Shown: positions 1 through 42,392 of the stretch, piece by piece
Layout: every line of letters begins with the position of its first letter
How positions within the stretch are numbered: the first letter of the stretch is position 1
Virus record (IMG/VR): IMGVR_UViG_2778261252_000011
Length of the DNA stretch: 42,392 nt
Strand: one strand, 5' to 3'
Source: a virus
Taxonomy: Duplodnaviria; Heunggongvirae; Uroviricota; Caudoviricetes
Translations under genes and position numbers: made by a program
Notes under the pieces: model-generated
Told to the model about the DNA's origin: nothing
Seen by the model: the letters and a program-made list of their open reading frames with translations, nothing else
Database searches by the model: none

Positions 1-1236
1 CTACGATAACCGCGCATTCAACATGGCTATCTGTTCGTCGTTCATGTCATCAATCCACATACCGTAAATTTCATACACCATCTGCGCAGTTTCATGCCCC
101 ATTTGGCTGGCTATAAATGCCGGGTTCGCTCCTGCCGTCAACAGCCAGCAGGCAAAAGTATGCCGCGTATGGTACGGATTACGGCGGCGAATACCAGCAC
201 GTTTTACTGCTGCATTCCACCTTGCCCCCAAACTGCTTACCGAGTAATAAGGTTTTTGTTTTCCGTTACACACCCTGGGCATGAAAACAAAATGCAGTTT
301 TTGCTTTTCGGTTCTGCCGTACTCCCGATGATAAAAGGTGATTTCGCTTTTGCGATGATGCCCGGTCAGTTTGTATTGCTCCTTCAGTGCTTCAAGAGCA
401 GGCTGCAGTAGTGTTACTGTTCGGATCCCGGCATTTGTTTTTGGGGGACCGAACATATCAAGTATCGTCAGGTTTCTTCTGACATTCACTATTCCCTTTT
501 CGAGATCCACATCCTCCCACGCCAGAGCTGCCAGTTCCCCGTGACGAAGTCCTGAGTAAACGGCAAATTTCCACAAGTTCTGGCTCTGTCCTTTTTCACT
601 TTCCATTAATGCATTGAATTCTGTTTTAGATAACGGATCAGGCTTTATTCTGTTTCGCTGTAATTTTTTTACTCCTTCAAATGGTTTGGTTGATATAAAT
701 CCCGACTGATACGCAAAACGCAACAGCGAACAGAGCAGGGCGATATAGTTATCAACTGTGCGCACGGTTCTTCCTTTTTTGTTGGATCTTGGATTATCCA
801 GGTAAAGCGTTTCTCCATGCAGCAGTTCATTCCGGTAGTTTAAGATATCGCTATAACGAATATGTGATATCGGGGTACTTTCACAAATTATTATTCTGAG
901 TGTTTTTAATTGTGATTTCGTTTTCTTCATTGTGTTTGTTGTTAACTCTGTCTCTTTAATTTTTGTCCAGATATCACAAAGCTCTCCGAACGTTTTTATG
1001 ACTCTCGTTGTCACCATTTTTGCCCCAGTGCTGGACTGGGGAAAACGTCTTAAATACTCAAATTCACCGGAGTTTATTTCATGAACTATCAGCGCTCTTA
1101 AATTTCCGGCCTTTTTAATATTACTGTTTGTAATCTCCCAGCCTTTTAATGTTTCCCGACATCGTTTTCCTCGAAACATGAACCAGATGCGAATGTATCT
1201 ACCTCTAATCTCGACACCTGTTGGTAATTTAGACAT
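1..1236 (-). CDS. intR: Tyrosine-recombinase phage integrase (411 aa), Rac IntR-like; stop codon is the first three bases of the window
   Basis: Full 411-aa ORF; C-terminal integrase motifs (R..HxxR..Y region: RHTFACWLL...YEIYG); position at the prophage end, next to an excisionase-like gene. Confidence 0.9.
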   Translation of the reverse strand: MSKLPTGVEIRGRYIRIWFMFRGKRCRETLKGWEITNSNIKKAGNLRALIVHEINSGEFEYLRRFPQSSTGAKMVTTRVIKTFGELCDIWTKIKETELTTNTMKKTKSQLKTLRIIICESTPISHIRYSDILNYRNELLHGETLYLDNPRSNKKGRTVRTVDNYIALLCSLLRFAYQSGFISTKPFEGVKKLQRNRIKPDPLSKTEFNALMESEKGQSQNLWKFAVYSGLRHGELAALAWEDVDLEKGIVNVRRNLTILDMFGPPKTNAGIRTVTLLQPALEALKEQYKLTGHHRKSEITFYHREYGRTEKQKLHFVFMPRVCNGKQKPYYSVSSLGARWNAAVKRAGIRRRNPYHTRHTFACWLLTAGANPAFIASQMGHETAQMVYEIYGMWIDDMNDEQIAMLNARLS

Positions 1237-1237
1237 A

Positions 1238-1453
1238 TCATGAGTCTTTGATAAACTGATTTATCTTTGGATAGTTGTACCAGATAATCCCTCGTTTGCT
1301 GTCTGGCTTACCTAAAGGAGATACTCGTTTGAAGTGGAAGCCCTCCACCCAACAGTTCTGGCGGTATGCTTCAATTTGTCTGGCCCCCAGACCAGTGCGA
1401 AGCATCAGGCCGTATTCAACCATCCACTCTTCATTAAAGATTACTTGTGCCAT
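1238..1453 (-). CDS. xisR: Excisionase-like protein (71 aa), Rac XisR/YdaQ-like
   Basis: Small ORF immediately upstream of int on the same strand; internal Met ([10 protein letters not shown]...) gives the 71-aa size I recall for YdaQ. Confidence 0.7.
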
Positions 1454-1531
1454 CGCATCACCTCTGGCAGGCGCCAATGTTAGACTGAAATTGACGCCCG
1501 ATGTTGATTATTAATAATCAGCTATGAAGTT

Positions 1532-1741
1532 TTAATTTGAATACAATGCAATTCTCGAGGACTGAAGTTTCTCGCAATTAAAATTTATCAGTTTTACTTT
1601 CTGCTCTCTGGAAACGCCTGCTTCTTTTTTACCTGAGAGCATTTTTTCGCATTCTGATTTCGTTAGTTTAGATTTTGAATATCTTGTCCAGTTAGTAGGA
1701 GTGCCACCTTCCTTTTCAATAGTGGCGGTAATTTTATACAT
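1532..1741 (-). CDS. ydaC: YdaC-like small prophage protein (69 aa)
   Basis: ORF MYKITATIEKEGG... with a GGAGG Shine-Dalgarno 6 nt upstream; same position as ydaC in Rac. Confidence 0.6.
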   Translation of the reverse strand: MYKITATIEKEGGTPTNWTRYSKSKLTKSECEKMLSGKKEAGVSREQKVKLINFNCEKLQSSRIALYSN

Positions 1742-1928
1742 GAACACCTCCATTATTATTTCCAGTGGTTCGTTTATTCCATCTTTCGAGTGCTTCTTTT
1801 TCACTTCCACCATAACCGGTTCGGGATTCGCATCCGTTACACTTCGCTCGGTAATATCCTGAAATGGCTTTCACCGTTACTGATGGACAACCACAAAATG
1901 GACATGGTTTAACATTGTCATATCTCAT
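1734..1928 (-). CDS. ralR: RalR (Lar) restriction-alleviation protein / type I toxin (64 aa)
   Basis: Translation MRYDNVKPCPFCGCPSVTVKAISGYYRAKCNGCESR... matches my recollection of RalR; 8-bp overlap with ydaC. The partner RalA antisense sRNA is known from the literature, but I cannot place it from sequence. Confidence 0.8.
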   Translation of the reverse strand: MRYDNVKPCPFCGCPSVTVKAISGYYRAKCNGCESRTGYGGSEKEALERWNKRTTGNNNGGVHV

Positions 1929-1984
1929 AATTTTTCTCATAAAAAATATTTCAAGTTGGCGGTGCATTACACCGCCAGGCTGAA

Positions 1985-2794
1985 TTATTCCTCTGAATTA
2001 TCGATTACACTGTATTCCCCGGTTAATACAGAGGAATCTGCAGGATCGATTGTCAGTGGTTCCTTTTCATCCATTGATACTGCACGCTGGATCTCAATTG
2101 ATACGGGCAGATATTTGAACAGGCGACGAATAGCCGTTTTCTTTGCCATTTCTTCCCAGTGAGTTACCCACGGCCCGTTATTACCAGCTTTACTCAGGCT
2201 GCGCACCAGCTCAATCTGTTTGCGCGTCATAACTTCAAACTGAGTACCTCCGTCTTTCAGTCTTGCGACAGCATAGACGTGGGTAACCGGGGCATCTTCG
2301 TTTTCTCCCGGGCGGTGTATTAACTTTTCATCAAGGCCAAATTCGAAGCTAAACTCGTCACCTTCACGGACAACACGGGCTGACAGGCTGGCGATTTGAC
2401 CAGAACGGCGAGCCAGATCAATCATGCCGCGATAGCCAATGATTAGCTGAACGTTCTTTTTACCGCTCTTTTCGTTTTTATTACCAAAAGGCAGTAAATA
2501 TGCATGACCGAGGGCGCTACCTGGCTCAAGTCCGAGCTGTGAACACTGTACGATCGCACTGACAAAACTCATAGTGTCACAGTTTCCTAACGCCGGAACT
2601 TTACGAATTTCTGTAGTGGCGATACGGATCATACGTTCAGCCGTCATATGGCGTGGAAGAGCTGCTGCCAGTTGCTCTTTCATTGATGGCTGGTTAATAA
2701 AACTAATCACGTCGCTATTTTTAACTGCTGCTGGTGCACGGTTTCCCTGAGTTTTTTGCAGATCGGCTTTTGCGATTGGTGGTTGCTTAGTCAT
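1985..2794 (-). CDS. recT: RecT single-strand annealing recombinase (269 aa)
   Basis: Translation from [16 protein letters not shown]...; start overlaps the recE stop, as in the recET operon. Confidence 0.9.
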
Positions 2795-5387
2795 TTGCAT
2801 ATTCCTTAGCCCAGCGGGGCAGTGATAATGTCTTAATAGCTGGCCATTCATCGGTATTCAGGCAGTCAGACAGGGTTCGCAGATTGCGGTGATATTCCTG
2901 TTGACCTGCCAGTTTTGCTTCTTCGCCCATCATGAAAATTTCAACCGGATAACGTCCGCATTCAATAGTTGTGCTGGCAACCAGAAAAACGAAAGTTGGC
3001 TGCACTCCAAACTGTGCTTCATAACCGTCACTGTAGAATGCATCCTGAACGTGATAGCGGTAGTCGTAATAAGCGGTTTTGAATCGTTGAATATCCGCCG
3101 TAGTTTTCACGTCCATGATCCAGTGAAATTCAGGGATAATTTTGTCCGGACGGCACCGACACAAAATTCCTGTTTCAGGATCTTCCCAGTAAATTGATGA
3201 TTCAGCGTGTCCGGCGCTTTCAACAAGCCATTGCCCCAGCGGCAAAGCCATAACGCTTTGATACATGAGTTCAATTTTCCGGCCTTCTTCCGCAGTGATA
3301 ACCGTTTTTCCTGTGCTTGCGCATTCCATCAGAAACGCTTTCTCTTCTTCTTTTCCGGCGTTTGTACGGCGGTTAAATTCAGGTGCTACGATAAAGCGGT
3401 TACTGAATTCTTCCGGTTCAAGTACCCGGCAGTGGAAAGCAGTTCCTAAATCGAGCGTTTTTGTCTTTGTGGTGTCCACGGGGGCATTTTTACGCCACAA
3501 ATATAGTGCCGGAGTATCAGCAATGTCATCGAGCTGAGACTTACTGATACCGGGACCCGCGTGGTAATTCTCATTCGAAATTCCGTAATAAATACCTGGC
3601 TCTATGTCTTCTACGATTACGGGATCTGCGACTTCGCCAGTTTCATCACTGCAATCGTGATGCGGATCGCTGCCAGCATTCTCATTGTGCGGATGTTCAG
3701 CGCCTTCCATTTCCTCCGGATCATTTTCCTTAGCTTCAACCTGACTCTCTTCATCGAATGTTTCCTGGTATGTTGCGTCGCCCATCACCGCACCACAGTC
3801 AGGGCAGTTATCCCCGCCAGTCTGGCCGCAGGCATTGCAGGCTATTTCCGGTTCCTGTTGCACTACTGGCTCAGGTTGATTCATATCTGGGCTGGTTTTT
3901 TCCGTTTCTGGCTGGTTCTGGTACACACAATCGCGAGTCTGGATCCCCTTTACCCATTTCGGATCGTTCGGGTCGCTAATTCCGTCAACAAATTCACCAC
4001 GTGATGCAGCAAGCAATTTATCGGCATCGACAGGATTTTTTGATGGAATGTTTTTCCGGGCTTCATGGAGTTCTGCCCGCAGTTCCTGATATTTCGCATC
4101 AACAGAATTTACCTGTGACTGAGCATCCAGCGGCTGCGTGTCCTGATGATGTTCAGTTGCGTCCGGTTCCATTGTTTCAGCCTCTCCCTGTTCAACTGCC
4201 GTTGTTCCAGATGGTTGCGGTTTTTCTTCATCATCCTGTTTTCCTTCTTCTGTTACTCGCTGCGGCATCGGGGCAGAGGAGCGACCGCAGGCAATATCCA
4301 CGATTTCCGGATCAGGGTTGGCATGATCGGTTTCAGTCAGTACTTTGTTCAGATATTCAGTGACGTGCGCGGGGATGACCTCGATCCCAATTGGTGCTTC
4401 TTTTACGGACGCAACCACGATGGCGCGGGAATAATCCAGCCCGCCAGGCATGGTGATGAATTTGTCGCGGAAAACAGAAAAGGGCGGTTTATTTTCAGCG
4501 ATAATTTCCTCAATGCGTTTAGCGTGTGCCGGATGAAGGTTATAGATGTCCAGATCCATTGAACGGGCCAGTACGCCAGTGGCTACGTCGCGCGCCAGTG
4601 ACGTCAGATCGTGTACGAAACCTTCGCCGCGATCGGTGAGGTTTCCGCCGCCAGCATTAGCACCGGAAGCCGTGCGAGTGATGTGTGAAACACGATTACC
4701 CTTCATCCACTCTTTTGTCAGCAGTCCTCGATCGGTGTAGTCAGCGTTCAGGTATGCTTCGAAAAAAGCAGTTATCAGTCCCAGGTTTGAATTACCAGGA
4801 TTAGGGAAAACTTTGTCAGTGTCACGAACCAGTTTGTGGAGTTCGCGAATTTCCAGCGGGTCGAGCAGGCTGGTTTTGTGGGAAACAGCCAGGGCAGTAA
4901 CAGCCGGTAGTTCTTCAGCCCGAGCAATGTGTAATGCCTGGAGTCCGTCGCGTGAAACGTGCGTTACCGGTTTTTCGCTGCCGTGTTGAGCAAGCCAACG
5001 AATGGGCAGTTCCTGGCCAGAAATTGGGAGTAGCATATTCTCCTCAATCTCAGTCATGTCTTCGCCGTTGACGTTGGTATTGCCTTGATAATGAGCGTTG
5101 TCTGGTGCTGCTCCCGGTTTTAGTTCCCATGTCATGGAGTCTTTGCTGAGTTGATAGCGTTCACTCCAGGTAAAATCGATCTCACCTTCAGCGGGCAGGT
5201 CATTAACGACAGGAAAATTCGTGGCAACAGCTTTAAAATAGCTGCTCAGTTTTTTACCTGACTTAACGATCAGGTAGTCCAGAGTGGCACAGGTCGATTC
5301 AAAATCGTTGCTTGCCCACAGGACGACGTCAGGTTCACCGGATGATTTTTTCGCTTTCCGTAACAGGAAGAGTGGTTTTGTGCTCAT
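2787..5387 (-). CDS. recE: RecE exodeoxyribonuclease VIII (866 aa)
   Basis: 866-aa ORF upstream of and overlapping recT; size and context match Rac recE. Many antisense ORFs lie inside it and are rejected. Confidence 0.9.
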
Positions 5388-5488
5388 TGTTTTTTAACCT
5401 CAACTCAGATTAAAATTCGTTTTGTTCAGTGAATGATCTTGCCGGATACACACTGTTCATAGCCTGCGCCATACGCAGGCTATTTCTT

Positions 5489-5764
5489 TCAGATTTCACC
5501 TTTTAATTTCATTGCAATTAGAGTTGCCAGAAATTCGGCTTTTTTTTCTGCGGGCAGATTCTTTCCGATATGCACCAGGCACATTTTTTTGACACCTTCA
5601 TCAAGTGTTTTTACGTTGCCTGATGGACCATCGATATCAACCACAGTGAATGGGGTTTCTTTATTTTCTGTTTTAATTACGTAGCCAATGTGCTTTCCTT
5701 CCAGATTCACCTCGTGAACAATGTCATCGGTAGTTACAACAGTGGCTTCATAATTGGTAATCAT
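5489..5764 (-). CDS. racC: RacC-like protein (91 aa)
   Basis: Translation MITNYEATVVTTDDIVHEVNLEGK... from an internal Met of the 107-aa ORF. Confidence 0.7.
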   Translation of the reverse strand: MITNYEATVVTTDDIVHEVNLEGKHIGYVIKTENKETPFTVVDIDGPSGNVKTLDEGVKKMCLVHIGKNLPAEKKAEFLATLIAMKLKGEI

Positions 5765-5838
5765 GTTTTTCTCCTTAATTAAGGTTGAGCGAATACCTGC
5801 CATTTCTGGCATAAATTCAGTTTCGAATAGTCAATTAA

Positions 5839-6009
5839 TTAAAGTTCATGTGCCATCTGGTCTTTTTCGGCACAAGCTTCACTGCAATATTTTCTCGGTT
5901 CGTCTTTTGATAAAATCCCGTGCATGAAGTGAAGCATTCTTTCAATAGCTTTGCTTTCTTCAACGTCTTTTTTGCAAAGGTGGTAAGCACATTTTATTTT
6001 CTTAGTCAT
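5839..6009 (-). CDS. ydaE: YdaE-like Cys-rich metal-binding protein (56 aa)
   Basis: Hand translation of the minus strand gives [14 protein letters not shown]...MAHEL with stop at 5839-5841; below the 60-aa cutoff of the ORF track; start overlaps the kilR stop by 1 nt. Confidence 0.6.
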   Translation of the reverse strand: MTKKIKCAYHLCKKDVEESKAIERMLHFMHGILSKDEPRKYCSEACAEKDQMAHEL

Positions 6010-6230
6010 CACCATGACTCCGCCTTTACAGGTAAACCATCACGACCGAGGAAGACTTTAATCATGCGGTCAGTAATGCATGTTTTTGTGGTCAGGTTAC
6101 GAATATATAGTTTTCGCTTTTTAATATTGTTTGCCGAGGCAATATATGTCCGGCCTTCATGAAGAACATAATCGCCAGGAGTCACACACTGACGTGGTAT
6201 TTCATCAGTTCCGAAGTGATGTGCAATCAT
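6009..6230 (-). CDS. kilR: KilR cell-division (FtsZ) inhibitor (73 aa)
   Basis: Translation [46 protein letters not shown]... matches Rac KilR. Confidence 0.8.
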
Positions 6231-6671
6231 AATTATCTCCATTTTTACAAATGAACTTTGTTGATGCGGTGCCTGGTGCCTCCAGGTGACTGCAACCAGT
6301 TAACAATTACAGTCGGCTTTCCCACCCAAACCAATAAGGACTAACATGACTTTTAACTGTGCCACGTGCGCTTAGCCGCATTCACCGCATCACAAAATTC
6401 ACTTTAAAAAGGGCGGACATCAGCCGAACTTCAAGAAAAAAACTGATGCCGCCAGGACTACACACAGCAATGTCGTTATTTACAACCGGAGGCGCACTCC
6501 CACCATTTAAATTTAACAGACAAGACCGACTCTTTATGGATATCGGAAATGCGCCTTCGTGTTGTGCCCGGTTTTATTTCACCACCTCCGGGCTTCGGTG
6601 GTCTCGGCTATACCCCTACAGCGAGAGCTTGTGTTAACATTTCAATACCCTTACAGTTGAGAGTTATTGAT

Positions 6672-7160
6672 ATGTTGGATGTATTTACTCCATTGTTGAA
6701 ACTTTTTGCTAACGAGCCACTCGAAAGACTTATGTATACGATTATCATTTTTGGTCTCACTCTCTGGCTGATACCGAAAGAGTTTACTGCCGCATTCAAT
6801 GCTTATACTGAAATACCTTGGCTCTTTCAGATTATCGTTTTTGCCTTTTCTTTCGTGGTCGCCATTTCCTTCTCAAGATTGCGAGCACATATTCAAAAGC
6901 ATTATTCATTACTACCAGAGCAACGAGTATTGCTTCGTTTATCTGAGAAAGAAATCGCTGTATTTAAAGATTTCCTTAAAACAGGAAATCTTATTATCAC
7001 TTCTCCTTGCCGTAACCCGGTTATGAAAAAATTAGAACGGAAGGGCATCATTCAACATCAGAGTGATAGCGCAAACTGTTCTTATTATCTCGTCACCGAA
7101 AAATACTCCCATTTTATGAAGTTATTCTGGAACAGCAGGAGTAGACGTTTTAATCGTTAG
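6672..7160 (+). CDS. sieB: SieB superinfection-exclusion protein (162 aa, membrane)
   Basis: Translation MLDVFTPLLKLFANEPLERLMYTIIIFGLTLWLIPKEF...; internal Met of the 203-aa ORF; hydrophobic N-terminal segments. Confidence 0.85.
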   Translation: MLDVFTPLLKLFANEPLERLMYTIIIFGLTLWLIPKEFTAAFNAYTEIPWLFQIIVFAFSFVVAISFSRLRAHIQKHYSLLPEQRVLLRLSEKEIAVFKDFLKTGNLIITSPCRNPVMKKLERKGIIQHQSDSANCSYYLVTEKYSHFMKLFWNSRSRRFNR

Positions 7161-7312
7161 CTTACTGTGTGCTTCTCCAACCATCGGCGCGCACCAGTTT
7201 CGGTTTTAAATGTTTTGCTTTTGGTATACGTCATGGCAGTGAACGTTCCATCCTGGTTGGGGAACACGCCGCACACCAGGGATTCGTTGTTGCCGAGGTC
7301 GATTTTTTGCAT
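7157..7312 (-). CDS. ydaF: YdaF-like small protein (51 aa)
   Basis: Hand translation MQKIDLGNNESLVCGVFPNQDGTFTAMTYTKSKTFKTETGARRWLEKHTVS; 4-nt overlap with the sieB end; the name is assigned by position and size only. Confidence 0.4.
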   Translation of the reverse strand: MQKIDLGNNESLVCGVFPNQDGTFTAMTYTKSKTFKTETGARRWLEKHTVS

Positions 7313-7322
7313 TTTGCGAATC

Positions 7323-7457
7323 TCACATCTTGTTGCTACGTATAGCGACTTCTGCCTGCCAGAGATCCCAGTCGTTGCTGCGTAAAGCCTGCACAGCCTT
7401 GTTGTAAGTGATACCGCAACAATCCATCAAATACTGAACTACTTCGTAATGCACCAT
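7323..7457 (-). CDS. ydaG: YdaG-like small protein (44 aa)
   Basis: Hand translation MVHYEVVQYLMDCCGITYNKAVQALR...IRSNKM with stop at 7323-7325. Confidence 0.5.
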   Translation of the reverse strand: MVHYEVVQYLMDCCGITYNKAVQALRSNDWDLWQAEVAIRSNKM

Positions 7458-7765
7458 CTTATCTCTCCCCTTAACGCCGGGTGGCGGAACTAACTGCTGC
7501 ACTGCAAAATTTGAATCCCGCCGTCATGTTCATACGCCTCGGGCTGGCTACTTAACCCCTTACCACTGCCTGGTAACTCGAAGTATTGCCCGGCGTTCTG
7601 TGGGGCGGGGTGGGTGGTATGCTGGAACTATAGGTAATGCCTAATTGATTGTCAATAGGCTATGCCTAATGTTTTGAGCGTAACCTAATAGGTGATGGCG
7701 ACAGCAGAAAGTGATGGGGGGGTTAAATAACGGAATCCAGGAGTTTTCCGTCAGACCATATAAGT

Positions 7766-8242
7766 TTAAGTTCCAGTTTTTGTGATGTTCTGGCTTTTCC
7801 GTTCAGATTCTAGAGCTTTCAGATACTTACCCACTTTCATTTCCATCGCTGCTATATAGGCGCGAACATCGTGGTCAACCCAATCTGGTTCTGTAGCATT
7901 TCCAGATAACAGGAAAGCTACAATCGCTCTTATTTCATCAGAGGCTGCTTGATAAAGGTTGTTTATATCTAAAAGTTCACTTTTTGTATCTGAATTGGTG
8001 GGGGTTGGTATGGGGTATTCGTTAAGCCCCCAATGCTCTGGACCAACAACATCAGAAAAGAAACGCCATAATTCTGGAAGTTTATCTTTACTTATAGAGC
8101 CTTTCTTAATCCAGTCATAAATTGATGGTGGTTGGACTTTGAAGTGGCGTGCGACCTCCGCCTTTGATTTGACGGATCCCGATGCGATTTTTTTGTTAAT
8201 GGCCTGCTCTATCGCTCGGCCTAAGTCTTTACCACTAAGCAT
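7766..8242 (-). CDS. racR: RacR prophage repressor (158 aa, HTH)
   Basis: 158-aa ORF divergent from ydaS; N-terminal helix-turn-helix-like segment; matches Rac RacR. Confidence 0.9.
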   Translation of the reverse strand: MLSGKDLGRAIEQAINKKIASGSVKSKAEVARHFKVQPPSIYDWIKKGSISKDKLPELWRFFSDVVGPEHWGLNEYPIPTPTNSDTKSELLDINNLYQAASDEIRAIVAFLLSGNATEPDWVDHDVRAYIAAMEMKVGKYLKALESERKSQNITKTGT

Positions 8243-8365
8243 TGCTTAATATTCTCCTATGCGCATTACATTAGGCAATCCCTACCCTTACCGCATTAGG
8301 CACAGCCTATTGACAATTGCGTTAGGCGTCGCCTAATATTTCTGTGTGTTTTTGGAGTTCATTCG
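8243..8365. promoter_or_regulatory. racR / ydaS divergent control region with ATTAGGC half-sites and the perfect palindrome TTAGGCGTCGCCTAA (8322-8336)
   Basis: Direct reading: ATTAGGC at 8270-8276 and 8295-8301, the palindrome at 8322-8336, and GCCTATTGACA at 8305-8315. Confidence 0.5.
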
Positions 8366-8662
8366 ATGAAAAAAGAGAACTATTCATTCAAGCAAGCTTG
8401 TGCTGTTGTCGGTGGGCAATCAGCAATGGCTAGGCTTTTAGGTGTATCACCTCCAAGCGTAAATCAATGGATCAAAGGGGTACGTCAATTGCCTGCCGAG
8501 AGATGTCCAGCAATTGAACGTGCAACAAGAGGTGAGGTTCTGTGCGAAGAACTTCGTCCTGATATTGACTGGTCATATTTACGACGTTCGGCATGTTGTT
8601 CGCAGAATATGTCAGTGAAGCAACTAAATGACAGTAACAAATCCTCATTTGATCATACCTGA
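8366..8662 (+). CDS. ydaS: YdaS Cro-like HTH protein (98 aa), toxic when derepressed
   Basis: 98-aa ORF divergent from racR; HTH-like segment QSAMARLLGVSPPSVNQWIKG. Confidence 0.85.
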   Translation: MKKENYSFKQACAVVGGQSAMARLLGVSPPSVNQWIKGVRQLPAERCPAIERATRGEVLCEELRPDIDWSYLRRSACCSQNMSVKQLNDSNKSSFDHT

Positions 8663-8684
8663 AACATCAAGAGGCAAATGATTC

Positions 8685-9107
8685 ATGAAAATCAAGCATG
8701 AGCACATCGAATCAGTGTTGTTTGCCCTAGCAGCCGAAAAAGGGCAGGCATGGGTAGCCAATGCAATTACTGAAGAATATCTGCGCCAGGGGGGCGGCGA
8801 ATTGCCCCTGGTTCCAGGCAAGGACTGGAACAATCAGCAGAATATCTATCACCGTTGGTTGAAAGGTGAAACGAAAACGCAAAGAGAAAAAATTCAGAAG
8901 CTGATCCCAGCAATTCTGGCAATCCTTCCGCGCGAGCTGCGTCACCGACTCTGCATCTTCGATACCCTGGAACGCCGTGCATTACTGGCGGCGCAGGAAG
9001 CGTTAAGTACGGCAATTGATGCGCATGATGATGCAGTCCAAGCCGTTTACCGGAAAGCGCATTTCAGCGGCGGCGGTTCTTCCGACGATTCTGTCGTAGT
9101 GCATTGA
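8685..9107 (+). CDS. ydaT: YdaT (140 aa), CII-like / toxic partner of YdaS
   Basis: 140-aa ORF immediately downstream of ydaS, as in Rac. Confidence 0.8.
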   Translation: MKIKHEHIESVLFALAAEKGQAWVANAITEEYLRQGGGELPLVPGKDWNNQQNIYHRWLKGETKTQREKIQKLIPAILAILPRELRHRLCIFDTLERRALLAAQEALSTAIDAHDDAVQAVYRKAHFSGGGSSDDSVVVH

Positions 9108-9152
9108 TTGAAATTAATCGTACCGAACTGTTTTGTTCGGTATCAGTTAAAT

Positions 9153-9594
9153 GTAACGCTGCGAGCGTTACAAGGTGAAAACAAATGGCTTCAAACTGGA
9201 TAAAGCTCGAAGTTATTACGCCGGATAAGCCGGAAATATTCAGGCTTGCTGAGATTCTGAATATTGATCCAGATGCCGCATTAGGGAAAGTCATTCGCTT
9301 CTGGGCATGGGCGGATCAACAAATGATAGACGGTAACGCAGAGTGTAACGCTCGCGGCGTTACAAAAAGTGCAATAGATCGCATCACTTTTATGGCTGGT
9401 TTTGCTGATGCGTTAATTCAGGTTGGATGGCTGGTCGAAACTAATGGTGTGTTGTCGCTTCCTAACTTTGAGCGCCATAACGGGAAAAGCTCTAAAAAAC
9501 GGGCGGTTACAAACGAGAGAGTAACAAAAATACGAGAACTGAAACGAAAAGGTAACGCTGCCAGCGTTACAAAAACGGATCAAAAAGCGTTACC
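9153..9594. repeat. Iteron-like repeats GTAACGC-N5-GCGTTAC (three 19-bp palindromes plus half-sites), candidate replication origin
   Basis: Palindromes at 9153-9171, 9345-9363 and 9552-9570; half-sites GCGGTTACAAA at 9504-9514 and GCGTTACC at 9587-9594; AT-rich stretch follows. Confidence 0.5.
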
Positions 9595-9973
9595 AGAGGA
9601 AGAGAAAGAGGAAGATATAAATACTTATCTCCCCCTAAATCCCCCTCGCCAAAAACGAGCGTCTAAAAAATTCGAACCGGAGGCTATCGAGCTGCCTGAC
9701 TGGTTGCCGGAAACACTCTGGCATGAGTGGGTTCAGTTCAGGCAGGCATTGCGAAAACCGATTCGAACGGAGCAGGGCGCTAACGGGGCGATACGGGAGC
9801 TGGAAAAATTCCGCCAGCAGGGTTTTTCACCTGAGCAGGTGATTAGACACAGCATTGCCCATGAATACCAGGGCTTGTTCGCGCCGAAAGGCGTTCGGCC
9901 TGAGACGTTGCTTCGACAGGTTAACACCGTCTCGTTTCCGGACAGTGCGATCCCACCAGGCTTCAGGGGGTAA
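9185..9973 (+). CDS. ydaU: YdaU replication initiator-like protein (262 aa; O-like, DUF1376)
   Basis: Position upstream of the DnaC-like gene; the gene contains iteron-like palindromes (separate feature). Confidence 0.75.
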   Translation: MASNWIKLEVITPDKPEIFRLAEILNIDPDAALGKVIRFWAWADQQMIDGNAECNARGVTKSAIDRITFMAGFADALIQVGWLVETNGVLSLPNFERHNGKSSKKRAVTNERVTKIRELKRKGNAASVTKTDQKALPEEEKEEDINTYLPLNPPRQKRASKKFEPEAIELPDWLPETLWHEWVQFRQALRKPIRTEQGANGAIRELEKFRQQGFSPEQVIRHSIAHEYQGLFAPKGVRPETLLRQVNTVSFPDSAIPPGFRG

Positions 9974-9979
9974 CGAAGC

Positions 9980-10726
9980 ATGAAAAATATTGCGACAGGC
10001 GGCGTTCTGGAACGTATCCGCAGACTGGCCCCGCCACATGTAACCGCGCCATTCAGGACGGTGGCGGAGTGGCGCGAGTGGCAACTTGCAGAAGGCCAGA
10101 AACGTTGTGAGGAGATCAACCGTCAGAATCGTCAGTTGCGGGTGGAAAAAATCCTGAATCGCTCCGGCATCCAGCCGTTGCACCGCAAATGCTCGTTTGC
10201 GAATTACCAGGTGCAGAACGACGGCCAGCGATACGCGTTGAGTCAGGCGAAATCCATCGCTGATGAACTGACGACCGGGTGTACAAATTTTGCGTTCAGC
10301 GGAAAACCTGGTACCGGGAAGAACCACTTAGCGGCAGCTATCGGGAATCGCCTGCTGAAAGACGGTCAGACAGTGATTGTGGTTACCGTGGCTGATGTTA
10401 TGAGTGCCCTGCACGCCAGCTATGACGACGGGCAGTCAGGCGAAAAATTTTTGCGGGAACTGTGCGAAGTGGATCTGCTGGTTCTTGATGAAATTGGCAT
10501 TCAGCGCGAGACGAAAAACGAGCAGGTGGTACTGCACCAGATTGTTGATCGCCGGACAGCTTCGATGCGCAGCGTGGGGATGCTGACAAACCTGAACTAT
10601 GAGGCCATGAAAACATTGCTCGGCGAGCGGATTATGGATCGCATGACCATGAACGGCGGGCGATGGGTGAATTTTAACTGGGAGAGCTGGCGTCCAAATG
10701 TCGTCCAGCCAGGAATTGCGAAGTAA
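9980..10726 (+). CDS. ydaV: YdaV DnaC-like helicase loader (248 aa, AAA+ ATPase)
   Basis: Walker [16 protein letters not shown] and Walker B LLVLDEIG; position after the initiator gene. Confidence 0.85.
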
Positions 10727-10748
10727 TTTTTACCGGGAGAAAAATTTA

Positions 10749-11510
10749 ATGGAGACTGTTTTTGACGCACTGAAAGCAATGGGAAAAGCCACATCCATAG
10801 AACTTGCTGCTCGACTTGATATCAGTCGTGAAGAAGTGCTGAACGAACTATGGGAACTGAAAAAGGCTGGTTGTGTTGATAAAAGCGCGTACACCTGGCG
10901 TGTGGCTGATAACAACGTTCAGCAGGAACAGCCAGCGCAGGTAGAACTGCTGGAAGAAACCACCACAGCAACAGTAGCGAAAATCTCAGAGTGCGATTTA
11001 ACCGCGACGATTGAACAACGCGGACCACAAACGGCTGATGAGCTGGCTACATTGTTTGGTACCACATCACGCAAAGTGGCTTCAACGCTGGCAATGGCAA
11101 TCAGCAAAGGTCGTCTGATTCGCGTAAATCAGGGCGGTAAATTTCGTTACTGCATACCGGGCGATAATTTACCAGCAGAGCCGAAAGCAGCATCGGTAGC
11201 GGAAACTGATGGTAAGGCCTTTCCTCAGACCGCAGGTGTTGCGTTACCAGTACAGGAGGCTGCAACACAGGAAGATATTAAAACAGAAACTGTGGCGGAC
11301 ATTGTGCAGTCGCTGCCATCGTTTACTGAAACGCGAGCGGATGACCTGGTTTTACCATCACTGCATATGGCAAACCGCGAACTGCGTCGGGCGAAAAATC
11401 ATGTCCAGAAGTGGGAGTGTGTCTGCGCCGCGCTGCGTGAGTTGAACAAGCACAGGGATATTGTACGACAGATTACTGATTCTTCCCGCCATGTTGCATC
11501 GGAAAAGTGA
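10749..11510 (+). CDS. ydaW: YdaW-like protein, apparently full length (about 253 aa); winged-helix-like N-terminus
   Basis: Start chosen at METVFDALK (ATG 10749), clear of the ydaV stop; an alternative upstream ATG at 10698 overlaps ydaV. Confidence 0.6.
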
Positions 11511-11525
11511 TTGCCGGAGGCACCT

Positions 11526-11948
11526 ATGGCAAAAGTATTTACACCAGAAGAGCGGGAAAAAATTAAAGGGCAGGTTGTTGAACTTGTACGTCTGAGCGGT
11601 CGCGAGACGTTACGGCAACTGGAAGCCAAGACAGGTGCGACAAGATATCTGATGAGTGTTCTCGCCAGTGAGCTGGTTGCCAGTGGCGATGTATACAACT
11701 CTGGTTACGGGTTATTCCCGTCTGAACAGGCGCGTAAAGACTGGCAAAACGCCCGCAAAAAACTATCGAGGGCAAAGGTGAAGAAACCTGCTGTAGTTGA
11801 TCCGGACCTTATCTGGTCATTACCAGACGGAGAAATACGCCGCTATGACAGGCGTCTGAATATAATCTGTCGCGAGTGCCGGAAGAGCGAAGTCATGCAG
11901 CGTGTACTGGCGTTCTATCAGGGTAATTTTCAGGATGTGCTGTTGTGA
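11526..11948 (+). CDS. Hypothetical protein (140 aa), winged-helix-like N-terminus
   Basis: ORF with GGAGG 7 nt upstream of ATG 11526; not present in my recollection of K-12 Rac. Confidence 0.5.
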   Translation: MAKVFTPEEREKIKGQVVELVRLSGRETLRQLEAKTGATRYLMSVLASELVASGDVYNSGYGLFPSEQARKDWQNARKKLSRAKVKKPAVVDPDLIWSLPDGEIRRYDRRLNIICRECRKSEVMQRVLAFYQGNFQDVLL

Positions 11949-12110
11949 GCCAAATTAACAATCAGGGAACTGCGTGAACTGAAAGAGAAATCATAATCCA
12001 AATCTGAATAATTAAATTTAGCACTGTAAATAAAATTTAATCCTTAACCGGAGGGGGGGGGCTGCACCCTCAAAATATTAGGAGGCGGCCCGAAAGGGCG
12101 GTAATGAAAA

Positions 12111-12614
12111 ATGACTGAATTAACCAAAAAGCAATTAATCGAAGAAGCTAAATTAAAAATAGCGATTGAGAAATGCCACCCCAATTCAGGGATGGCACGG
12201 GTAGAGGGCGAATTATTCAAAATTGCTCTGGCATCGCTGGAAGCAGAGCCAGTTGGTGATTTTTATGAATACAAACCGGATGACTGGTATCAGCGTTCGG
12301 CTGGAGATAAAGCGCCAAAATGGACGCCACCCTATGCCGTTTTTCCAGCGCCCGTAGTGCCGGAAGAAATGGATTTGCTTACATGCCATCTCGATGGTGT
12401 AACTGAAACATATGCTGAGGGATGGAACGCTTGCCGCGCTGCCCTGCTTCAGGGCAAAGGGGAGCCCGGGAAACAAGTTCGCGAATTGACAATGCTGGTT
12501 AAACAATTGGTTAGTCAACTGAAGAAAGCGAAACCGGGCTGCAAATTGCCGGATAAAGTGATGGACTACCTGGAGCGAAGCGGACTTATAAGCGTGGAGG
12601 ATGTTTTACGATGA
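12111..12614 (+). CDS. Hypothetical protein (167 aa)
   Basis: ORF MTELTKKQLIEEAKLK...; preceded by a G9 tract and a small GAAA hairpin; no family recognised. Confidence 0.55.
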   Translation: MTELTKKQLIEEAKLKIAIEKCHPNSGMARVEGELFKIALASLEAEPVGDFYEYKPDDWYQRSAGDKAPKWTPPYAVFPAPVVPEEMDLLTCHLDGVTETYAEGWNACRAALLQGKGEPGKQVRELTMLVKQLVSQLKKAKPGCKLPDKVMDYLERSGLISVEDVLR

Positions 12615-12694
12615 CCTGGCCTGAAGCATTCACAACGGTAGGAATTGCGATGGCGGTGGCGCTGGTGGTGTATTCGATTTGCCGCTGGGGTTGA
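12611..12694 (+). CDS. Putative 27-aa hydrophobic micropeptide, translationally coupled (ATGA overlap) to the upstream gene
   Basis: Hand translation MTWPEAFTTVGIAMAVALVVYSICRWG; single predicted transmembrane helix; followed by a terminator hairpin. Confidence 0.3.
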   Translation: MTWPEAFTTVGIAMAVALVVYSICRWG

Positions 12695-12704
12695 TAATAC
12701 TAAA

Positions 12705-12728
12705 TAACCAGCCCTTATGGGGCTGGCT
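12705..12728. terminator. Bidirectional terminator-like hairpin between convergent genes
   Basis: Stem CCAGCCC / GGGCTGG with a 5-nt loop; T-rich flank on the minus strand. Confidence 0.45.
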
Positions 12729-12734
12729 AATCAT

Positions 12735-13508
12735 TTAGAACTGTTCATTGCCATCGAGGTTAGGTAGCATAATTTTTTCAATCAAGGCGAGAGCCTTTTT
12801 GTCCCGGTCAGCGAAGTATTTCGGGGCATATTGCGGCAACCAAATATTGTTAAAATGTTCTTTGAAATCTGCTAAATATTCATTTGGGTACAGCCTTGCA
12901 GGGTATACGCGACCATCGGGATATTCATGGTCATAGGTAGGGAATGTTTTGGGTTCTACGTTTCTATTATCTCTTAACCATTGTGAAAATACTCTTCCTT
13001 GTGAAATGTCAGGAACCATTTTTTCTGGGAGTGTGTACCCTGCTTGTTCAAGAGGTGCAACCAAGTTGAATGTCAGTTCATTAAGAATAGAAAAGTGCGT
13101 GTGAGGAATTCTACTACGATTAACCATGTACCGTTTTAAATGTACAGGCATTTCTGCTGTAGTTCTTTCCCCTGACATCCATTCACGAACCCATCTTGAA
13201 ACCTGGACTGCAAATTTGGGCGATAGCCACTGCGCTAGATTAATAGCGATGTCAGGATGCACCCATGTCCCTTGGTTTTCAGGTCTTCCACCTTTAAATG
13301 ATTGAATTAACTCCGATATGGGAATTCCCATATCGCGTGATAATTCGTCAAAAAACTCTTGAGTAGTTTTGAGTCTAGTGTAATCAGAGAGCAGTTTGCC
13401 CGCAGTTCTACACATTGATGTGGCGTTTATGTAACCATCTTTGGCACGTAAATGTATTATTTCGCCGTCAATTTCACGAGAAATCAAAGATAATTGAAAG
13501 GATGTCAT
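12735..13508 (-). CDS. KilA-N domain protein (257 aa), opposite-strand moron
   Basis: N-terminal segment IHLRAKDGYINATSMCRTAGK... reads as a KilA-N/APSES-type domain; GAGGAA Shine-Dalgarno; transcribed against the flanking operons. Confidence 0.75.
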   Translation of the reverse strand: MTSFQLSLISREIDGEIIHLRAKDGYINATSMCRTAGKLLSDYTRLKTTQEFFDELSRDMGIPISELIQSFKGGRPENQGTWVHPDIAINLAQWLSPKFAVQVSRWVREWMSGERTTAEMPVHLKRYMVNRSRIPHTHFSILNELTFNLVAPLEQAGYTLPEKMVPDISQGRVFSQWLRDNRNVEPKTFPTYDHEYPDGRVYPARLYPNEYLADFKEHFNNIWLPQYAPKYFADRDKKALALIEKIMLPNLDGNEQF

Positions 13509-13827
13509 TGAAAATTCCTCAAGTTGGAGAGTTCTGGAACATTAAGGCGAGGTGGCAGTAATGCACCATCTGTAATCTTTTGATACTGACGTAATCGGGC
13601 CTGATGTGCAACGCCTTGCAAGTATGTAACTCATTGAAAACGATCATTTTTATCTATTGACATCAAATGGCAAACTGTCATTGTGCGGCTATGGCAAGTG
13701 GCAAATGCTTATAAATCATATGGATATAAATGGTACAGAAAGAGTTGTTTTCTCTAGGATATGAGTATACGCCCAATGCTGATTGGTTGAATTTTGTTCT
13801 TGTTTTAAAGGGTAAGAGTTTAAAGTG

Positions 13828-13856
13828 TTGGCAGTGATGTATTGGATAGTTAGAAT
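13828..13856 (+). promoter_or_regulatory. Sigma70-like promoter for the hok-like mRNA (-35 TTGGCA, 17-bp spacer, -10 TAGAAT)
   Basis: Hexamers read directly; predicted start falls at GGTGCTTGAGGCTATCTGCCTC, which resembles the hok mRNA 5' end as I recall it. Confidence 0.45.
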
Positions 13857-14030
13857 TGCTGTGGGTGCTTGAGGCTATCTGCCTCGGGCATGAACACCAA
13901 AGGTAGATAGAGAAAAGCCCCAGTTAACATTACGCGTCCTGCAAGACGTTTAACATTAATCTGAGGCCATATCTATGCGACACATAGAGATTAGCCTCTT
14001 ACGGACCGAAAGGTCAAGGAGAAGCAGGCT

Positions 14031-14156
14031 ATGAAGCAGCAAAAGGCGATGTTAATCGCCCTGATCGTCATCTGTTTAACCGTCATAGTGACGGCACTGG
14101 TAACGAGGAAATACCTCTGCGAGGTACGAATCCGAACTGGCAGACGGAGGCTCTGA
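14031..14156 (+). CDS. Hok/Gef-family type I toxin, C-terminally truncated or divergent (41 aa); possible frameshifted allele
   Basis: Translation MKQQKAMLIALIVICLTVIVTALVTRKYLCEVRIRTGRRRL; the family-typical C-terminal segment is absent; a 19-codon mok-like upstream ORF (13975-14034) overlaps the start. Confidence 0.6.
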   Translation: MKQQKAMLIALIVICLTVIVTALVTRKYLCEVRIRTGRRRL

Positions 14157-14238
14157 TTCGTAGACTACTAATCTGAGTAAAAGACCCAGCGGGGAAAGAA
14201 CCACGCCGGGACTAGTTAATAAGATATTTATAGCGTGG

Positions 14239-14580
14239 CTATTCTTTTTTTGCGGTATAGACTTTTTCGCCTGAGAAGTCTGGAGCTACCCAAAAGTTAA
14301 TATTAAACTGAGCATCATCGCTTAGTTCAACACGGTGCCAGTATTGTGGTGGGCTTGTTGCAAAAGCGCCAGCATTAATGACTACTTTTATCTCCGGTTC
14401 AGTAGCATTCTCATCAGCAAAACCATAATATGTTACAGTACCTTCCATCACGCATAACTGTCCAAAAACACCTGCTGCTGTATTATGATGTGTTAATAAC
14501 GCTGAAGGTACGTTCTCTTTTGTGAAGAACGGAGTTGAGCGTTTGATTACCCAGTCTTTAGGAATTCTCTTGTGTGTCAT
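14239..14580 (-). CDS. YeaR-like DUF1971 protein (113 aa)
   Basis: Translation MTHKRIPKDWVIKRSTPFFTKENVPSALL... resembles E. coli YeaR as I recall it; GGAGGTGG Shine-Dalgarno upstream of ATG 14580. Confidence 0.65.
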   Translation of the reverse strand: MTHKRIPKDWVIKRSTPFFTKENVPSALLTHHNTAAGVFGQLCVMEGTVTYYGFADENATEPEIKVVINAGAFATSPPQYWHRVELSDDAQFNINFWVAPDFSGEKVYTAKKE

Positions 14581-15447
14581 AACCACCTCCCATAAAACAT
14601 GCATTATAAATGCACCCTTTTGAGGGTTATGTCAAACTGTTATGAAACACATAATTGATATGTTGATTAGAGGAGAAGATAGAATCAATATGGTTGTTTT
14701 TCGTATAACTATTTGTTTTACTTTTAGTTTGTGCATTCTGTGTGTTAGGAATAACTTATTAAAGTTTAACTAAAAAATCTCGATATAGTCCGCATAGATT
14801 ACTGTTACTGAATCTTATTGTGTGCATTAGTTGTGTTCTGAAATTTCAATTTAATTACTTATGATATATTTTTAACGATAAATGTTTTCCGGGTGAAAGA
14901 CAGTGGGGGATGAGATAAGCAATATATCATTAATCTTGATTATTTCCAGGATGCCTTTACTGTGCATATAAATAAATCATATACGCATCAAATAATGTAA
15001 AGGCATCCTTTTAGATATATCTTATCAAATGTTAATGATTTGAGTGGGAAACATGATTCCAGAAACTAATCATGCGGCTACTTTATAAAAATAATGCCCA
15101 TATAAAACAGCCAGCGAAAAGGATTACGGATAAAAAAGGAGCGAGATGTGCATAGTTGTTATTTTCCATGTTTAACCACCTTAAATAATTGATGATGACG
15201 GGATGTGCATCTGTAATGCTTTTGTTGAAATGTTATGATAAAAAAGAACTTTTTCATAACATTAAAATGTAATTTATCTAATCGTTTTTAATAATAAGTG
15301 TTGTATTTCTATCCTTGTATCAGCTATTTGATATGTAGTGTTTGTTCATGTTATGTGGAGCTTTACACCATAGCCAGTTTATTTATACTTTATTCGTCAG
15401 CCTGAACAACTGGCATCTGCTGCACTGCGCCATCGAGAGATTGAGAA

Positions 15448-16047
15448 ATGGCGCATATACAACTGGTCAAACAAACCTCTTCTGGACTACTTCTCCCGGC
15501 GACGCCGGAGAGTTGCGATTTTTTGCATCAAATCAAAATAGGCGAGTGGATACACGCAGACTTTAAGCGTGTGCGTAACTACGCATTCCACAAGCGTTTT
15601 TTCAAACTCCTGCAACTGGGATTCGATTACTGGACTCCGGTCGGTGGGGCGATCACGCCTCGCGAACGAAAGCTGGTTTCAGGATTCGTTGATTACCTAT
15701 GTGAATCAGTAGGCCGGGAACATACGCCAGCTCTGAGCGAAGCCGCAGAGCAATATCTGAATACAGTTGCGACACGCAGAACCCGGGATACGGCATTGCT
15801 AAAGTCGTTTGAGGCTTTTCGCGAGTGGGTAACCATTCAGGCTGGATTTTACACCGAACATTTTTATCCGGACGGTAGCCGCGGGCGTCGGGCAAAATCT
15901 ATCGCTTTTGCGAATATGGACGAAACCGAGTTTCAGCAGGTTTATAAATCTGTTCTGAATGTGCTGTGGAACTGGATTCTGTTCCGTAAATTTTCCTCTC
16001 CGGAACAAGTCGAAAATGTGGCCGCGCAGCTGCTGGAGTTTGCGTAA
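15448..16047 (+). CDS. Nin-region phage protein (199 aa), possibly DUF1367-like
   Basis: First gene after the AT-rich island, directly upstream of the YbcO-like gene; family name is tentative. Confidence 0.55.
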   Translation: MAHIQLVKQTSSGLLLPATPESCDFLHQIKIGEWIHADFKRVRNYAFHKRFFKLLQLGFDYWTPVGGAITPRERKLVSGFVDYLCESVGREHTPALSEAAEQYLNTVATRRTRDTALLKSFEAFREWVTIQAGFYTEHFYPDGSRGRRAKSIAFANMDETEFQQVYKSVLNVLWNWILFRKFSSPEQVENVAAQLLEFA

Positions 16048-16337
16048 TGGTGGATTTACGTAAAGCGGCGCGGGGGCGGATGTGCACCGTCAGAATTCTT
16101 GGCTACTGCAATCACGATCCGGAAACGTCTGTGCTGGCGCATTACCGACTGGCGGGAACGTGCGGAACAGCGACAAAACCACACGATATGCAGGCGGCGA
16201 TTGCCTGTAGCTCATGCCACGATTTAATCGACGGGCGGGTAAAAACAAGCGATTACACCAAAGAAGATTTACGCCTGATGCATGCAGAAGGTGTTTTTCG
16301 CACGCAAGAAATCTGGAGAAAGGAAGGTTATTTATGA
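16047..16337 (+). CDS. YbcO-like DUF1364 protein (96 aa), Cys/His-rich putative nuclease
   Basis: 96-aa ORF with several Cys and His residues; stop overlaps the next start (ATGA). Confidence 0.6.
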   Translation: MVDLRKAARGRMCTVRILGYCNHDPETSVLAHYRLAGTCGTATKPHDMQAAIACSSCHDLIDGRVKTSDYTKEDLRLMHAEGVFRTQEIWRKEGYL

Positions 16338-16876
16338 TTTACCCAACAAATACAGGCAAAAGCGGGGAACACCTTCGTCTCACCACGCTGGAAAGTGTCT
16401 GGATTCAGGGAAAACTGCGCATGTGGGGGCGCTGGTCGTATATTGGCGGCGGTAAGACGGGGAATATGTTCAACCAGTTGTTGGCCTCTAAAAAGCTGAC
16501 AAAAACGGCAATTAACGAGGCGCTCCGGAGGATGAAAAAAGCAGGTCTGAACAAGTCTGAACTTGAGGCTTTTTTGCGGGATATGATTAACGGTAAGCAA
16601 AAGAGCTGGCTGGCGCATTGTACTGATGCAGAGGCGTTATGTATTGATCGGGTCATAAGTGAGGTGCTGGCAGAGCATCCAGGATTGATTAGCGTCCTTC
16701 GGCAACGGTATGAGGGGCGGGGGATGACCAAACGCAAAATGGCTGAATTGCTAAATGATGCACACCCAGAGTGGTGTTTTAGCACATGCGAAAAGCGAAT
16801 TGCTAATTGGTTGGCCGTTGCTGAGTATGCGCTATACATTCCCATGCGAGAATCATTCGCTCAAAAAACGGCTTGA
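16334..16876 (+). CDS. Late-gene antiterminator Q-like protein (180 aa)
   Basis: Position just upstream of terminator, promoter, tRNAs and lysis genes; AGGAAGG Shine-Dalgarno before ATG 16334; the longer in-frame ORF from 16214 is probably not the true start. Confidence 0.55.
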   Translation: MIYPTNTGKSGEHLRLTTLESVWIQGKLRMWGRWSYIGGGKTGNMFNQLLASKKLTKTAINEALRRMKKAGLNKSELEAFLRDMINGKQKSWLAHCTDAEALCIDRVISEVLAEHPGLISVLRQRYEGRGMTKRKMAELLNDAHPEWCFSTCEKRIANWLAVAEYALYIPMRESFAQKTA

Positions 16877-16961
16877 TTTTTTACGCATAAACTGCTTCAA
16901 TTTTGCTACGCTTCGCAAAGCTGTATCGCGAGGCGAATCAAGCGCAATTAAACTTTAATAG

Positions 16962-16989
16962 AACCCGCCATCAAGCGGGTTTTGTTGTT
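16962..16989 (+). terminator. Intrinsic terminator after the Q-like gene
   Basis: Stem AACCCGC / GCGGGTT with loop CATCAA, followed by TTGTTGTT. Confidence 0.5.
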
Positions 16990-17121
16990 ATTGTGGTGTG
17001 ATATAAGAAACGACATTTAATATTGCCTTCAAAATAAATTTGTTTATATATTGTCGCGTATATTTTAAGTGAAGGTGAAATGTTCACATAAAATAAAAAT
17101 ACATAAATAAATTTACATAGC

Positions 17122-17150
17122 TTGACGCAAAGTGTTGTTGCGATTGGAAT
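17122..17150 (+). promoter_or_regulatory. Candidate late promoter (PR'-like): -35 TTGACG, weak -10 TGGAAT
   Basis: Read directly; the -10 is a poor match, so this is tentative. Confidence 0.3.
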
Positions 17151-17241
17151 ATTAAATTGTATCATCGAAAACGGTTCTGAGGGGGAACTCTTCTTTGCTC
17201 GGTGATATCGCTCGGTGATATCGCTCCCCTGAAGAACCAAT

Positions 17242-17317
<76 letters not shown>

Positions 17318-17320
17318 TAT

Positions 17321-17395
<75 letters not shown>

Positions 17396-17601
17396 GTTAG
17401 AGTCTTTCAGTCTGCGATGATGGGAAATCCCGGAGTGACTGAAAGACGTTTAAGTTATGAATGATCGCTTTTTTTTGCAAAATTGCTGTGCAGAAATACT
17501 AACCTTCGGGCAGGCGATCATTCATAAGCACTCTGCTTTTATTCCGATTAACTGTGGGTGGTTTGTTGGATAGAGTGCTTTCCTTACTGTATATATTGTT
17601 T

Positions 17602-17627
17602 CGCCCGCTTTTGCGGGCTTTTCTTTT
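17602..17627 (+). terminator. Intrinsic terminator (tR'-like) upstream of the lysis genes
   Basis: Stem CGCCCGC / GCGGGC with loop TTTT, followed by TTTTCTTTT. Confidence 0.6.
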
Positions 17628-17687
17628 CAAATCCCTTTCATTTCTCAGTGTAAAACTACGCCATCCGTTATTTGCGGAGGTGAGGCT

Positions 17688-17903
17688 ATGAAATCCATGG
17701 ACAAAATTTCAACGGGCATTGCCTATGGCACCTCCGCAGGCAGTGCTGGCTACTGGTTTTTACAGTGGCTTGATCAGGTCAGTCCGTCACAGTGGGCTGC
17801 GATTGGTGTGCTGGGGAGTCTGGTTCTGGGCTTCCTGACTTATCTGACAAATCTGTACTTCAAAATCAGAGAAGACAAGCGTAAGGCTGCACGGGGAGAG
17901 TAA
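17688..17903 (+). CDS. Phage-21-type pinholin (71 aa) with dual-start motif MKSMDK
   Basis: Translation [45 protein letters not shown]... matches the S21 pinholin as I recall it; Met1 and Met4 starts. Confidence 0.9.
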
Positions 17904-17907
17904 TTCA

Positions 17908-18258
17908 ATGACTCAAAACTATGAACTGATTGTGAAAGGGATCCGCAATTTTGAGAATAAAGTTACGGTAACTTTAGCGTTACGGGACAAAAAACGCTTT
18001 GACGGTGAAATTTTTGACCTGGACATCTCGCTGGACCGTGTTGAAGGTGCCGCGCTGGAGTTTTATGAGGCAGCAGCCAGAATGAGCATCAGACAGGTCT
18101 TCCTGGATGTTGCTGCCGGGTTATGTGAAGGGGATGAGCAGTCGCCGGAAAAGCGCCCCGTAATTTTAGAGGCGCAGAATGTATGGATAACCTACAAAGG
18201 AAAGCTACCGGGAAGAATTACTGGTTCTCTGAAGACTCCTCCGGAATCACAACCTTAA
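17908..18258 (+). CDS. YdfR-like protein (116 aa, possibly DUF1327) between holin and endolysin
   Basis: Resembles the protein found between holin and lysozyme in the Qin prophage, as far as I recall. Confidence 0.55.
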   Translation: MTQNYELIVKGIRNFENKVTVTLALRDKKRFDGEIFDLDISLDRVEGAALEFYEAAARMSIRQVFLDVAAGLCEGDEQSPEKRPVILEAQNVWITYKGKLPGRITGSLKTPPESQP

Positions 18259-18321
18259 GTCACTGACCGGAACAGATAAACCTGTCCGTGGGCAGAAACC
18301 GATAAATCCTGATAAATATCC

Positions 18322-18855
18322 ATGAACGCAAAAATCAGATACGGCCTGTCGGCTGCCGTTCTGGCACTGATTGCCGTCGGTGCGCCCGCGCCTGATATTC
18401 TCGACCAGTTTCTGGATGAAAAAGAAGGTAACCACACAACGGCATACCGCGATGGGTCCGGCATCTGGACCATCTGTCGGGGTGCCACGATGGTGGATGG
18501 AAAACCCGTTTTTCCCGGTATGAAACTGTCGAAGGAAAAATGCGACCAGGTCAACGCCATTGAGCGTGATAAGGCGCTGGCATGGGTGGAGCGCAATATT
18601 AAAGTACCACTGACCGAGCCACAAAAAGCGGGTATAGCGTCATTCTGTCCCTATAACATTGGCCCCGGTAAGTGTTTCCCGTCGACGTTTTATAAGCGGC
18701 TGAATGCCGGTGATCGTAAGGGCGCATGCGAGGCGATTCGCTGGTGGATAAAAGATGGTGGGCGCGATTGCCGCATACGTTCAAATAACTGCTATGGACA
18801 GGTTATTCGTCGTGACCAGGAAAGCGCATTAGCCTGTTGGGGGATAGAGCAGTGA
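18322..18855 (+). CDS. SAR endolysin (177 aa, T4-lysozyme-like)
   Basis: N-terminal signal-anchor-release segment [17 protein letters not shown] followed by the catalytic region [22 protein letters not shown]. Confidence 0.9.
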
Positions 18856-19316
18856 GCAGAGTCGCCGCGATTATTTATGCTTTGGTTATCTGCATCATCG
18901 TCTGCCTGTCGTGGGCGGTCAATCATTACCGTGATAACGCCACCGCCTACAAAGAGCAGCGCGACAAAAATGCCAGAGAACTGAAGCTGGCGAACGCGGC
19001 AATTACTGACATGCAGATGCGTCAGCGTGATGTTGCTGCGCTCGATGCAAAATACACGAAGGAGTTAGCTGATGCGAAAGCTGAAAATGATGCTCTGCGT
19101 GATGATGTTGCCGCTGGTCGTCGTCGGTTGCACATCAAAGCAGTCTGTCAGTCAGTGCGTGAAGCCACCACCGCCTCCGGCGTGGATAATGCAGCCTCCC
19201 CCCGACTGGCAGACACCGCTGAACGGGATTATTTCACCCTCCGGGAACGACTGGTAATGATGCAGGCCCAACTTGAAGGTGCTCAGCAATACATAACCGA
19301 ACAGTGTTTAAAGTAA
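18852..19316 (+). CDS. Rz i-spanin (about 154 aa); GTG start overlapping the endolysin stop, alternative in-frame ATG at 18837
   Basis: Translation (M)[29 protein letters not shown]... closely matches lambda/Rac Rz. Confidence 0.8.
19072..19257 (+). CDS. Rz1 o-spanin lipoprotein (61 aa) embedded in the +1 frame of Rz
   Basis: Lipobox VVGC, proline-rich body; fully nested within Rz. Confidence 0.8.
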
Positions 19317-19453
19317 AATCTTAACTACAATATGATTCATTTTGATGATTGTTTCATAAGGAACAGTGAAGTAAGATCTAAGAGGAGTTAAATTTTATAC
19401 AGTATAATCATAATATTGCAGCAAGGTGGTTATAATTGAAAGAATATTTAGAT

Positions 19454-20911
19454 ATGAATACATCTCATGTAAGAGTTGTTACTCATATGTGTGGGTTCCT
19501 GGTTTGGCTCTATAGTCTTTCAATGTTGCCACCAATGGTTGTAGCATTGTTTTATAAAGAAAAAAGCCTGTTCGTTTTCTTTATAACTTTCGTTATATTT
19601 TTTTGTATTGGTGGCGGAGCGTGGTATACAACTAAGAAATCTGGCATTCAATTACGTACCCGTGATGGGTTTATTATAATTGTAATGTTTTGGATTTTGT
19701 TTTCTGTTATTAGTGCATTCCCTTTATGGATTGACTCAGAACTTAATTTAACGTTCATTGATGCTCTGTTTGAAGGGGTTTCTGGAATAACAACAACAGG
19801 AGCAACTGTAATTGATGATGTTAGTTCATTACCTCGGGCATATTTGTACTATCGGTCACAGTTAAATTTTATAGGTGGTTTAGGAGTTATTGTTCTGGCG
19901 GTTGCTGTATTGCCATTATTGGGTATTGGTGGTGCAAAGCTTTATCAGTCAGAAATGCCGGGGCCATTTAAGGATGACAAACTCACTCCCCGCCTGGCCG
20001 ATACGTCACGGACACTGTGGATAACTTATTCTTTATTAGGTATTGCTTGTATTGTCTGTTATAGACTTGCAGGAATGCCTTTGTTTGATGCTATTTGTCA
20101 CGGGATTTCCACAGTTTCGCTTGGTGGTTTCTCAACTCATAGCGAGAGTATCGGATATTTTAATAACTATTTGGTTGAGCTGGTGGCTGGTTCTTTTTCC
20201 CTGCTATCGGCTTTCAACTTCACTCTTTGGTATATTGTTATTAGCAGGAAAACGATAAAACCTTTAATCAGAGATATTGAACTTCGTTTCTTTCTGTTAA
20301 TAGCCTTAGTGGTGATCATTGTTACCTCTTTCCAGGTCTGGCATATAGGTATGTATGACTTGCATGGAAGTTTTATTCATTCGTTTTTTCTTGCCAGCTC
20401 CATGCTCACTGATAATGGTTTAGCTACGCAGGATTATGCAAGCTGGCCCACGCACACGATAGTGTTTTTGCTGTTGTCAAGTTTCTTTGGGGGATGTATA
20501 GGTTCAACTTGTGGTGGAATTAAGTCACTTCGATTTCTTATACTTTTCAAACAAAGCAAACACGAGATAAATCAGCTTTCTCATCCCAGAGCGTTGTTGA
20601 GTGTAAATGTAGGAGGGAAGATAGTTACAGATCGTGTAATGAGGTCTGTATGGAGTTTCTTTTTTCTTTATACTCTCTTCACGGTGTTTTTTATACTGGT
20701 GTTAAATGGTATGGGATATGATTTTCTTACATCATTTGCAACAGTGGCTGCATGTATTAATAATATGGGATTAGGTTTTGGGGCTACTGCATCGTCATTC
20801 GGAGTGCTTAATGACATTGCAAAATATTTAATGTGCATAGCTATGATTCTTGGTCGCCTTGAAATTTATCCTGTTATTATATTGTTTTCAGGTTTTTTTT
20901 GGCGCTCCTAA
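19454..20911 (+). CDS. trkG: TrkG potassium uptake protein (485 aa)
   Basis: Translation MNTSHVRVVTHMCGFLVWLYSL... matches TrkG; polytopic membrane protein; markedly AT-rich codon usage relative to the neighbours. Confidence 0.9.
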   Translation: MNTSHVRVVTHMCGFLVWLYSLSMLPPMVVALFYKEKSLFVFFITFVIFFCIGGGAWYTTKKSGIQLRTRDGFIIIVMFWILFSVISAFPLWIDSELNLTFIDALFEGVSGITTTGATVIDDVSSLPRAYLYYRSQLNFIGGLGVIVLAVAVLPLLGIGGAKLYQSEMPGPFKDDKLTPRLADTSRTLWITYSLLGIACIVCYRLAGMPLFDAICHGISTVSLGGFSTHSESIGYFNNYLVELVAGSFSLLSAFNFTLWYIVISRKTIKPLIRDIELRFFLLIALVVIIVTSFQVWHIGMYDLHGSFIHSFFLASSMLTDNGLATQDYASWPTHTIVFLLLSSFFGGCIGSTCGGIKSLRFLILFKQSKHEINQLSHPRALLSVNVGGKIVTDRVMRSVWSFFFLYTLFTVFFILVLNGMGYDFLTSFATVAACINNMGLGFGATASSFGVLNDIAKYLMCIAMILGRLEIYPVIILFSGFFWRS

Positions 20912-21048
20912 TATATGGCTGATTTATAATTGTGAGTTTAATATTATGTTGACTCACTCATTGATCCAATACCTAACTTTACCAGCAACACCTCCGCCCC
21001 CAGTAGCACTGGCTGCTGGGGTGCGTTTTATTCATAAAGCAAGGCTGT

Positions 21049-21843
21049 ATGAGCGAGAAATTAAAGATAGTCTATCGCCCATTACAAGAATTGTCACCGT
21101 ATGCGCACAATGCCAGGACGCACAGTACTGAGCAGGTGGCACAACTGGTAGAAAGTATTAAGCAATTCGGCTGGACTAATCCGGTGCTGATTGACGAAAA
21201 GGGCGAAATTATTGCGGGTCACGGTCGTGTTATGGCGGCTGAAATGCTCAAAATGGATTCTGTTCCGGTCATTGTTCTGTCTGGCCTGACGGATGAGCAG
21301 AAAAAGGCGTACCGCCTGGCAGATAATCGCCTGCCGATGAATGCTGGCTGGGATGAAGATCTGTTGCGGATGGAGCTGTCGGACCTAATCAATGCTGATT
21401 TTGATGTCTCCCTGACAGGCTTCATCCCGACAGAAATTGATGAACTGTTGACGGATGTTTTGCCCGGTACAGGAAATGAGGAGGAGCCGTATACGACGAA
21501 AATTGATACGCCTGTTTATGAGCCGTCGGGCGGTAAACCGGATATCAGTGAACTGTACGACGATACGAAAACTCAGGAGCTGATCAGCCGGATACGTTCG
21601 GCGTCCCTTGATCCTGATATTGAGAAATTCCTCCTGTGTGCGGCAGAACGTCACACAGTGTTTAATTTCAGCAGAATTGCGGACTATTACGCTCATGCCC
21701 CCGCTGAAATTCAGTGCCTTTTCGAGGAGTCGGCGCTGGTGATCATTGATTATCAGCAGGCTATTGAAAATGGATTTGTCCGAATGACGCAGCGCATGGT
21801 GGAGATCATGCATGGCGGGGAGGAGGAGGAGGAATATGCGTGA
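21049..21843 (+). CDS. ParB-like nuclease domain protein (264 aa)
   Basis: N-terminal ParB/Srx-like region around IAGHGRVMAA; acidic C-terminal tail. Confidence 0.7.
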   Translation: MSEKLKIVYRPLQELSPYAHNARTHSTEQVAQLVESIKQFGWTNPVLIDEKGEIIAGHGRVMAAEMLKMDSVPVIVLSGLTDEQKKAYRLADNRLPMNAGWDEDLLRMELSDLINADFDVSLTGFIPTEIDELLTDVLPGTGNEEEPYTTKIDTPVYEPSGGKPDISELYDDTKTQELISRIRSASLDPDIEKFLLCAAERHTVFNFSRIADYYAHAPAEIQCLFEESALVIIDYQQAIENGFVRMTQRMVEIMHGGEEEEEYA

Positions 21844-22768
21844 TGATTTTTGCGCCTTTATTCTGACTCACGGGCGACCGGACAAAGTTCTGACTTACCG
21901 GACGTTGCGTCGTGCTGGCTATACCGGGAAAATTTTTATCGTTGTTGATGATGAAGATAAGACACGGCATCAGTACATGGCTGAATTTGGTGAACAGGTG
22001 CTGGTATTTTCCAAAGCCGATATTGCCAGTCGTTTTGACGAAGCCGATAATTTTGGTGATCGCCGCTCAATTTTTTACGCCCGTAATGCCTGTTTCGACC
22101 TGGCAAAACTGGTCGGGTGTAAATACTTCATTCAGCTCGATGATGATTATCACGAGTTCCAGTTTCGGGTGGATCGCAACTATGACCAGGCCTATTTCCC
22201 GATAAGGAAACTGGATGCGATCCTTTCTGAAATGCTGGCGTATTACGAATCAATACCCGCGCTTTCCATCGCTATGTCGCAGGGCGGGGATTTTCTTGGT
22301 GACAATGGCGGCCATGCTTCGTGGGTGAAACGCAAGGCAATGAACAGCTTTATCTGTTCGGTTGATCGACCGTTCTCATTCATGGGGCGCATTAACGAGG
22401 ATGTGAATACGTACACGAATCTCGGTCGCTGTGGTGAATTGTTTATGACGATCGGTGCTGTCCAGTTAGGGCAGAAACAGACGCAGAAAAACAGCGGCGG
22501 AATGACCGAGCTGTATCTGGATTCCGGAACCTACGTTAAAAGTTTTTACTCCGTCATGTATTCGCCGTCGTGCGTAAAAATCTCACTGATGGGTGCCAGC
22601 CATAAACGCATTCACCATCAGGTCACCTGGAACAACGCTGCAGTAAAAATCCTTCACGAAAAATACAGGAAGAAGACACCCTGCATATCAATGGGGGTGA
22701 CAAATGATTCCGTATTCGAAAGTCGAGTCTCTGGCAGCGTGCCGGATGACTGCACAACAAATCGCTGA
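21836..22768 (+). CDS. Hypothetical protein (311 aa) with GT-A-like features (DxD-like LDDDYHEF)
   Basis: ATGCGTGA overlap with the ParB-like stop; FILTHGRP...IFIVVDDED and QLDDDYHEF are reminiscent of GT-A glycosyltransferases; unverified. Confidence 0.45.
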   Translation: MRDDFCAFILTHGRPDKVLTYRTLRRAGYTGKIFIVVDDEDKTRHQYMAEFGEQVLVFSKADIASRFDEADNFGDRRSIFYARNACFDLAKLVGCKYFIQLDDDYHEFQFRVDRNYDQAYFPIRKLDAILSEMLAYYESIPALSIAMSQGGDFLGDNGGHASWVKRKAMNSFICSVDRPFSFMGRINEDVNTYTNLGRCGELFMTIGAVQLGQKQTQKNSGGMTELYLDSGTYVKSFYSVMYSPSCVKISLMGASHKRIHHQVTWNNAAVKILHEKYRKKTPCISMGVTNDSVFESRVSGSVPDDCTTNR

Positions 22769-22955
22769 CGTTCTGGATGTTGATCTGAACCGACTGAAAG
22801 AAAATCGGGAAGCAATGACAGATTTTTATGCGGCCATCCGTAAGGGCAGAGCGAAAGGTGAAGCCGAGTTACGAGCGGCATTGTTTAAGCTTGCCAGAAA
22901 AGGGGATGCCTTTGCTCTGCGCGAACTACTCAGGGTGGATAAAAATCAGGACTAA
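22704..22955 (+). CDS. Small HTH-like protein (83 aa; alternative start at 22746)
   Basis: ORF overlapping the 3' end of the previous gene; function unclear. Confidence 0.4.
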   Translation: MIPYSKVESLAACRMTAQQIADVLDVDLNRLKENREAMTDFYAAIRKGRAKGEAELRAALFKLARKGDAFALRELLRVDKNQD

Positions 22956-22958
22956 CTG

Positions 22959-24053
22959 ATGAGCAGACCGGACTGGGGGGCGTTGCAGCAGGAGTATATT
23001 GCTGAATACACCCGCTCCGGTATATCTCCGGTGGCATGGTGTGAAGCAAGGGGACTGAACTACGCAACAGCCCGTCGTTACATCAAAAAAACTCCGAAAA
23101 ATGCGCAGAAAGAAATGCGCAAAACTGCGCAAAAAAGTGCGCGAAAAAAAACTGCGCAGACTGCGCAAAGGCAGAACGGAAAATCTCAGAAAAAAAAGGC
23201 TGTATCCGATGCACTCCTGATTGAGGGGGACACGGAAGAAATTTCGTTCTGCCCCGATGAATTCGGTATTTCTGACCAGCAGGCAAAATTCGCCATGTTG
23301 GTTGCTCAGGGGAAAAAGCCGACAGAGGCATACCGACTGGCTGGTTATGAGGGGCAAGGTGCGACAGCTAACAGCAACGCCAGCCGTATGCTTAGAAATG
23401 CCAGGGTTTATCGTGCTATCAGCTACTTCCGCAATCAGTACCAGAAACGCTATACCGCAGACCTGGATTTACTGGTGAGCCAGTTGATGGCCATTGTCCA
23501 GGCCGACCCCAATCAGTTGGCACAATTTCGCCGTGTTAACTGCCGTTATTGCTGGGGCGAGAATCATCTCTACCAGTGGCGTGATATTGCAGAATTCGAT
23601 AAGGCTGCGGCACAGGCCTCCAGAGATGGTAAACCCGAGCCGGAATATGGAGGCCTCGGCTTTGTTGATAACGCCATACCCAATCCTGATTGCCCGAAGT
23701 GCTGCGGTGAGGGAACAGGACAGCTTTATATGGCTGATACCACACTGCTTGATGGGGATGCGCGGCAATTATATGCAGGGTCAAAGCTCGGAAAATACGG
23801 TGTTGAGATCCTGCTGGAGGATAAGGCTGCCGCCCGGCGTGAATTGTTGCGTTTGCTTTCTGCTGGCGGGGCATTATGTGCAGATAAGCGGCTACAGGAA
23901 CTGGAAATTGAACGGCGCAGAATAGAGAACCAGAAGCTGCGCAAAGAGATCGAAACGGTGGAGGATAATGAACATCCCCAGCCTGTGGCGATCAATATTA
24001 ATGTGGTTGATGCCAGATTAAGGAGTGATGAAGATGATCTCTCCGACGCTTAA
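22959..24053 (+). CDS. Terminase small subunit (364 aa)
   Basis: Segment AKFAMLVAQGKKPTEAYRLAGY typical of terminase small subunits; immediately upstream of the large subunit; contains repeated GCGCA motifs. Confidence 0.7.
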   Translation: MSRPDWGALQQEYIAEYTRSGISPVAWCEARGLNYATARRYIKKTPKNAQKEMRKTAQKSARKKTAQTAQRQNGKSQKKKAVSDALLIEGDTEEISFCPDEFGISDQQAKFAMLVAQGKKPTEAYRLAGYEGQGATANSNASRMLRNARVYRAISYFRNQYQKRYTADLDLLVSQLMAIVQADPNQLAQFRRVNCRYCWGENHLYQWRDIAEFDKAAAQASRDGKPEPEYGGLGFVDNAIPNPDCPKCCGEGTGQLYMADTTLLDGDARQLYAGSKLGKYGVEILLEDKAAARRELLRLLSAGGALCADKRLQELEIERRRIENQKLRKEIETVEDNEHPQPVAININVVDARLRSDEDDLSDA

Positions 24054-25335
24054 TGTGCCTCAGGCGCGATTTCTTTCAATGCCCCATAAATTTAAAGCCT
24101 ATATTGCTGGTTTTGGCTCGGGCAAAACATGGGTTGGGTGTGGCGGCATATGCAAGGGGATTTGGGAGCATCCAGGTATAAATCAGGGATATTTTGCGCC
24201 AACGTATCCCCAAATTCGCGATATTTTTTACCCTACAGTGGAAGAAGTTGCTGCTGACTGGGGATTGAACGTAAAAATTAATGAGGGAAATAAAGAGGTT
24301 CACTTTTATTACGGACGCCAGTATCGGGGAACCACTATCTGCAGATCGATGGAGAAGCCACAAACGATCGTCGGTTTCAAAATTGGTAATGCGCTGGTGG
24401 ATGAACTGGACATTTTGCCGAAGGAAAAAGCCAGAACGGCGTGGCGCAAGATAATTGCGCGTATGCGTTATAAGATTGATGGACTTCGCAACGGTATTGA
24501 CGTTACAACCACGCCGGAAGGATTCAAATTTGTCTACGAGCAGTTTGTTAAAGCCGTGCGTGAAAAAACAGAGCTGGCCTCACTGTATGGTCTGGTGCAG
24601 GCATCTACTTTCGATAATGAAAAGAACCTGCCAGCAGATTACATTCCTTCACTTCTTGAATCATACCCTCCAGAGCTGATTAAAGCCTATCTTCTAGGAC
24701 GGTTTACTAACCTGACAAGTGGTACTGTTTACCATCAGTTTGACCGGAAACTGAATAATTGCGAAGAAGTGGAGCAGCCAGGGGAGCCGATTTATATTGG
24801 GATGGATTTTAACGTTGGAAAGATGGCGGGAATCGTCCATGTGCTGCGTTTGGGGCTTCCATGTGCGGTAACTGAAATCATCAATGCCTACGATACGCCG
24901 GATATGATCCGCCTCATTAAAGAACGCTTCTGGCTGTATGACGGGCATGATTACCGGAAAGTGAGGGAGATTTATATTTATCCAGATGCTTCCGGAGATT
25001 CCAGAAAATCAAGTAACGCAAGTACGACGGATATAGCCCAGCTTAAGCAGGCAGGTTTTAACGTTGTGGTGAACAGCTCGAACCCGCCAGTAAAAGATCG
25101 CGTTAACTCAATGAATGCAATGTTCTGCAATGCCAATGGTGAGCGTCGCTATAAAGTTAATGTGAAGCGTTGTCCGGTATATGCCGAATCTCTGGAGCAA
25201 CAGGTCTGGGATGATAAGGGGGAGCCTGATAAAAAATCTGGCAATGATCACCCGAATGATGCCGGAGGTTATTTCATCGTTAAGCAATTCCCTATTGTCA
25301 AACCGACCGGAAGAGTCACATCACTTCGGATTTAA
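24025..25335 (+). CDS. Terminase large subunit (436 aa)
   Basis: Walker A GFGSGKT near the N-terminus; size and position. Confidence 0.85.
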   Translation: MMKMISPTLNVPQARFLSMPHKFKAYIAGFGSGKTWVGCGGICKGIWEHPGINQGYFAPTYPQIRDIFYPTVEEVAADWGLNVKINEGNKEVHFYYGRQYRGTTICRSMEKPQTIVGFKIGNALVDELDILPKEKARTAWRKIIARMRYKIDGLRNGIDVTTTPEGFKFVYEQFVKAVREKTELASLYGLVQASTFDNEKNLPADYIPSLLESYPPELIKAYLLGRFTNLTSGTVYHQFDRKLNNCEEVEQPGEPIYIGMDFNVGKMAGIVHVLRLGLPCAVTEIINAYDTPDMIRLIKERFWLYDGHDYRKVREIYIYPDASGDSRKSSNASTTDIAQLKQAGFNVVVNSSNPPVKDRVNSMNAMFCNANGERRYKVNVKRCPVYAESLEQQVWDDKGEPDKKSGNDHPNDAGGYFIVKQFPIVKPTGRVTSLRI

Positions 25336-25337
25336 TT

Positions 25338-26744
25338 ATGGCTGATATATCAACACCCAACCTCGACTATAACGATATGCTGGAGGCGTGGGATATTAAC
25401 GACGCATTGATGGGCGGTACGCTTGAAATGCGCAGGCAGGGGGAAAATTATCTCCCCAAATGGCCTAATGAAGATGAAGACGCTTATAAAAAACGCCTGT
25501 CTGTGGCTACGTTACTTCCTGTGTATGAAGAAAGCATCAAACAAAATATTGGGCGCATATTTGCAGAGCCGACAGTATTGAGTGAGGAAACGCCGGAAAA
25601 AATCAGGGAATATGCAGAAAATATCGACATGGAGGGGAGCCGACTGGATGTGTGGGCGCAGCAATTTTTCAGTCTCGCATTTCAGTATGGTGTGGCACAT
25701 GCGCTGGTGGACTATCCACGAACGGATATGAACGAGATTCGGACAAAAGCCGATGAAAACGCGGCCGGTGGTCGCCCGTACGTTACGATGCTGAATCCAC
25801 GCCAGGTTATTGGATGGAAATCGAAAGTTGAAAAAGGGAAAGTTGTTCTCACTGATTTGCGTATAAAAGAGGTCATCATTATTGATGGTGATGATTTCGG
25901 GCAGAAGAAGGTGGAGCAGATCCGCCATATTATGCCCCGTCGAGTAGAAATTTATCGACGCAGCGAAGGTACTAATGGCGAATCTGTCTGGATGCTTCAT
26001 GAGTCATGGAATACCAGCCGTGATGATATTCCTCTGGTAACACTGTATACGAAGAAAACAGGGTTTATGCGTGGTACACCGCCATTGCTTAATCTTGGCT
26101 TGCTGAATATCAAGCACTGGCAAAGCCAGAGCGAGCAGGACAATATTCTTCATGTTGCCCGCGTTCCATTGCTGGTGGCCTACGGGCTGGACAGGAATGA
26201 AGAACTGACGGTTGGTGCATCCACGGCTACGATTTTTGAGGACAGAACAAAAAATGGCCTCGAATATGTTGAACATAGTGGCGCAGCGATAGAATCTGGC
26301 GAAACATCACTTGAGAAGCTGGAAAATCAGATGCGTCATGCCGGCGCTAAACTTCTGCGGGCTGAAAATACATCCACCAAATCTGTTGATCGGACTAATG
26401 AAGAGCGGATGCAGGAACACTCGCCGCTTTATACAATGGCGAACTCCCTCGAAGATGCCCTCGATAATATTCTCCAGATAATGGCGGAATGGAGCGGAGA
26501 GAGTTGCGGTGGCAATGTGGATGTGCGCACTGAACTGGATGTATCTGCCCAGGTGTTTGACTCATCCTCCGCGCTGGCTGTTCAGTCATTGCGTCAGGGC
26601 GGTGATATACGTCAGATTGATGCGGTTCGGGTGTTGCAGGCGTTGAAATTTATCGATCAGGATTCCCGTCCAGAGGAAGTGATCGATGAATTAAAAAATC
26701 AGAGTGTAATGCTGATGGAAATCAATGATGCAAACCGTGAATGA
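25338..26744 (+). CDS. Portal protein (468 aa)
   Basis: Size and position directly after the terminase large subunit. Confidence 0.7.
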   Translation: MADISTPNLDYNDMLEAWDINDALMGGTLEMRRQGENYLPKWPNEDEDAYKKRLSVATLLPVYEESIKQNIGRIFAEPTVLSEETPEKIREYAENIDMEGSRLDVWAQQFFSLAFQYGVAHALVDYPRTDMNEIRTKADENAAGGRPYVTMLNPRQVIGWKSKVEKGKVVLTDLRIKEVIIIDGDDFGQKKVEQIRHIMPRRVEIYRRSEGTNGESVWMLHESWNTSRDDIPLVTLYTKKTGFMRGTPPLLNLGLLNIKHWQSQSEQDNILHVARVPLLVAYGLDRNEELTVGASTATIFEDRTKNGLEYVEHSGAAIESGETSLEKLENQMRHAGAKLLRAENTSTKSVDRTNEERMQEHSPLYTMANSLEDALDNILQIMAEWSGESCGGNVDVRTELDVSAQVFDSSSALAVQSLRQGGDIRQIDAVRVLQALKFIDQDSRPEEVIDELKNQSVMLMEINDANRE

Positions 26745-27840
26745 ACGGCTGCGTGATGAATCAATTGCTCATGCAGTCTGGATATCCCGCTATAGCACTG
26801 GCGTGGCTGCCAGAATGGTGAAAATACTGAATGACAGCGATGCGGAACTTACTGCTCGCCTGCTGATAGCACTGGACAGCCTCGATCCAGGTAGTTTTAC
26901 CGTTAAGCGCCTGGAGTCACTTCTGGCGAGCGTCAGAGAGGTTAACCGCACTGCTATTAACAGCATGTTTACCAGTCTCTCCGGAGAGCTGAACGAGCTG
27001 GCAATTTATGAGGCTGGTTATCAGTTAAGTCTGTTTGATTCTATGCTACCTGATTTTGTTGCTGATGTTCACCCTCTGGTTGGTATCTCTCCTGATGCAC
27101 TTTATGCCGCTGCAATGGCGCGACCATTCCAGGGACGACTGCTCAGTGAGTGGGCCTCAGATCTTGAGGCGGATCGGCTCAGACGCATAACAAATACAGT
27201 GCGTCAGGGTTTTTTGCTGGGGGATACCAATGAGCAGATCGCAAGAAAAATTCGGGGACATGTCAGTAAGGGATTTCAGGATGGTGCATTGCAGATGAGC
27301 CGGGCTAATGCGGCCAGCATTGCAAAAACAGCGGTTGGACATCTTGCTGCTACTGCCCGTGAGAGTTTTGCCAGCGCGAATAATGATTTGATTAAGGGTA
27401 AGCAATGGTTATCAACGCTTGATAATCGTACTACGCCACAATGTCGAATCAGGGATCGCCTCAAATATACGCTGAATAATAAACCTGTAGGTCACAGCGT
27501 GCCTTATTTGCAGGGGCCGGGAAAAATTCATTTCTGCTGCCGCTCAACGGAAACGTTCATTCTGAAATCAGCGAAGGAACTGGGTATTGATGTTCGCGAT
27601 ATTTCCCCGGCTGAGCGGGCCAGCATGGATGGCGTGGTGGCCGGAGATACAACCTACAGGGAATGGTTTTTGCGTCAGCCTTACACCAGACAAAAACAGA
27701 TTGTGGGGGAAACCCGAGCAAAGCTGATTCGGGATGGTGGTATGTCGCCAGATGAATTTTACACCGATAAAGGCGAATGGCTGACGCTGAAGCAGCTCCG
27801 TGAGCGTGATGCACAGGTATTCAGAAAAGCAGGGATTTAA
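26725..27840 (+). CDS. Head morphogenesis protein (371 aa, Mu F / SPP1 gp7-like)
   Basis: C-terminal segment TTPQCRIRD...HFCCRST and position after the portal gene. Confidence 0.75.
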   Translation: MMQTVNERLRDESIAHAVWISRYSTGVAARMVKILNDSDAELTARLLIALDSLDPGSFTVKRLESLLASVREVNRTAINSMFTSLSGELNELAIYEAGYQLSLFDSMLPDFVADVHPLVGISPDALYAAAMARPFQGRLLSEWASDLEADRLRRITNTVRQGFLLGDTNEQIARKIRGHVSKGFQDGALQMSRANAASIAKTAVGHLAATARESFASANNDLIKGKQWLSTLDNRTTPQCRIRDRLKYTLNNKPVGHSVPYLQGPGKIHFCCRSTETFILKSAKELGIDVRDISPAERASMDGVVAGDTTYREWFLRQPYTRQKQIVGETRAKLIRDGGMSPDEFYTDKGEWLTLKQLRERDAQVFRKAGI

Positions 27841-27860
27841 ATAAATCATTTATTACAACA

Positions 27861-27885
27861 GGCTACCTTCGGGTGGCCTTTTTTA
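27861..27885 (+). terminator. Intrinsic terminator
   Basis: Stem GGCTACC / GGTGGCC (one G-U) with loop TTCG, followed by TTTTTT. Confidence 0.55.
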
Positions 27886-27944
27886 TTGCTGCGATCCGGA
27901 TGGTGAGCAGCGTAACTGTCGGAAGACTTAAACCAGGTACTAAT

Positions 27945-28709
27945 ATGAAACTGAAAACGGTCGAGATTAACGGAAAACAATACGCAGAAATTGATACTGC
28001 TGGCCTGCCAGTTTATGTGCACGACGATGGTAAAGAAATTGGCTTCGATGCACCGCTGGCGACAAAAAAAATTACAGAGCTTAATGGCGAGGCAAAAAAT
28101 CATCGCCTGGCTAAAGAAGCTGCAGAGGAAAAACTGGCTAAGTTTGCCGCTATCGAAGACCCGAAGAAGGCGATCGAGGCACTGGAAATGCTGTCAAAAA
28201 TCGACCAGAAAAAGCTGCTCGATGCGGGACAGGTTGACCAGGTTAAGGCAGAAATTACGAAAAATTTTCAGCAGCAATTAGATGAAGAAAAGCAACGCTC
28301 TCAGATGCTGGAGAAGCAGCTTTACGATTCTATGATTGGCGGTAGTTTTGCGGGTTCAAAATATATTGCCGATAAAATTGCGATCCCGGCAGATTTATTA
28401 CAAGCCCGCTTCGGGCAGGCATTCAAAGTGGAAGAAGGGAGGATCGTTGCTTATGACGCTTCCGGCAACAAAATTTATTCCCGCGCGAAGCCTGGCGAAC
28501 TGGCGCAGTTTGATGAGGCGCTGGAGTTCCTTGTCGAAAATTACCCTCAGAAAGACTACATCCTGAAAGCCAGTGGCAACAATGGCGGCGGCTCCCGTCC
28601 GACACAGCATGATATTGGTCAGAAAACGATGAAACGCTCTGCTTTTGATGCACTGGATGTTGCAGGTAAGCAAAACGCATTGAAAGACGGTATCACAATC
28701 GTTGATTAA
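27945..28709 (+). CDS. Putative scaffolding protein (254 aa)
   Basis: Charged, coiled-coil-like sequence between the head morphogenesis and capsid genes; start chosen downstream of the terminator. Confidence 0.5.
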   Translation: MKLKTVEINGKQYAEIDTAGLPVYVHDDGKEIGFDAPLATKKITELNGEAKNHRLAKEAAEEKLAKFAAIEDPKKAIEALEMLSKIDQKKLLDAGQVDQVKAEITKNFQQQLDEEKQRSQMLEKQLYDSMIGGSFAGSKYIADKIAIPADLLQARFGQAFKVEEGRIVAYDASGNKIYSRAKPGELAQFDEALEFLVENYPQKDYILKASGNNGGGSRPTQHDIGQKTMKRSAFDALDVAGKQNALKDGITIVD

Positions 28710-28807
28710 CACATTTGTCAGCTTCCGGATGGGAGCTGGTGTCAGGGCTGGATAGCTCATTACTCCATCTATTCACAATTACGCAAATTTTTAAGGAATA
28801 TTTAATT

Positions 28808-29947
28808 ATGGCTGGAAATACCCTGACCGGGTTGATCCCGACTATTTATACCGCCCTGGATGTTGTATCCCGTGAGCAGGTAGGTTTTATCCCTGCGGTA
28901 GCAAAAAACGCAAAAGCTGACGCCGCAGCAAAAGATCAGACGGTAACCGCGCCAGTTGCGCCTGAGGCGAAAACCGAAGATATCGTACCGGGGCCGTCAG
29001 CTCCGAATACCGGTGATCAAAATATTGGCACTGTTGATGTAAAAATTACTAAATCCAAAATGGCACCGGTTAAATGGAATGGTGAAGAACAACTGGCTCT
29101 TGGCCCTTCAGGGACTTACAACACCATTCTGGCTGATCAGTTCAAGCAGGCTTTTCGCGCCCTTGCAAACGAGGTTGAGGCTGATCTTGGTGCGTTGTAT
29201 TTCGGTGCTTCCCGCGCCGTGGGAACCGCAGGGACAACGCCGTTTGGTGTTAAAGATGATCTTTCTGATGCTGCTCTGGCTCGTCAGGTTCTGGAGGATA
29301 ACGGCGCACCGACAACCGATCTGCAGATGGTGCTTGGCTCCACTGCCATTGCTAATTTGCGCGGAAAACAGTCTGTATTGTTTAAAGTGAATGAATCCGG
29401 CACTGAACAGCTACTGCGTGAGGGCGTGTTGGGGCGTCTGGAGGGATTCAATATTCACAGTTCGGCAGGTGTGAAACGAGCGCCAAAGGTTGCTGCAACT
29501 GGTTATCTCGTGAATGGAGAGAAAAAAGAAGGCGATGTTCTTATTTCCATTGATACTGGTTCGGGGAGTATTTCTGCAGGTCAGATTGTTACGTTCGCTG
29601 GTGATCCGAATCAGTATGTTGTGGCAGCAGCGACCAGCAATCTGATTACTCTTGCAGCGCCCGGACTGCGTCAGGATCTGGCCGATGATACTGCCATCAC
29701 AGTTGTTGGGGCCTTTACTGCAAATATGGCGTTTGATCGCAACGCGTTTCTGCTGGCATCCCGTACTCCGGCAATGCCGGAAGGTGGCGATAATGCTGAT
29801 GATGTAATGAATGTTACGGACCCGATTTCAGGGATTACGTTCCAGATTGCACTGTATCGTCAGTATCGCCAGGTGCGCTATGAAGTTGGACTGGCATGGG
29901 GTGTTTCATCAGTGAAGCCGGCACATGGTTGTCTGATTCTTGGTTAA
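28808..29947 (+). CDS. Major capsid protein (379 aa)
   Basis: Position after the scaffold-like gene; followed by a strong terminator; start at MAGNTLTG. Confidence 0.7.
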   Translation: MAGNTLTGLIPTIYTALDVVSREQVGFIPAVAKNAKADAAAKDQTVTAPVAPEAKTEDIVPGPSAPNTGDQNIGTVDVKITKSKMAPVKWNGEEQLALGPSGTYNTILADQFKQAFRALANEVEADLGALYFGASRAVGTAGTTPFGVKDDLSDAALARQVLEDNGAPTTDLQMVLGSTAIANLRGKQSVLFKVNESGTEQLLREGVLGRLEGFNIHSSAGVKRAPKVAATGYLVNGEKKEGDVLISIDTGSGSISAGQIVTFAGDPNQYVVAAATSNLITLAAPGLRQDLADDTAITVVGAFTANMAFDRNAFLLASRTPAMPEGGDNADDVMNVTDPISGITFQIALYRQYRQVRYEVGLAWGVSSVKPAHGCLILG

Positions 29948-29957
29948 ACATTCAAAC

Positions 29958-29977
29958 GGGGCTTCGGCCCCATTTTT
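29958..29977 (+). terminator. Intrinsic terminator after the capsid gene
   Basis: Stem GGGGC / GCCCC with loop TTCG, followed by ATTTTT. Confidence 0.55.
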
Positions 29978-29989
29978 AATGGGGGGCAT

Positions 29990-30166
29990 ATGGCCGGATT
30001 AACTAAAGAGCAAAGAGCACAGCGTGAAGCCGCACAAAAAACGCAAATTGAGTTAGTGGTTATGGTGACCGATTATCAGATGTTTCCCGGCGCACCAACT
30101 ATCGCTAATGTTCATCCTGATGAAGTTGACAACTGGAAGGCTATGGGCTGGAAAACTCAGGAGTAA
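29990..30166 (+). CDS. Small hypothetical head-region protein (58 aa)
   Basis: Hand translation MAGLTKEQRAQREAAQKTQIELVVMVTDYQMF...; fills the gap between the terminator and the next gene. Confidence 0.35.
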   Translation: MAGLTKEQRAQREAAQKTQIELVVMVTDYQMFPGAPTIANVHPDEVDNWKAMGWKTQE

Positions 30167-30169
30167 CAC

Positions 30170-30565
30170 ATGATCACTTACGTGACCTGTGATGACGTTG
30201 ATAATGCGTTTGGGAACGCCTGGACGAGTGAGAACGCTAAAAATAAAGCTGTTTTAATGGCTAATGCCTGGCTTAATGGCTTCAACCTGAAAATTAACCC
30301 ATCCCGTATTCCGGAAGAGGTAAAACTTGCGGGAGCATATGCAGCCAGAATTGCCTCATTCGGTAAGTTGTTTCAGCAGAAAAATGATTCTGGCGTTGTT
30401 ATCAGTAAAGCCGTGTCGGCTGACGGGGTCAGTGTATCGAAATCATTTTCTGAGTTGCCAGCAAACAGCACTGCATTGCTTGAACCCGATTTACAGCTTG
30501 CGATAGCACTGCTGAAACCGTACGGACTTAGTCGCTCACAAGTCAGGGTTGTGAGGGGGGGATAA
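30170..30565 (+). CDS. Head-tail connector / head completion protein (131 aa)
   Basis: Position and size within the head-tail joining block; no specific motif recognised. Confidence 0.45.
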   Translation: MITYVTCDDVDNAFGNAWTSENAKNKAVLMANAWLNGFNLKINPSRIPEEVKLAGAYAARIASFGKLFQQKNDSGVVISKAVSADGVSVSKSFSELPANSTALLEPDLQLAIALLKPYGLSRSQVRVVRGG

Positions 30566-30948
30566 TGGGGCTTCGTGAAGAGATTCAGTCAGAGGTTGCC
30601 GCTGCTTTTGATGAGGATTTAGCGGACGCCGTGAGTGATTTTTCTGGTTCTTACGTTACGCACCGGCACTGGGATCCTGTGACGGAAACTGGCGGCGAAT
30701 CCACCGCAATCTATACCGGGCGAGGCGTGTTGACACGTTATAAGCTGGGCAGAATTGATGGGATTAATATTTTGCATGGTGACCTTAAATTAACCGCTCT
30801 GGTATGCGAGGTTACGGATAAACCAGCTGTCGACCATATTATTGAGATTTATGATCCTGTATCAAGGCAGTTACAACGATACGAGGTAATTACAGCAAGT
30901 GTAGATCCTTCCGCATCAGTTTACTCTATCCAGTTAAGGAGAGCGTAA
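30565..30948 (+). CDS. Head-tail joining protein (127 aa)
   Basis: Position and size; ATGA-type overlap with the upstream gene. Confidence 0.45.
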   Translation: MGLREEIQSEVAAAFDEDLADAVSDFSGSYVTHRHWDPVTETGGESTAIYTGRGVLTRYKLGRIDGINILHGDLKLTALVCEVTDKPAVDHIIEIYDPVSRQLQRYEVITASVDPSASVYSIQLRRA

Positions 30949-31329
30949 ATGGCAAAGGCATGGGATATAGAACCGTCAATATTTGCCGGGATGATTGAGG
31001 AAGATGTAGGGCTGAAGATTCGCTACATCGCTATGCAGATTCTTACTGCTATTGATATTGCTGCTCCGGTTGATACCGGACGTTTCAGAAATAACAACCT
31101 GGTGTCGTTACAGCATCCCGATTTTGGTATATCTGATAACGTGGATCCGAACGGTACGATTGCTGTTCAGCGTGGGATCGGGGTTATTTCGAAAGCTGCA
31201 AATTACGGGGTTATTTATATCCAGAATAACCTTCCTTATGCAGAGGCTCTTGAAAACGGTCATTCACAACAAGCGCCAACTGGCGTGTATGCCAACGCTT
31301 TTCATGGTGTTTTACAGGCTTACAAATGA
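30949..31329 (+). CDS. Tail completion / neck protein (126 aa, HK97 gp10-like)
   Basis: Motif DTGRFRNN typical of the HK97 gp10 family as I recall it. Confidence 0.5.
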   Translation: MAKAWDIEPSIFAGMIEEDVGLKIRYIAMQILTAIDIAAPVDTGRFRNNNLVSLQHPDFGISDNVDPNGTIAVQRGIGVISKAANYGVIYIQNNLPYAEALENGHSQQAPTGVYANAFHGVLQAYK

Positions 31330-31718
31330 AGTTTACTGAAATCAGAAATACGGTTATTTCCAGAATGACGGCACAGACGATTATTGATGGAAAAGACGTA
31401 TTGTATCCGAACGGGCCAACGTTCGATCCTTCCGGTAAGTTAATCTGGGCGCGGTTAAGTAATATTCCCGGGCAGGCTGGAGTTAATGAAATTGGCGCGG
31501 GGCCGGTTGTTTATCGCACGGGGATAATCATTATTCAGTTATTTGTCCCCGCAGGTTCTGGTTCAAAACTCATTACTGAGACAGCCGATAAATTGCGGGA
31601 ACTGTTTGAGTTTCAGGATGACGATCGTCTCAGTTACCAGGCTGTTTCCTCAATAGCCGTCGGCGAAAAGAATGGCTGGTTCCAGCTTAATCTTCAAATT
31701 CCATATCGCGCGCTCTAG
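31326..31718 (+). CDS. Tail terminator-like protein (130 aa)
   Basis: Position immediately upstream of the major tail protein. Confidence 0.45.
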   Translation: MKFTEIRNTVISRMTAQTIIDGKDVLYPNGPTFDPSGKLIWARLSNIPGQAGVNEIGAGPVVYRTGIIIIQLFVPAGSGSKLITETADKLRELFEFQDDDRLSYQAVSSIAVGEKNGWFQLNLQIPYRAL

Positions 31719-31744
31719 CGCAATTAATGACATAGGAGGCTCCT

Positions 31745-32707
31745 GTGAGTTCAGGTGCAAAGGTTATCTCGGCATTTATCCGGGAGACGGTTGCAGGCAC
31801 TACGCCAGCAAGTGGTGACTGGAGTTTATTAAAACGCACAAGCTGGGGAGTAAAACCCACCCAGAATAAAGGCGAAAATAATGAGATTGGTGGCTCCCGG
31901 ATGGCTCAGGGGGCGACGCCTGGCACTGTGGATGTCGGCGGTGATGTTGGTACCAAATTTCGCTGGGGTCAACATGATGATTTTCTTGCATCCTGTTTCG
32001 GCGCGGAATGGTCAGGCGATTCTCTGACAATGGGGAATGAGCGAATAACATTTTCTCTGGCGACCTATGCGTCCGATGTCGGAATTGCCTCTGTCGTCAG
32101 AGGAGCGCAGGTTGGCTCATGGAAAATGCAGATCCCTAACGACGGCGATATTACAGCGACCGTAACCTTTGCCGGACTGGACTGGGAATCAAAGGCCGAT
32201 GATACGAATTTTATCAAAGGCGAACCTGTGGATAGTGCAGGAAAGCTACGTTATTCGTTTAAGGAGGTTTCAGCAGTAAGCCTGAATGGTGTTGCCGGAG
32301 GTAACGGTTTTTGTATCGACAGTTTTGATATTCAGTTCGATAACAAACTCCAGACACAGCGTTGTATCGGGACTGGCTCGCCTTATGCAGGAGCAAATAT
32401 TCCGACTACTTTTACACCGTCCGGTACGGTGACGCTTTCATGGTCTAAAGCCGCGTGGGAAATCTGGAGTAAAACACTGACTGGAGAAACAGTTCCGTTC
32501 AGCTTCACGCTTTCGAATGGAGAGGGGGCATACACTTTCAGTTTCCCGAAGGTTCAGGTGTCAGGTGAATGGCCTGATGGGGGTAATAGCGACATTATCC
32601 AGGTTCAATTGAGCATTACCGCAGCAGATGAAGCACCTACGATAACCAGAAAAAAAAATTCCCCGGCTGCCGTGATCGCAAAAGCCAGTGCTGAGGCGAT
32701 TAGTTGA
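31745..32707 (+). CDS. Major tail (tube) protein (320 aa), GTG start
   Basis: GGAGG Shine-Dalgarno before GTG 31745; position upstream of the chaperone pair and tape measure. Confidence 0.7.
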   Translation: MSSGAKVISAFIRETVAGTTPASGDWSLLKRTSWGVKPTQNKGENNEIGGSRMAQGATPGTVDVGGDVGTKFRWGQHDDFLASCFGAEWSGDSLTMGNERITFSLATYASDVGIASVVRGAQVGSWKMQIPNDGDITATVTFAGLDWESKADDTNFIKGEPVDSAGKLRYSFKEVSAVSLNGVAGGNGFCIDSFDIQFDNKLQTQRCIGTGSPYAGANIPTTFTPSGTVTLSWSKAAWEIWSKTLTGETVPFSFTLSNGEGAYTFSFPKVQVSGEWPDGGNSDIIQVQLSITAADEAPTITRKKNSPAAVIAKASAEAIS

Positions 32708-32755
32708 TTTTCCGTTATTCCTCCTGTGGTACTGCCCTACAGGGGGACGCATTGA

Positions 32756-33217
32756 ATGAGGTTATGGATGTTTATTCTTAATCAGAAAATTATCATTGGT
32801 GGAGAACGCTGGTTTACGCCAATGAAGGACTTAAAACCTGTAGACGGGTTAAAACTGTTGGTGGCAAGCAGCGATAACGATCAGTATCGCTCCCGTAATG
32901 CATTAATCCGTCGCCACATTGAGAAAATGGATGCCAGTTTGCACGTCGGAACGAAGGAGTTTGATATTTCAAAGGTTTCCGAGGTGGATTCTGTTGATGA
33001 TTTACTCATTGATAATGCCGCTCGTTATCTGCTGAAAGACTGGAAAGGGGTTGGTGAACTGGTTAATGGTGTTGAGGTTGCACTGGAATATACGGCAGAA
33101 CGAGGGATCGCGCTGCTCAAGCAGAATCCAGAGTTGTACTGGCAGATCCTTGCAGAAGCAGCCAGCATCGCCCAGGGTAAAGAGCAGCAGAAGCAGGATA
33201 CGATAAAAAAGCCATAG
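32756..33217 (+). CDS. Tail assembly chaperone (G-like, 153 aa)
   Basis: AGGGGGA Shine-Dalgarno; ends just after the slippery heptamer A AAA AAG. Confidence 0.7.
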   Translation: MRLWMFILNQKIIIGGERWFTPMKDLKPVDGLKLLVASSDNDQYRSRNALIRRHIEKMDASLHVGTKEFDISKVSEVDSVDDLLIDNAARYLLKDWKGVGELVNGVEVALEYTAERGIALLKQNPELYWQILAEAASIAQGKEQQKQDTIKKP

Positions 33218-33525
33218 CTGCCCAGCGGTGGTTATCGGAGTTCGGGGGAGAAAGGGGGGAAAAGGCAAGATGGAAGCGAGAAAAACTCAGGTTGCCACCG
33301 ATACCGGAACCAGAAATAGACCCGGTGCTTAAGGAGTTGTTGTACGCCTATTCGGTAATATCCCGTGCCCGACGTTATGCTGGAATGGCTGGGGTGCCTT
33401 TGCCTTTATCTCTGACAGAGATAAATGAATATTTAGCCACTCATCCGGTATTGATTGAGCGCGATGAATTTGAAGCAGTGATCTTTGCACTGGATGACCA
33501 GTATTTTCAGGAGCAGTGTGTGTAG
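32756..33525 (+). CDS. Tail assembly chaperone G-T-like fusion made by -1 programmed frameshift at A AAA AAG (33205-33211)
   Basis: The -1 frame is open from the slippery site through 33525 with no stop; same arrangement as lambda G/GT. Confidence 0.6.
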
Positions 33526-33688
33526 TTGTTAATTACGTACACTCTGTTACAGAGATGTGATGGTGTCTTTAATTAAATCGATGATGCTCCTGGAGAAAAG
33601 CATTGCGTGGCCTCGTAATCGCTATATCTACTATTATGTCGCCTGAAACCCACTTCGGTGGGCTTTTTGTTGTCTGGAGTTCTAATAA

Positions 33689-36600
33689 ATGGCAGAGCAA
33701 ACCTCGCGTCTCGCAATAATTATTGATAGCACTGGAGCAAAAAATAATGCTGACAATCTGACCTCCTCATTAGTCAAAATGACGCAGGCCGGGGAAACTG
33801 CTGCAAATAGCGCAGGGAAAGTGACTAAGGCAACAGAAGATGAGAAGAACGCGCTCGCAAAATTAAAAGCAGCTATTGATCCAGTTGGTGCCGCAATTGA
33901 TACTGTCGGTCGACGCTATTCTGAATTAAAGAAATTTTTCGATAAAGGGCTTATTGATAAAGAAGAATATGAATTTCTTGTCCGTAAACTTAATGAAACC
34001 ACAGAGGAATTGAGCGGGGTTGCGCAAGCGCAGAGAGAAGCCGAGAAGGCCGGAAAACTTGCTGCCGCCCAGCAGGAATCGCAGGCTCAGGCCTTTCAAA
34101 GAATGCTGGACAAGATCGACCCTCTGGTTGCGGCGCTAAGAAATCTTGAACAACAGCAGGATGAACTTAATGCTGCGTTTGCATCCGGGAAAATAAATGG
34201 TTCTCAGTTTGAGAATTATAGCCGAAAAATACAGGAAACACGGCGAGAGCTTACCGGAGAGGCTCAGGCAGAGCGAGAAGCAGCAAAAGCGCATGATGAA
34301 CAGGTTGCTGCTTTGCAACGTCTGATTGCTCAACTTGACCCTGTCGGAACTGCTTTTAATCGTCTGGTAGAACAACAGAAACAGCTCAATGAAGCAAAAG
34401 CTAAGGGGATGCTCTCTCCTGAAATGTATGAGGAACTTTCTGGAAAACTTCGTGCTATGCGGAGTGAGCTTGAGGTTACTCAATCTCAATTAAGCAAAAC
34501 CGGAATGTCGGCAAAACAAACGGCTTTTGCTATGCGCATGTTGCCTGCACAAATGACGGATATTGTTGTTGGGTTGTCCACTGGTCAGTCGCCTTTTATG
34601 GTGTTAATGCAGCAGGGCGGCCAGCTAAAAGATATGTTCGGTGGGATTGGCCCGGCGATCAAAGGTGTTGGTTCTTATGTGCTGGGATTAATTAATCCTT
34701 TTACCCTGGCCGCAGCAGCCGTTGGCGTCTTAGGGCTGGCTTACTATAAAGGCTCTCAGGAGCAGGACGAATTTAATAAATCTCTTATTCTTACCGGAAA
34801 TCAGTTGGGGACAACCAGCGGGCAATTGGCCGATATAGCTCAACGTGCCGGGAATGCGGCTGATTCGACAACTGGCGCTGCGGCGGCAGTATTAAACCAG
34901 CTTGTGCGTTCGGGAAAGGTAGCGAGCAGTTCGCTGGAGCAAGTGACGACAGCGATAGTAAAAACGAGCGAAGTAACAGGAATATCAACCGAACAACTGG
35001 TTAATGACTTCAATGAAATTGCAAAGGATCCTGTCAGTGCCATATCAAAACTTAATGATCAGTACCATTTTCTGACAATTGCGACTTATAACCAGATTAA
35101 GGCGCTACAGGATGAAGGGAACCAGCAGGAGGCCGCCCGCATTGCGACAGAAGCATACTCATCCTCAATGATCCAGCGCACCAACCAGATTAAAGAAAAT
35201 CTTGGTTATCTTGAGACTGCATGGAAAGCTGTCGCAGACTCCGCAAAATGGGCATGGGATTCCATGCTGGATATTGGCCGTGAGGCCTCCCTTGATCAAA
35301 AAATCTCAGATGTTCTCCGTCAAATTGATGAAATAGAAAAAAATACCCGACCCGGAGTTTTCGGGTTAGGTGGCATTGGAGATGGCGGAGCTCAAAATAA
35401 AAGGCTGGCACGATTAAAGCAGCAATTGGGCGTACTTCAAGCAGAAAAAATTGCTCAGGACGTACTAAATTCATCAATAAACGATTACAACAAGCGACAA
35501 CAGGAAGGAATTGAACTCAGACAGAGAGCAGATGCCTTTTCAAAACAATATCAGACCCGGGAGCAGCAGAGAGCTAGTGAACTTGCAAAACTGGAAAAAC
35601 TAAAGAGTCAGTATTCAAAGGAAGAATATAATAATCTTATCGCTCAAATAAATGAGCGTTATAAAGATCCAAAGCAACCAAAGGCGAAAGGTTATTCGGA
35701 TGATGCTGCCCAACGAATGATTGATCATCTGAATCAACAGAATGCGTTACTAAGTTCACAAACTGAATTAACCGTTAAATTAAGTTCCTCTGAACAGGAA
35801 CTGGTTAAGTGGCGTCAGCAGATTGCCGACCTGGAGTCACGACCGTCATCGAAATTAACCAAGGATCAGAAATCGCTTCTCTTACACCGGGAAGAAATAA
35901 CCGCGTTGATGGAGAAAAATGTTGCGATTGAAAAAAATAACAGGCTAATCAAGGAATCCGCCGAAATAGCTGCATGGCGTGATTCATTGCAGGCTTCGAT
36001 TGATAATCGTCAACAGGGGTATGATATTCAGATTGCTGGTTATGGGGTTGGCGATAAAAATCAGCAACGCCAGCAGGAATTACTGCGGATTGAACGTGAA
36101 TATAACAATCAGCGTCTGCAACTTGAACGTGACTATGCAGATAAATCCCGTGGGATGTCAAATCATGTTTTTCAGGAGAAAATGCAGGCTCTGAATGATG
36201 CTCTGGAACGAGAAAAAGAAATTGTCAGACAGAAAAACGAGCAGCTCGATATTCAGGCAGGAGACTGGGTTAGTGGTGCCTCCCAGGGATTCAATAACTG
36301 GCTGGATGACACTAAGGATATCAGTGAGCAGATAAAATCAACCACGACTCAGATGTTTGATGGAATGACCGATGCGCTGGGTGATTTTGTCACGACAGGC
36401 AAGGCAAATTTTCGTTCTTTCGCTACTTCCGTGATTTCGGATCTTAGTCGAATAGCATTAAAGGCTTCAATTACTCGGATTTTCGACAGCATTAGTAACA
36501 GTTCTTCGGGGGGGATTTTAGGAACTATCGGGAGTGCTATTAGTAAATTTATTCCGAATGCAAAGGGCGGTGTTTATGAGTCTCCGTCATTGAACACGTA

Positions 36601-36922
36601 TTCGAACGGTATTTATGATTCCCCGCAATTTTTTGCTTTTGCAAAAGGGGCTGGTGTTTTTGGTGAGGCTGGTCCGGAAGCCATTATGCCATTAACACGA
36701 ACTTCCGATGGTTCTCTTGGTGTCAGAGCTATTAATAGTAAAAGTGGTAATGGAGGCGGAGATATTACCTATGCCCCTGTATACCAAATCACTATTCAAA
36801 ATGACGGCCAGAATGGAGAGATTGGCCCTCAGGCAATAAAAGCACTTATGGGGATGGTTGATCAGCGGGTGCAGGGCAATCTGTTAAATATGCGACGTGA
36901 TGGGGGAATGTTAAGTGGCTAA
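33689..36922 (+). CDS. Tail tape measure protein (1077 aa)
   Basis: Very long, Ala/Gln-rich coiled-coil protein located between the chaperone pair and gpM. Confidence 0.9.
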
Positions 36923-37253
36923 TACGGAAGAATTTCACTGGTTACCAGAGGATGGAATGAAAACAGAAAATAAACCATCGATAAAAACTGTAAGATTTGG
37001 CGATGGTTATGAGCAACGAAGTCCAAATGGACTTAATCATTCTCTGCGCGTTTTCACCTGTGATTTCAAAGTTGAGGCGAATGAACGTGATTCATTTGAA
37101 AAATTTTTAGCCCGGCATGAAGGCTATAAATCTTTTTTTTGGCGCCCGCCTGGTATTAACAGAAAAATCAGAGTGGTGTGTCGAACGTGGTCAGCGACAG
37201 AACATATCACCTATACCGATTTTTCGTGTCAGTTTGACGAAGTGGTGATCTGA
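36915..37253 (+). CDS. Minor tail protein M (112 aa, lambda gpM-like)
   Basis: Contains [10 protein letters not shown], close to the lambda M sequence as I recall it. Confidence 0.9.
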
Positions 37254-37951
37254 TGCAGGACATACAACAGGAAACGCTGAATGAATGCATTCGTGCGGAG
37301 CAGTCGGCCAGCGTGGTGCTCTGGGAAATCGACCTGACCGAGGTAGGCGGGGATCGCTACTTTTTCTGCAATGAGCAGAACGAGAAAGGAGAGTCTGTCA
37401 CCTGGCAGAGTCGGCAGTATCAGGCCTATCCCATTCAGGGGAGTGGATTTGAGATGAACGGCAAAGGTGCCAGTGCAAGGCCAACGCTGAAAGTCTCTAA
37501 TCTGCACGGCATGGTCACCGGGATGGCGGAAGACCTGCAGAGTCTGGTCGGCGGAACGGTGGTCAGGCGTAAGGTTTACGCCCGTTTTCTGGATGCGGTG
37601 AACTTCGTCAACGGAAACAGTGACGCCGATCCGGAGCAGGAGGTGATCAGCCGCTGGCGTATTGAGCAGTGCAGCGAACTGAGCGCGGTCAGTGCCTCCT
37701 TTGTACTGTCCACGCCGACGGAAACGGACGGCGCTGTTTTTCCGGGGCGCATCATGCTTGCTAATACCTGCACCTGGACCTATCGCGGTGATGAGTGCGG
37801 TTATCACGGTCCGGCGGTCGCGGATGAATATGACCAGCCGACATCCGAAATCACGAAGGATAAATGCAGCAAATGCCTGAGTGGCTGTAAGTTCCGCAAT
37901 AATGTCGGCAACTTTGGCGGCTTCCTTTCCATTAACAAACTTTCGCAGTAA
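37253..37951 (+). CDS. Minor tail protein L (232 aa, lambda gpL-like)
   Basis: Sequence similarity to lambda L by recollection; C-terminal Cys cluster. Confidence 0.9.
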   Translation: MQDIQQETLNECIRAEQSASVVLWEIDLTEVGGDRYFFCNEQNEKGESVTWQSRQYQAYPIQGSGFEMNGKGASARPTLKVSNLHGMVTGMAEDLQSLVGGTVVRRKVYARFLDAVNFVNGNSDADPEQEVISRWRIEQCSELSAVSASFVLSTPTETDGAVFPGRIMLANTCTWTYRGDECGYHGPAVADEYDQPTSEITKDKCSKCLSGCKFRNNVGNFGGFLSINKLSQ

Positions 37952-37956
37952 ATCCC

Positions 37957-38700
37957 ATGACAGAGACAGAATCAGCGATTCTGGCGCACGCCCGGCGATG
38001 TGCGCCAGCGGAGTCGTGCGGCTTCGTGGTGAGAACGCCGGAAGGGGAAAGATATTTTCCCTGCGTGAATATCTCCGGTGAGCCGGAGGCGTATTTCCGG
38101 ATGGCTCCGGAGGACTGGCTGCGGGCAGAAATGCAGGGTGAGATTGTGGCGCTGGTCCACAGTCACCCCGGTGCTCTGCCCTGGCTGAGTGAGGCCGACC
38201 GGCGGCTGCAGGTGCAGAGTGATTTGCCGTGGTGGCTGGTCTGCCGGGGGGCGATTCACAAGTTCCGCTGTGTGCCACATCTTACCGGGCGGCGCTTTGA
38301 GCACGGGGTGACGGACTGTTACACGCTGTTCCGGGATGCTTACCATCTGGCGGGAATTGAGATGCCTGATTTTCATCGTGAGGATGACTGGTGGCGTCAC
38401 GGTCAGAATCTCTATCTGGATAATATGGAGGCAACGGGGCTGTATCAGGTGCCGTTGTCAGCGGCGCAGCCGGGCGATGTGCTGCTGTGCTGTTTTGGTT
38501 CATCGGTGCCGAATCATGCCGCCATTTACTGTGGTGACGGCGAGCTGCTGCACCATATTCCTGAACAACTGAGCAAACGAGAGAGGTATACCGACAAATG
38601 GCAGCGACGCACACACTCCCTCTGGCGTCACCAGGCATGGCACGCATCTGCCTTTACGGGGATTTACAACGATTTGGCCGCCGCATCGATCTGCGTGTGA
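37957..38700 (+). CDS. Tail assembly protein K (247 aa, lambda gpK-like)
   Basis: Near-identity to lambda K by recollection (TESAILAHARRCAPAESCGFVV...). Confidence 0.9.
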   Translation: MTETESAILAHARRCAPAESCGFVVRTPEGERYFPCVNISGEPEAYFRMAPEDWLRAEMQGEIVALVHSHPGALPWLSEADRRLQVQSDLPWWLVCRGAIHKFRCVPHLTGRRFEHGVTDCYTLFRDAYHLAGIEMPDFHREDDWWRHGQNLYLDNMEATGLYQVPLSAAQPGDVLLCCFGSSVPNHAAIYCGDGELLHHIPEQLSKRERYTDKWQRRTHSLWRHQAWHASAFTGIYNDLAAASICV

Positions 38701-39239
38701 AAACGGGGGCCGAAGCCATCCGGGCGCTGGCCATGCAGATCCCGGCGTTTCGTCAGAAGCTGAGCGACGGCTGGTATCAGGTACGCATTGCCGGGCGTGA
38801 TACAGGTGAAACGGAATTATCAGCCCGTCTTAATGAACCGCTGGCAAATGGTGCTGTGATCCATATCGTGCCGCGTCTGGCAGGAGCCAAAAGTGGCGGT
38901 GTGTTTCAGGCTGTGCTGGGGGCGGCTGTTATGGCGGTTGCTATATGGATGCCGGGGGTAGGAATTATGGCGAGTAATCTGCTGTTTTCTCTCGGTGCCA
39001 GTATGACGCTTGGCGGTGTTGCACAGATGCTGGCCCCTAAACCCAAAACCCCCCGCACACAGACAACGGATAACGGCAAACAGAACACCTATTTTTCTTC
39101 ACTGGATAATATGGTTGCCCAGGGCAATGTTCTGCCCGTTCTGTACGGGGAAATGCGCGTGGGGTCACGTGTGGTTTCTCAGGAGATCAGCACGGCAGAC
39201 GAAGGGGATGGTGGCCAGGTTGTGGTGATTGGTCGCTGA
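38598..39239 (+). CDS. Tail assembly protein I (213 aa, lambda gpI-like)
   Basis: Near-identity to lambda I by recollection; overlaps the 3' end of K. Confidence 0.9.
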   Translation: MAATHTLPLASPGMARICLYGDLQRFGRRIDLRVKTGAEAIRALAMQIPAFRQKLSDGWYQVRIAGRDTGETELSARLNEPLANGAVIHIVPRLAGAKSGGVFQAVLGAAVMAVAIWMPGVGIMASNLLFSLGASMTLGGVAQMLAPKPKTPRTQTTDNGKQNTYFSSLDNMVAQGNVLPVLYGEMRVGSRVVSQEISTADEGDGGQVVVIGR

Positions 39240-39257
39240 TGCAAAACATTTTATGTG

Positions 39258-39284
39258 AAACCGCCTGCGGGCGGTTTTGTCGTT
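39258..39284 (+). terminator. Terminator-like hairpin between I and J
   Basis: Stem AAACCGCC / GGCGGTTT with loop TGCG, followed by TGTCGTTT. Confidence 0.4.
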
Positions 39285-39299
39285 TATGGAGCGTGACGA

Positions 39300-42200
39300 A
39301 TGGGTAAAGGCAGCAGTAAGGGGCATACCCCGCGCGAAGCGAAGGACAACCTGAAATCCACGCAGTTGCTGAGTGTGATTGATGCCATCAGTGAAGGGCC
39401 GATTGAAGGTCCGGTGGATGGATTAAAAAGCGTGCTGCTGAACAGTACGCCAGTGCTGGACAGTGAGGGGAATACCAATATCTCCGGTGTCACGGTGGTG
39501 TTCCGGGCAGGTGAGCAGGAGCAGACACCGCCGGAGGGATTTGAATCCTCCGGCTCCGAGACGGTGCTGGGTACGGAAGTGAAGTACGACACGCCGATTA
39601 CCCGGACCATCACGTCTGCAAACATCGACCGTCTGCGCTTTACCTTCGGTGTGCAGGCACTGGTGGAAACCACCTCAAAGGGTGACAGGAATCCGTCGGA
39701 AGTCCGTCTGCTGGTTCAGATACAGCGTAACGGTGGCTGGGTGACGGAAAAAGACATCACCATTAAGGGCAAAACCACGTCGCAGTATCTGGCCTCGGTG
39801 GTGGTGGATAACCTGCCGCCGCGCCCGTTTAATATCCGGATGCGCAGGATGACGCCGGACAGCACCACAGACCAGCTGCAGAACAAAACGCTCTGGTCGT
39901 CATACACAGAAATCATCGATGTGAAACAGTGCTACCCGAACACGGCACTGGTCGGCGTGCAGGTGGACTCGGAGCAGTTCGGCAGCCAGCAGGTGAGCCG
40001 TAATTATCATCTTCGCGGGCGCATTCTGCAGGTGCCGTCGAACTATAACCCGCAGACGCGGCAATACAGCGGTATCTGGGACGGAACGTTTAAGCCAGCA
40101 TACAGCAACAACATGGCCTGGTGTCTGTGGGATATGCTGACCCATCCGCGCTACGGCATGGGGAAACGTCTTGGTGCAGCAGATGTGGATAAATGGACGC
40201 TGTATGTCATCGGCCAGTACTGCGACCAGTTGGTACCGAATGGTTTTGGCGGCACGGAGCCGCGCATCACCTGTAATGCCTGGCTGACCACACAGCGTAA
40301 GGCGTGGGATGTGCTCAGCGATTTCTGCTCGGCGATGCGCTGTATGCCGGTATGGAACGGGCAGACGCTGACGTTCGTGCAGGACCGACCGTCGGATAAG
40401 GTGTGGACCTATAACCGCAGTAATGTGGTGATGCCGGATGATGGCGCGCCGTTCCGCTACAGCTTCAGCGCCCTGAAGGACCGCCATAATGCCGTTGAGG
40501 TGAACTGGATTGACCCGAACAACGGCTGGGAGACGGCAACAGAGCTTGTGGAGGACACGCAGGCCATTGCCCGTTACGGTCGTAACGTCACGAAGATGGA
40601 TGCCTTTGGCTGTACCAGTCGGGGGCAGGCACACCGAGCCGGGCTGTGGCTGATTAAAACAGAACTGCTGGAAACGCAGACCGTGGACTTCAGCGTGGGT
40701 GCTGAAGGGCTTCGCCATGTACCGGGCGATATCATTGAAATCTGCGATGATGACTATGCCGGTATCAGCATCGGCGGGCGCGTGCTGGCGGTGAACAGCC
40801 AGACCCGGACGCTGACGCTCGACCGTGAAATCACGCTGCCATCCTCCGGTACCACGCTGATAAGCCTGGTTGACGGAAGCGGCAATCCGGTCAGCGTGGA
40901 GGTCCAGTCCGTCACCGACGGCGTGAAGGTAAAAGTGAGCCGTGTTCCTGACGGCGTTGCCGGATACAGCGTATGGGGGCTGAAGCTGCCGACGCTGCGC
41001 CAGCGCCTGTTCCACTGTGTGAGTATCCGTGAGAACGATGACGGCACGTATGCCATCACTGCCGTGCAGCATGTACCGGAAAAAGAAGCCATCGTGGATA
41101 ACGGGGCGCACTTTGACGGCGACCAGAGCGGCACGGTGAATGGTGTCACGCCGCCAGCGGTGCAGCACCTGACTGCCGAAGTCACCGCAGACAGCGGGGA
41201 GTATCAGGTACTGGCCCGCTGGGACACGCCGAAGGTGGTGAAGGGCGTGAGTTTCCTGCTTCGCCTGACCGTGGCAGCGGATGACGGCAGTGAGCGGCTG
41301 GTCAGCACGGCCCGGACGGCGGAAACCACATACCGCTTCACGCAACTGGCGCTGGGGAACTACAGGCTGACAGTCCGGGCGGTAAATGCGTGGGGACAGC
41401 AGGGCGATCCGGCATCGGTATCGTTCCGGATTGCCGCACCGGCAGCGCCGTCACAGATTGAGCTGACGCCGGGCTATTTTCAGATAACTGCCACGCCGCA
41501 TCTTGCGGTTTATGATCCGACGGTACAGTTTGAGTTCTGGTTCTCGGAAACGCGGATTACCGATATCAGGCAGGTTGAAACCACAGCCCGCTACCTTGGC
41601 ACGGGGCTGTACTGGATAGCCGCCAGTATCAATATCAAACCGGGCCATAATTATTATTTTTACGTTCGCAGTGTGAACACCGTTGGCAAATCGGCATTCG
41701 TGGAGGCTGTTGGTCAGCCGAGTGATGACGCATCCGGCTATCTGGATTTTTTCAAAGGCGAGATAGGGAAAACCCATCTGGCTCAGGAGCTGTGGACGCA
41801 GATTGATAACGGTCAGCTTGCGCCTGACCTGGCTGAAATCAGGACATCCATTACGGATGTCAGCAATGAAATCACACAGACCGTCAATAAGAAACTGGAA
41901 GACCAGAGTGCAGCGATCCAGCAGATACAGAAGGTTCAGGTTGATACAAATAATAACCTGAACAGCATGTGGGCCGTGAAACTGCAGCAGATGCAGGACG
42001 GACGCCTTTATATTGCGGGTATCGGTGCCGGTATTGAGAATACGCCAGCAGGAATGCAGAGTCAGGTGCTGCTGGCGGCAGACAGGATTGCGATGATTAA
42101 TCCTGCGAATGGCAACACAAAGCCGATGTTTGTTGGTCAGGGTGATCAGATATTCATGAACGACGTGTTCCTGAAATATCTGACGGCTCCCACCATTACC

Positions 42201-42392
42201 AGCGGCGGTAATCCTCCTGCATTTTCCCTTACACCGGACGGGCGACTGACGGCGAAAAATGCGGATATCAGTGGCAGTGTGAATGCGAACGCCGGGACGC
42301 TCAACAATGTCACGATAAATGAAAACTGTCGGGTTCTGGGAAAACTGTCTGCGAACCAGATTGAAGGCGATCTCGTTAAAACAGTGGGCAAA
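39300..42392 (+). CDS. Tail tip / host specificity protein J, 3'-partial (first 1031 codons; continues beyond the window)
   Basis: Hand translation from ATG 39300: [41 protein letters not shown]..., near-identical to lambda J as I recall it. It is missing from the ORF track only because it has no stop within the window. Confidence 0.95.

Follow-up and report, generated by a model that had tools for sequence, protein, structure and literature searches.

Full-sized Rac-like prophages have been described previously (PMC5917428). The rac-like prophages of E. coli O157:H7, Sp10 in Sakai and CP-933R in EDL933, are full-size and lambdoid and are integrated in ttcA, with a reported 99% identity to K-12 Rac over the left 8 kb (PMC4632033). 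On this description they resemble the 42,392-nt stretch of DNA analysed here (the window, which runs from the integrase gene to J), from which their late modules may differ. The 46.8-kb KingRac, another Rac-like prophage at ttcA, displaced K-12 Rac in the mouse gut; it also made particles and showed weak induction by mitomycin C (Frazao et al. 2019, PNAS; PMC6731689). Likened to the window by its published description, it sets an experimental precedent for activity in a Rac relative; its particles were reported to have a 99-nm head and a 249-nm tail (PMC6731689). Rac-SA53 (KU052037; Jobling 2016) shares with the window the attachment in ttcA as well as intR, ydaQ, ralR, recET, kilR, ydaT/U/V/W, irsA (DUF1367), ybcO and Q, and the two have about 39% of the first 21 kb in common, at 91% identity. 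However, Rac-SA53 differs in its dicA/dicC-type immunity, in its LT-IIa and pertussis-like toxin genes, in its lysis, head and baseplate-type tail genes and in having no trkG.

To compare the window with Rac of E. coli K-12 MG1655 (b1345–b1375), the two were aligned by BLASTN. Positions 1–9105 correspond without gaps to K-12 intR to ydaT (99.81% identity), 9600–11198 to the 3' part of ydaU, ydaV and the 5' part of ydaW (94.7%), 18879–21302 to rzpR/rzoR, trkG and ynaK (99.3%), and 32866–34623 to ydaY and ynaA (99.0%). The four shared blocks are collinear and range from 94.7 to 99.8% identity. At the protein level, TBLASTN located all 23 of the 23 K-12 Rac proteins in the window with order and orientation conserved, so that both the identity and the synteny are direct observations. 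The alignment thus bears out the original prediction that the early region is Rac-like, and it places the K-12 remnants in synteny with the window. The two elements have in common intR, xisR, recET, ralR/RalA, kilR, sieB, racR-ydaS-ydaT, trkG, the gene order and, as seen in the genome nearest to the window, the ttcA locus. In contrast to K-12 Rac, the window keeps an extra 7.7, 11.6 and at least 7.8 kb, has another YdaU N-terminus and lacks IS5, and the right end of its relatives is sitABCD rather than pinR-ynaE.

We infer the functions of the genes and the regulatory circuit from homology and from the literature. The integration module (1–1453, minus strand) consists of intR (1–1236) and xisR (1238–1453), whose reading frames are intact and whose proteins are 100% identical to those of K-12; attL lies outside the window, and ttcA directly adjoins in the nearest genome. 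The early-left operon (1532–6230, minus strand) carries rcbA, ralR, recT, recE, racC, ydaE and kilR, with proteins 98.6–100% identical to K-12, and the RalA antisense sRNA accompanies ralR (1557–1735, plus strand; Rfam, 225 bits). Upstream of kilR lies a DicF-like small RNA (6411–6466, minus strand) that scored 39.1 bits (E 3.6e-5) with Rfam DicF, where the gathering score is 48, at a position equivalent to that annotated kilS in K-12. Then follow sieB (6672–7160, plus strand) and ydaF and ydaG (minus strand), which together span 6672–7457 and encode proteins 97.7–100% identical to K-12, and the immunity region (7766–9107; proteins 99.3–100% identical) with racR (7766–8242, minus strand), the Cro-like ydaS (8366–8662) and the CII-like ydaT (8685–9107), a functional assignment of the region taken from Jobling 2018 (PMC5917428). 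In the proposed circuit, IntR and XisR would handle integration, the leftward operon would bring recET, ralR/RalA and kilR, and the RacR repressor would oppose YdaS and YdaT.

The early region had been predicted to match K-12 Rac gene for gene. This holds for the 15 proteins from IntR to YdaT, which are 97.7–100% identical to their K-12 counterparts, but it breaks down at YdaU. The O-like initiator (9185–9973, plus strand; PHROG 2509 'replication initiation protein', 3e-88) aligns only with YdaU residues 162–285 (124 aa, 79%), and the N-terminal 161 aa of YdaU are replaced by another replication-initiator N-terminus of PHROG 2509. The next gene, ydaV (9980–10726, plus strand), encodes a DnaC/IstB-like helicase loader with IstB_IS21 and DnaA ATPase domains. 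Between 10749 and 12614 (plus strand) lie a full-length DUF1627 gene, a DUF977 Ren-like gene and a gene for a 167-aa protein with no function assigned.

The accessory stretch continues with a BstA-family KilA-N protein (12735–13508, minus strand), which matches PHROG 6287 'BstA' over its full length (2.7e-89), PADLOC BstA (3.2e-21) and Pfam KilA-N and is, as judged by these matches, a candidate abortive-infection defence of the prophage. A hok/sok-type locus (13863–14156, plus strand; Rfam sok, 101.5 bits) follows, in which the Hok reading frame of merely 41 aa is possibly decayed. Next come an accessory DUF1971 gene (14239–14580, minus strand) and, beside it, an AT-rich, gene-free interval of 867 bp (14581–15447). 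A DUF1367 (IrsA-like) gene, a YbcO-type nuclease gene and a Q-like antiterminator gene occupy 15448–16876 (plus strand; Pfam). Accessory genes are thus present in intervals that K-12 lacks, in keeping with the expectation that this copy would reveal accessory loci of the Rac lineage.

The Q-like antiterminator gene itself (16334–16876, plus strand) has Pfam matches to DUF1133 and Phage_antitermQ, the latter at 27.1 bits against a cut-off of 26. Between it and the holin gene, ARAGORN and Rfam placed tRNA-Thr(TGT) and tRNA-Gly(TCC) (17242–17395, plus strand), and a terminator scan found a terminator-like hairpin at 17603–17618. The lysis cassette (17688–19316, plus strand) comprises genes for a class II holin, a DUF1327 (YdfR-like) protein, lysozyme and Rz, with full-length Pfam matches, and Rz1 (19072–19257, plus strand) is embedded in Rz. 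A Q-type antiterminator would read through the terminator into the two tRNAs and the holin-lysozyme-Rz/Rz1 cassette. Downstream lies trkG (19454–20911, plus strand), a potassium-transporter moron that is 99.6% identical to K-12 TrkG and has a G+C content of 0.38–0.41 versus 0.49–0.52 in its flanks.

After the trkG moron and a ParB-like/glycosyltransferase pair (see below), the remaining genes would specify a headful-type terminase, an SPP1/P22-type head and a lambda-type tail. The packaging and head genes (22746–29947, plus strand) encode a 69-aa protein, TerS, TerL, the portal (DUF4055), a MuF-like minor head protein, the scaffold (DUF6651) and a P22-type coat protein. They are followed by the connectors (29990–31718, plus strand), namely a 58-aa protein, head-tail adaptor, head closure, tail completion and tail terminator, with full-length matches to PHROG families 493, 161, 169 and 179. 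The tail tube gene (31745–32707, plus strand) precedes the tail assembly chaperone gene G (32756–33217, plus strand), whose -1 frame extension, the T part, reaches 33525; this stretch matches PHROG 290, 313 and 1189. An in-register A_AAA_AAG heptamer at 33205–33211, two codons before the chaperone stop and followed by an open -1 frame, shows that the chaperone retains a slippery site of the lambda G/GT type. The tape measure (1077 aa) and M, L, K, I and J genes occupy 33689–42392 (plus strand), with matches to TMP_2, Tape_meas_lam_C, Phage_tail_L, JAB with NlpC/P60, Lambda_tail_I and PHROG 14. The first 1031 codons of J are present and open to the window end; the full protein has 1159 aa in the nearest genome. 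The late proteins align with their family profiles over the full length, and the tail-tip genes are 93–95% identical in DNA to lambdoid phages. The tail would be ordered V, G/GT with a -1 frameshift, H, M, L, K, I, J. Q, tRNAs, lysis, head and lambda-like tail genes were all predicted beyond the K-12 content and were all found; the 'nin-like region' of the same prediction fits only loosely, as a DUF1367 gene and a YbcO-type nuclease gene.

Lambda itself shows the same overall gene order, Q-dependent late operon, Rz/Rz1 pair, G/GT -1 frameshift and H-M-L-K-I-J tail tip, whereas the window has a P22-coat/SPP1-type head, a T4-type large terminase (Terminase_6) and an unrelated repressor. No homologue of lambda N was recognised in the window by Pfam profile searches. 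The late region is shared with GenBank 'phage' records; these are prophage regions called in silico, not virion genomes, and one of them includes host genes.

Three intervals of the window are absent from K-12 Rac: 11199–18878 (7.7 kb), 21303–32865 (11.6 kb, with a 2-nt microhomology, AA, at the junction) and 34624–42392, the last of which extends past the window into lom and totals about 8.4 kb. The missing content comprises accessory genes, Q, the two tRNAs, lysis, packaging and head, and tail genes. At the junctions the K-12 genes are truncated or chimeric, while the matching window genes are intact and are not fusions. K-12 YdaW is a chimera over the first deletion, with residues 1–151 of the DUF1627 protein joined to 34 aa of the Rz reading frame, and rzpR/rzoR are the 3' part of the window Rz/Rz1, from 18879. 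YnaK corresponds to the first 86 of the 264 residues of a ParB-like protein, YdaY to the last 116 of the 153 residues of the chaperone (from position 32867), and YnaA to the first 312 of the 1077 residues of the tape measure. Since the K-12 breakpoint genes are fragments or chimeras of intact window genes, K-12 Rac is a three-deletion derivative of the window type, and the direction of the deletions is directly observed. Of 5,426 complete E. coli genomes, 1,099 carry the undeleted sequence over the second breakpoint and at most 348 the K-12 junction.

A Rac early region might instead have been joined by recombination to an unrelated late region, so that the late genes would not be those K-12 lost. 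Lambdoid prophages are mosaic, Rac-SA53 at the same site has a different immunity and a baseplate-type late module, and the ydaU N-terminus and the 94.7% block do represent local exchange. However, K-12 keeps pieces of the lysis, trkG, ParB, chaperone and tape-measure genes found here, in matching order and at 99.0–99.3% identity, and we regard such a mosaic origin as very improbable. Because rzpR/rzoR, trkG, ynaK, ydaY and ynaA are syntenic in the window at 99%, its late region is the ancestral Rac late region, and the central prediction of a more complete Rac relative retaining what K-12 lost is upheld, indeed more strongly than it was put. We consider it highly probable that the window covers, from the integrase gene to J, a nearly full-length temperate lambdoid prophage of the Rac lineage, and that K-12 Rac derived from such a prophage by deletions. 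On this reading, the prophage that gave rise to K-12 Rac was about 99% identical to the window; it lost internal blocks of 7.7, 11.6 and about 8.4 kb and acquired IS5, leaving the truncated or chimeric frames ydaW, rzpR, ynaK, ydaY and ynaA. It should be noted that the window is not the pure ancestor of K-12 Rac, since identity in the ydaU–ydaW block reaches only 94.7% and YdaU has a different N-terminus.

With regard to the functional state of this copy, all 54 of the 54 coding sequences checked are open, with start and stop codons and with no frameshift or internal stop, and the careful check for frameshifts in late genes therefore came out clean. The window takes in neither att site and stops before J is finished, short of lom and the genes for the side tail fibre. 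The sole 100% identical record, the E. coli VE-V10-F chromosome, differs by an IS1A in the 3' end of xisR that the window lacks; it has ttcA/attL to the left of the prophage and, to the right, the Rac right end together with the ttcC/attR core. In this genome the prophage sits in ttcA, between ttcA and uspF; its layout is the standard lambdoid one. The prophage could be grounded, its window frames intact but its lytic cycle blocked by damage outside the window or by regulatory loss, with vertical inheritance only. The nearest genome carries the IS1A in xisR, has stf cut to an N-terminal fragment and has lost tfa and sitCD; close relatives retain just a 135-nt tfa remnant, the same locus is occupied at 98–99% identity in hundreds of genomes, and the Hok frame looks decayed. 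Nor was an SOS-sensing element identified: LexA-box matches in the window are not above chance (15 with one mismatch versus 12.2 expected, and zero perfect), and a Pfam search of RacR gave no family match and no recognisable autocleavage domain. On the other hand, 54 open frames, about 30 of them for lysis, packaging, head and tail, are unexpected under neutral decay, the window itself has no IS1, J is complete in the nearest record, and there is a version in which stf and tfa are both complete. Lambda can do without side tail fibres, as in lambda PaPa, and for a Rac-like prophage at ttcA, KingRac, both transfer and particle formation have been demonstrated. We rate a grounded prophage at slightly less than an even chance, an issue of functional status alone that does not conflict with the Rac identity. 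That this copy is still inducible and forms infectious particles is possible, though somewhat less likely than not.

The Rac assignment is correct but ordinary, since Rac relatives of full size are common in E. coli and have been described before; it is not new, as Sp10/CP-933R, Rac-SA53 and KingRac are already published. The most interesting by-product of the analysis is the gene pair upstream of the packaging genes. The first encodes a ParB_N-domain protein (21049–21843, plus strand; Pfam ParB_N) and overlaps the second, which encodes a TAGT-family glycosyltransferase of GT-A fold (21836–22768, plus strand; Pfam TAGT, 5.5e-35); the pair matches PHROG 620 and 842. Such ParB-like and TAGT genes are conserved as a pair just upstream of the terminase in very diverse phages, and K-12 ynaK, which corresponds to the first 86 codons of the ParB_N gene, is a relic of this pair.

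BLASTN alignment of the window with the Rac prophage of E. coli K-12 MG1655 gave four collinear blocks. The first (window 1–9105, intR to ydaT) is 99.81% identical over 9,105 bp, with 17 mismatches and no gap, showing that the early region is Rac-like as originally proposed. The second (9600–11198) covers the 3' part of ydaU, ydaV and the 5' part of ydaW, the third (18879–21302) rzpR/rzoR, trkG and ynaK (99.3%), and the fourth (32866–34623) ydaY and ynaA (99.0%). At the protein level, TBLASTN placed 23 of the 23 K-12 Rac proteins in the window in unchanged order and orientation. Across the fifteen proteins IntR to YdaT, identity to K-12 is 97.7–100%, with IntR and XisR each 100% identical to their counterparts, and both the recET-kilR-sieB early-left genes and the racR-ydaS-ydaT immunity region of Rac are present. 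Syntenic full-length counterparts were likewise found for rzoR, trkG, ynaK, ydaY and ynaA of K-12. The original prediction that the early region follows K-12 Rac gene for gene thus stands for order and orientation, but not for YdaU, whose N-terminus has been replaced. Only the C-terminal 124 residues of this replication initiator align (79%), and the first 161 residues, encoded within window 9185–9599, are non-homologous to K-12 YdaU and represent another initiator N-terminus (PHROG 2509). Judged by sequence, this segment and the adjoining ydaU'-ydaV-ydaW' block, with 94.7% identity versus at least 99% elsewhere, mark a recombination patch that has probably changed the origin specificity. Such a local mosaic difference does not exclude membership of the Rac family.

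Three segments of the window are missing from K-12 Rac. Deletion 1 corresponds to window 11199–18878, deletion 2 to 21303–32865, and deletion 3 runs from 34624 to past the window end; in the nearest genome, that of E. coli VE-V10-F, the corresponding segment spans about 8.4 kb and ends in lom. The deletion 2 junction displays a 2-nt microhomology, and none is clear at the other junctions. The K-12 genes at the breakpoints are all fragments or chimeras of genes that the window has intact. YdaW consists of residues 1–151 of a 253-aa DUF1627 protein followed by 34 residues from the Rz reading frame (ydaW, 13753–14313 in the K-12 Rac locus L002, equals window 10749–11201 plus 18880–18981). Similarly, YnaK represents the first 86 of the 264 residues of a ParB-like protein (ynaK, L002 16378–16641, window 21049–21306), YdaY the last 116 of the 153 residues of the tail assembly chaperone, and YnaA the first 312 of the 1077 residues of the tape measure protein (ynaA, L002 17455–18483, window 33689–34624). 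Since the K-12 breakpoint genes are pieces of intact window genes, K-12 Rac, as judged from these junctions, derives from a prophage of the window's type by three deletions and the gain of IS5. The possibility that the late region is an unrelated module was rejected; by the same comparison it is the one that K-12 has lost. The window had been proposed to be a more complete Rac relative retaining that late region, and both the four collinear blocks and the composition of the K-12 genes bear this out.

The gene order of the window (int/xis, recombination, immunity, replication, Q, lysis, head, tail) is that of a lambdoid temperate siphovirus. The early region carries intR and xisR, rcbA, ralR with the RalA sRNA, recT and recE, and racC, ydaE and kilR, together with sieB, ydaF and ydaG, racR facing ydaS and ydaT, and the genes for an O-like initiator and the DnaC-like YdaV. 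Downstream of ydaV lie a DUF1627 gene, a DUF977 Ren-like gene and a gene for a 167-aa protein of unknown function, followed by a BstA-family KilA-N gene on the opposite strand, a hok/sok locus, a DUF1971 gene and an AT-rich gap; a DUF1367 gene, a YbcO-type nuclease gene and a DUF1133/Q-type antiterminator gene precede the tRNAs. The gap between the DUF1971 and DUF1367 genes (14581–15447; 867 bp, G+C about 0.38) contained no convincing ORF or RNA, with no ORF longer than 43 aa and no Rfam match. When the window was searched for further RNAs, a permissive Rfam threshold added only a DicF-like match upstream of kilR (6411–6466, minus strand), which at 39.1 bits falls below the gathering score of 48. 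This match is situated at the place of the K-12 small RNA kilS, and the arrangement parallels DicF-dicB of prophage Qin.

The KilA-N gene (12735–13508, minus strand) is located inside a segment lost by K-12 Rac. Its product contains an N-terminal KilA-N domain (Pfam, residues 14–112) as well as the BstA C-terminal domain (PADLOC, residues 119–238, 3.2e-21), the combination that characterises the BstA family, and it matches PHROG 6287 over its full length (2.7e-89). Characterised BstA is a prophage abortive-infection defence protein with a cognate aba DNA element; aba elements are homologue-specific, have been defined experimentally and serve in self-immunity (PMC8585504). By homology, the window product is a putative BstA-family defence protein. 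We also considered it as an Ant-like antirepressor, a reading that was rejected because the protein is BstA-like by both PHROG 6287 and PADLOC. The hok/sok locus (13863–14156, plus strand) scores 101.5 bits against the Rfam sok family. Its Hok ORF has just 41 aa and ends in ...RTGRRRL, and another frame reads QTEA... beyond the same point, which suggests that the toxin gene is frameshifted and decayed. The window had further been expected to display the accessory loci of the Rac lineage, and such a list could indeed be drawn up: RalR/RalA, KilR, SieB, the Ren-like gene, the BstA-like defence gene, hok/sok, two tRNAs, TrkG and a ParB-TAGT gene pair, with Lom and SitABCD as lineage cargo outside the window.

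On the 3' side of the Q gene, promoter-like sites, tRNA-Thr(TGT), tRNA-Gly(TCC) and a strong terminator-like hairpin (17603–17618) are followed by the genes for holin, a DUF1327 protein, lysozyme and Rz/Rz1. Between Rz and the ParB-like gene lies trkG (19454–20911), as expected a moron, with which its position and its low G+C fit (0.38–0.41 versus 0.49–0.52 in the flanking lysis and packaging genes). The packaging and head genes encode TerS, a Terminase_6-type TerL, a DUF4055 portal, a MuF-like protein, a scaffold and a P22-type coat protein, and they are followed by genes for four connector proteins, the tail tube, the chaperone, the 1077-aa tape measure, and M, L, K, I and J. The tail-tip genes are 93–95% identical in DNA to those of lambdoid phages such as mEp332 and cdtI, whereas the head is not lambda-like. 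The minor head protein (370 aa) is MuF-like, its match being limited to the N-terminal half of PHROG 241; some records label it 'NAD+-asparagine ADP-ribosyltransferase', which we rejected as no toxin domain was found in it.

All 54 CDS have a start codon and no internal stop; a stop codon is missing only from J, which is truncated where the window ends. The matches of the late proteins to their family profiles extend over essentially the full length, and frameshifts in essential late genes, which would speak against a retained late region, were looked for in the 54 CDS and not found. The tail assembly chaperone gene G (32756–33217, plus strand; named ydaY by PGAP and in K-12) is associated with a T part in the -1 frame that is open to 33525. 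A slippery A_AAA_AAG is present at 33205–33211, in X_XXY_YYZ register two codons before the chaperone stop, and both PHROG 313 and PHROG 1189 were matched in this region, the latter by the -1 frame extension. The arrangement is that of lambda G/GT, with a predicted programmed -1 frameshift. In the PGAP annotation, the chaperone has a shortened start (32858) and the frameshift product is absent.

In a Megablast search of 5,426 complete E. coli genomes, the entire window was 100% identical to the VE-V10-F chromosome (NZ_AP027971.1), the only genome with such identity. The sole difference is a 777-bp IS1A, present in the record only, in the 3' end of xisR (NZ_AP027971.1 2619297–2619994, locus L001), with a 9-bp target duplication equal to window 1269–1277. 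As the window lacks this IS, it derives from a different isolate or assembly, or else the IS was recently gained. In the record, the element is located between ttcA and uspF/ompN, the locus of K-12 Rac: ttcA adjoins intR on the left side, and on the right uspF is bordered by a 43-bp att core together with the final 152 bp of Rac. A Rac-type insertion, in the 5' end of ttcA and with a ttcC/attR remnant beside uspF, is thus seen in the 100%-identical record, at sites outside the window. The first base of the window falls at the intR stop codon and the last 387 bases short of the gpJ end, so that neither attachment site lies inside.

The right-end regions beyond the window (L001 2038–5041 and, in further retrieved loci, L004 6254–13582, L005 5774–12914 and L017 24320–31592) indicate a stepwise decay across strains, from stf, tfa and sitABCD, via stf, a tfa remnant and sitABCD, to an stf fragment with sitAB only. 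Complete stf and tfa occur in one record, while close relatives retain stf, a 135-nt tfa remnant and sitABCD; in NZ_AP027971.1, only the N-terminal part of stf is left, there is no tfa, and the neighbouring sit operon has shrunk to sitAB. The iron/manganese transporter operon sitABCD is cargo of the Rac lineage, positioned between the tail fibre genes and attR outside the window. Literature searches on a link between sitABCD and Rac returned nothing relevant.

As to whether the prophage might be inducible, the intact CDS of the window speak in favour, as does J, which has its full length in the nearest record; the J end and the att sites lie outside the window. Against it are the IS1 in xisR, the truncated stf, the missing tfa and the shortened sit operon of that record. 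Also in favour, the integration genes match K-12 Rac exactly and the immunity genes are 99.3–100% identical. K-12 Rac still excises (PMC4632033). The Rac-like KingRac at ttcA has been reported to transfer, to replace K-12 Rac and to form particles, its induction by mitomycin C being weak (PMC6731689). A recognisable induction trigger, either a cleavable repressor or a LexA-controlled antirepressor, was not found in the window, an absence that is not proof. RacR matched no Pfam family, and one-mismatch matches to the LexA box CTGT-N8-ACAG occur in the window at chance level (15 versus 12.2 expected, none perfect), so that no SOS-sensing element was identified. No LexA-box-like match precedes the KilA-N gene, and a LexA-controlled antirepressor as SOS trigger was rejected, given the chance-level LexA matches and the BstA-like nature of the KilA-N protein. 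Several matching GenBank 'phage' records were also considered as virion-derived proof of function and rejected, since they are prophage regions cut from chromosomes. The vB_EcoS-...R# records (such as L003, ON470614.1) are in-silico prophage regions from clinical isolates that stop inside tail genes, and 'Salmonella phage SPF_0923' (L017, ON032529.1) includes host uspF, ompN and part of nifJ; these records therefore provide no evidence of function or of viable phages.

Of the complete E. coli genomes, 117 cover at least 80% of the first 21 kb of the window and 686 do so for its last 21 kb. Prevalence was assessed with a 200-bp probe of the undeleted window form across the K-12 deletion 2 breakpoint, requiring a full-length match. 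The undeleted form was present in 1,099 genomes, and no more than 348 carried the K-12 junction, with many K-12 laboratory strains among the latter, making the undeleted form about three times commoner than the K-12 form. The rac-like Sp10 and CP-933R have been located in ttcA (PMC4632033), 'full-sized Rac-like prophages', among them Rac-SA53, have been described (PMC5917428), and a passage of a review citing Lawrence et al. 2001 presents Rac as incomplete in K-12 and intact in EDL933 (PMC6379469). Immunity, toxin cargo and the whole late module set Rac-SA53 apart from the window; it follows that 'Rac-like' elements are mosaic, the window being the variant with K-12's own late genes.

The ParB_N-domain gene and the TAGT-family GT-A glycosyltransferase gene (21049–22768, plus strand) overlap by 8 nt. 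The latter (21836–22768) encodes a 310-aa protein that matches Pfam TAGT (PF20691) over its full length (121.6 bits, 5.5e-35, profile positions 4–205 of 205) and is a member of PHROG 842 (1.4e-103). Its acidic DXD-type motif (D102, D103, D104) is invariant in 31 homologues. No match was obtained for it in a PDB sequence search. The AlphaFold model is confident at residues 1–150 and of low confidence in the C-terminal third, and the best Foldseek matches are GT-A enzymes (SunS/ThuS, SpsA, glycogenin) with probabilities of 0.95–1.0 and TM-scores of only 0.25–0.39. The protein is thus a putative GT-A glycosyltransferase of the TAGT family. K-12 ynaK corresponds to codons 1–86 of the pair's ParB gene and is a dead remnant of it.

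The same order, ParB-like then TAGT directly upstream of terminase, was seen in phages phi jlb1 and c5 of Lactobacillus, phage NTR1 of Nocardia, a phage of Porphyromonas and two families of metagenomic phage contigs whose heads are of the HK97 type. In the haloarchaeal virus HHTV-2 the pair is present with the large terminase gene about 3 kb further downstream. Pairs outside the window lie at L006 3274–4849, L007 3196–4858, L008 90–1713, L009 5229–6894, L011 5222–6852, L014 3–1720 and L015 2136–3918 of the retrieved loci. The 191-kb Vibrio phages have the glycosyltransferase and no annotated ParB; overall, the pair is nearly always directly upstream of terminase, irrespective of head type. The ParB partners are homologous over their entire length, including a conserved C-terminal domain. 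Among the E. coli, Lactobacillus, Nocardia and haloarchaeal viruses, identity is 33–49% for the ParB partner and 40–47% for the glycosyltransferase; the Porphyromonas phages are less alike (25% and 27.5%, respectively). Neither a TET/JBP dioxygenase nor an hmC pathway gene was found among the window proteins, and none of the small pair-bearing phages (Lactobacillus, Porphyromonas, metagenomic) has an hmC/TET pathway annotated. Solitary TAGT homologues were reported in 288 of 753 TAGT-bearing phage genomes in a 2026 paper, which leaves them unexplained and makes no mention of ParB (PMC13216743), and literature searches on a ParB-TAGT link yielded nothing relevant. Tentatively, and with a rather low likelihood in our view, the pair may be a conserved two-gene module at the head of the packaging operon that glycosylates non-hydroxymethylated phage DNA or a virion/packaging protein, in an anti-restriction or packaging-linked role. 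As a hypothesis only, it would be a late-expressed glycosylation module with canonical-base DNA or protein as candidate targets.

The reading of the window as a full-size Rac relative is correct, well supported and already known. It carries little weight as a finding, since full-size relatives in ttcA have been published (Sp10/CP-933R, Rac-SA53, KingRac) and the undeleted form is common. The window is instead a key for reading K-12: ydaW, rzpR, ynaK, ydaY and ynaA are deletion scars rather than independent genes, stemming from the DUF1627 gene fused to Rz, the ParB-like gene, the tail chaperone gene and the tape-measure gene. The ParB-TAGT pair is the one item in the window that could open a real question.

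Follow-up and report, generated by a model that had tools for sequence, protein, structure and literature searches.

[quoted passage not shown]

The repressor gene of the Rac prophage, racR, probably has a counterpart of lambda OL/PL on its far side. We place this counterpart at positions 7627-7668 of the window (the whole stretch of 42,392 bp that was analysed), where a strong leftward promoter would be shut by RacR and would drive the early-left operon as far as xis and int. The evidence lies in the anatomy of the sequence, in the statistical significance of its repeats, in its conservation among relatives and in an immunity cassette boundary that falls at the promoter. The right half of the arrangement is published and the architecture is a textbook one, of which the left unit would, beyond Rac, be an expected instance; in Rac itself the left unit apparently has not been described before.

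A RacR-controlled promoter of the PL type beside racR would offer a simple cause for the silencing of kilR and recET, for the silencing of the excision genes and for the joint release of all of these when RacR drops. It would fill an explicit gap in current work on Rac, where the RacR regulon is stated to be uncharacterised (PMC11014345). It may likewise be relevant to the classical sbcA activation of recET.

Gene layout of the window

The window is the E. coli Rac prophage. Over positions 7300-8700 it matches one complete genome at 100% identity and K-12 derivatives at 99.6%. E. coli K-12 MG1655 has exactly the same racR-ydaG intergenic sequence, and its racR-ydaS spacer differs from that of the window by a single base outside the operators, so that published work on K-12 can be applied directly to the window. 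The features discussed here are collected in Table 1.

To the left of racR, the genes ydaG, ydaF, kilR, ydaE, racC, recE, recT, xisR and intR all occupy the minus strand between 7457 and position 1; sieB is the exception to this orientation left of the left unit. The left operon therefore runs on the strand of racR and carries early functions (kil, recombination, xis, int). At the ydaG position, the first after the predicted left promoter, no N-like antiterminator was evident. YdaG itself matches the UBA-like domain family PF14555 with 24.1 bits (cut-off 21.8).

Two sub-threshold Rfam matches were seen between kilR and sieB, both on the minus strand: DicF at 6411-6466 (39.1 bits against a gathering score of 48, E = 3e-6) and STnc100 at 6223-6409 (35.5 bits against a gathering score of 47). 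At the equivalent place the K-12 annotation has the non-coding RNA kilS, which corresponds to about 6406-6503 of the window.

Table 1. Genes, operators and promoters around racR (window coordinates; mismatches are counted against TAGGC-N3-GCCTA)
Feature	Position	Strand	Description
ydaF	7157-7312	-	DUF1391; second gene of the leftward operon
ydaG	7323-7457	-	44 aa, UBA-like; first gene past the left promoter
Predicted 5' leader of the leftward transcript	7458-7620	-	C-rich start CAUACCACCCACCCCGCCCCACAG, common to heteroimmune prophages
Predicted leftward promoter (PL-like)	7627-7655	-	Consensus scan, 11/12 matches
OL1	7631-7643		TAGGTAATGCCTA; RacR-type operator, 1 mismatch
OL2	7656-7668		TAGGCTATGCCTA; perfect core, 0 mismatches; adjoins the -35 hexamer
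Two everted half-site-like pentamers	7683-7698		ACCTAATAGGTGATGG; kept between K-12 and the 87% identical O157 copy, flank otherwise diverged
racR	7766-8242	-	Repressor gene between the two operator clusters
Weak operator over the racR ATG	8236-8248		TAAGCATTGCTTA; 2 mismatches; equals published O3 (PMC9638921)
OR3	8272-8284		TAGGCAATCCCTA; 1 mismatch; racR promoter region
OR2	8297-8309		TAGGCACAGCCTA; adjoins the -35 box of PydaST
PydaST (PR-like)	8310-8339	+	TTGACA 8310-8315, 18-nt spacer, TAATAT 8334-8339; 10/12 matches
OR1	8323-8335		TAGGCGTCGCCTA; between -35 and -10 of PydaST
ydaS	8366-8662	+	Cro-like, first gene of the rightward operon; P22_Cro match, 36.8 bits
ydaT	8685-9107	+	

The operator motif on both sides of racR

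RacR regulation has been described to the right of its gene. Krishnamurthi 2017 reported GCCTAA/TTAGGC repeats in the racR-ydaS spacer and showed that RacR binds there (PMC5700373). A study in Nucleic Acids Res 2022 mapped PydaST (TTGACA/TAATAT) and three racR promoters, footprinted RacR, and defined the half-site as ATTAGGC and the operators as (T/A)TAGGC-n3-GCCTA(T/A) (PMC9638921). The operators of the spacer were published as O1-O3 (PMC5700373, PMC9638921) and later counted as four inverted repeats. In the footprint OR1 is the first site that RacR protects, and OR3 also lies in the protected spacer (PMC9638921). Both papers are limited to the spacer and the racR start and contain no left operator or looping; in the later one, ydaG, ydaF, sieB and looping have zero occurrences (PMC9638921).

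A sequence-only reading of this DNA had proposed that racR is bracketed by inverted copies of an operator-like motif. The elements on which it relied are present. The 11-mer TGTCAATAGGC lies at 7650-7660 and its reverse complement at 8305-8315; GCCTAAT half-sites lie at 7639-7645 and 7664-7670, ATTAGGC half-sites at 8270-8276 and 8295-8301, and the palindrome TTAGGCGTCGCCTAA at 8322-8336, 29 nt upstream of the ydaS ATG (8366). The second operator cluster that it placed beyond racR is real, with matches at 7631 and 7656. Its assignment of the motif to RacR also holds, in that the motif agrees with both the published footprint half-site and the operator consensus (PMC9638921).

Taken alone, the short elements are weak evidence. 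GCCTAAT occurs in 6 copies in the whole window against 5.2 expected, and two matches to the 11-mer with at most one mismatch were reached in 17 of 100 shuffles. Of the six copies of GCCTAAT, five nevertheless cluster inside 700 bp, and the inverted arms extend to 35 nt with 83% complementarity (7648-7682 against 8283-8317). The full motif is a 13-bp palindrome, TAGGC-N3-GCCTA (5-3-5). With at most one mismatch it has five matches in the 42,392 bp (7631, 7656, 8272, 8297 and 8323), all of them flanking racR, and none elsewhere. Dinucleotide shuffles (n = 300) gave a mean of 0.78 matches and a maximum of 4, so that none reached five. Pairs of matches 20-30 bp apart were observed three times and never in the 300 shuffles; moreover, two matches never came up together when the racR-ydaG intergenic region was shuffled 20,000 times. 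The full repeat pattern around racR is not due to chance.

The same operator motif thus stands on both sides of racR in inverted orientation. The centre-to-centre spacing is 25 bp for OL1-OL2, 26 bp for OR1-OR2 and 25 bp for OR2-OR3. The left side has two good sites and the right side three or four, an imbalance that we count against the OL/PL reading. No third left operator was found at the 25-bp spacing, where there are only everted half-sites (7683-7693). The block of everted pentamers to which these belong is absent from relatives outside the Rac group.

Two outward units built on one plan

A promoter consensus scan of 7300-8500 returned exactly two sites, and each uses the TTGACA of the shared 11-mer. 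That 11-mer is therefore an operator half-site fused to a -35 box. The left promoter has TTGACA at 7655-7650, a 17-nt spacer and TATAGT at 7632-7627 on the minus strand, with a predicted transcription start near 7620. The right promoter is PydaST, which has been verified experimentally (PMC9638921, PMC11879457).

The two units follow the same plan: O2 adjoins TTGACA, and 6-7 nt beyond that hexamer O1 begins, its final TA serving as the first two bases of the -10. OL1 accordingly lies between the two hexamers of the leftward promoter and shares 2 nt with the -10. The units point outward from racR with their operators in identical register, and each operator cluster overlaps an outward-facing sigma-70 promoter, predicted from the sequence on the left and verified on the right (PMC9638921).

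The sequence-only reading had overlooked both the -35 hexamer inside the 11-mer and the outward near-consensus promoter at the far-side cluster, and had suggested looping or autoregulation as the function of that cluster. Because the cluster sits on such a promoter, directed towards ydaG and the leftward operon, its first-order role is most likely repression of the PL type, and not mainly looping or autoregulation.

RacR probably binds the left sites, whose recognition motif is identical to that of the published operators and whose arrangement around the -35 and -10 is the same (PMC5700373, PMC9638921). With RacR dimers on the neighbouring operators O1 and O2 (25-26 bp apart), both hexamers of each promoter would be covered and the promoter shut. 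Without RacR, both outward promoters would open, and the left one, which we infer to be active, would transcribe ydaG, ydaF, kilR, ydaE, racC, recE, recT, ralR, xisR and intR.

A rival reading assigns the left sites chiefly to another regulator, either the Cro-like YdaS or a host factor. A Cro-type protein does share the operators of the repressor in lambda and CP-933P (PMC8630535), and YdaS matches P22_Cro. The motif is, however, the one footprinted with RacR (PMC9638921), and among relatives with different neighbouring genes it goes with the RacR DNA-binding domain. The role of RacR would, besides, stand even if YdaS used the sites as well. We regard chief use by another regulator as very unlikely. 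As a separate candidate, a YdaT box (TTGATT-N6-AATCAA) at the left site was rejected on inspection by eye: TTGATT is present at 7645-7650 and has no partner arm.

The sequence on either side of the predicted left promoter was searched for RNA elements. The start of the leader (about 7590-7622, minus strand) is C-rich and G-poor, CAUACCACCCACCCCGCCCCACAGAACGCC, and is common to three heteroimmune prophage cassettes; it could be a Rho-loading or nut-like element. The predicted left leader was searched for a nut- or put-like RNA: Rfam gave no match, and the fold was not significant (z = -1.5). In the stretch from the racR stop codon to the left promoter (7695-7775, minus strand), the search for an intrinsic terminator turned up nothing but a weak hairpin (7722-7748) that did not exceed shuffled sequences (z = 0.15). 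At this spot relatives have clean intrinsic terminators, often just before the left unit. The silencing of kilR depends on Rho and NusG (PMC5793797), and the weak hairpin downstream of racR may be linked to this dependence.

Response of the leftward genes to RacR

Published experiments on RacR agree with a promoter at this place. On RacR depletion, ydaG, ydaF, kilR, ydaE, racC, recE, recT, ralR, xisR and intR rise from 40-fold to more than 100-fold (PMC6765115, PMC11014345, bioRxiv 10.64898/2026.09.06.749655), and in the same experiments racR mRNA falls 11- to 100-fold (PMC6765115, bioRxiv 10.64898/2026.09.06.749655). The rise of xisR and intR, about 100-fold when RacR is lowered, was reported although these genes are "far away" from racR (PMC11014345). 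Since racR mRNA falls as the leftward genes rise, the leftward transcripts need a start between racR and ydaG, and we reject read-through from the racR promoters as their source. We infer that they arise at the predicted left promoter.

YdaS, YdaT or excision could indirectly account for part of the rise of the leftward genes. In vivo, PydaST has little activity even when RacR is missing (PMC11879457), and therefore other factors (OxyR, H-NS, Rho) may dominate at the left promoter too. In the literature that was searched we found no description of a Rac left operator or promoter; the older sbcA work, Conter 1996 or EcoCyc/RegulonDB may already describe the left unit.

Conservation of the left unit in relatives

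RacR homologues were aligned and one genome per species was scanned, which yielded 29 loci; a tblastn search of RacR against a phage collection gave 6 records, 2 of them useful. The operator motif accompanies the RacR-type DNA-binding domain, with at least one match in 26 of the 29 scanned loci. A downstream doublet with a promoter, on the strand of the repressor and pointing away from it, is present in 14 non-redundant loci (the window and 13 further ones) from gamma- and beta-proteobacteria. These are the window and its O157 variant (the Rac group), Klebsiella phage KpF5, Mixta, Morganella, Proteus, Erwinia, one Pseudomonadota genome, two Achromobacter, Burkholderia, Sphaerotilus, Comamonas and Rhodoferax. 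In the named genera from Mixta to Rhodoferax and in phage KpF5, the RacR homologues that come with this doublet and promoter show 42-62% identity.

The position of OL1 is occupied in all 14 loci. In the aligned columns the half-sites and TTGACA reach near-maximal information and the -10 keeps TA..AT, whereas there is hardly any in the N3, the linker and the flanks. The weak operator at the repressor ATG is kept in most relatives. Same-strand open reading frames start shortly past the left unit. The distance of the unit from the repressor stop is about 100 bp in enteric bacteria and 1.2-2.4 kb elsewhere, where the repressor is longer or extra genes lie in between.

Extra genes between the repressor and the left operator were seen in KpF5 (L002, 3149-4303) and in two betaproteobacterial loci (L024, 3112-3486; L031, 3163-3540). 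They include a DUF450 protein and small open reading frames, and their slot is that of rexAB, which in lambda lies between the repressor gene and the left operator.

Two further observations concern the repressor itself. The N-terminal DNA-binding domain of RacR (70-82% identical) is, in other bacteria, also found fused to an S24 (LexA/CI-type) peptidase domain (P0103, P0105, P0114 and P0117), so the same operator-reading head is paired with cleavable and with non-cleavable C-terminal domains. In a 5.2-kb contig binned as 'Candidatus Nanosynbacter' (L006, JARKOR010000130.1), the encoded RacR matches that of E. coli Rac at 100% identity and the operator sites are the same; the contig most likely came into that bin as a contaminant.

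Conservation also bears on whether the left unit could be a decayed relic, that is, a duplicated promoter and operator in a defective prophage that is no longer bound or used. Rac is cryptic and OL1 has one mismatch, as a relic might. Yet every one of the 1086 E. coli genomes with racR has the left region, its sequence is identical in K-12, and the O157 copy, 87% identical, keeps the half-sites while its spacers and flanks have changed. The same design, moreover, extends across two proteobacterial classes, and the leftward genes are strongly RacR-dependent in K-12 (PMC6765115, PMC11014345, bioRxiv 10.64898/2026.09.06.749655). Decay is thus the least credible of the explanations that we considered, and we give it hardly any weight.

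A cassette boundary at the left promoter

Many E. coli genomes have the ydaF-ydaG region and lack racR. In two heteroimmune prophages the homology with the window ends at about 7615-7620, a few bases from the predicted left start. One of them, in strain E89, encodes a different small HTH repressor and has its own motif, AATGTACT, on both sides of that gene. The other encodes a LexA-family repressor, and its own motif, GGTAAC-N5-GTTACC, again lies on both sides of the gene; this pair forms a 15-nt inverted repeat with 93% complementarity. As each heteroimmune repressor is bracketed by a motif of its own, the operator bracket is a general feature of immunity cassettes exchanged at this place. 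At its left boundary, which lies at the promoter, the cassette therefore behaves as a unit exchanged among heteroimmune phages.

A possible loop between the two clusters

The left sites could instead serve mainly as a distal anchor, for a RacR loop or for racR autoregulation, with control of the left promoter secondary. In the loop version, a RacR octamer would bridge OL1-OL2 and OR1-OR2, so that racR lay within a loop of about 0.64 kb, and would tighten repression of PydaST or tune racR. RacR is reported to elute as an octamer on size exclusion (151 kDa; PMC11014345). Each side has two tandem sites 25-26 bp apart, the centres of OL2 and OR2 are 641 bp apart, and the bracket arrangement is kept in relatives. 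The operator spacing in lambda, 23-24 bp, is close to that of Rac.

Other features of the relatives speak against looping as the main role. Among them the clusters are anywhere from about 0.6 to 2.4 kb apart, whereas the left sites are always joined to a promoter in fixed register, so that conservation points to the link with the promoter and not to distance or phase. In addition, the study that described the octamer accounts for it with four inverted repeats, all within the racR-ydaS spacer (PMC11014345). We consider it unlikely that anchoring or autoregulation is the main function of the left sites.

Such a role can nevertheless coexist with the OL/PL reading, and looping by a RacR octamer is plausible as an addition to promoter repression. 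The left unit allows a second reading of the octamer, as a complex on two left and two right sites and not on four sites in one spacer. A stronger form of this idea, which we put forward tentatively and with somewhat more doubt than belief, is that the RacR octamer forms a lambda-like looped switch although the oligomerisation domain of RacR has a fold unrelated to that of lambda CI, a case of convergent long-range cooperative repression in which the left unit would be both PL operator and loop anchor. If this were true, the convergence would have taken place in a non-cleavable repressor family that spans gamma- and beta-proteobacteria.

Comparison with known systems

In the lambda immunity region, OL/PL is followed by (rexBA) cI and then by OR/PR, so that inverted operator clusters bracket the repressor gene. 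Rac is alike in many respects. Each operator cluster overlaps an outward sigma-70 promoter (the left one of Rac being predicted), and neighbouring operators lie about 2.3-2.4 helical turns apart. The left operon includes kil, recombination, xis and int functions, the right operon begins with a Cro-like and a CII-like gene, and the repressor can form octamers. There are also clear differences. The C-terminal domain of RacR is unrelated to that of lambda CI and lacks an S24 self-cleavage module. The Rac operators are 13-bp 5-3-5 palindromes where those of lambda are 17-mers; Rac has two clear left sites and lambda three; the clusters are about 0.64 kb apart in Rac and about 2.4 kb apart in lambda; and Rac, unlike lambda, has no rex-like genes between racR and the left operator. 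We know of no antirepressor in Rac.

A tested precedent for the left unit exists in the sister prophage CP-933P, in which PL933P with OL1-3 was sought by analogy with lambda, found, and tested with gfp fusions (Jurenas et al. 2021, PMC8630535). CP-933P is a Rac-like prophage, also cryptic, whose right operon is ydaS-ydaT and whose repressor, PaaR2, is octameric. Like Rac, it has a second promoter beyond the repressor operon, with a -35 and -10 resembling those of PR and with matching operators (PMC8630535). Its repressor family and operator sequence are different from those of Rac, and a toxin-antitoxin pair lies between repressor and PL (PMC8630535); its PL is established by gfp fusions, whereas that of Rac is predicted from sequence.

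The Gifsy prophages offer a third comparison. They differ from Rac in that induction proceeds through LexA-controlled antirepressors and in their operator sequences (PMC3121763). Their repressors GfoR and GtgR are nevertheless similar to RacR: they have about 150 aa, lack a cleavage domain and are grouped with RacR and DicA (PMC3121763). As in Rac, the left operon of Gifsy carries recET orthologues and is silent in the lysogen (PMC3121763).

Follow-up and report, generated by a model that had tools for sequence, protein, structure and literature searches.

Three inverted repeats in and directly upstream of a ydaU-like gene raise the question whether a phage replication origin can be recognised here, and whether this origin could be oriJ of the Rac prophage, as a first-pass annotation of the locus had suggested. 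The window, i.e. the whole stretch of 42,392 bp that was analysed, is a Rac-like prophage. Over the 2.5 kb compared (8300-10800) it matches a prophage of E. coli VE-V10-F with 100% identity, and deposited phage genomes, e.g. vB_EcoS-666R9 (88% coverage, 98.1% identity), are almost colinear with its first 25 kb. The genes of the region are as follows.

7766-8242, minus strand: racR
8366-8662: ydaS
8685-9107: ydaT, CII-like
9185-9973, plus strand: initiator gene, annotated as ydaU-like, 262 aa
9980-10726, plus strand: ydaV, DnaC-like helicase loader (PRK12377 2e-153 in NCBIfam, DnaC 3e-91, Pfam IstB_IS21)
10698-11510: gene of a DUF1627 protein

Palindromes and half-sites in the window

Exact matches to GTAACGC-N5-GCGTTAC are found three times in the whole window, at the positions that the annotation had reported, and no further copy exists in the 42,392 bp even if up to two mismatches are allowed. 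By chance 0.07 matches are expected (mean of the shuffled sequences), and none of 100 shuffles reaches three. Each palindrome consists of two paired 7-bp half-sites, 12 bp apart from start to start. Counted on both strands, the 7-mer GCGTTAC occurs 13 times in the window with 4.0 expected, and eight of the 13 fall within 9153-9593. The additional half-sites mentioned in the annotation are present as well, as two exact copies (listed below); a further copy with a single mismatch lies at 9410.

9153-9171, no strand: site 0, GTAACGC-TGCGA-GCGTTAC, non-coding, 14 bp 5' of the initiator ATG
9333-9339, plus strand: extra left-type half-site GTAACGC, exact, 12 bp 5' of site 1
9345-9363, no strand: site 1, GTAACGC-TCGCG-GCGTTAC, within the codons of the N-domain, encoding C-N-A-R-G-V-T
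9552-9570, no strand: site 2, GTAACGC-TGCCA-GCGTTAC, in the linker-coding region
9587-9593, plus strand: solitary right-type half-site GCGTTAC, exact, adjoining a purine tract

Between the ydaT stop (9107) and the initiator ATG (9185) there are 77 bp of non-coding DNA, and site 0 is found there, while sites 1 and 2 together with the half-site at 9587 are located within the initiator gene, site 2 in the part coding for a linker predicted to be disordered. The location inside and upstream of the gene is therefore as originally described. Distances of 192 and 207 bp separate the full sites, and close spacing (11-12 bp) is seen only between half-sites. An Rfam scan of 8900-9900 gave no match and a promoter and terminator scan revealed nothing informative near the sites. 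In the latter scan the palindromes score as weak minus-strand "terminators".

The initiator protein and its genetic neighbourhood

In the 262-aa protein, an N-domain for which a winged helix is predicted (approximately aa 10-100) precedes a basic helix (103-122); residues 125-175 form a disordered linker, which is followed by a C-domain of the YdaU type. The AF2 model, with a mean pLDDT of 67 and values of 80-95 in the N-domain, has four helices (16-25, 29-46, 61-68 and 73-80) in front of a beta hairpin (84-91) and the long basic helix (103-122); the structural matches are weak (Z of at most 5.5). In PHROGs the protein is assigned to "replication initiation protein" (phrog_2509, 3e-88), and a match to the "O-like" phrog_678 is limited to the linker and C-terminal part. 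No Pfam family could be assigned to the N-domain when the window protein and 22 relatives were scanned. The C-domains of some relatives are DnaT-like. A phmmer search against 1.84 billion representatives found 6,467 clusters at an E-value of at most 1e-3 and 4,001 at at most 1e-10.

In all ten relatives checked, the gene 3' of the initiator gene encodes a DnaB-like helicase, a DnaC/IstB-like loader or a lambda P-like protein. Because of the protein features and these downstream partner genes, the window gene occupies the "O" slot of lambdoid replication modules. A search for the module as a plasmid replicon gave two matches only, NC_015459 and CP088505.1. The latter is a 52-kb non-mobilizable record. 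NC_015459 was rejected as a plasmid replicon, being actually the circular 41-kb genome of a phage that was deposited as a plasmid; this initiator module is the only recognisable replication module in it.

Conservation of the sites at the DNA level

Relatives were retrieved by peptide patterns outside the sites (PNF[ED]RHNG, MA..WIK and HNG..K.RA). Their loci derive from the Enterobacterales, Pseudomonas, Burkholderiales, Xanthomonadales, Planctomycetota, Verrucomicrobiota (including Akkermansia), Ignavibacteriae and others, and protein identity among them goes down to approximately 33%. Nearly all possess the same 19-bp palindrome at two homologous positions of the gene (+148 to +161 and +337 to +412), with spacers that vary freely. 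Many enterobacterial relatives have in addition an upstream site 0 at -31 to -44 from the ATG, again with a free spacer. Site 0 is absent from most non-enterobacterial relatives; site 2, the following half-site and the purine tract are almost universal. Six distant members (L039, L059, L067, L070, L072 and L076) have no recognisable sites.

The codons of site 1 were studied in 61 non-redundant genes with less than 85% amino acid identity. Apart from Trp and Met, third-base conservation of 0.8 or more is confined to the columns of site 1. The codon choice for four of its residues, compared with other conserved columns coding for the same amino acid, is given below; the Fisher p values are nominal and inflated by the phylogenetic non-independence of the loci, despite the non-redundancy at 85% identity.

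Gly: GGT in 48/56, other conserved columns 24%, nominal p 6e-18
Asn: AAC in 50/50, other conserved columns 71%, nominal p 1.5e-6
Ser: AGC in 35/35, other conserved columns 23% (14/61), nominal p 4e-15
Val: GTT in 50/59, other conserved columns 31%, nominal p 4e-14

Site 2 is read in three different frames across the lineages, as G-N-A-x-S-V-T, V-T-x-x-A-L or S-R-x-x-R-D. Because the codons are frozen at site 1 and site 2 is kept in three frames, protein coding cannot explain the conservation, and selection acts on the DNA itself. These comparisons support the view that selection maintains the palindromes as cis-acting DNA elements and that they are linked to a replication initiator gene. That they are functional cis elements of some kind we regard as very probable.

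Half-sites change with the initiator subfamily

The sequence of the half-sites co-varies with the subfamily of the initiator. In seven loci (L037, L045, L052, L060, L065, L068 and L069) the palindrome reads GTCACGC..GCGTGAC, and the change affects both arms, both palindromes and the solitary half-site (GCGTGAC) together. In site 1 it exchanges Asn for His and is paired with a synonymous change of the Val codon from GTT to GTG. Two further variants are CTAACGC..GCGTTAG in L055 and GTTACGC..GCGTAAC in L035. In phages epsilon15 and phiPSA1 the half-sites are GTCCGC/GCGGAC, and the clusters span about +54 to +106 and +333 to +395. Those of Ralstonia phage Raharianne, GTAGAC/GTCTAC, are clustered between +141 and +183 and between +357 and +389, and Vibrio phage 1.211.A has GTCAC/GTGAC. 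In epsilon15, phiPSA1 and Raharianne the second cluster adjoins the same ACCAGAGAAGAGAAGAG tract. The peptide G-N-A-x-S-V-T is missing from the subfamilies with other half-sites, and this apparently conserved protein motif is therefore a passenger of the DNA site.

We also looked for specificity residues as independent proof that the N-domain reads the sites. The sole clean protein column separating the GTAAC from the GTCAC class is the one encoded by site 1 and had to be discarded for this purpose, and differences in the basic helix near this column are confounded by half-sites embedded in those codons.

Array geometry and the polypurine tract

Measured from site 2, half-sites of the left type are found repeatedly at -24/-23 and -12/-11 and those of the right type at +23/24 and +35, so that the half-sites form head-to-head arrays with a step of 11-12 bp. 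At site 1 a left-type half-site at -12/-11 is present in 15 of 49 non-redundant relatives. The distance from site 0 to site 1 takes values of 182, 192, 193 and 202-204 bp, with an outlier of 247, i.e. steps of about 10 bp or roughly one helical turn. The corresponding Rayleigh R of 0.86 is calculated from only 11 related sequences, in which the distances are often multiples of three, and phasing between sites 1 and 2 is weak. The spacing of sites 0 and 1 is thus taken only as a hint of face-of-helix dependence.

In the window, the two clusters (9333-9363 and 9552-9593) are followed by a polypurine tract of the type CCAGAG(AAGAG)n. This layout is shared by 50 non-redundant relatives as well as by epsilon15, phiPSA1, Raharianne and CP2. 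The elements 3' of the second cluster are:

9595-9615, plus strand: polypurine tract of 21 nt, AGAGGAAGAGAAAGAGGAAGA, the form that CCAGAG(AAGAG)n of the whole family takes in the window
9616-9630, no strand: A+T-rich segment TATAAATACTTATCT, directly after the purine tract, GC 0.37
9631-9645, plus strand: CCCCC-TAAAT-CCCCC tracts, of a kind (C5-6..C5-6..G4-6) that recurs in relatives

Within 80 nt after site 2 the longest purine run of the 50 non-redundant relatives has a median length of 21 nt and reaches at least 15 nt in 78% of them, compared with a median of 6 nt and 0.2% in background windows. Subfamilies whose half-sites differ retain the tract, and its reading frame varies among the lineages. 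The A/T-rich stretch which the annotation had placed after the last palindrome does exist (GC 0.37-0.42 in 9580-9659), but it is modest and the term mildly overstates it; it is better described as a run of 21 pure purines followed by TATAAATACTTATCT. AT skew is +0.4 to +0.66 in 9460-9660, and 9590-9629 is the least stable 40-bp duplex within 8300-10800 (z = 2.1, approximately the top 3% of the window). The purine tract and the A+T-rich segment (9595-9630) are a probable DNA-unwinding element. C-tract elements after the A+T-rich part are found in many relatives and also in K-12 Rac; whether those of the window (9631-9645) belong to the origin is uncertain.

Exchange of the cassette in K-12 Rac and the comparison with oriJ

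In a blastn comparison with the Rac prophage of K-12 MG1655, positions 7001-9105 are 99.6% identical and 9600-11198 are 94.7% identical. The part in between has no K-12 counterpart:

9106-9599, plus strand: swapped cassette that contains all half-sites, site 0 and the initiator's first 138 codons

Thus ydaS, ydaT and racR are 99.6% and the C-domain and ydaV 94.7% identical in both prophages, and homology starts again at 9600, leaving the A+T-rich segment common to both cassettes. K-12 Rac shows no blastn homology to 9106-9599 and contains no GTAACGC palindrome. Of 5426 complete E. coli genomes, 687 contain the cassette of the window and 881 that of the K-12 type; phage records vB_EcoS-666R9, 673R7 and 613R10 carry the window's cassette with 100% identity. 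The sites and the N-domain are inherited together.

The N-domain of K-12 YdaU is DUF1376, differs from that of the window protein and has repeats of its own, of the TGTTCAAACA type (5472-5578 of locus L001), just 5' of the shared A+T-rich segment. The window gene is therefore a ydaU homolog in its C-terminal half only. Kinship between the window's N-domain and DUF1376 was considered and could not be demonstrated, as in HHalign comparisons of the initiator family with K-12 YdaU the C-domain alone aligns.

Because 9106-9599 is a swapped cassette without K-12 counterpart, the element of the window is not the oriJ of K-12, and we have dropped the identification with Rac oriJ that had been suggested for it. 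In the literature on oriJ and ydaU we found no map of oriJ at the sequence level. Both prophages belong to the same family and share the operon position (after ydaT, within ydaU), the C-domain, ydaV and the A+T-rich and C-tract region from 9600 onward. They differ in that K-12 has a non-homologous DUF1376 cassette with TGTTCAAACA-type repeats and no GTAACGC palindromes.

Comparison with the lambda origin and other replicons

The annotation had compared the arrangement with the lambda origin. As in lambda, initiator sites of 18-19 bp with internal dyad symmetry are located inside the initiator gene, a purine-rich (in lambda A-rich), easily melted tract follows in the linker codons, and the next gene encodes a helicase loader (here the DnaC-like ydaV). 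The N-domain and the sites form a modular specificity cassette and the C-domain matches the helicase-loading partner, and a joint exchange of N-domain and sites is known from the O genes of lambdoid phages and their hybrids. With respect to the features that define a lambda-type origin, the window has dyad repeats of about 19 bp (the perfect 7-N5-7 palindrome in three copies), repeats inside the gene near the linker, an A+T-rich strand-asymmetric tract and a helicase or loader gene in the next position. It has neither four or more iterons about 20-24 bp apart, the full sites being separated by 192 and 207 bp, nor an initiator of the O family.

The comparison thus applies to the dyad sites in the initiator gene, the "O" slot and the easily melted strand-asymmetric tract, but not to the spacing of the full palindromes (about 190-230 bp) and the lack of adjacent iterons. 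While lambda has four contiguous iterons, the two to three clusters here are separated by about 200 bp, and one cluster precedes the gene. Each site of the window is composed of 7-bp half-sites, which follow a head-to-head order in an 11-12-bp register. The unwinding side carries a conserved (AAGAG)n purine repeat instead of the plain A-rich tract of lambda, and no sequence relation between the initiator and Phage_rep_O could be detected (no Pfam match).

Iteron plasmids with winged-helix Rep proteins (pPS10 RepA, F RepE, R6K pi) possess specific repeats beside an unwinding element, and inverted repeats near the start of their rep genes could serve autoregulation. In phage SPP1, oriL lies inside gene 38, which is the initiator gene. 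The window resembles these systems in having a winged-helix initiator (predicted here), repeats next to a candidate unwinding element and inverted repeats near the start of the gene.

A putative origin within the initiator gene and alternative explanations

From the sequence comparisons we consider it likely that the locus harbours an origin built from initiator sites in the manner of lambda, within the initiator's own gene. Its parts would be site 0, site 1, site 2 with the extra half-site, and the purine tract with the A+T-rich segment (9595-9630). The initiator would be made from a pR-type operon (racR / ydaS-ydaT-ydaU-ydaV) and occupy the site clusters, probably as dimers, through its winged-helix N-domain, which most likely recognises the half-sites on duplex DNA. 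As the clusters are about 200 bp apart, looping by the initiator may bridge them. The neighbouring purine and A+T tract (9595-9630) would then melt, and the C-terminal domain would bring in YdaV together with the host DnaB, leading to firing of the origin. The data fit initiator-binding sites better than they prove an origin, and sites 0 and 1 could be explained by autoregulation.

A strictly regulatory function is the strongest competing explanation, although we judge it unlikely. The sites would then only control expression of ydaU and ydaV as operators for autorepression or as a roadblock, comparable to the inverted repeats at the rep promoters of iteron plasmids, and the true origin would be elsewhere. 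Site 0 is indeed placed immediately 5' of the Shine-Dalgarno sequence and the ATG, full palindromes fit dimeric repressors, and the sites are far apart and not clustered as in lambda. However, it is site 0 that most non-enterobacterial relatives lack, and what is kept almost everywhere is site 2 with its half-site and the purine tract. Operators also leave the conserved purine/A+T tract and the half-site arrays in the linker unexplained, and no other origin-like repeat cluster was seen in the replication module. Moreover, regulatory and origin roles are compatible with each other.

That a protein other than the initiator binds the sites, be it a host factor, the CII-like YdaT or the Cro-like YdaS, has a still smaller probability in our view. 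Proteins of the YdaT type bind DNA, and the N-domain is a putative binder. However, ydaS, ydaT and racR are nearly the same in K-12 Rac, which does not have the sites, and the upstream neighbours of the relatives are wholly different. The half-site sequence follows the subfamily of the initiator instead, and a universal host factor does not account for subfamily-specific half-sites.

Slightly less probable again is a function of the palindromes as hairpins in mRNA or single-stranded DNA, acting in stability, translation control, priming or primosome assembly. A 7-bp stem with a free 5-nt loop would be stable, the changes in the arms are compensatory, and the DnaT-like C-terminal domains of some relatives are of a type that binds single-stranded DNA. 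Yet the arms are nearly invariant across phyla and do not covary freely, all copies within a genome change alike, and the solitary half-sites and the 11-12-bp arrays have no pairing partner but are conserved and change in concert; the region 8900-9900 also lacks any Rfam match. Finally, the repeats as chance matches or as a by-product of a repeated peptide N-A-x-S-V-T, for which the common frame and similar peptides of sites 1 and 2 in the window could be quoted, can be dismissed given the chance expectation of 0.07, the non-coding site 0, the frozen codons of site 1, the three frames of site 2 and the subfamilies which have other half-sites and no such peptide.

Implications for the initiator family

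Returning to the putative origin within the initiator gene, we are evenly divided about a wider reading, namely that the window represents a very large class of phage origins whose initiators (about 6,500 protein clusters at 50% identity) have no Pfam model, and that this class spans Proteobacteria, Planctomycetota, Verrucomicrobiota and other phyla. Its members would have two clusters of subfamily-specific half-sites of 6-7 bp, arranged head to head with a step of 11-12 bp, and a nearly invariant (AAGAG)n purine mirror repeat that would serve as an element for melting or single-strand loading. In this class the DNA constraint would dictate the peptides G-N-A-x-S-V-T and A-L-P-E-E-K-R-R-E-E, and a single base change in site 1 would alter the site and a residue of the initiator (Asn to His) at once. 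We found no account of an origin of this type, its binding or its replication in the searchable literature, the scope of which does not extend to subscription papers.

Regarding Rac, the equation of the window element with oriJ of K-12 is corrected, and a separate candidate for oriJ in K-12 is indicated. For a specialist the surprising aspect may be that a 19-bp site and an (AAGAG)n tract are conserved across phyla through three reading frames, which is a clear example of how a DNA element constrains an overlapping protein. If the proposed origin is true, it would provide an origin signature that can be read from the sequence for a widespread initiator family whose members are mostly annotated as "hypothetical protein", "YdaU" or "primosomal protein I" and include proteins of epsilon15-like, Rac-like, Xanthomonas, Ralstonia and Akkermansia phages. 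The pairs of initiators and half-sites (GTAACGC, GTCACGC, GTCCGC, GTAGACG and others) would then represent a natural panel for studying how origin specificity evolves.

Repeats in the K-12 Rac ydaU gene

The palindrome region of the window had been proposed in the first-pass annotation to correspond to oriJ, the Rac origin of E. coli K-12. The K-12 Rac region (L001), whose cassette carries DUF1376, has repeats of its own within ydaU (L001 5472-5578; about 1421471-1421577 in NC_000913.3).

L001 5472, 5505, 5538 and 5550: A(A/G)CAGATGTTCAA-like copies, spaced by 33, 33 and 12
L001 5568-5578: inverted copy TGTTTGAACAT, directly ahead of the shared A+T-rich/C-tract segment

By sequence these ydaU repeats are a better candidate for oriJ. 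Their statistics are weak, with nine matches found in 10 kb against 3.8 expected and five of the nine clustered.

Elements flanking the palindromes

On the 3' side of the A+T-rich part C5-7 tracts follow, with 3-5 nt between one tract and the next (window 9631-9645; K-12 counterpart L001 5633-5657, CCCCCCCTAAATCCCCCCCGGGGG), often with a G4-6 run after them, as for instance CCCCCCTTACCCCCCAAGGGG. They were found again at many loci, in relatives of several orders.

Between the ydaT stop and the first palindrome (site 0) lies a stem-loop with a perfect 8-bp stem and a 6-nt loop.

9121-9142: TACCGAAC-TGTTTT-GTTCGGTA

No T-run comes after it on the + strand. In phage Rac 442/2, whose cassette is 94% identical to that of the window, no such stem-loop was found.

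Initiator gene and its neighbourhood

In several E. coli and Shigella copies (L006, L007, L099, L102, L105, L106, L127) the initiator gene is truncated to 112-210 aa, compared with 262 aa, in some of them with a 1-nt shift immediately ahead of the third palindrome (site 2). The palindromes are intact in most of these copies, L099 being without site 2. Decaying prophages or assembly errors are the likely source of these truncated genes. In some subfamilies, such as those of epsilon15 (L159) and Vibrio phage 1.211.A (L163), a C-5 cytosine methyltransferase gene is located immediately 5' of the initiator gene with an overlap of a few bases.

8310-8339: near-consensus promoter TTGACA-18-TAATAT, 5' of ydaS in the divergent racR-ydaS region
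10698-11510: ydaW-like DUF1627 gene (270 aa), starting 29 bp ahead of the ydaV stop

The DUF1627 product gives weak HTH-like matches in its N-terminal part, and K-12 ydaW is a shorter version of this gene. The promoter is presumably of the pR type, transcribing through the putative origin.

Follow-up and report, generated by a model that had tools for sequence, protein, structure and literature searches.

Phage lambda Ren confers resistance to Rex exclusion, and its gene lies directly after the replication genes. The series cro-cII-O-P-ren is transcribed from pR and is followed by tR2 (PMC3640518). A second group of lambdoid accessory proteins, the Ea22 variants, is built from portable modules (PMC10834534). 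Here, we compare these systems with the block at positions 11,526 to 12,728 of IMG/VR virus record IMGVR_UViG_2778261252_000011, a stretch of 42,392 nucleotides that is referred to as the window. The block (Table 1) consists of ORF1, ORF2, and a 27-residue ORF, the micropeptide, all on the same strand and with no terminator predicted between them in a terminator scan. The original prediction described an unannotated operon whose layout of regulator, effector, and small membrane peptide resembles a small defence or toxin module. We consider a different reading moderately probable, namely that an intact Rac-type lambdoid prophage has the distal end of its rightward early operon here, in a block made of independently assorting pieces and not of one module, with the 27-residue ORF as a genuine gene that closes a variable array. 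The early timing of expression that this implies for the block genes is inferred from lambda.

Table 1. Features of the block, with coordinates counted from the first letter of the window.
Feature	Position	Strand	Basis or remark
ORF1, DUF977/Ren-family winged-helix protein, 140 aa from ATG	11526..11948	+	Pfam, PHROG, AlphaFold, Foldseek; last gene of a replication-linked set (DnaC-like, DUF1627, DUF977)
Conserved non-coding junction or leader element, 107 nt	12004..12110	+	Sequence conservation before different ORFs
ORF2, mosaic accessory protein, 167 aa, PHROG 660	12111..12614	+	PHROG 660, E 3.8e-51
27-aa single-pass membrane micropeptide (predicted), MTWPEAFTTVGIAMAVALVVYSICRWG	12611..12694	+	ATG overlaps ORF2 stop as ATGA; GGAGG in the last ORF2 codons
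Hairpin terminator between convergent genes	12705..12729	-	Terminator scan, minus strand only

Gene order and relation to K-12 Rac

Genes in the window follow the order O-like, DnaC-like, DUF1627, and DUF977 (ORF1), and DUF977 is likewise found together with DUF1627 and a DnaC-like gene in related loci. At the corresponding locus, K-12 Rac goes straight from ydaW to rzpR, which bears out the jump from ydaW to the lysis remnants noticed in the original prediction; the segment would then be the portion deleted from K-12 Rac. K-12 YdaW equals the first 151 residues of the DUF1627 protein encoded immediately 5' of the block, with 97% identity. YdaW is a truncated DUF1627 protein, and its assignment to DUF977 was ruled out. 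An identical block is present in the inducible phages vB_EcoS-666R9, vB_EcoS-673R7, and vB_EcoS-613R10.

ORF1, a Ren-family winged-helix protein

ORF1 matches Pfam PF06163 with an E-value of 1.9e-28 and 99.7 bits (cutoff 22.1) over residues 1-136 of 140 and profile positions 1-134 of 134, and every one of its 906 relatives is annotated with the same family. The whole protein also matches PHROG 142, 'Ren-like exclusion protein' (E 1.1e-46), which contains lambda Ren and gives lambda ren the same label, so that ORF1, first taken to be of unknown family, belongs to a described one. The proposal that it is a winged-helix protein holds: the AlphaFold model (mean pLDDT 76) is confident over residues 7-83, with pLDDT 88-95 over residues 11-80, and displays a winged-helix topology of three helices (residues 7-24, 29-36, and 40-53) and a hairpin at about residues 57-63. 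The top Foldseek matches in the PDB are mostly regulators of the GntR, MarR, ArsR, and MntR/DtxR types together with other winged-helix domains, at probabilities of 0.97-1.0 and E-values of 7e-3 or weaker. A search of the literature for DUF977 returned a single paper, on an unrelated topic.

The comparison with lambda Ren reveals both common and divergent features. ORF1 and Ren share PHROG membership, a place on the rightward early transcript directly behind the replication genes, an N-terminal winged helix, and the C-terminal ECRxS..M.RVLA.Y motif. In contrast, Ren has 96 residues and ORF1 140, and pairwise similarity by BLASTP is confined to about 20 aligned residues around the C-terminal motif N[IL][IV]x[KR]ECRxSxxMxRVLAxY (E 2e-6); the locus also differs from that of lambda ren by the DUF1627 winged-helix protein encoded between the DnaC-like gene and ORF1. 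ORF1 occupies the ren position right after the replication genes and moves with those genes. DUF977 lies 5' of the micropeptide in 30 of 48 loci with at least 5 kb of flank, at a distance of 664-3704 nt filled with variable cargo, and the spacing in the window is the minimum of this range.

The non-coding leader and the mosaic ORF2

ORF1 and ORF2 are separated by a 162-nt gap that contains a conserved non-coding element. The element begins with stops in all three frames (CTGAATAATTAA, 12004-12015) and an AT-rich stretch, continues with a GAGGG..CCCTC hairpin, where this copy has a G9 tract at 12053-12061, and ends with the Shine-Dalgarno sequence AGGAGG (12080-12085) and a GC-rich GAAA-loop hairpin before the ORF2 ATG. 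It is 80-88% identical in 87 of 124 loci, behind different genes and before different ORFs, and occurs at 4966 places in 2693 of 5426 complete E. coli genomes, mostly without annotation. Its distance to the micropeptide varies from 327 to 3092 nt across loci. No Rfam family matches the element, and consensus scans detected no promoter or terminator consensus in it. RNAalifold yields two hairpins with only one compensatory change, and the single-sequence fold has a z-score of about 0; we therefore make no claim of a structured RNA. The junction may serve to end translation in all three frames and then to provide a ribosome-binding site and hairpin for the next ORF, whichever that is. In other phages, one to several different ORFs occupy the position of ORF2.

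ORF2 opens with an N-terminal helical hairpin whose last residues are IALASLEAEP; a middle part that varies and the motif GWNACRAA follow, and a helical module with GLISVEDVLR as its final residues makes up the C-terminus. It matches PHROG 660, a family of unknown function, over residues 1-167 and profile positions 3-193 of 193, and separate segments also match PHROGs 5117, 60, and 924. Its 2079 relatives (92-301 residues) have single modules in common with ORF2, and many are fused to DUF551. No Pfam (E <= 0.1), NCBIfam, or PADLOC family was found, and a profile search of the PDB gave no sequence match and nothing below E 0.4. In the AlphaFold model, built from a 39-sequence alignment (mean pLDDT 58.5, pTM 0.31), residues 1-45 alone are confident. 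ORF2 thus represents a highly mosaic family, in which prophage accessory proteins have had their modules shuffled.

Ea22/EaA/DUF551-type accessory proteins are the closest described counterparts. They are module-built like ORF2, the N-terminal and middle modules of the ORF2 type are fused to DUF551 in many relatives, and phage records use the Ea22/EaA labels for neighbours and relatives. Ea22, however, sits in the exo-xis region, whereas ORF2 follows the replication genes. A direct assignment of ORF2 to Ead/Ea22 (PF13935; lambda Ea22) was rejected, with no Pfam Ead_Ea22 match at E <= 0.1 and an hhalign probability of 0.14% against lambda Ea22.

Evidence for a coupled micropeptide gene

The last ORF of the block encodes the hydrophobic peptide foreseen in the original prediction, with a GRAVY of 1.09 overall and 2.1 over residues 6-24, which form one hydrophobic stretch, and its start overlaps the upstream stop as predicted. 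A 27-residue ORF of this family occurs at 112 loci on viral contigs (IMG/VR), across which length, reading frame, and substitution pattern are conserved; judged by this conservation, the ORF is far beyond chance expectation. At every locus the ATG shares an ATGA overlap with the stop of a long ORF before it, and 112 of 112 loci have a Shine-Dalgarno-like motif 8-17 nt 5' of the ATG. No in-frame stop interrupts any of 56 unique sequences. Among 54 unique sequences, each of the residues G11, A15, A17, Y21, S22, and W26 is retained by 53 or more, and A13 by 50. Third codon positions are 2.4-2.6 times more variable than first and second positions, and the most divergent copy, from a virulent Avunavirus, differs by eleven synonymous and five nonsynonymous, conservative changes. 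The pN/pS ratio is 0.36 (bootstrap 95% interval 0.20-0.65) in the coding frame versus 1.02 and 1.25 in the other two, a result that is supportive but not decisive because the sequences are related to one another and were retrieved through the first seven codons of the micropeptide. Taken together, the 27-residue ORF very probably specifies a translated, coupled membrane peptide.

An unlikely alternative is that the 84-nt stretch owes its conservation to a role of the nucleic acid and not of a protein, as a recombination junction that bounds the variable array and is paired with the 5' leader, or else that it is a short ORF whose translation alone counts, for instance by keeping ribosomes on the mRNA up to the terminator. 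The stretch does coincide exactly with a mosaic boundary at which the flanking sequences change on both sides, identity among many copies is 95-100%, and the array has another conserved non-coding cassette at its opposite end. However, the substitutions are codon-phased, with an excess at third positions and a pN/pS of 0.36 versus at least 1.0 in the other frames, length and stop codon are kept, and amino-acid changes remain conservative even in the most divergent copy. A nucleic-acid role and a protein role are, in any case, not mutually exclusive. Two further candidates were discarded. One is a fusion of the micropeptide to DUF551: an exact look-up placed the micropeptide in a cluster with DUF551 proteins, but the sequences of these proteins carry no fusion, and the mixing is a clustering artefact. 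A programmed frameshift that joins the micropeptide to the upstream protein was rejected as well: no slippery heptamer is common to the four upstream contexts, and the AUG and Shine-Dalgarno sequence are conserved instead.

The annotation record of the micropeptide is sparse. No family was found in Pfam, NCBIfam, PHROGs, or PADLOC, and KdpF and a glycine-zipper model gave weak matches below threshold that stem from composition alone. PGAP did not annotate it in the three RefSeq records inspected, and a few GenBank records call it 'hypothetical' or 'bacteriophage protein'. It is not listed in three EHEC/enterobacterial Ribo-seq or small-ORF supplementary datasets, and the string MTWPEAF was not found in the searchable literature. 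The term 'unannotated' thus stands for the micropeptide but not for ORF1 and ORF2, which RefSeq labels 'DUF977 family protein' and 'hypothetical protein'.

Distribution and upstream partners

The micropeptide is present at 3062 places in 1610 of 5426 complete E. coli genomes, up to seven copies per genome, and also in Stx phages, plasmids, and virulent rV5-like (Vequintavirinae) phages. One of the plasmids, 94 kb in length, has a DNA polymerase III theta gene as in P1 and looks P1-like. About 30% of complete E. coli genomes, together with Shiga-toxin phages, therefore carry a gene that is absent from the RefSeq annotations checked and from the four family databases above; being common yet missing, it offers a cheap, well-defined target for small-protein work. 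On sequence grounds it looks like a real, widespread gene overlooked by standard annotation. Micro-ORFs resembling 'MTWPEAF plus one membrane helix' were also seen in unrelated viral contigs. A scan of bacterial species genomes with the micropeptide DNA pattern was dominated by chance matches and an unrelated Atopobium sequence and gave no host-range signal; as a control, the chance matches were rarely hydrophobic micro-ORFs.

The upstream partner of the micropeptide varies. At least four unrelated C-termini precede it, namely ...PPQEVNQ (DUF551 type), ...GLISVEDVLR, ...NIEQEVNR, and ...KKKGMNQ, with many different N-termini, and one partner, L0139 of phage 933W, has no similarity to ORF2. ORF1, ORF2, and the micropeptide hence combine independently of one another and do not constitute a unit of regulator, effector, and peptide, although a functional tie may exist between ORF2-type C-termini and the micropeptide. 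We regard it as highly unlikely that a winged-helix regulator, a 167-residue effector, and a membrane toxin or sensor make up a small defence or toxin module. The genes are close and on one strand, the peptide is hydrophobic, and many defence and addiction genes lie nearby, among them the BstA-like and hok/sok genes directly 3'. Yet the three genes do not co-vary, the DUF977 distance is variable, ORF1 goes with the replication genes and the Ren family, and the micropeptide is found in virulent phages and after unrelated genes as well. Moreover, neither ORF1, ORF2, nor the micropeptide matches a PADLOC-DB 2.0 model at E <= 0.1. The original claim is deflated accordingly, and the block holds no new three-gene toxin or defence system. 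Of the outcomes that the original prediction named as refuting it, only half is seen: ORF1 maps to the position and family of Ren, but ORF2 maps to nothing characterised, and the peptide looks translated.

The downstream boundary

The original prediction has the block end in a terminator hairpin. A hairpin does exist there, yet it carries its T-run on the minus strand, where the fold is also stronger (-19.1 kcal/mol, z -4.7, versus -16 kcal/mol, z -1.5, on the plus strand), indicating that it serves mainly as the terminator of the convergent KilA-N/BstA-like gene. This hairpin is present at 9 of 110 micropeptide loci only; elsewhere the terminators differ or the sequence leads directly into hok/sok. 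The micropeptide is the terminal gene of the unit, since various intrinsic terminators or the hok/sok promoter region follow directly after its stop. The neighbouring KilA-N protein matches BstA in PADLOC, and its gene lies between the micropeptide and hok/sok in the window, where sok, 1.2 kb 3' of the micropeptide, scores 101 bits in Rfam. hok/sok and, along with its terminator, the BstA-like gene are probably separate morons inserted just 3' of the block. Between the replication genes and hok/sok lies an array of cassettes with a conserved element at either end, a picture that may aid in reading other lambdoid prophages and in finding their defence or anti-defence cargo.

The proximity of hok bears on a further possibility, that the micropeptide acts in the membrane as a toxin like those of type I systems or, in the opposite role, neutralises toxins of the Hok type. 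Such a role would account for the frequent hok/sok immediately 3': hok begins about 200 nt 3' of the micropeptide in 44 of 86 loci with enough flank, and 933W has the same order, with sokW/hokW after the micropeptide. Size and hydrophobicity also resemble those of type I toxins. Nevertheless, we find this quite improbable. About half of the loci, including that of the virulent phage, have no hok nearby, and the BstA-like gene intervenes in the window. The micropeptide is a small hydrophobic peptide like type I toxins, but neither an overlapping antisense RNA nor an Rfam match was detected at its locus, and a consensus scan, which weak promoters can escape, found no promoter-like site on either strand at about 12600-12730. 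Its expression appears to be linked to ordinary genes through coupling.

Proposed action and comparison with known systems

We favour the micropeptide as the closing gene of the array and propose the following course of expression. Ribosomes that end the last array ORF would restart at the overlapping AUG, aided by the Shine-Dalgarno sequence inside the final upstream codons. The product would span the inner membrane once as a helix, its N-terminus facing outward and Arg25 inward, with G11, A13, A15, and A17 predicted to form a small-residue face. Sequence features and gene position suggest that this helix probably packs against another membrane helix, of a host or phage protein or of itself, during early lytic expression. 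Our best guess for the micropeptide is a small membrane-helix modulator produced early during infection, not a toxin with a matching antitoxin.

A bolder version, which we put forward tentatively and hold to be doubtful, is that the micropeptide is an undescribed, broadly distributed phage effector: a single helix made early by temperate lambdoid phages, P1-like-looking plasmids, and virulent rV5-like phages that binds and modulates a specific membrane target, for example by neutralising Hok-type toxins or by obstructing a host membrane protein exploited in superinfection. The micropeptide and the 107-nt leader would then flank a hypervariable accessory array, and recombination between these conserved ends would exchange its cargo. 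If so, the MTWPEAF-type micro-ORFs of unrelated viral contigs would widen the family.

Among known systems, the micropeptide most resembles modulators of the KdpF, AcrZ, and MgrB type and the type I toxins Ibs, ShoB, and Hok, which likewise consist of one hydrophobic helix; the micropeptide has 27 residues with short charged ends. In contrast, its expression would depend on ATGA coupling to varied upstream genes, with neither a regulated promoter of its own nor an antisense RNA.

A conserved 27-residue coding unit

The micropeptide encoded at the end of the block, and the most interesting portion of it, is well supported as an unannotated small gene. Viral contigs were retrieved with a degenerate DNA pattern for its first seven codons, which yielded 120 contigs, 112 of them with a 27-aa ORF of the micropeptide family; coding tests were made on codons 8–27, outside the search pattern. 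First, pN/pS in its own frame is 0.36 (codon-bootstrap 95% interval 0.20–0.65), against 1.02 and 1.25 in the other two frames. Second, differences are 2.4–2.6 times more frequent at third codon positions than at the first and second. An in-frame stop is absent from all 56 unique sequences, and the window copy differs from the Avunavirus copy by 11 synonymous and 5 conservative changes. As for the coupling signals, in every locus the start overlaps the stop codon of a long ORF upstream, and a Shine-Dalgarno-like motif lies 8–17 nt 5' of it (112/112 loci), embedded in the final codons of four unrelated C-termini.

In a phage search, the 84 nt of the ORF match in isolation, at 79–87% identity, in Stx phages (933W, VT2-Sakai, Stx2 I, and Stx2 II), Avunavirus phages (Av-05 and 18-1-2), and others. 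Given the frame-specific coding signature, we consider it unlikely that the stretch is purely a boundary element of DNA or RNA. In 933W it is L0139 that stands upstream, again with an ATGA overlap, and sokW/hokW come next; in the virulent phage 18-1-2 the ORF lies downstream of an 'EaA' gene. Of 5426 complete E. coli genomes, 1610 carry it, at 3062 places in total and up to seven per genome; 163 places are plasmid-borne, and one of these plasmids looks P1-like, judging from a DNA polymerase III theta gene that is also present. The micropeptide is notable for this prevalence and for its occurrence across temperate, plasmid-borne, and virulent phages. PGAP annotation is absent in all three RefSeq records examined, and a few GenBank records name the product 'hypothetical' or 'bacteriophage protein'. 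Searches of Pfam, PHROGs, NCBIfam, and PADLOC gave no family match, and no listing was found in the literature and small-ORF supplements searched.

Five or six other micro-ORFs of 27–34 aa, reading MTWPEAF followed by a hydrophobic helix, occur on unrelated viral contigs of GC 0.45–0.66 (L014 at 7445–7549, L076, L041 at 9778, L052, L086, and L118). In several, the start is coupled through ATGA to an ORF upstream, and one product (MTWPEAFLGAFIVVAAVLFFGFVTDAIKINIGGR) is recorded on 260 contigs. Among 120 mostly chance pattern matches in bacterial genomes, one other such ORF was seen besides three copies of the micropeptide. These micro-ORFs may be distant relatives, which hints at a wider family and proves nothing. 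A conserved stretch reading MTWPEAFLAALPIV and then a stop recurs in dozens of species genomes of Atopobium and Lancefieldella (records L130–L244); it probably belongs to an unrelated gene read in a different frame and was caught by the DNA pattern alone.

Coordinates of the block and its downstream neighbours
Feature	Coordinates	Strand	Basis or remark
ORF1, DUF977 protein	11526-11948	+	Pfam 99.7 bits vs cutoff 22.1
Junction/leader element, 107 nt, non-coding	12004-12110		before ORF2
ORF2, PHROG 660 member	12111-12614	+	full-length PHROG match
Micropeptide, 27 aa	12611-12694	+	ATGA overlap with ORF2 stop
Hairpin terminator	12705-12729		minus-strand T-run; folds far better than shuffles on minus strand alone
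KilA-N protein, 257 aa	12735-13508	-	PHROG 6287 E 2.7e-89; PADLOC BstA E 3e-21; Pfam KilA-N 94.5 bits
hok/sok addiction locus	13828-14156	+	Rfam sok 101.5 bits at 13863-14033; Hok ORF 14031-14156
DUF1971-family gene, 366-nt ORF	14239-14604	-	RefSeq 342-nt CDS inside ORF

Independent assortment of the block

The original prediction is largely confirmed as an observation, with all three ORFs, the overlapping ATGA, and the hairpin lying where it placed them, but its interpretation as a defence or toxin module of regulator, effector, and small membrane peptide is unsupported: the upstream partner varies, the distance to DUF977 varies, and a defence-model search found no match anywhere in the ORF1-ORF2-micropeptide block. 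The upstream partners have dozens of different N-termini and end as DUF551-type (...PPQEVNQ), ORF2-type (...GLISVEDVLR), 933W L0139-type (...NIEQKVNQ), or EaA-type (...KKKGMNQ) proteins; no similarity of L0139 to ORF2 was found. Of 48 loci with sufficient flanking sequence, 30 do have DUF977 upstream of the micropeptide, but at 664–3704 nt, with one cargo ORF between them in the window (the shortest possible arrangement) and five in EDL933. The genes with which DUF977 co-occurs are instead DUF1627 and the DnaC-like gene. The block is not one module, and we give the three-part reading very little probability.

ORF1 and ORF2 in a Rac-type prophage

The window is an E. coli Rac-type lambdoid prophage. 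Several complete genomes match the 1.4 kb around the block at 100% identity, and at least 80% of it is present in 273 genomes. RefSeq record NZ_AP027971 shows, in order, racR, ydaS, ydaT, an O-like gene, ydaV (DnaC-like), DUF1627, DUF977, a hypothetical protein, an opposite-strand KilA-N protein, Hok/Gef, DUF1971, and then nin-like, lysis, and terminase genes. K-12 Rac passes from ydaV and ydaW directly to rzpR. K-12 YdaW (4753–5313 in the K-12 Rac record, L125) corresponds to the DUF1627 protein (window 10698–11510) over the first 151 aa, at 97% identity; what follows residue 151 is unrelated and arose through the Rac deletion. YdaW was considered as a DUF977 protein and rejected; it is a truncated DUF1627 protein, unrelated to ORF1. 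The block therefore falls within the K-12 deletion, and its placement in the ydaW-to-lysis gap was right. The DUF1627 protein has an N-terminal winged helix of its own, which gives a weak match to the Ren-like PHROG 142 (E 6.6e-5).

ORF1 and ORF2 are families already known and annotated, of unknown or poorly known function. ORF1 had been described as a winged-helix protein of unknown family; the fold was borne out and the second part was wrong, since profile searches assign it to Pfam DUF977 and to PHROG 142, 'Ren-like exclusion protein' (E 1e-46). There are 906 detectable relatives, the best 120 of which are 88–97% identical. AlphaFold models residues 11–80 confidently as H1, strand, H2, H3, and wing, and a Foldseek search of the PDB returns, as its best matches, mostly GntR, MarR, ArsR, or MntR-type regulators and other winged-helix domains. 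Despite weak E-values (7e-3 or poorer), the modelled fold is consistent with a winged helix.

ORF2 belongs to PHROG 660, a function-unknown family; other PHROGs are matched by separate parts of the protein. Its 2079 relatives span 92–301 aa and have individual pieces in common, many of them fused to DUF551. The alignment resolves into four pieces: an N-terminal helical leader terminating in a nearly invariant IALASLEAEP, a variable middle, a GWNACRAA motif, and a C-terminal helical piece terminating in GLISVEDVLR. The AlphaFold model is of low confidence, with a mean pLDDT of 58.5, and a sequence search for related solved structures found none.

Leader, hairpin, and downstream genes

The leader comprises, in order, three-frame stops (CTGAATAATTAA), an AT-rich stretch, a GAGGG..CCCTC hairpin, AGGAGG, a CCGCCC-GAAA-GGGCGG hairpin, and the start codon. 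It is 80–88% conserved, preceding different ORFs and following different genes, and 2693 of 5426 complete E. coli genomes have it, mostly unannotated, at a total of 4966 places; its ribosome-binding-site and hairpin portion recurs between ORFs within longer arrays. The leader has no Rfam family, no consensus promoter or terminator, and almost no covariation, and is therefore named merely a junction or leader cassette. In the first hairpin, a G9 tract (12053–12061) replaces the consensus GGGATTTC, and the related viral contig L078 has G8 there, so that tract length differs between copies. UCCU at 12041–12044 could pair with the leader's Shine-Dalgarno motif.

Downstream, what follows the micropeptide stop differs among loci: the hok/sok promoter region, any of several strong and mutually unrelated terminators, or, in the window, a convergent gene. 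The hairpin noted at the end of the block exists; its T-run is on the minus strand, it is present in 9 of 110 loci, and it belongs chiefly to the KilA-N gene. The KilA-N protein matches the BstA abortive-infection family (described in PMC8585504). Its gene, convergent with the micropeptide, occurs in only 5 of 111 loci and thus looks like a moron inserted between the micropeptide stop and the hok promoter (promoter-like TTGGCA-17-TAGAAT at 13828–13856). The hok/sok unit directly follows the micropeptide in about half of related loci, with hok ~200 nt 3' of the stop in 44 of 86. This proximity might suggest a type I-like toxin or anti-Hok peptide; with terminators at other loci, or in the window a convergent gene, in that place, we regard such a function as quite improbable. 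The DUF1971 gene, which adjoins hok where the early region gives way to the nin-like genes, is likely another moron.

Proposed role and comparison with known phage systems

We favour, with moderate confidence, a picture in which the micropeptide is a small membrane-helix modulator active early in infection. By analogy with lambda, the stretch from ORF1 to the micropeptide would be expressed as delayed-early genes, with transcription from the rightward early promoter. Judging from its sequence, the micropeptide would be made in step with the last protein of the array by termination-reinitiation, cross the membrane once with its acidic N-terminus out and Arg25 in, and present a face of small residues. 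At least 53 of the 54 unique sequences preserve each of G11, A15, A17, Y21, S22, and W26, and 50 preserve A13. Any specific target is proposed with much lower confidence.

The lambda transcript runs pR-cro-cII-O-P-ren-tR2 (PMC3640518). The ORF1 gene shares the position of lambda ren, right after the replication genes, and ren itself bears the PHROG 142 label; in direct comparison, the C-terminal motif alone aligns (NIICRECRKSEVMQRVLAFY against NLVFKECRQSAAMKRVLAVY, E 2e-6). ORF2 resembles Ea22 variants, which display mosaicism of the same kind (PMC10834534), in its mosaic build; membership of the Ea22 family was rejected, with no Pfam match and an hhalign probability of 0.1% to lambda Ea22. 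The micropeptide is an undescribed representative of the small single-helix membrane proteins of phages.

Follow-up and report, generated by a model that had tools for sequence, protein, structure and literature searches.

The run of nine G residues at positions 12053 to 12061 of the window, by which we mean the whole 42,392-nt stretch of viral DNA analysed here, lies in the loop of a hairpin within a leader of about 110 nt that many lambdoid phages and prophages share. The length of the run differs between prophages that are otherwise nearly identical. We consider that the tract is probably a nearly neutral hot spot of slippage, located in a loop that tolerates length changes within this conserved, mobile leader with its putative split ribosome-binding site, and not a promoter switch. 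The length polymorphism, the position of the tract within the shared module, the conserved geometry of Shine-Dalgarno (SD) sequence, hairpin and AUG, and the absence of promoter or terminator matches in scans of 11400-12800 were observed directly; read-through transcription, the function of the split site, and the near-neutrality of tract length are inferred. If this explanation is correct, a long homopolymer that truly varies in length is insufficient to call a phase-variation switch, and the location of the tract decides. We also regard the module of about 110 nt as a more useful result than the tract itself.

The proposed mechanism would work as follows. The module would act as a portable gene-junction and translation-initiation cassette of many Escherichia, Shigella, and Citrobacter lambdoid prophages, in which a GAAA-loop hairpin may bridge an over-long gap of 22-27 nt between SD and AUG and so create a 'split' ribosome-binding site. 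Transcripts reading through from the early rightward operon would cover the gene starting at 12111, and its translation would begin from this split site. The G9 run would be a slippage-prone homopolymer present in a minority of lineages, where it takes the place of the hairpin 1 loop GGGATTT, and it would gain and lose single G residues through replication slippage. Because the tract lies in a hairpin loop, lengths from G7 to G9 are presumably tolerated with little or no effect on expression.

Setting and elements of the leader

The DNA analysed is that of a Rac-like lambdoid E. coli prophage, of which a near-twin adjoins ttcA in strain VE-V10-F (99.997% over 31 kb). Its early rightward genes lie on the plus strand in the order ydaS, ydaT, O-like, DnaC-like, DUF1627, and DUF977/LygF, and in the identical prophage all genes from the cro-like ydaS through the 12111 gene share one strand. 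The DUF977/LygF/Ren-like gene (11511-11948, plus strand; Pfam DUF977, E = 2e-28; phrog_142; PGAP and phage annotations concur) is the last one ahead of an intergenic gap of 162 bp (11949-12110). Beyond the gap is a gene of 167 aa (12111-12614, plus strand) that belongs to phrog_660 and is without a Pfam family; its ATG at 12111 is also the start chosen by PGAP in the identical prophage. This is the final plus-strand gene before a convergent KilA-N gene, placed by the gene layout at 12735-13508 on the minus strand, and between the two lies a terminator-like hairpin on the minus strand (12705-12729) with a 10-bp stem followed by a T-rich tail. A terminator scan of 11400-12800 returned no terminator-like site in 11949-12110 on either strand. 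Since no plus-strand terminator follows the upstream gene, read-through from the early operon would be sufficient for expression of the 12111 gene. An open reading frame on the minus strand at 12044-12220 was set aside as merely mechanical, as it appears in no annotation.

Several other features of the prophage were recorded. Genes for tRNA-Thr(TGT) (17242-17317) and tRNA-Gly(TCC) (17321-17395) lie between the Q-like region and the lysis genes of the window, and the VE-V10-F prophage carries an IS1A element between its integrase and excisionase genes (L001:8707-9404). The plus strand of the window holds further G7 runs at 7716-7722, 30555-30561, and 36508-36514, the first of which, by offset from the identical prophage, we take to lie in the region corresponding to racR-ydaS.

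Direct reading of the sequence recovered every element that the first-pass annotation had described in the leader: a TTAACC hexamer (12044-12049), the nine-G run (12053-12061), an A/T-rich stretch CAAAATATT (12071-12079), AGGAGG (12080-12085) followed by a GAAA-loop hairpin (12086-12101) ahead of the start codon, and a mini-ORF of four codons running from ATG 12104 to TGA 12118 across the start of the gene. Comparison with other phages places these elements in a longer plus-strand arrangement. It begins with CTGAATAATTAA (12004-12021), which on reading of the sequence provides stops in three frames (TGA 12005, TAA 12009, and TAA 12013); in other phages the upstream ORF terminates within this stop cassette. 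CTGAATAATTAA sits in a weak AT-rich hairpin, CTGAAT/ATTTAG, with a fold of just -2.0 kcal/mol, in which one pair alternates between G-U and G-C (36 versus 27 sequences in the alignment of module copies). The core, AATCCTTAACCGGAGGG (12039-12055), is nearly invariant in the BLAST-derived alignment and occurs once in the window; it holds TTAACC together with UCCU (12041-12044), which is complementary to the AGGA of the SD. Hairpin 1, GAGGG [loop] CCCTC (12051-12071), has an almost invariant stem, with 98% of cells paired across 66 copies, and the G tract fills its loop and the end of its 5' arm. Folded in isolation, hairpin 1 gives -7.2 kcal/mol for the consensus and -8.8 to -10.1 kcal/mol for the G7-G9 alleles. 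The SD-like AGGAGG is near-invariant among module copies and stands 25 nt before the ATG, and hairpin 2 (CGGCCC GAAA GGGCGG; 12086-12101) is located wholly between SD and AUG. Pairing of hairpin 2 in the window comprises C86-G101, a G87/G100 mismatch, and then GCCC/GGGC; the consensus is CCGCCC GAAA GGGCGG.

Taken singly, some of these features are not exceptional. Of 100 shuffled versions of the window that preserve dinucleotide content, 19 contain a G9 run, which is thus unexceptional on its own. Positions 12040-12125 do not fold more stably than shuffled sequence (z = -0.42), so that claims about structure are comparative throughout. It is because AGGAGG, the GAAA hairpin, and the TTAACC core are kept in 66 copies, and because the G tract is polymorphic in length, that these features rise above chance.

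Other roles for parts of the leader were considered and dropped. The mini-ORF (ATG AAA AAT GAC TGA; 12104-12118, plus strand) is not conserved as an ORF, and in relatives it shares the frame of the gene (L029), extends further (L065 and L082), or is missing; we judge it an apparently incidental by-product of the conserved TAATGAAA spacer rather than a meaningful upstream reading frame. The G tract is intergenic, which removes a coding frameshift from consideration. An intrinsic terminator was rejected because the hairpins run into AAAATATT and TAATGAAA with no U tract. A search of 11700-12400 against Rfam 15 gave three weak chance matches (E >= 0.24), all of them outside the leader. A boxB/nut site was also discarded, as no boxA was seen by eye and the position is wrong.

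The shared module and its ribosome-binding site

BLAST and pattern searches identified positions ~12004-12113 as one copy of a module of ~110 nt that occurs at 80-100% identity across many lambdoid phages and prophages. The first half of its consensus consists of the three-frame stop CTGAATAATTAA, ATTTAG, an AT-rich stretch, the AATCCTTAACC core, and hairpin 1 (GGAGGG ATTTCTGCA CCCTC); the second half continues with AGAACATC, AGGAGG, hairpin 2, 6-11 nt, and the ATG. For alignment and pairing counts, 66 distinct copies were collected. An 88-nt leader query had matches in 1192 of 5426 complete E. coli genomes, with most of the query matched in 930, and about a fifth of complete E. coli genomes carry the module. 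Among species representatives, which were scanned with a gapped pattern whose mostly chance matches were sorted from true copies, it was present only in E. coli, Shigella flexneri, and Citrobacter braakii. The genes flanking the module on either side vary from copy to copy, and it precedes at least eight unrelated downstream gene families, with N-termini such as MRKFK..., MTELT..., MTTLF / MVTLF / MKHYL..., MLTLK..., MGITK..., and MQDIK.... At the position of the G9 run, most of the 66 copies read GGGATTT(C), of which GGGATTT is 7 nt long, the same length as G7; on this basis the tract would be a derived ATTT-to-GGGG replacement in the loop, followed by slippage to G8 and G9. No published description of the module was found in full-text searches for the core and hairpin 2 sequence strings, and the literature on conserved intergenic elements in lambdoid phages yielded general mosaicism papers that do not describe it.

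Individual copies show how the module meets its surroundings. In the Shigella flexneri and E. coli species representatives (L159 and L166), the module is intact through hairpin 2 and is then followed by unrelated sequence (…GGGCGGGGAGCAGTCACAC), such that the mosaic junction coincides exactly with the module edge. In the window itself, the first 55 nt of the gap (11949-12003) look like the 3' end (…AAAATCCAGAACTGAATAA) of coding sequences that in other phages stand directly before the module, which suggests a recombination or deletion scar and not the original spacer. A phage recorded from Actinobacillus pleuropneumoniae ('Actinobacillus phage vB_Apl-pPE4', PP818812.1), a host assignment that looks odd, also carries the E. 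coli-type module (87.7% identity) beside Ead/Ea22-like genes.

The 25-nt gap between AGGAGG and ATG in the window exceeds the functional linear distance (above about 13 nt), and the gap is 22-27 nt over module copies from at least eight downstream families. Hairpin 2 occupies 16 nt and leaves 9 nt to the AUG in the window and 6-11 nt over the family; a gap of 22-27 nt is too long for a linear SD and would shorten to a normal spacing once the 16-nt hairpin is stacked out. In silico, the isolated hairpin folds with -11.2 kcal/mol in the window and -15.5 kcal/mol in the consensus. Over the 66 copies, 97.5% of hairpin 2 cells are paired. One-sided changes account for 24 cells, 23 of which are C-to-U changes giving U-G, while the remaining one is a C-to-U change in the 3' arm giving G-U; there is also one compensatory change (CCACCC/GGGTGG). 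The 5' arm thus varies almost solely by C-to-U, and the resulting U-G pairs are acceptable only in plus-strand RNA. The covariation score for these 66 very similar sequences is not above the shuffle control. Because formal covariation is weak among copies so alike, it is geometry that argues for membership of the split-site class, short of proof. Judged from its sequence, the leader is most likely a putative split ribosome-binding site of the T4 gene 38/25 type, and the module looks like a temperate-phage counterpart of such a site.

Tract-length alleles and rival explanations

The first-pass annotation had proposed slipped-strand phase variation through a homopolymer in a promoter spacer. Of this proposal, the hypermutable length stands, with G7, G8, and G9 found between the same flanks, whereas the promoter-spacer reading is not supported, scans having found no credible promoter across the tract. 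Tract length is not invariant across relatives: G7, G8, and G9 were present in 10, 85, and 12 complete E. coli genomes, respectively. These genomes were queried with sequences of 87-90 nt, comprising 40-nt flanks and G7, G8, G9, or G10, and exact full-length matches numbered 10, 85, 10, and 0 records, respectively, so that G10 was not found in this background among complete E. coli genomes. The total of 12 for G9 includes two records at 98.9% over the same length (DP051 and H177), and the single substitution in the DP051 record falls within the loop. The same alleles were recovered from IMG/VR contigs (six G7, seven G8, and one G9) and from a metagenome scan that yielded only five loci (one G7, three G8, and one G9). 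Three phage isolates match 500 nt of a 501-nt query, and in the one that was aligned, phage 666R9, the sole gap falls in the tract and makes it G8. In every inspected IMG/VR and phage copy, the 170 nt around the tract are identical, while neighbouring kilobases differ by 0.3-6%. In an alignment of 1.85 kb of flanking sequence, contigs with G7 (L008), G8 (L145), and G9 (L015) are 0-1 nt apart, and more distant clades each hold more than one tract allele. As alleles differ both between near-identical contigs and within distant clades, tract lengths have shifted repeatedly and faster than point substitutions accumulate. These observations support the conclusion that the tract is hypermutable and behaves as a slipped-strand hot spot.

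Three module backgrounds have poly-G at this loop position (G6-8, G7-9, and G8-9 with a possible G11), and they precede two different genes. The second background, GGA-G(6-8)-CACCCTC, precedes a small DUF7167 gene and includes G6 (L181), G7 (L177), and G8 (L136). The third, GGA-G(8-9)-AGGCGCCCTC, occurs in STEC prophages of O157, O145, O103, O45, and O121, likewise upstream of the DUF7167 gene, and comprises 15 G9 records, two G8 records, and a single record longer by 2 nt, possibly G11; the Sanger-era genome of O103:H2 strain 12009 has G9 at the same loop position in this background (L180:1201-1303). Both of these backgrounds are therefore length-polymorphic, and a further copy (L179) also has poly-G at the hairpin 1 loop upstream of the DUF7167 gene. 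The allele could have spread by recombination within the module, it could mark a mutational attractor, or it could have been selected; persistence in three backgrounds could likewise reflect selection for the tract and not neutrality.

That the length differences are sequencing or assembly errors at a homopolymer, with no real alleles behind them, is an explanation to which we give hardly any credence. Many of the complete genomes are long-read assemblies, which are prone to G/C homopolymer miscalls, and two of the metagenome contigs have coverage of only 1-2x. However, sister and re-sequenced isolates are concordant: all three ST2747 isolates have G7, strains 222 and 103 both have G8, KN13-4 and KN12-1 both have G9, as do RM12581 and RM13514, and ETEC1717, 1718 and 1730 have equal tract length. 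This concordance favours heritable alleles over random miscalls. The same three alleles appear in IMG contigs from isolate genomes, the three phages with 500/501-nt matches were isolated independently and would all be G8, the Sanger-era genome carries G9 in a related module, and the distribution is symmetric about G8, when long-read error would lean to deletion. Transcriptional phase variation, in which the tract would space a -35 TTAACC from a -10 (CAAAAT or AATATT) so that slippage toggles the 12111 gene in the lysogen, appears only marginally less improbable. It gains from the differences in tract length among near-identical prophages, from three lineage substitutions that raise the A/T content downstream (CAGAACATC to CAAAATATT), and from a moron-like layout with a 162-bp gap before the 12111 gene and a terminator after it. 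Nevertheless, a promoter scan returned no sigma-70 promoter in 11400-12800, and a relaxed hexamer search allowing spacers of 15-21 bp in G6-G10 variants gave best pairs of 8-of-12. The sole hexamer pair spanning the tract, TTAACC/CAAAAT, has 8/12 matches, and its spacer measures 19 bp with G7, 20 bp with the modal G8, and 21 bp with G9; a spacer of 17-18 bp requires G5 or G6, neither of which was seen among about 130 copies of this background. The -10-like CAAAAT is restricted to this lineage, with related copies reading CAGAAC. TTAACC falls within the block of highest conservation in the module and is kept in copies that lack both the tract and the -10, and it is apparently conserved as part of an RNA-level core and not as a -35. 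Moreover, a promoter at CAAAAT would strip the transcript of its conserved ribosome-binding site, because a start some 7 nt on (near 12083) would fall inside AGGAGG.

Two other explanations deserve somewhat more weight, although we regard each as unlikely. According to the one, tract length sets the register of hairpin 1 and thereby whether UCCU pairs with the true SD (12080-83) or with a decoy GGAGG, and translation would change stepwise, heritably, and reversibly. Folding of 12000-12150 with G5 to G12 in ViennaRNA predicts that the minimum free energy (MFE) fold flips between G7 and G8, from UCCU:AGGA(SD) at G5-G7 to UCCUU:GGAGG at the 5' end of the tract at G8-G9, which makes an RNA-level effect conceivable. 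The RNAalifold consensus also joins UCCU (12041-12044) to the AGGA of the SD, poly-G alleles of varying length are maintained in the three module backgrounds, and a lineage-specific C-to-G change on the 5' side of hairpin 2 (GCCGCCC to GCGGCCC), which weakens that hairpin, permits GCGGCCC (12085-12091) to form an alternative 7-bp helix with GGGCUGC (12059-12065) at the 3' end of the tract; this helix is the MFE pairing of 12040-12125. On the other hand, the predicted unpaired probability of the SD ranges non-monotonically over just 0.32-0.40 from G5 to G12 while that of the AUG is constant at 0.61, the paired columns are invariant so that nothing covaries, the leader fold is no better than shuffles, and most module copies function without a tract. 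Given the small ensemble difference, an RNA-level rheostat is possible but unlikely. The fuller proposal, in which the tract would be a heritable and reversible translational rheostat in a mobile lambdoid leader, adjusting the expression of early accessory genes (phrog_660 and DUF7167) across prophage populations, seems to us more doubtful still. If true, it would make the tract a contingency locus that acts at the RNA level in E. coli phages and explain the persistence of poly-G in three backgrounds, and tuning of translation by the tract would make it one of the rare cases of simple-sequence contingency among E. coli prophages. The other explanation, about as unlikely as tuning through hairpin register, concerns the module as a whole, which may be conserved chiefly at the DNA level, either as a recombination linker for lambdoid cassettes or as a site bound by a protein of the phage or host, with the hairpins and SD secondary. 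One sequence of ~110 nt connects unrelated upstream and downstream genes at 80-100% identity, junctions fall exactly at module edges (as in the two representatives that diverge directly after hairpin 2), and 170 bp of intergenic sequence are identical between prophages whose flanks diverge by 2-6%. Yet three observations point to constraint on the mRNA: in hairpin 2, C-to-U changes are biased to one strand and one change is compensatory, and the hairpin keeps its distance from the AUG whichever gene follows. A DNA-level role and a role in translation are compatible, and the module is a candidate recombination linker at mosaic boundaries in addition to being a putative split site.

Comparison with known systems

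Promoter-spacer homopolymers that mediate phase variation include the poly-G/C tracts in the porA and opc promoters of Neisseria and the poly-C tracts in the fim promoters of Bordetella. The tract described here resembles these in being a G homopolymer of 7-9 nt upstream of a gene, with single-unit changes between near-identical strains. It differs in that no credible -35/-10 pair brackets it, the spacers being 19-21 bp, in that each flanking hexamer is either lineage-specific or kept for some other reason, and in that the downstream gene belongs to the early region of a phage and does not encode a surface antigen. In the boxB/nut hairpins of phage lambda, a GNRA-like loop is recognised by N protein. 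Hairpin 2 is similar to boxB in its short G+C stem, its GAAA (GNRA-type) loop, and its location in an early lambdoid transcript. Unlike boxB, however, it has no boxA-like sequence upstream in the aligned region, as judged by eye, its distance from the early promoter is about 3.7 kb and it stands directly between SD and start codon, its loop changes to GGCA, TAAA, or AAAA in some copies, and the leader is without an Rfam match.

The closest likeness is to the split ribosome-binding sites of phage T4 genes 38 and 25 (Nivinskas et al. 1999; Malys and Nivinskas 2009; reviewed in PMC3014915), for which it was shown experimentally that the distance from SD to AUG is reduced from 22 nt to 5 in gene 38 and from 27 nt to 11 in gene 25 (PMC3014915). 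The lambdoid leader differs from these in several respects: its sequence is unrelated, it is a mobile cassette before at least eight unrelated genes of temperate lambdoid phages, and it has an extra upstream hairpin, a three-frame stop, and an anti-SD-like UCCU. It shares with the T4 sites a strong SD at 22-27 nt from the AUG, a stable hairpin, here predicted, that lies wholly between the two, an effective spacing that would be shortened (here to 6-11 nt), and the retention of this arrangement among related phages.

Follow-up and report, generated by a model that had tools for sequence, protein, structure and literature searches.

A KilA-N gene with a BstA-like C-terminal domain and an internal covarying palindrome in a Rac-like lambdoid prophage

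The window analyzed here, the whole stretch of 42,392 nucleotides of viral DNA, is a lambdoid prophage of Rac-like type, and Escherichia phages vB_EcoS-613R10, 666R9 and 673R7 are almost identical to it. Its genes follow the order integrase, RecT/RecE, kil, sieB, cI/cro/cII, O, DnaC-like, DUF977, cassette region, NinB, Q, lysis and terminase. The cassette region contains an intact 257-aa ORF on the minus strand (12735..13508), with its ATG start at the 13508 end. A Shine-Dalgarno sequence, GAGGA, was read at 13516..13520 on the same strand, 7 nt 5' of the ATG, so that both the ORF and its own ribosome-binding site are as described in an earlier note on this DNA. Five nucleotides past the stop codon begins an intrinsic-terminator-like hairpin (12705..12729, minus strand, also listed as inverted repeat I11), formed by 10 pairs, 6 of them G-C, with a loop of 5 and the tail TTTAGTATTA. 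It had been called a bidirectional terminator; the scan calls it on the minus strand only, and as the plus-strand tail is not T-rich, a bidirectional function is not supported.

Upstream of the gene, only one sigma-70-like site was found on the minus strand (13673->13646), with no enrichment over shuffles. This weak promoter candidate, TTGCCA-16-AAAAAT (13646..13673, 9/12 match), lies amid the TGGCAA repeats D6 and D3. Motifs of the form TGGCAA(A) occur three times in the upstream DNA (13664-13674, 13695-13705), together with a 15-nt sequence repeated in tandem, CAAATGCTTATAAAT / CATATGGATATAAAT, at 13702-13731; these elements overlap the sole minus-strand promoter-like site and may be operator-like. 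A 38-aa ORF with a TTG start (13505-13621, minus strand) ends in an ATGA that overlaps the KilA-N start codon. One phage record lists it as hypothetical; it gave no family match and is probably not a gene.

Together with its terminator and some 340 bp of upstream DNA of its own (13509-13848), the gene makes up a moron cassette at 12695..13848 (minus strand), delimited by its low GC and by an indel relative to phage vB_EcoS-689R5. In the alignment, homology to that phage (L089) ends at about 12691 and restarts at about 13848-13851, with about 30 bp between the two points in 689R5. The cassette of about 1.15 kb is thus a clean indel, with a 27-aa membrane-protein ORF on one side and hok/sok on the other, and its GC content is 0.40 versus 0.50 in the flanking early genes, in agreement with the earlier proposal of a moron. 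The 27-aa hydrophobic ORF, MTWPEAFTTVGIAMAVALVVYSICRWG, at 12611-12694 (plus strand) has an ATGA overlap with the stop of the preceding 167-aa gene and is conserved in related prophages, where it borders the cassette slot on the left. The distance from the KilA-N gene to the next ORF, described previously as a 730-bp regulatory gap, does measure 730 bp (13509-14238), but only about 340 bp of it are cassette DNA, the remainder being a complete divergent hok/sok locus, in which Rfam places sok at 13863-14033 (101 bits) and the Hok/Gef ORF spans 14031-14156 (plus strand).

Two observations concern the DNA beyond the cassette. The hok ORF encodes 41 aa rather than about 50: compared with phage 689R5, a 1-nt deletion (CGG-CAGACGG) shifts the frame and truncates the C-terminus, and a D->Y change is also present (RKYLCEV). 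The sok/hok-leader RNA region is intact according to Rfam (101 bits). Judging from its sequence, the Hok toxin of the window may be inactive. Moreover, the KilA-N gene is not the sole long gene oriented against the operons, as had been claimed, because a DUF1971 gene of 121 aa (14239-14604, minus strand; E=3.5e-26) forms a second minus-strand moron-like gene. YeaR and the N-terminal domain of TehB have the DUF1971 fold. Between this gene and ninB, some 800 bp (14500-15300) have a GC content of 0.29-0.32 and contain short ORFs only.

The N-terminal part of the protein is a KilA-N (APSES-type) DNA-binding domain, as recognized earlier (Pfam E=4e-27, aa 14-112; 13173..13469, minus strand). The C-terminal part, in which the earlier note could name no motif, corresponds to the BstA-like C-terminal domain PF26567 (aa about 119-251; 12756..13154, minus strand), detected by PADLOC, by precomputed Pfam assignments and by hhalign. 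Nearly the whole protein (aa 1-254) is covered by PHROG 6287, whose annotation reads 'BstA abortive infection system, replication inhibitor' (E=2.7e-89); the PADLOC BstA model covers aa 119-238 (E=3e-21), and BLASTP against BstA-BTP1 gave E=3e-16. The link to BstA proposed earlier is therefore supported at the sequence level, PHROG 6287 over the full length, PADLOC, PF26567 and hhalign (98%) being in agreement. PHROG 129 ('transcriptional regulator') also matches the N-terminal domain, with E=9e-25. Full-length homology to a classical antirepressor, which the earlier note had held to be incompatible with a defence role, was not found: the ANT/KilAC domain (PF03374) is absent, the Pfam scan at E<=1 returning KilA-N and one sub-threshold RHH_3. 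Lacking an ANT domain, the window protein is not a classical antirepressor.

The NCBIfam scan of the protein gave no match, the sequence-profile search of the PDB recovered Mbp1 alone, for the N-terminal domain, and the fold comparison of BstA_C revealed no structural relative pointing to a biochemical activity. The AlphaFold2 (AF2) model, built from a 74-sequence alignment, has a pLDDT of 91.5 and predicts two domains with a linker between them, at aa about 112-121. A large-database search retrieved 2652 relatives, with KilA-N and PF26567 in all matches listed. The same search started from BstA-BTP1 retrieved proteins with PF26567 alone, under the UniRef name 'BstA-like C-terminal domain'.

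To position the protein within the BstA family, we used as comparison set BstA-BTP1 and the four E. coli homologues of Table S1 in Owen et al. 2021 (PMC8585504), five validated-type proteins that share 38-42% mutual identity over their full length. PHROG 6287 matches 5/5 of them and Pfam KilA-N 0/5. The window protein aligns with validated BstA through its C-terminal half alone, at 24-32% identity. Consistently, hhalign between 74 sequences of the window clade and 54 of the BstA clade gave a probability of 98% (E=3e-13) for the C-terminal domain, and the N-terminal halves of the two clades did not align, even profile to profile. The PADLOC BstA model scores 55-74 bits in the window clade, on the C-terminal half, versus 351-412 bits over the full length of the validated proteins. 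BstA in the strict sense (BTP1, Ec, Kp) comprises proteins about 40-48% identical to one another and requires full-length similarity to the validated proteins, which the window protein does not have. It belongs to BstA in the broad sense through its C-terminal domain, its N-terminal KilA-N domain and its occurrence as a stand-alone prophage moron. The restriction of the alignment to the C-terminal domain points to a sister clade within the broad BstA family. On these comparisons, the window protein represents a distinct clade, in which a canonical KilA-N domain is fused to BstA_C, and which probably corresponds to the 'C-terminal-only homologs' of Figure 2C in Owen et al. 2021 (PMC8585504). 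As to novelty, the PHROG annotation already indicates BstA; what differs is the N-terminal domain and the absence of a BTP1-type aba. Several polar residues are common to both clades (R126, N130, S140, E144, D167, S169, G171 and H194 in window numbering), and their conservation suggests that they mark a defined functional site.

The gene is carried by 117 of 5426 complete E. coli genomes and is labelled in RefSeq just as 'KilA-N domain-containing protein'. Its closest phage homologues, in PhiR5_2 (86% identity) and Proteus phage vB_BPM-V3 (81%), are located immediately 3' of cI and co-oriented with it. Among the 51 viral contigs of the 84-88% group with enough upstream sequence to judge, 31 have a detectable cI-like gene directly upstream. 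The window gene itself is not adjacent to the repressor, and the viral contigs with the identical allele all adjoin hok/sok (15/15). The validated-type BstA homologue of E. coli NCTC8623 is in the nin region too. Over 75 loci, and over 80 genome loci from many phyla, no conserved neighbour gene was found beyond lineage-specific synteny, an S24 repressor being directly upstream in merely 3 of the 75. The absence of a conserved partner gene argues for a single-gene system. Identities are 51-60% among homologues from Proteobacteria, Verrucomicrobiota, Bacteroidota, Planctomycetota, Nitrospirota, Armatimonadota and CPR (L009-L088) and 51-86% among the relatives of the sister clade overall, an unusually high conservation for a mobile defence gene. 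The window thus gives access to a large and highly conserved BstA sister clade that current defence annotations capture partially. In nine Stenotrophomonas species, a gene of the clade occupies one syntenic chromosomal locus adjoining aceK and has no palindrome of the kind described below.

The earlier note had raised the idea of an internal DNA element that suppresses self-targeting. In BTP1, the aba element spans 63 bp at the gene start, across the start codon, and contains CCCGCC direct repeats (PMC8585504). No BTP1-like 63-bp aba was found around the start codon of the window gene, where short repeats are at chance level; the sole direct repeat touching the start codon, TTTTCAATGA, occurs twice, 126 bp apart, as expected by chance. 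The search of the gene did reveal another candidate, a conserved and perfect 22-bp palindrome, CGATATGGGAATTCCCATATCG, at 13314..13335. It was detected by the repeat scan as a single copy in the window and lies within codons 58-65 (R-D-M-G-I-P-I-S), in a loop of the KilA-N domain.

Several analyses indicate that selection on the nucleotide sequence maintains this palindrome. Over eight genes sharing 69-86% protein identity, synonymous-site identity peaks exactly at the palindrome (0.84 versus 0.49 overall). At the same site, 43 of 82 clade genes keep at least 9 of the 11 Watson-Crick pairs, 19 of them being perfect, with 27 variants in total; about half of the clade has no internal palindrome. 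The changes are compensatory, and the encoded amino acids are altered in step across phyla. For instance, the amino acids DM..IS are encoded with the core ATATGGGAATTCCCATAT, ET..VS with AAACGGGAATTCCCGTTT, DI..IS with ATATCGGAATTCCGATAT, DA..AS with ATGCCGGAATTCCGGCAT, DV..TS with ATGTCGGAATTCCGACAT and SA..AD with TCTGCGGGAATTCCCGCAGA. The number of pairs is 10.3 out of 11, versus 7.3 out of 11 after synonymous codons were re-drawn. On 79 distinct sequences, 68% of the cells are paired at the palindrome versus 25-42% for slid partners. The covariation score reaches 0.295 versus 0.147 in shuffles (0/500), and double-change cells number 124 versus 54.5 in shuffles. Such compensatory substitutions across phyla imply selection for the palindrome and not decay. 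The palindrome is certainly under nucleotide-level selection.

As single-stranded DNA, the palindrome is predicted to fold at -11.1 kcal/mol (z=-4.06). The mismatch spectrum is compatible with selection on either RNA or DNA, G-T mismatches being mostly at central loop positions. The Rfam scan of 12000-15600 returned sok and two chance-level matches, and nothing at 13314-13335. A related palindrome was found 8-15 nt past the stop codon in at least 3 of 40 genome loci that have no internal copy, namely TCGATATCGTTTAAACGATATCGA in L019, TTTCGATATCGTGATCACGATATCGAAA in L037 and ACCGATGCCGAGATACCGGCATCGGT in L087. The palindromes share a common design of two half-sites of 8-9 nt around an AT-rich centre of 4-6 nt. 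No comparable palindrome was detected in the validated BstA genes of BTP1 or in the Ec-like gene. Separately, in the validated-type BstA homologues of E. coli O103:H2 12009 and NCTC8623, the loci L007 (gene positions about 541-558) and L008 (gene positions about 536-557) show the palindromes TTCATTGTATTCAATGAA and ATTTCATTATATTTAATGAAAT at the same place in the gene, possibly sharing the form TTCATT..AATGAA.

The palindrome is also present outside the BstA-type genes. Viral contigs were scanned for CGNNNNGGGAATTCCCNNNNCG, which gave at least 120 matches. All four N-pairs were complementary in 83 of the 120 matches listed, when chance predicts 0.4%. Among the matches listed, 10 lie in genes combining KilA-N and BstA_C and 16 in KilA-N genes without BstA_C. 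Pfam, applied to 7 of these 16, assigned three to KilA-N+ANT and three to KilA-N without a recognized C-terminal domain, and found no match for one. A further gene with the palindrome (L173), missed by tblastn, is a KilA-N gene. A single-protein search for related loci retrieved mostly ANT-only relatives. The palindrome is therefore not specific to BstA_C proteins. In the family of L272, relatives at 80-85% identity have RQKCLTD or NRNILPF in place of TGIPATG and are devoid of the palindrome. These replacements show that the loop is permissive for the protein and that the conserved G-I-P follows from GGAATTCC. Independently of BstA, the data indicate that selection on the DNA (GGAATTCC) accounts, at least in part, for the G-I-P motif so widely conserved in KilA-N domains, which bears on the interpretation of the KilA-N domain family. 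As a side observation, two different palindrome variants lie 14 nt apart within a 414-aa ORF (L279:13856-13913).

Copies of the palindrome were also recovered outside KilA-N genes. Among the matches listed, 50 are exact copies of the E. coli variant that are solitary and intergenic, 41 of them in one context and 9 in unrelated contexts; examples of CGATATGGGAATTCCCATATCG are found at L174:2650-2671 and L370:~5040-5061. In the main context, the palindrome stands where a small membrane-protein gene meets hok (hokD) in lambdoid prophages, the very slot that the cassette occupies in the window. Taken over 101 nt, this context was recovered from 666 of the 5426 complete E. coli genomes (about 12%); the median is two copies per genome, and as many as five occur, for instance in O157:H7. 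It had no match in the GenBank phage collection and is absent from phage 933W. For just one of the 56 solitary perfect copies among the matches listed in viral contigs was a KilA-N gene found in the locus. The orphan copies of L206 and L174 keep 14-20 nt of weak gene-like flank. Another orphan has iteron-like GGCAACCAATGCGCGCA repeats in its flanks (L191:~6800-6950). The literature was searched for the palindrome sequence with no relevant result, and neither the covarying palindrome within the gene nor its orphan copies appear to have been described before.

Taking homology and context together, we consider it probable that the gene is a BstA-type single-gene abortive-infection moron of the prophage, in the broad sense of BstA. 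Homology and context were found directly, and the phenotype is carried over from BstA (PMC8585504). By this analogy, the BstA-like protein would be made in the lysogen and, upon infection by a foreign phage, would be drawn to the replicating phage DNA via its KilA-N domain; the BstA_C domain would then block phage DNA replication and no progeny would leave the infected cell, as in abortive infection (after PMC8585504). With less certainty, self-targeting would be prevented by a DNA element that the prophage carries at the locus, for which the 22-bp palindrome is the best candidate; it would be bound by the protein as cognate site and would act when amplified on the replicating prophage. The protein could instead serve the life cycle of the phage as a KilA-N transcription regulator, an antirepressor or a host-killing (Kil-type) protein, which we judge unlikely. 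Antirepressor-type and regulator proteins are the best-known carriers of KilA-N domains, and both the match of PHROG 129 to the N-terminal domain and the presence of the same internal palindrome in KilA-N+ANT genes would fit such a role. It is opposed by the C-terminal half, which is BstA_C and not ANT/KilAC, and by the position of close relatives in the lysogen-expressed slot 3' of cI. In addition, the moron is bounded by a terminator, is oriented against the early operon and is missing from otherwise collinear phages, and should hence be dispensable for lytic growth. The defence reading is thus the one we retain for the gene.

The role of the palindrome is less clear. It is a candidate cognate cis element, possibly comparable to aba. 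In its full form, which we regard as improbable, this proposal holds that KilA-N-type BstA proteins recognize the palindrome as their cognate site and are kept from self-targeting by it, so that it would equal aba in function while being a different element, and that the orphan copies are immunity-only decoys. If true, such decoys would enable rival or co-resident prophages to replicate in cells that carry the defence gene, and the proposal would cover the orphan copies in about 12% of E. coli genomes, in O157:H7-type lambdoid prophages and in the very slot of the cassette. Somewhat more credit, though still tentative, can be given to a general cis-element of KilA-N genes, either an autoregulatory operator bound by the KilA-N dimer or a hairpin limiting the expression of a toxic protein, with no specific tie to BstA-type self-immunity. 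Palindromes are indeed found in KilA-N genes with at least three different C-terminal domains, their loop tolerates replacement at the protein level (L272 relatives), and half-sites around an AT-rich centre are typical of operators of dimeric proteins. However, no KilA-N gene lies within about 7 kb of 55 of the 56 solitary perfect copies listed, nor of the copies in the 666 E. coli genomes, and regulation of the own gene alone does not explain hundreds of such orphans. For a hairpin, the 11-bp stem is also short compared with known RNA-processing sites such as RNase III substrates. We give least weight to the view of the palindrome as a hotspot of recombination or deletion, or as a relic, in which case the orphans would be remnants of decayed KilA-N cassettes at a module junction, with no function of their own. 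The location of an orphan in the exact backbone slot of the window cassette, between the small TM gene and hok, and the gene-like flanks of the L206 and L174 copies would be expected of remnants. Against this, the 22-mer is perfect even where its flanks are unrelated, in at least 9 contexts and 666 genomes, and within genes the substitutions are compensatory across phyla.

Whichever role applies, the palindrome offers a concrete mutable handle, since it can be destroyed synonymously and exists naturally as orphan copies. It bears on whether KilA-N/BstA proteins recognize a cognate site and on whether prophages trade such sites as immunity tokens. BstA belongs to a small number of defence systems in which self-immunity is encoded by a DNA element.

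Compared with BstA of BTP1, Ec and Kp, the window gene is likewise a prophage moron made of a single gene and assigned to PHROG 6287. Its PF26567 domain is homologous to that of BstA-BTP1, with 32% identity over window aa 125-251, the two-domain layout with an N-terminal DNA-binding domain is the same, and its nearest relatives lie directly downstream of cI, as does bstA in BTP1. It differs by its canonical Pfam KilA-N domain (E=4e-27), for which the validated proteins gave no Pfam match, by its length (257 aa versus about 300-310 aa) and by its position between the replication and nin modules, adjoining hok/sok. BstA in the strict sense also has in its locus a cognate aba DNA element that suppresses the protein when at high copy. 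The window gene has no BTP1-type aba and exhibits instead the internal 22-bp palindrome. Like aba, the palindrome is a short DNA element within the locus of a putative defence gene, and its variants differ among homologues, as expected of cognate pairs. Unlike aba, it is an inverted repeat instead of a set of direct repeats, it lies at codons 58-65 instead of the start codon, and it is found outside BstA-type genes too. The antirepressor-type proteins combining KilA-N and ANT/KilAC (PF03374; phage P1 KilA) share the KilA-N domain and, in some genes (L193, L194, L272), the same palindrome at the same G-I-P loop; the C-terminal domain of the window protein, however, is BstA_C and not ANT. Finally, the APSES domains of Mbp1 and Bqt4 belong to eukaryotic transcription or tethering factors without BstA_C.

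What the first reader, a model, noticed from the sequence alone, without database searches (positions are those of the whole stretch)
13828..14240. hok/sok-like type I toxin locus with a truncated Hok C-terminus and a short mok-like reading frame
The 5' leader GGTGCTTGAGGCTATCTGCCTC, the AGCCTCTTAC...AAGGAGAAG segment and the Hok N-terminus MKQQKAMLIALIVICLTVIVTALVTRK.LCEV all resemble hok-family loci as I recall them. Against that recollection the reading frame looks shifted by one missing base after ACTGGC, ending the protein at 41 aa (…RTGRRRL), and the mok-like frame (13975-14034) stops at the hok ATG instead of running through it. A sok-like promoter is plausible on the minus strand around 13988-14017. 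This could be a decaying locus or a variant that still kills through the retained transmembrane helix.
Basis: partly seen in the sequence, partly recalled or inferred. Interest (0 to 1): 0.5.

Follow-up and report, generated by a model that had tools for sequence, protein, structure and literature searches.

The report
Decayed hok/sok toxin-antitoxin remnant in prophage
This is a real but broken copy of the well-known hok/sok toxin-antitoxin locus in an E. coli prophage: its antitoxin-RNA half looks intact, its toxin gene has lost its tail and its RNA safety-catch, and such decayed copies are ordinary.

Summary
Window 13828-14240 holds a hokD/hokW-type hok/sok locus (Rfam RF01794 101.5 bits; Pfam HOK_GEF 4e-15). 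The promoter, leader, Sok gene and Sok promoter, 19-codon mok frame, hok SD and Hok codons 1-37 are about 98% identical to loci with intact 51-aa HokD.

Besides the 1-nt deletion there is a 2-nt deletion, a 3-nt deletion and a GAA>TAA change. The mRNA's 3' stem-loop is degraded, and the fold-back (fbi) element and terminator are missing. Similarity stops at about 14207, at a junction with a DUF1971 gene module.

The last 61 nt are 30-36% divergent against 2% for the first 284 nt. A 48-aa intermediate allele, the private D28Y change and a copy with a further 93-nt deletion show stepwise decay.

The "short mok" is not a defect. It occurs in about 1490 E. coli records, and those examined are annotated as intact hokD.

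Published mutagenesis of Hok and HokB makes a still-toxic 41-aa peptide unlikely. Best reading: a toxin-dead remnant unable to do post-segregational killing, probably still making Sok RNA. It is already annotated in RefSeq. Low interest.

The parts
13828..13856 (+). hok promoter-like site: TTGGCA (13828-13833), 17-nt spacer, TAGAAT (13851-13856). The predicted start is at about 13863.
   Evidence: 10 of 12 consensus matches. It sits directly upstream of the conserved 5' end GGGTGCTTGAGG shared with 933W hokW and the hokD loci.
13863..14033 (+). hok mRNA leader. It contains the 5' tac element (GGGTGCTTGAGG, 13863-13874), the tac stem-loop, the Sok-target hairpin, the mok SD and start, and the hok SD (AAGGAG, 14017-14022).
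   Evidence: Rfam RF01794, 101.5 bits, full-length. 13905-14051 is 100% identical to the intact hokD locus of strain ChlosBP-23-1.
13913..13981 (-). Sok-like antisense RNA gene. The ends are placed by homology with the annotated sokW of phage 933W. It consists of a 5' single-stranded tail, a long hairpin and a U-run.
   Evidence: 933W annotation mapped through alignment A1. Folding 13985->13905 gives -28.7 kcal/mol, z = -4.2, a hairpin followed by UUUUCUCU. Transcription was not tested.
13988..14017 (-). Sok promoter: -10 TAATCT (13993->13988) and -35 TTGACC (14017->14012), with an 18-nt spacer.
   Evidence: It is homologous to the sokW -10 (TAACCT) that was mutated to make the promoter-less sokW (primers YO-421/422 in PMC8621323). 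It is identical in intact hokD loci. The generic promoter scan did not call it because the -10 matches only 3 of 6 positions.
13975..14034 (+). mok-like leader ORF of 19 codons (MRHIEISLLRTERSRRSRL). Its TGA overlaps the hok ATG (ATGA).
   Evidence: It is identical in the intact loci L005, L006 and L007. This leader type is >=99% identical in 1490 records.
14031..14156 (+). Truncated hok ORF of 41 aa. Codons 1-37 are Hok-like (transmembrane helix residues 6-25 and conserved Cys30). It carries D28Y (T at 14112), a 1-nt deletion after 14140, and a new tail RRRL followed by a stop.
   Evidence: RefSeq annotates it as WP_097246851.1, 'Hok/Gef family protein'.
14147..14182 (+). Degenerate remnant of the Hok C-terminal coding region (hokW type). 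It has a 2-nt deletion plus substitutions at 14151-14156, TAC-TAA (14166-14171) where intact loci have the editable TACG Tyr codon followed by GAA, and a 3-nt deletion before the old stop codon (14177-14179).
   Evidence: There are 15-21 mismatches plus 3-4 indels in 61 nt, against 5-6 mismatches plus 1-2 indels in 284 nt upstream when compared with the hokD-type loci.
14185..14210 (-). Hairpin CCCGGCG...CGCUGGG followed by UCUUUUAC on the minus strand. It is probably the terminator of the DUF1971 gene and occupies the place of the hok mRNA's 3' stem-loop. On the + strand the stem has an A-C mismatch (14188/14207).
   Evidence: A counterpart exists in the hok-less prophage L009. Similarity to the hok 3' stem-loop is marginal (z about 4).
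14207..14243 (.). Mosaic junction. Similarity to hok loci ends at about 14207, and >=95% similarity to the widespread DUF1971 module begins at 14243. The fbi element (CCTCAACGCACCCGC) and terminator (AACCCGCTTCGGCGGGTTTTT) of intact loci are absent.

Best explanation
[quoted passage not shown] It is now a pseudogene-like remnant.

The 5' two-thirds are intact: the hok promoter, the leader with its tac stem-loop and Sok target, the Sok gene with its promoter, the 19-codon mok leader ORF, the hok SD, and Hok codons 1-37. This part is kept similar to functional copies, at least partly by recombination with them.

The 3' third is wrecked. The periplasmic C-terminal part of Hok has been replaced by RRRL. 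The stabilising 3' stem-loop of the processed mRNA is degraded. The fold-back (fbi) element and the terminator were lost at a junction with a DUF1971 gene module.

Expected behaviour (inferred, not shown):
- Sok RNA is probably still made.
- hok mRNA, if made, cannot adopt the inert 5'-3' locked form and has no protected 3' end, so there is no stable mRNA reservoir.
- The 41-aa product is most likely non-toxic.
- The locus therefore neither kills nor stabilises anything.

The order of decay is: 3' block and junction (48-aa product), then the 1-nt deletion (41 aa, the common form), then D28Y in the window's lineage or a 93-nt deletion in another lineage.
For: Homology and intact 5' part:
-.
- 13863-14146 differs from an intact hokD locus by 5 mismatches and 1 gap in 284 nt, and 13905-14051 is identical.

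Damaged 3' part:
- 15-21 mismatches plus 3-4 indels in 61 nt; Fisher p = 3.5e-13 against the closest relative and 1e-5 against 933W.

fbi lost:
- Minimum-free-energy folds of four intact mRNAs pair nucleotides 1-12 with CAACGCACCC just upstream of the terminator.
- The window has no complement of its 5' end within 13800-14700, and its 5' end folds only locally.
- No + strand terminator was found.

Stepwise decay:
- The 48-aa allele P0007 (...RTGQTEALIRRLLI) sits in the same context with the same 3' block.
- D28Y is absent from phage vB_EcoS-666R9. The Y28 peptide is on 36 contigs and the D28 peptide on at least 1000.
- L019 has lost 13954-14046.

Recombination inside the locus:
- L013 and L017 join other 5' lineages to the same 3' block.

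Experimental literature:
- R1 Hok loses toxicity with 18 of 20 possible premature stops, M46I, Y48N, read-through, or a C-terminal tag. Mutations in the last 3' stem-loop also abolish toxicity (PMC9841398).
- Replacing the Gef C-terminus with PhoA gives a non-toxic protein (PMC8509063 citing Poulsen 1991).
- C46 is essential in edited HokB, and the equivalent position in HokD is an editable TACG Tyr (PMC12214031 and PMC5630033). Here it reads TACT and lies beyond the stop.
- A Hok catalogue discards CDSs under 40 aa and keeps only sequences with more than 40 residues aligned in conserved positions. The RTGRRRL peptide is absent from its held supplements.
Against: - No expression or toxicity data exist for this allele.
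- The ORF keeps a good SD, its start codon, the whole transmembrane helix and Cys30. Several unrelated type I toxins are little more than a helix (general knowledge).
- The 41-aa form is far more abundant (at least 1000 contigs) than the 48-aa form (3 contigs). It travels in phages deposited as isolated phages. That could reflect selection for it, or only hitch-hiking.
- The published truncation and mutation data are for R1 Hok, Gef and HokB, not HokD or HokW.
- The position of the stop in the preprint's non-toxic 'R1*Stop' control is not given.
Confidence: 0.75

Rival explanations
1. The locus is a working, non-canonical type I toxin-antitoxin pair. The 41-aa peptide (helix plus a strongly basic tail) is still membrane-toxic, and Sok alone holds it in check without fold-back control.
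For: - The promoter, SD, start codon, transmembrane helix 6-25 and Cys30 are intact.
- The Sok gene and promoter are identical to those of functional-looking loci.
- The allele is abundant and is carried by phages deposited as isolated phages.
- In R1 Hok, single alanine changes of conserved residues do not abolish toxicity (preprint 10.1101/2025.08.07.668861).
Against: - Nearly all premature stops, C-terminal point mutants and C-terminal extensions inactivate R1 Hok.
- The Gef C-terminus is required.
- The second Cys position is missing.
- The 3' stem-loop needed for mRNA stability is degraded, and fbi and the terminator are absent.
- Damage continues to accumulate: D28Y at a residue that is Asp in all six intact relatives compared, and a 93-nt deletion in L019.
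- The C-flank net charge changes from -2 to +6.
Confidence: 0.1
2. The remnant is kept because of its Sok half. It would act as an orphan antitoxin RNA that neutralises hokD-type mRNAs of other prophages or plasmids in the same cell (anti-addiction or cross-immunity), with the toxin half disabled.
For: - The Sok region and promoter are 100% identical to an intact locus, while the toxin's 3' end is 30-36% divergent.
- The same leader and Sok target occur in 1490 E. coli records.
- Most genomes that carry the remnant have 2-5 hokD-like places.
- The preprint raises the idea that chromosomal copies defend against plasmid addiction.
Against: - The conservation of the 5' part is equally explained by recent recombination with intact copies (L013 and L017) and by the young age of the lineage. 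The decayed alleles differ among themselves at only a few sites.
- L019 has deleted the Sok promoter.
- One carrier genome has no other hokD-like copy (H52).
- Chromosomal Sok RNAs did not protect against R1 hok, so cross-talk needs near-identity.
- No expression data are available.
Confidence: 0.12
3. The frameshift is a sequencing or assembly artefact in an otherwise intact hokD gene.
For: The deletion is a single base.
Against: - The same allele is in about 100 complete genomes from many laboratories, three phage genomes, several IMG/VR contigs and at least 1000 contigs overall.
- Restoring the base still gives a non-Hok tail (the 48-aa P0007).
- The other lesions and the missing 3' end do not depend on that base.
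Confidence: 0.01

Closest known systems
hokD (relF) type loci of lambdoid prophages with the short mok leader (e.g. E. coli ChlosBP-23-1, CFSAN061770, Nord58; HokD WP_000813254.1)
   Same: The hok mRNA 5' end, leader, Sok gene and promoter, 19-codon mok, hok SD and Hok residues 1-37 are the same. Identity is 97.6% over 296 nt in BLAST and 100% over 13905-14051. The genomic niche is also the same: between the replication genes and the Q antiterminator gene.
   Different: Those loci encode a full 51-aa HokD, a perfect 3' stem-loop, the fbi element and a terminator. The window has none of these and ends in a DUF1971 module.
hokW-sokW of Stx2 phages 933W and Sp5 (experimentally validated type I TA; PMC8621323)
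   Same: Identity is 91.5% over the locus. The Sok promoter position is the same. The window's degenerate C-terminal coding remnant is of the hokW type (GTAGACTAC...AATCTGAG).
   Different: hokW has a 70-aa Mok in frame with Hok, a full-length 51-aa toxin and a complete 3' end. It lies elsewhere in the phage genome. It aids phage release after induction.
Inactivated chromosomal hok loci of E. coli K-12 (hokA, hokC and hokE by IS elements; hokD by rearrangement; Pedersen and Gerdes 1999 as cited in PMC12214031 and PMC5630033)
   Same: They are the same kind of thing: hok/sok copies that have lost components of the canonical system.
   Different: K-12 hokD keeps an intact toxin ORF and 3' end but has lost the upstream leader and Sok (K12 row). 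The window shows the reverse pattern: leader and Sok kept, toxin 3' end lost.
hok/sok (parB) of plasmid R1
   Same: The architecture is shared: tac at the 5' end, a Sok target over the mok translation start, mok-hok translational coupling, and an antisense Sok with a terminator hairpin (PMC9841398).
   Different: R1 has a 70-codon mok in another frame, a 52-aa Hok and a functional tac/fbi lock with 3' processing. It performs post-segregational killing, which the window's locus lacks the elements for.

Membership tests
[quoted passage not shown] | Peptide with the Hok/Gef domain (Pfam PF01848) | tested here: met
   E = 4.1e-15, 55.5 bits against a cut-off of 22, but only profile positions 1-34 of 42 are covered. 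Residues 1-37 are identical to HokD and HokW except D28Y.
[quoted passage not shown] | Conserved, structured hok mRNA leader (Rfam RF01794) | tested here: met
   101.5 bits against a gathering score of 59, model positions 1-157, + strand 13863-14033.
[quoted passage not shown] | Antisense Sok RNA gene with its own promoter and terminator hairpin, overlapping the mok translation start | tested here: met
   Sequence-level evidence only. It is homologous to the annotated sokW. The -10 lies at the position that was mutated experimentally in sokW. There is a hairpin plus U-run, z = -4.2. Transcription is not testable with these tools.
functional hok/sok system (canonical regulation and killing) | mok leader ORF translated up to the hok translation start region | tested here: met
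   The 19-codon ORF 13975-14034 ends in an ATGA overlap with the hok start. It is identical in intact loci. Translation up to the hok start region is what R1 requires (PMC9841398).
functional hok/sok system (canonical regulation and killing) | Full-length Hok (about 48-55 aa) with the periplasmic C-terminal part, including the second Cys or editable TACG Tyr position | tested here: not met
   The product is 41 aa. The tail after G37 is RRRL. The old Tyr codon lies beyond the stop and now reads TACT-AA (PMC5630033 and PMC12214031).
functional hok/sok system (canonical regulation and killing) | Long-range tac-fbi pairing between the 5' and 3' ends of the full-length mRNA | tested here: not met
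   The pairing is predicted in all four intact relatives tested. In the window no complement of the 5' end exists in 13800-14700, and the 5' end pairs only locally.
functional hok/sok system (canonical regulation and killing) | Stable 3' stem-loop of the processed mRNA and an intrinsic terminator | tested here: not met
   Intact loci have a 9-bp perfect stem and the terminator AACCCGCTTCGGCGGGTTTT. In the window the stem has an A-C mismatch on the + strand and no terminator was found.
functional hok/sok system (canonical regulation and killing) | Toxicity of the peptide and its neutralisation by Sok; post-segregational killing | not testable with these tools
   This needs expression and plasmid- or prophage-loss assays. 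The literature on R1 Hok, Gef and HokB argues against toxicity.

The most novel reading that the evidence does not exclude
The toxin-dead remnant is retained, and its 5' half kept current by recombination, because it supplies Sok RNA in trans. That Sok would give the phage or its host immunity to hokD-type killing by competing prophages or plasmids (an 'anti-addiction' antisense RNA). A less likely alternative is that the basic-tailed 41-aa peptide has gained a new membrane activity.
Probability: 0.12. Interest if true: 0.5.

Novelty: already known. Interest (0 to 1): 0.17.

Why it matters
It matters little beyond annotation.

- **Annotation:** RefSeq lists this 41-aa product as an ordinary "Hok/Gef family protein" and does not flag it as a pseudogene. 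Counts of hok toxins per genome will therefore include a copy that is almost certainly dead.
- **mok:** the case documents that the 19-codon mok leader with an ATGA overlap is the common, functional-looking form in the hokD subfamily. The recent Hok catalogue left mok annotation open.
- **Recombination:** hok loci appear to act as recombination joints between prophage modules.
- **If the orphan-Sok idea were true:** it would be a modest but interesting example of RNA-based anti-addiction.

Tried and rejected
- **fbi elsewhere:** I looked for a relocated fbi, meaning any 8-10 nt complement of the 5' end, or the 12-mer complement with up to 2 mismatches, in 13800-14700. None was found.
- **TadA editing of the new TAC codon (D28Y):** rejected. 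Its context is ATACCT, not the TACG motif (PMC5630033). It aligns with HokB T27, not with the edited Y29/C30 column (my own alignment by eye).
- **Positive-inside argument for inverted topology:** the C-flank net charge rises from -2 to +6. However, R1 Hok itself has +2 on both flanks, so I use this only as a weak hint.
- **Is the DUF1971 flank in hok-less prophages an older hok 3' UTR remnant?** The local alignment is marginal: score 25 against a shuffle mean of 16.3, sd 2.1 and maximum 26. I left it as suggestive only.
- **Generic promoter and terminator scan:** it did not call the Sok promoter or any terminator. The Sok promoter rests on homology to the mutated sokW -10.
- **Hok catalogue supplements:** RTGRRRL is absent from the files held as text, and one of those files is cut.
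- **FASTBAC-Seq supplement (exact positions of premature stops):** not held.
- **Word-indexed protein search:** it did not list the query's own cluster. An exact look-up was needed.
- **Co-resident intact copy:** I could not retrieve the second hokD-like place in the carrier genomes to test whether an intact copy sits in the same cell.

Full report
**1. What is in the sequence**

The window is a Rac-like lambdoid E. coli prophage. It carries an integrase, the RalR ORF with its RalA sRNA, RecT, replication genes, a Q-like antiterminator module and two tRNAs. It is near-identical to phage vB_EcoS-666R9 and to prophages in about 100 of 5426 complete E. coli genomes.

Between a KilA-N/BstA-like gene (12735-13508, minus strand) and a DUF1971 gene (14239-14604, minus strand) lies the reported locus. 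Its features are:

- **Leader.** Rfam RF01794, which despite its name models the hok mRNA leader, matches 13863-14033 on the + strand over its full length at 101.5 bits (gathering score 59).
- **Toxin ORF.** 14031-14156 encodes 41 aa and hits Pfam HOK_GEF at 4e-15, but only over profile positions 1-34 of 42. RefSeq annotates it as a Hok/Gef family protein and does not flag it as a pseudogene.
- **hok promoter.** A good sigma-70-like site (TTGGCA, 17 nt, TAGAAT; 13828-13856) sits just upstream of the conserved 5' end GGGTGCTTGAGG.

**2. Comparison with intact relatives**

I aligned the locus with the annotated hokW/mokW/sokW of phage 933W, four E. coli prophage loci encoding intact 51-aa Hok proteins, and K-12 hokD.

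The 5' part is essentially intact. Window 13863-14146 differs from the ChlosBP-23-1 hokD locus by five substitutions and one gap in 284 nt. 13905-14051 is 100% identical. That stretch includes the Sok target, the Sok gene, the Sok promoter, mok and both Shine-Dalgarno sequences.

The last 61 nt of recognisable hok sequence (14147-14207) carry 15-21 substitutions and 3-4 indels. Fisher p is 3.5e-13 against the closest relative and 1e-5 against 933W. The lesions are:

- a 2-nt deletion with neighbouring substitutions (GAGGCTCTGA--TTCG against GAGGTCGCTGTCTTCG);
- GAA>TAA directly after the old Tyr codon;
- a 3-nt deletion before the old stop codon.

The residual C-terminal coding sequence is of the hokW type (GTAGACTAC...AATCTGAG), whereas the leader is of the hokD short-mok type. 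The copy is therefore a mosaic.

**3. The 3' regulatory end is missing**

Intact relatives continue past the stop codon with three elements: a perfect stem-loop, then CCTCAACGCACCCGC, then the terminator AACCCGCTTCGGCGGGTTTT. Minimum-free-energy folds of all four intact mRNAs that I folded pair nucleotides 1-12 with that CAACGCACCC segment. This is the tac/fbi fold-back lock described for R1 (PMC9841398).

In the window:

- similarity to hok loci ends at about 14207;
- no complement of the 5' end exists anywhere in 13800-14700;
- the 5' end folds only locally;
- no + strand terminator is found.

The hairpin at 14185-14210 has an A-C mismatch on the + strand. On the minus strand the same position is a G-U pair, and the hairpin is followed by UCUUUUAC. 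A counterpart sits behind the same DUF1971 module in prophages that have no hok. It now looks like the terminator of the DUF1971 gene. Whether that flank itself derives from an old hok 3' UTR is only suggestive (z about 4).

**4. The short mok is normal**

The 19-codon frame 13975-14034 (MRHIEISLLRTERSRRSRL), whose TGA overlaps the hok ATG, is identical in the intact loci L005, L006 and L007. The 111-nt segment around it is >=99% identical in 1490 E. coli records. The records sampled from that band, other than one carrying the decayed allele, are annotated as hokD.

933W and strain AJ1 instead have a 70-aa Mok in frame with Hok. By my own recollection of its sequence, R1 uses the third frame.

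In R1, mok must be translated up to the hok start region and not beyond it (PMC9841398). The short frame therefore satisfies the known requirement. The ATGA overlap suggests termination-reinitiation coupling, which is an inference.

**5. Sok**

Mapping the 933W sokW annotation through the alignment places the antisense RNA at about 13981->13913. This strand folds into a long hairpin followed by a U-run (-28.7 kcal/mol, z = -4.2).

The primers used to make a promoter-less sokW replace TAGGTTA, so the sokW -10 is TAACCT (PMC8621323). The window has TAATCT at 13993->13988, with TTGACC at 14017->14012. All of it is identical to intact loci, so Sok is probably still produced. That is inferred; I have no transcript data.

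**6. Stepwise decay and recombination**

- The exact 41-aa sequence with Asp28 is on at least 1000 contigs (the counter is capped), including E. marmotae. The window's Tyr28 form is on 36 contigs.
- Phage vB_EcoS-666R9 has G at 14112, so D28Y is a later, private change.
- A 48-aa protein, P0007 (...RTGQTEALIRRLLI), is what the window would encode without the 1-nt deletion. It occurs on three contigs, in the same KilA-N/hok/DUF1971 context where flanking sequence is available, and with the same 3' block and junction.
- L013 (48 aa) and L017 (41 aa) join different promoter and upstream lineages to the same 3' block. This shows recombination inside the locus.
- IMG/VR contig L019 has additionally lost 13954-14046, which removes the Sok promoter, mok and the hok start.
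- The protein database also holds many other Hok variants whose sequence breaks right after RTGQ.

The most economical history is: junction and 3' block first, then the 1-nt deletion, then D28Y in one lineage or the 93-nt deletion in another.

**7. Is the 41-aa peptide still a toxin?**

This cannot be tested here, but the literature argues against it.

- In R1 Hok, 18 of the 20 possible single-substitution premature stops were recovered as loss-of-function mutations. So were M46I, Y48N and stop-codon read-through. An 8-aa C-terminal tag abolishes toxicity, and mutations weakening the last 3' stem-loop also abolish it (PMC9841398).
- Replacing the Gef C-terminal part with PhoA gives a non-toxic protein (PMC8509063 citing Poulsen 1991).
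- In the family alignment, 'position 46' is a Cys or an editable TACG Tyr codon. [quoted passage not shown] In the window that codon lies beyond the stop and now reads TACT.
- The C-terminal flank changes from net -2 to +6. This is only a weak hint of altered topology.

Even if the peptide were toxic, the locus lacks the fbi lock and the protected 3' end. Without them it cannot build the stable mRNA reservoir on which post-segregational killing depends.

**8. Verdict**

Decayed hok copies have been known since the K-12 loci were described (cited). A recent catalogue filters out such short forms as degenerated. This protein is already in RefSeq.

What remains open is whether the intact Sok half does anything in trans, and this can be tested by experiment. 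I rate the finding as ordinary and of low interest.

Noticed in passing
window 1557-1735 (+) and 1734-1967 (-): There is a second type I toxin-antitoxin element in the same prophage. A RalA sRNA matches Rfam RF02694 at 225 bits, full-length. It lies next to an ORF whose sequence (MRYDNVKPCPFCGC...) I recognise from memory as RalR/Lar.
   Followed up: partly
window 12735-13508 (-): The gene immediately upstream of the hok remnant is a KilA-N protein. Its C-terminal half matches the PADLOC BstA model (E = 3.2e-21), and its homologues carry Pfam BstA_C. It is therefore a likely BstA-type prophage-encoded abortive-infection defence gene. I did not search for its aba self-immunity element.
   Followed up: partly
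window 14239-14604 (-), and L009/L010 2502-2840: The DUF1971 (TehB-like) gene travels with the downstream DUF1367-DUF1364-DUF1133 module in about 450 E. coli genomes. On its other side the cargo varies: the hok remnant here, adenosine deaminase/NTP pyrophosphatase/SIR2 in APEC E12049, and an MFS transporter in strain S21. This position looks like a cargo-swapping hotspot.
   Followed up: partly
window 13975-14034; L005, L006, L007: The 19-codon mok with an ATGA overlap onto hok is the commonest leader type among hokD-type loci (1490 records at >=99% identity). 933W is instead annotated with a 70-aa in-frame Mok-Hok fusion. The recent Hok catalogue left mok annotation unresolved.
   Followed up: yes
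L019 (IMGVR_UViG_3300007747_000074), equivalent to window 13954-14046: This phage contig carries the same decayed allele with an additional 93-nt deletion that removes the Sok promoter, mok and the hok start.
   Followed up: yes
proteins P0001, P0003, P0008, P0016, P0020, P0113: Many other HokD/HokW variants in the protein collection keep residues 1 to about 36-41 and then switch to unrelated tails. I did not check whether these are real independent frameshifts just after RTGQ or sequencing errors.
   Followed up: no
window 17242-17317 and 17321-17395 (+): There are two phage-borne tRNA genes, tRNA-Thr (tgt) and tRNA-Gly (tcc), downstream of the Q-like (DUF1133) gene.
   Followed up: no
window 14166-14171: The old Tyr codon that is A-to-I edited to Cys in hokC, hokD and hokE (TACG motif) is still recognisable, but it now reads TAC-TAA. 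A single G>T change destroyed both the editing motif and the next codon.
   Followed up: yes

Follow-up and report, generated by a model that had tools for sequence, protein, structure and literature searches.

A Rac-type lambdoid prophage of Escherichia coli carries a gene for a small, single-domain DUF1971 protein of the STM1808 type, and the gene is preceded by a predicted operator for the host stress sensor NsrR. The reading we favor, with a probability of roughly 0.6, is that this gene is a moron expressed in the lysogen under NsrR control, and that the cupin it encodes aids growth under nitrosative stress. The gene occupies positions 14239–14580 on the minus strand of the 42,392-nt stretch of DNA analyzed here (the window; IMG/VR record IMGVR_UViG_2778261252_000011).

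The list of open reading frames (ORFs) gives the gene at exactly the coordinates and strand of the first-pass annotation: an uninterrupted frame of 342 nt that opens with ATG, closes with TAG, codes for 113 aa and is preceded by a strong Shine-Dalgarno (SD) sequence. This sequence, GGAGGTGG, was read at 14583–14590 (minus strand), with its GGAGG core (14586–14590) 5 nt before the ATG; orthologues have GGAGG or GGAG at the equivalent position. The RefSeq entry for the 342-nt coding sequence is WP_001445776.1, ‘DUF1971 domain-containing protein’. An alternative in-frame ATG at 14604, which gives the 121-aa product annotated in ON470614, was rejected because of the SD position, because all orthologues begin with MTH or MSH, and because RefSeq holds the 342-nt CDS.

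To place the protein within its family, we compared it with profile, structure and sequence collections. It matches Pfam DUF1971 (PF09313, cupin clan) over the entire profile (positions 1–80 of 80; E = 3e-26, 91.6 bits against a cut-off of 23.1), so that the family assignment made at first reading is clearly correct, and it matches PHROG 34268 (‘unknown function’) over its full length (E = 6e-81). The AlphaFold model is all-beta with a pLDDT of 90.3, and superimposes on PDB entry 3dl3 with a TM-score of 0.93 and on 3bb6 (YeaR) with 0.82; outside DUF1971, structure comparison returned weak similarity to metal-dependent cupin oxygenases and nothing else. Among PDB sequence matches, 3dl3 is the best by far (E = 2.6e-59), followed by 3bb6 (E = 4.6e-25) and 3m70, the N-terminal domain of Haemophilus influenzae TehB (E = 3.7e-10). 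A search of 5.8 billion proteins revealed a tight subfamily of 111–114 aa, 74–83% identical to the window protein, in Salmonella, Klebsiella, Raoultella, Vibrio, Aliivibrio, Photobacterium, Shewanella, Agarivorans and others; chromosomal relatives also occur in Citrobacter, Kluyvera and Leclercia as well as in the Vibrionaceae. In an alignment of the phage protein with 15 homologues the mean column identity is 81%, and H31, H32, C43, E46, H82 and E85 are among the invariant residues. We defined the subfamily by a single domain of about 111–114 aa, at least about 74% identity among members, and clear separation from YeaR. The window protein has all three properties, and its membership in this STM1808-type subfamily, apart from YeaR, is virtually certain.

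The resemblance to YeaR proposed in the first-pass annotation therefore holds at the level of Pfam family and fold, and at 44% identity to the E. coli K-12 protein (BLASTP, 101 aa, E = 3e-32), but YeaR is a distant paralogue belonging to another subfamily. The shared family and fold, together with an NsrR box in both genes, could be taken to mean that the prophage captured a copy of E. coli yeaR, controlled by NarL and nitrate as well as by NsrR in the manner of yeaR-yoaG. We regard such a capture as scarcely credible, and comparison of the sequences already refutes it: identity to the STM1808-type subfamily is 79–84%, against 44% to YeaR; YeaR forms a long-branch outgroup in a neighbor-joining tree; and the gene has neither a NarL 7-2-7 site upstream nor a yoaG downstream. 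A YeaR orthologue with yoaG behind it was likewise rejected, since identity is only 44% and no minus-strand ORF of at least 60 aa lies between the gene and the hok locus.

The name TehB, attached to several relatives, points in a different direction. Some RefSeq records read ‘TehB family protein’ or ‘tellurite resistance protein B’, 3dl3 was itself named TehB, and H. influenzae TehB has this domain at its N-terminus, all of which could suggest a determinant of resistance to tellurite or another toxic oxyanion. We consider this very unlikely. TehB is defined by its SAM-methyltransferase domain, which the window protein lacks; the name derives from domain homology only, and the conserved regulator site is that of NsrR, which points to nitric oxide (NO) rather than tellurite. 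The NCBIfam TehB equivalog model reaches 48 bits where its cut-off is 303, and it aligns over model positions 11–106 of 289 only; a TehB-type SAM-dependent methyltransferase was rejected because the 113-aa protein has no C-terminal methyltransferase domain. A role in anti-phage defense was also set aside, as the PADLOC defense-system models gave no match to the DUF1971 protein.

The closest functional reference is a Salmonella protein encoded beside dsbB. The Salmonella gene order is fadR-nhaB-dsbB-[DUF1971]-ycgN-ycgM-ycgL-minC, and the dsbB-linked protein, sometimes labeled ‘cytoplasmic protein’, is a Salmonella core gene product (at least 1,000 contigs, including serovar Typhimurium). It aligns with the window protein at 79% identity without gaps, and H32 and H82 carry the same numbers in both. 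We take fadR, nhaB and dsbB to be STM1805–1807, so that the order fits STM1805–1808, and from gene order and residue numbering we infer that the dsbB-linked protein is STM1808. STM1808 is reportedly required for growth under nitrosative stress and is said to be a zinc metalloprotein whose zinc binding and NO resistance both depend on H32 and H82. Identification as STM1808 is supported by the occurrence of these two histidines at exactly these positions in the Salmonella and window proteins alike. Two later papers (PMC7527575, PMC7082413) count STM1808 among the NsrR-regulon genes and ascribe to it a part in virulence, with reference to Karlinsey et al. 2012 (Mol Microbiol 85:1179). Earlier, Rodionov et al. 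2005 (PMC1274295) had predicted that NsrR regulates ‘tehB homologues’ in all enterobacteria and in Photobacterium, and a follow-up study found the true tehB methyltransferase gene to be free of NsrR regulation; these observations fit a predicted target that was the DUF1971 gene rather than the tehB methyltransferase gene.

The dsbB/ycgN slot also holds an orthologue in Citrobacter, the Klebsiella oxytoca group, Raoultella, Yokenella and Phytobacter. In Kluyvera, Leclercia, Pantoea, Buttiauxella and relatives the orthologue is found at another chromosomal site (in Kluyvera ascorbata, for example, its neighbors encode a molybdopterin oxidoreductase and a deoxynucleoside kinase). Because Kluyvera/Leclercia-type members lie outside the slot, dsbB-ycgN synteny does not define the whole subfamily.

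The first-pass annotation had proposed a search for NsrR or NarL motifs upstream of the gene, and the outcome differs sharply between the two. For NsrR, we built a palindromic position weight matrix (PWM) from the 26 distinct 11-1-11 sites of a ChIP-seq study in strain CFT073 (PMC5320621, Table 4). The highest score in the entire 42-kb window, 20.1 bits, falls on a 23-bp inverted repeat at 14596–14618 that reads AGGGTGCATTTATAATGCATGTT on the gene strand (minus) and ends 15 nt 5′ of the ATG; the runner-up anywhere in the window reaches 12.5 bits. The same matrix gives 20.3 bits for the validated hmp site and 23.9 bits for that of yeaR. A score of 20.1 bits is expected by chance at about 3e-6 per position even at 30% GC, in agreement with Markov simulations; the expectation for 200 nt of upstream sequence is 2e-5 to 7e-4, under 1e-3 in any case. 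For NarL, by contrast, the consensus TACYYMT-N2-AKRRGTA with up to 3 mismatches has no match in 14581–14800, and its total in the window is at chance level; nitrate control in the style of YeaR is thus not supported for the phage copy. Searches upstream of the gene for Fur and FNR boxes found neither, and Fur control, which is seen in Kluyvera-type orthologues, is likewise not supported here.

The predicted operator recurs in the relatives of the gene. Scanning one genome per species yielded 350 loci, the best 80 of which were fetched. Of the 55 enterobacterial loci among these best 80, 54 have a box of at least 20 bits located 15–27 nt before the ATG, and the lone exception carries a 1-nt deletion within the box. 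Most of these boxes score 24–30 bits and are stronger than that of the window (20.1 bits), and in nearly all 54 box-bearing loci the fetched sequence (up to 8 kb) contains no second site that reaches 15 bits. Among the 25 non-enterobacterial loci in the same best 80 (Vibrionaceae, Shewanella, Agarivorans, Neptunomonas), a box occurs in three, all of them Photobacterium. These data make NsrR control of the prophage gene quite probable, on the strength of the motif and its conservation.

How could such an operator act? Candidate promoter and terminator elements, which are predictions, were identified by orthologue alignment and RNA folding. A perfect –35 hexamer, TTGACA (14630–14635, minus strand), precedes the box by 11 nt, at the position taken by TTTACA in Kluyvera/Leclercia-type orthologues. 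Two candidate –10 elements were read within the box (14603–14612, minus strand): CATTTA (14607–14612), a poor hexamer 17 nt from the –35, and a perfect TATAAT (14603–14608) displaced by a further 4 nt, giving a spacing of 21 nt. At the 17-nt position orthologues have TATTTT or TATATT, the TATTTT of Kluyvera-type orthologues also lying inside the box. Every –10 candidate would therefore sit inside the predicted operator, the classic geometry for repression by occlusion. A generic sigma-70 promoter and terminator scan called neither a promoter nor a terminator for the gene; the promoter escaped because the hexamer at 17 nt is a poor CATTTA and the perfect TATAAT stands at 21 nt, and the terminator-like hairpin was missed because its loop exceeds 8 nt. 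This hairpin (CCCGGCG...CGCUGGG, 14179–14210, minus strand) starts 29 nt after the stop codon and is followed by UCUUUU. The minus-strand segment 14150–14245 folds at –26 kcal/mol (z = –2.7), and hairpin and UCUUUU together form a plausible terminator.

The surroundings of the gene are those of a prophage accessory region. The window is a Rac-type lambdoid prophage with int, ralR/RalA, recET, kilR, sieB, racR, ydaS/T, replication genes and trkG, and also with nin-like genes (DUF1367, DUF1364, DUF1133), lysis genes, and terminase and head genes. Over the queried 1.85-kb segment (13600–15450) it shares 99.7% identity with three GenBank ‘phage’ records. These were rejected as induced virions, since according to their source preprint they are PHASTER-predicted ‘intact’ prophages from carbapenemase-producing clinical isolates. 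DUF1971 occurs in only three of 50,697 phage records, all of which are copies of the present prophage. The gene runs antisense within an accessory interval (about 12.6–15.4 kb) that extends from the replication genes to the nin genes and also contains a KilA-N protein with a BstA-like match and a hok/sok locus on the plus strand (Rfam sok, 13863–14033; hok ORF, 14031–14156). The terminator-like hairpin overlaps the 3′ region of the convergent hok transcript.

On its other side the gene is flanked by an AT-rich island (14636–15447, 28–32% GC), upstream of the gene and included here as context, and the location between a hok-like locus and an AT-rich stretch described at first pass is thus confirmed (sok/hok on one side, 28–32% GC over about 14600–15350 on the other). 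The gene itself has 41% GC and a GC3 of 0.32, and the flanks have about 50% GC. The island was treated as non-coding rather than coding: its ORFs do not exceed 43 aa, the small ones lack an SD, and its variants tolerate indels of 1 and 2 nt (one of 57 nt also occurs). An Rfam search of the island (E ≤ 1) returned no RNA family. DNA of this kind is silenced by H-NS, and the island is likely an H-NS target. The island travels with the gene: at least 80% of it is covered in 463 genomes, against 453 for the gene. The nin-proximal half of the island occurs at 73–76% identity in about 900 further genomes that have no copy of the gene, including CFT073, so that the gene and the left half of the island look like an inserted module.

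To determine how the gene is distributed, we searched 5,426 complete E. coli genomes and found it in 457 (8.4%): 103 at a nucleotide identity of at least 99%, 327 at 95–99% and 27 at 90–95%. With the Salmonella gene as query, the same number of genomes was recovered, at 73–76% identity, and nothing further. Since that search matches the prophage allele alone, E. coli has no chromosomal orthologue (0 of 5,426 complete genomes), and the only STM1808-type gene of the species is the Rac-linked prophage allele; in K-12 the dsbB-ycgN slot holds umuDC and hlyE. The first-pass annotation had called the gene host-derived cargo. It is indeed accessory cargo, that is, a moron, as indicated by its opposite strand, its atypical composition and its absence from most related Rac prophages; an origin in E. 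coli itself is not supported, given the lack of a chromosomal orthologue. In a neighbor-joining tree (no bootstrap) the phage allele, together with its Shigella variant, forms the sister group of the Kluyvera/Leclercia clade. Protein identity to the closest chromosomal relatives is only 81–84%, and the GC3 of enterobacterial orthologues is 0.40–0.69, compared with 0.32 here; this low GC3 and the 81–84% identity imply that the capture was not recent or that the donor is unsampled.

Variation among E. coli alleles shows what has been kept. Relative to the window allele, variants carry 6–8 synonymous and 1–2 non-synonymous changes per 100 codons, a pattern of purifying-type constraint on the coding sequence. 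No variant examined has a disrupted ORF or SD, the predicted box is kept at 20.7–25.7 bits, and box and –35 are preserved between alleles that differ by 4–5% in DNA; in one variant an IS element lies directly upstream of the conserved –35. The gene also outlasts its prophage. At least 149 genomes have lost the prophage's left part, so that the gene abuts a chromosomal MFS transporter gene, as it does in a representative of Shigella flexneri, and in strain AR_0128 it is kept between two IS elements, adjoining a truncated tail-fiber gene. Such retention in decayed prophages is what one expects of a gene that benefits the host.

These observations bear on two other accounts of the gene. It could be a silent hitchhiker, an H-NS-silenced or promoter-dead fossil that benefits neither host nor phage and persists in a recombination-tolerant accessory slot. 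The generic scan called no canonical promoter, the flank is very AT-rich, only 8.4% of E. coli genomes have the gene, and its box is weaker than those of chromosomal orthologues (20 versus 24–30 bits), all as a fossil would have it. The intact ORF and SD, the excess of synonymous over non-synonymous changes, the retention of box and –35 across diverged alleles, and the survival of the gene through prophage deletion and IS disruption argue to the contrary, and we judge silence to be unlikely. The second account places the phage at the center: NO-triggered antisense transcription would oppose rightward early transcription toward nin and Q, or the operator would titrate NsrR, with the protein being secondary. 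The unit does run against the early-right operon, in the stretch from the replication genes to nin/Q, and titration of NsrR by multicopy operators is an established laboratory effect (PMC5320621). If this account were true, NO from the host would influence whether the prophage is induced or how the lytic cycle proceeds, or induction would turn on host NO defenses, since an operator amplified by phage replication could titrate scarce NsrR. However, since non-phage chromosomes contain the same promoter-operator-gene unit, it did not arise as a device for phage regulation; in addition, the coding sequence shows purifying-type constraint, and the unit is kept in remnants without lytic genes. We therefore hold a phage-centered device to be highly improbable.

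We return to the reading of the gene as a lysogen-expressed, NsrR-controlled moron. The prophage would deliver a self-contained unit (promoter, NsrR operator, SD, coding sequence and terminator-like hairpin) antisense between its replication and nin regions. In the unstressed lysogen, host [4Fe-4S] NsrR would occupy the 11-1-11 box over the –10 and block RNA polymerase. Nitric oxide would then nitrosylate NsrR and destroy its Fe-S cluster, the box would be vacated and the gene transcribed, and the histidine-containing cupin would aid growth under nitrosative stress, as reported for STM1808. E. coli would thereby gain a function for which Salmonella, Citrobacter and Klebsiella have a chromosomal gene. 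Within this scheme we infer that NsrR binds, that the promoter is active without H-NS silencing, that the protein binds zinc, and that NO tolerance improves; we give even odds to a measurable NO phenotype of the gene. E. coli already has YeaR, and the added benefit may be small.

What does this arrangement mean for the host? About 8% of complete E. coli genomes, many of them clinical isolates, obtain an STM1808-type gene solely through a Rac-type prophage. If the gene is NsrR-controlled and protective, it would clearly exemplify how a prophage can bring a stress gene, its control already in place, into a regulon of the host, which might matter for survival in the inflamed gut, the urinary tract or macrophages. 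It also offers a simple system in which to study DUF1971 cupin function: one gene, one predicted operator, and natural presence and absence among strains. The DUF1971 family, NsrR control of yeaR and STM1808, and phage morons are already known, and databases label the gene DUF1971. What appears to be new is that a Rac-family prophage is the sole supplier of an STM1808-type gene in E. coli, that the gene seems to arrive with a conserved, predicted NsrR operator, and that it appears to be preferentially retained as the prophage decays. Our literature search found no paper on a prophage-supplied STM1808-type gene with an NsrR box in E. coli.

It is instructive to set the gene beside the systems it most resembles. 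The presumed STM1808 of Salmonella Typhimurium is likewise a monocistronic gene for a 113-aa protein with H32 and H82, and has, as the window gene does, a predicted NsrR box just upstream of its SD. It differs in occupying the chromosomal dsbB-ycgN slot, whereas the window gene lies inside a Rac-type prophage, in the distance from box to ATG (27 nt versus 15 nt), and in GC3 (0.55 versus 0.32). E. coli YeaR (yeaR-yoaG; 3bb6) shares the Pfam family and the cupin fold (TM-score 0.82), and in yeaR, as predicted for the window gene, the NsrR box covers the –10, with the hexamer central in the palindrome (TAAAAT in yeaR). In contrast, yeaR has a yoaG partner and a NarL 7-2-7 site, both of which the window gene lacks, the two proteins are only 44% identical, and the leader that follows the box is 66 nt in yeaR but about 15 nt here. 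The Aliivibrio (Vibrio) fischeri ‘TehB’ protein VfR98 (3dl3) belongs to the same subfamily, with 77–84% identity and a TM-score of 0.93; it is a structural-genomics target encoded by a chromosomal gene, whereas the window gene is prophage-borne. Most Vibrionaceae orthologues among the best 80 of 350 loci lack a recognizable NsrR box, while the window gene has a predicted one.

As a genetic element, the gene is closest to the lambdoid morons, such as bor and lom of lambda and hokW of 933W. These too sit in accessory slots and have atypical composition and variable presence; they are independent transcription units, as the window gene is predicted to be, and 933W hokW occupies the same replication-to-nin interval. 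By analogy, both they and the window gene are plausibly expressed from the repressed prophage to the benefit of the host. Unlike the usual lambdoid morons, however, the gene described here brings a DUF1971 cargo that is essentially unique among phages, and places it under the predicted control of a host stress sensor, NsrR.

The prophage decays around the DUF1971 gene while the gene itself is retained, as we observed at four loci: L086 (Escherichia coli AR_0128), L087, L004 (Shigella flexneri) and L085 (E. coli GF47). The gene is flanked by IS3 and ISSen4 elements in AR_0128, and in GF47 queH, encoding epoxyqueuosine reductase, takes the place of the kilA-N and hok genes of the window. In at least 149 genomes, a chromosomal MFS transporter immediately adjoins the DUF1971 gene.

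Upstream of the gene in the window lies an AT-rich island (14636-15447, 28-32% GC), in which no ORF exceeds 43 aa and an Rfam search returned no match. The island tolerates variation between alleles, in the form of indels of 1, 2 and 57 nt, and its right half (15082-15447) shares 73-76% identity with ∼900 E. coli genomes that do not carry the gene, CFT073 included. It may serve as an H-NS target, or as the site of a nin-region promoter, for which TTTACA and TATACT separated by 16 nt (15362-15389) are the candidate elements.

In the orthologues of Kluyvera, Leclercia, Pantoea, Buttiauxella and Intestinirhabdus (L005-L025, L035 and L083), a Fur-box-like 19-mer occupies a constant site directly upstream of the -35 element, ∼64-66 nt before the start codon of the DUF1971 gene (ATG at locus position 4001). 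It differs from GATAATGATAATCATTATC by 2-6 mismatches, against a background of 8-9, and was not found in the dsbB-linked orthologues or in the phage copies of the gene. This element suggests dual control of those orthologues by Fur and NsrR. Only one enterobacterial orthologue, that of Leclercia adecarboxylata (L013), has a poorly scoring NsrR box (12.2 bits, upstream of the gene at 784): a 1-nt deletion disrupts the 11-1-11 spacing, which could make this a naturally occurring operator-down or constitutive allele.

Elsewhere in the window, two adjacent tRNA genes (17242-17392, + strand), labeled Thr and Gly by RefSeq on an identical region, separate the Q-like gene from the lysis cassette. Beside ralR, the window clearly encodes the RalA antitoxin sRNA (1557-1735, + strand, 225 bits); the source preprint on the matching prophages reported RalA as undetected.

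BstA is an abortive-infection defense protein encoded by prophages. The KilA-N protein encoded beside the hok locus (12735-13508, - strand) hits the BstA model of PADLOC over residues 119-238 (E = 3e-21), and the accessory interval may thus hold three modules of benefit to the lysogen: BstA-like, hok/sok and DUF1971. At the hok/sok locus (13863-14156, + strand), Rfam gives a strong sok RNA match (101 bits). The hok ORF encodes only 41 aa, ending in ...RIRTGRRRL, and because Hok is usually ∼50 aa long, the toxin may be truncated or inactive. At the DNA level, the locus shares 91.5% identity with the hokW/sokW pair found in Stx phages, for example 933W.
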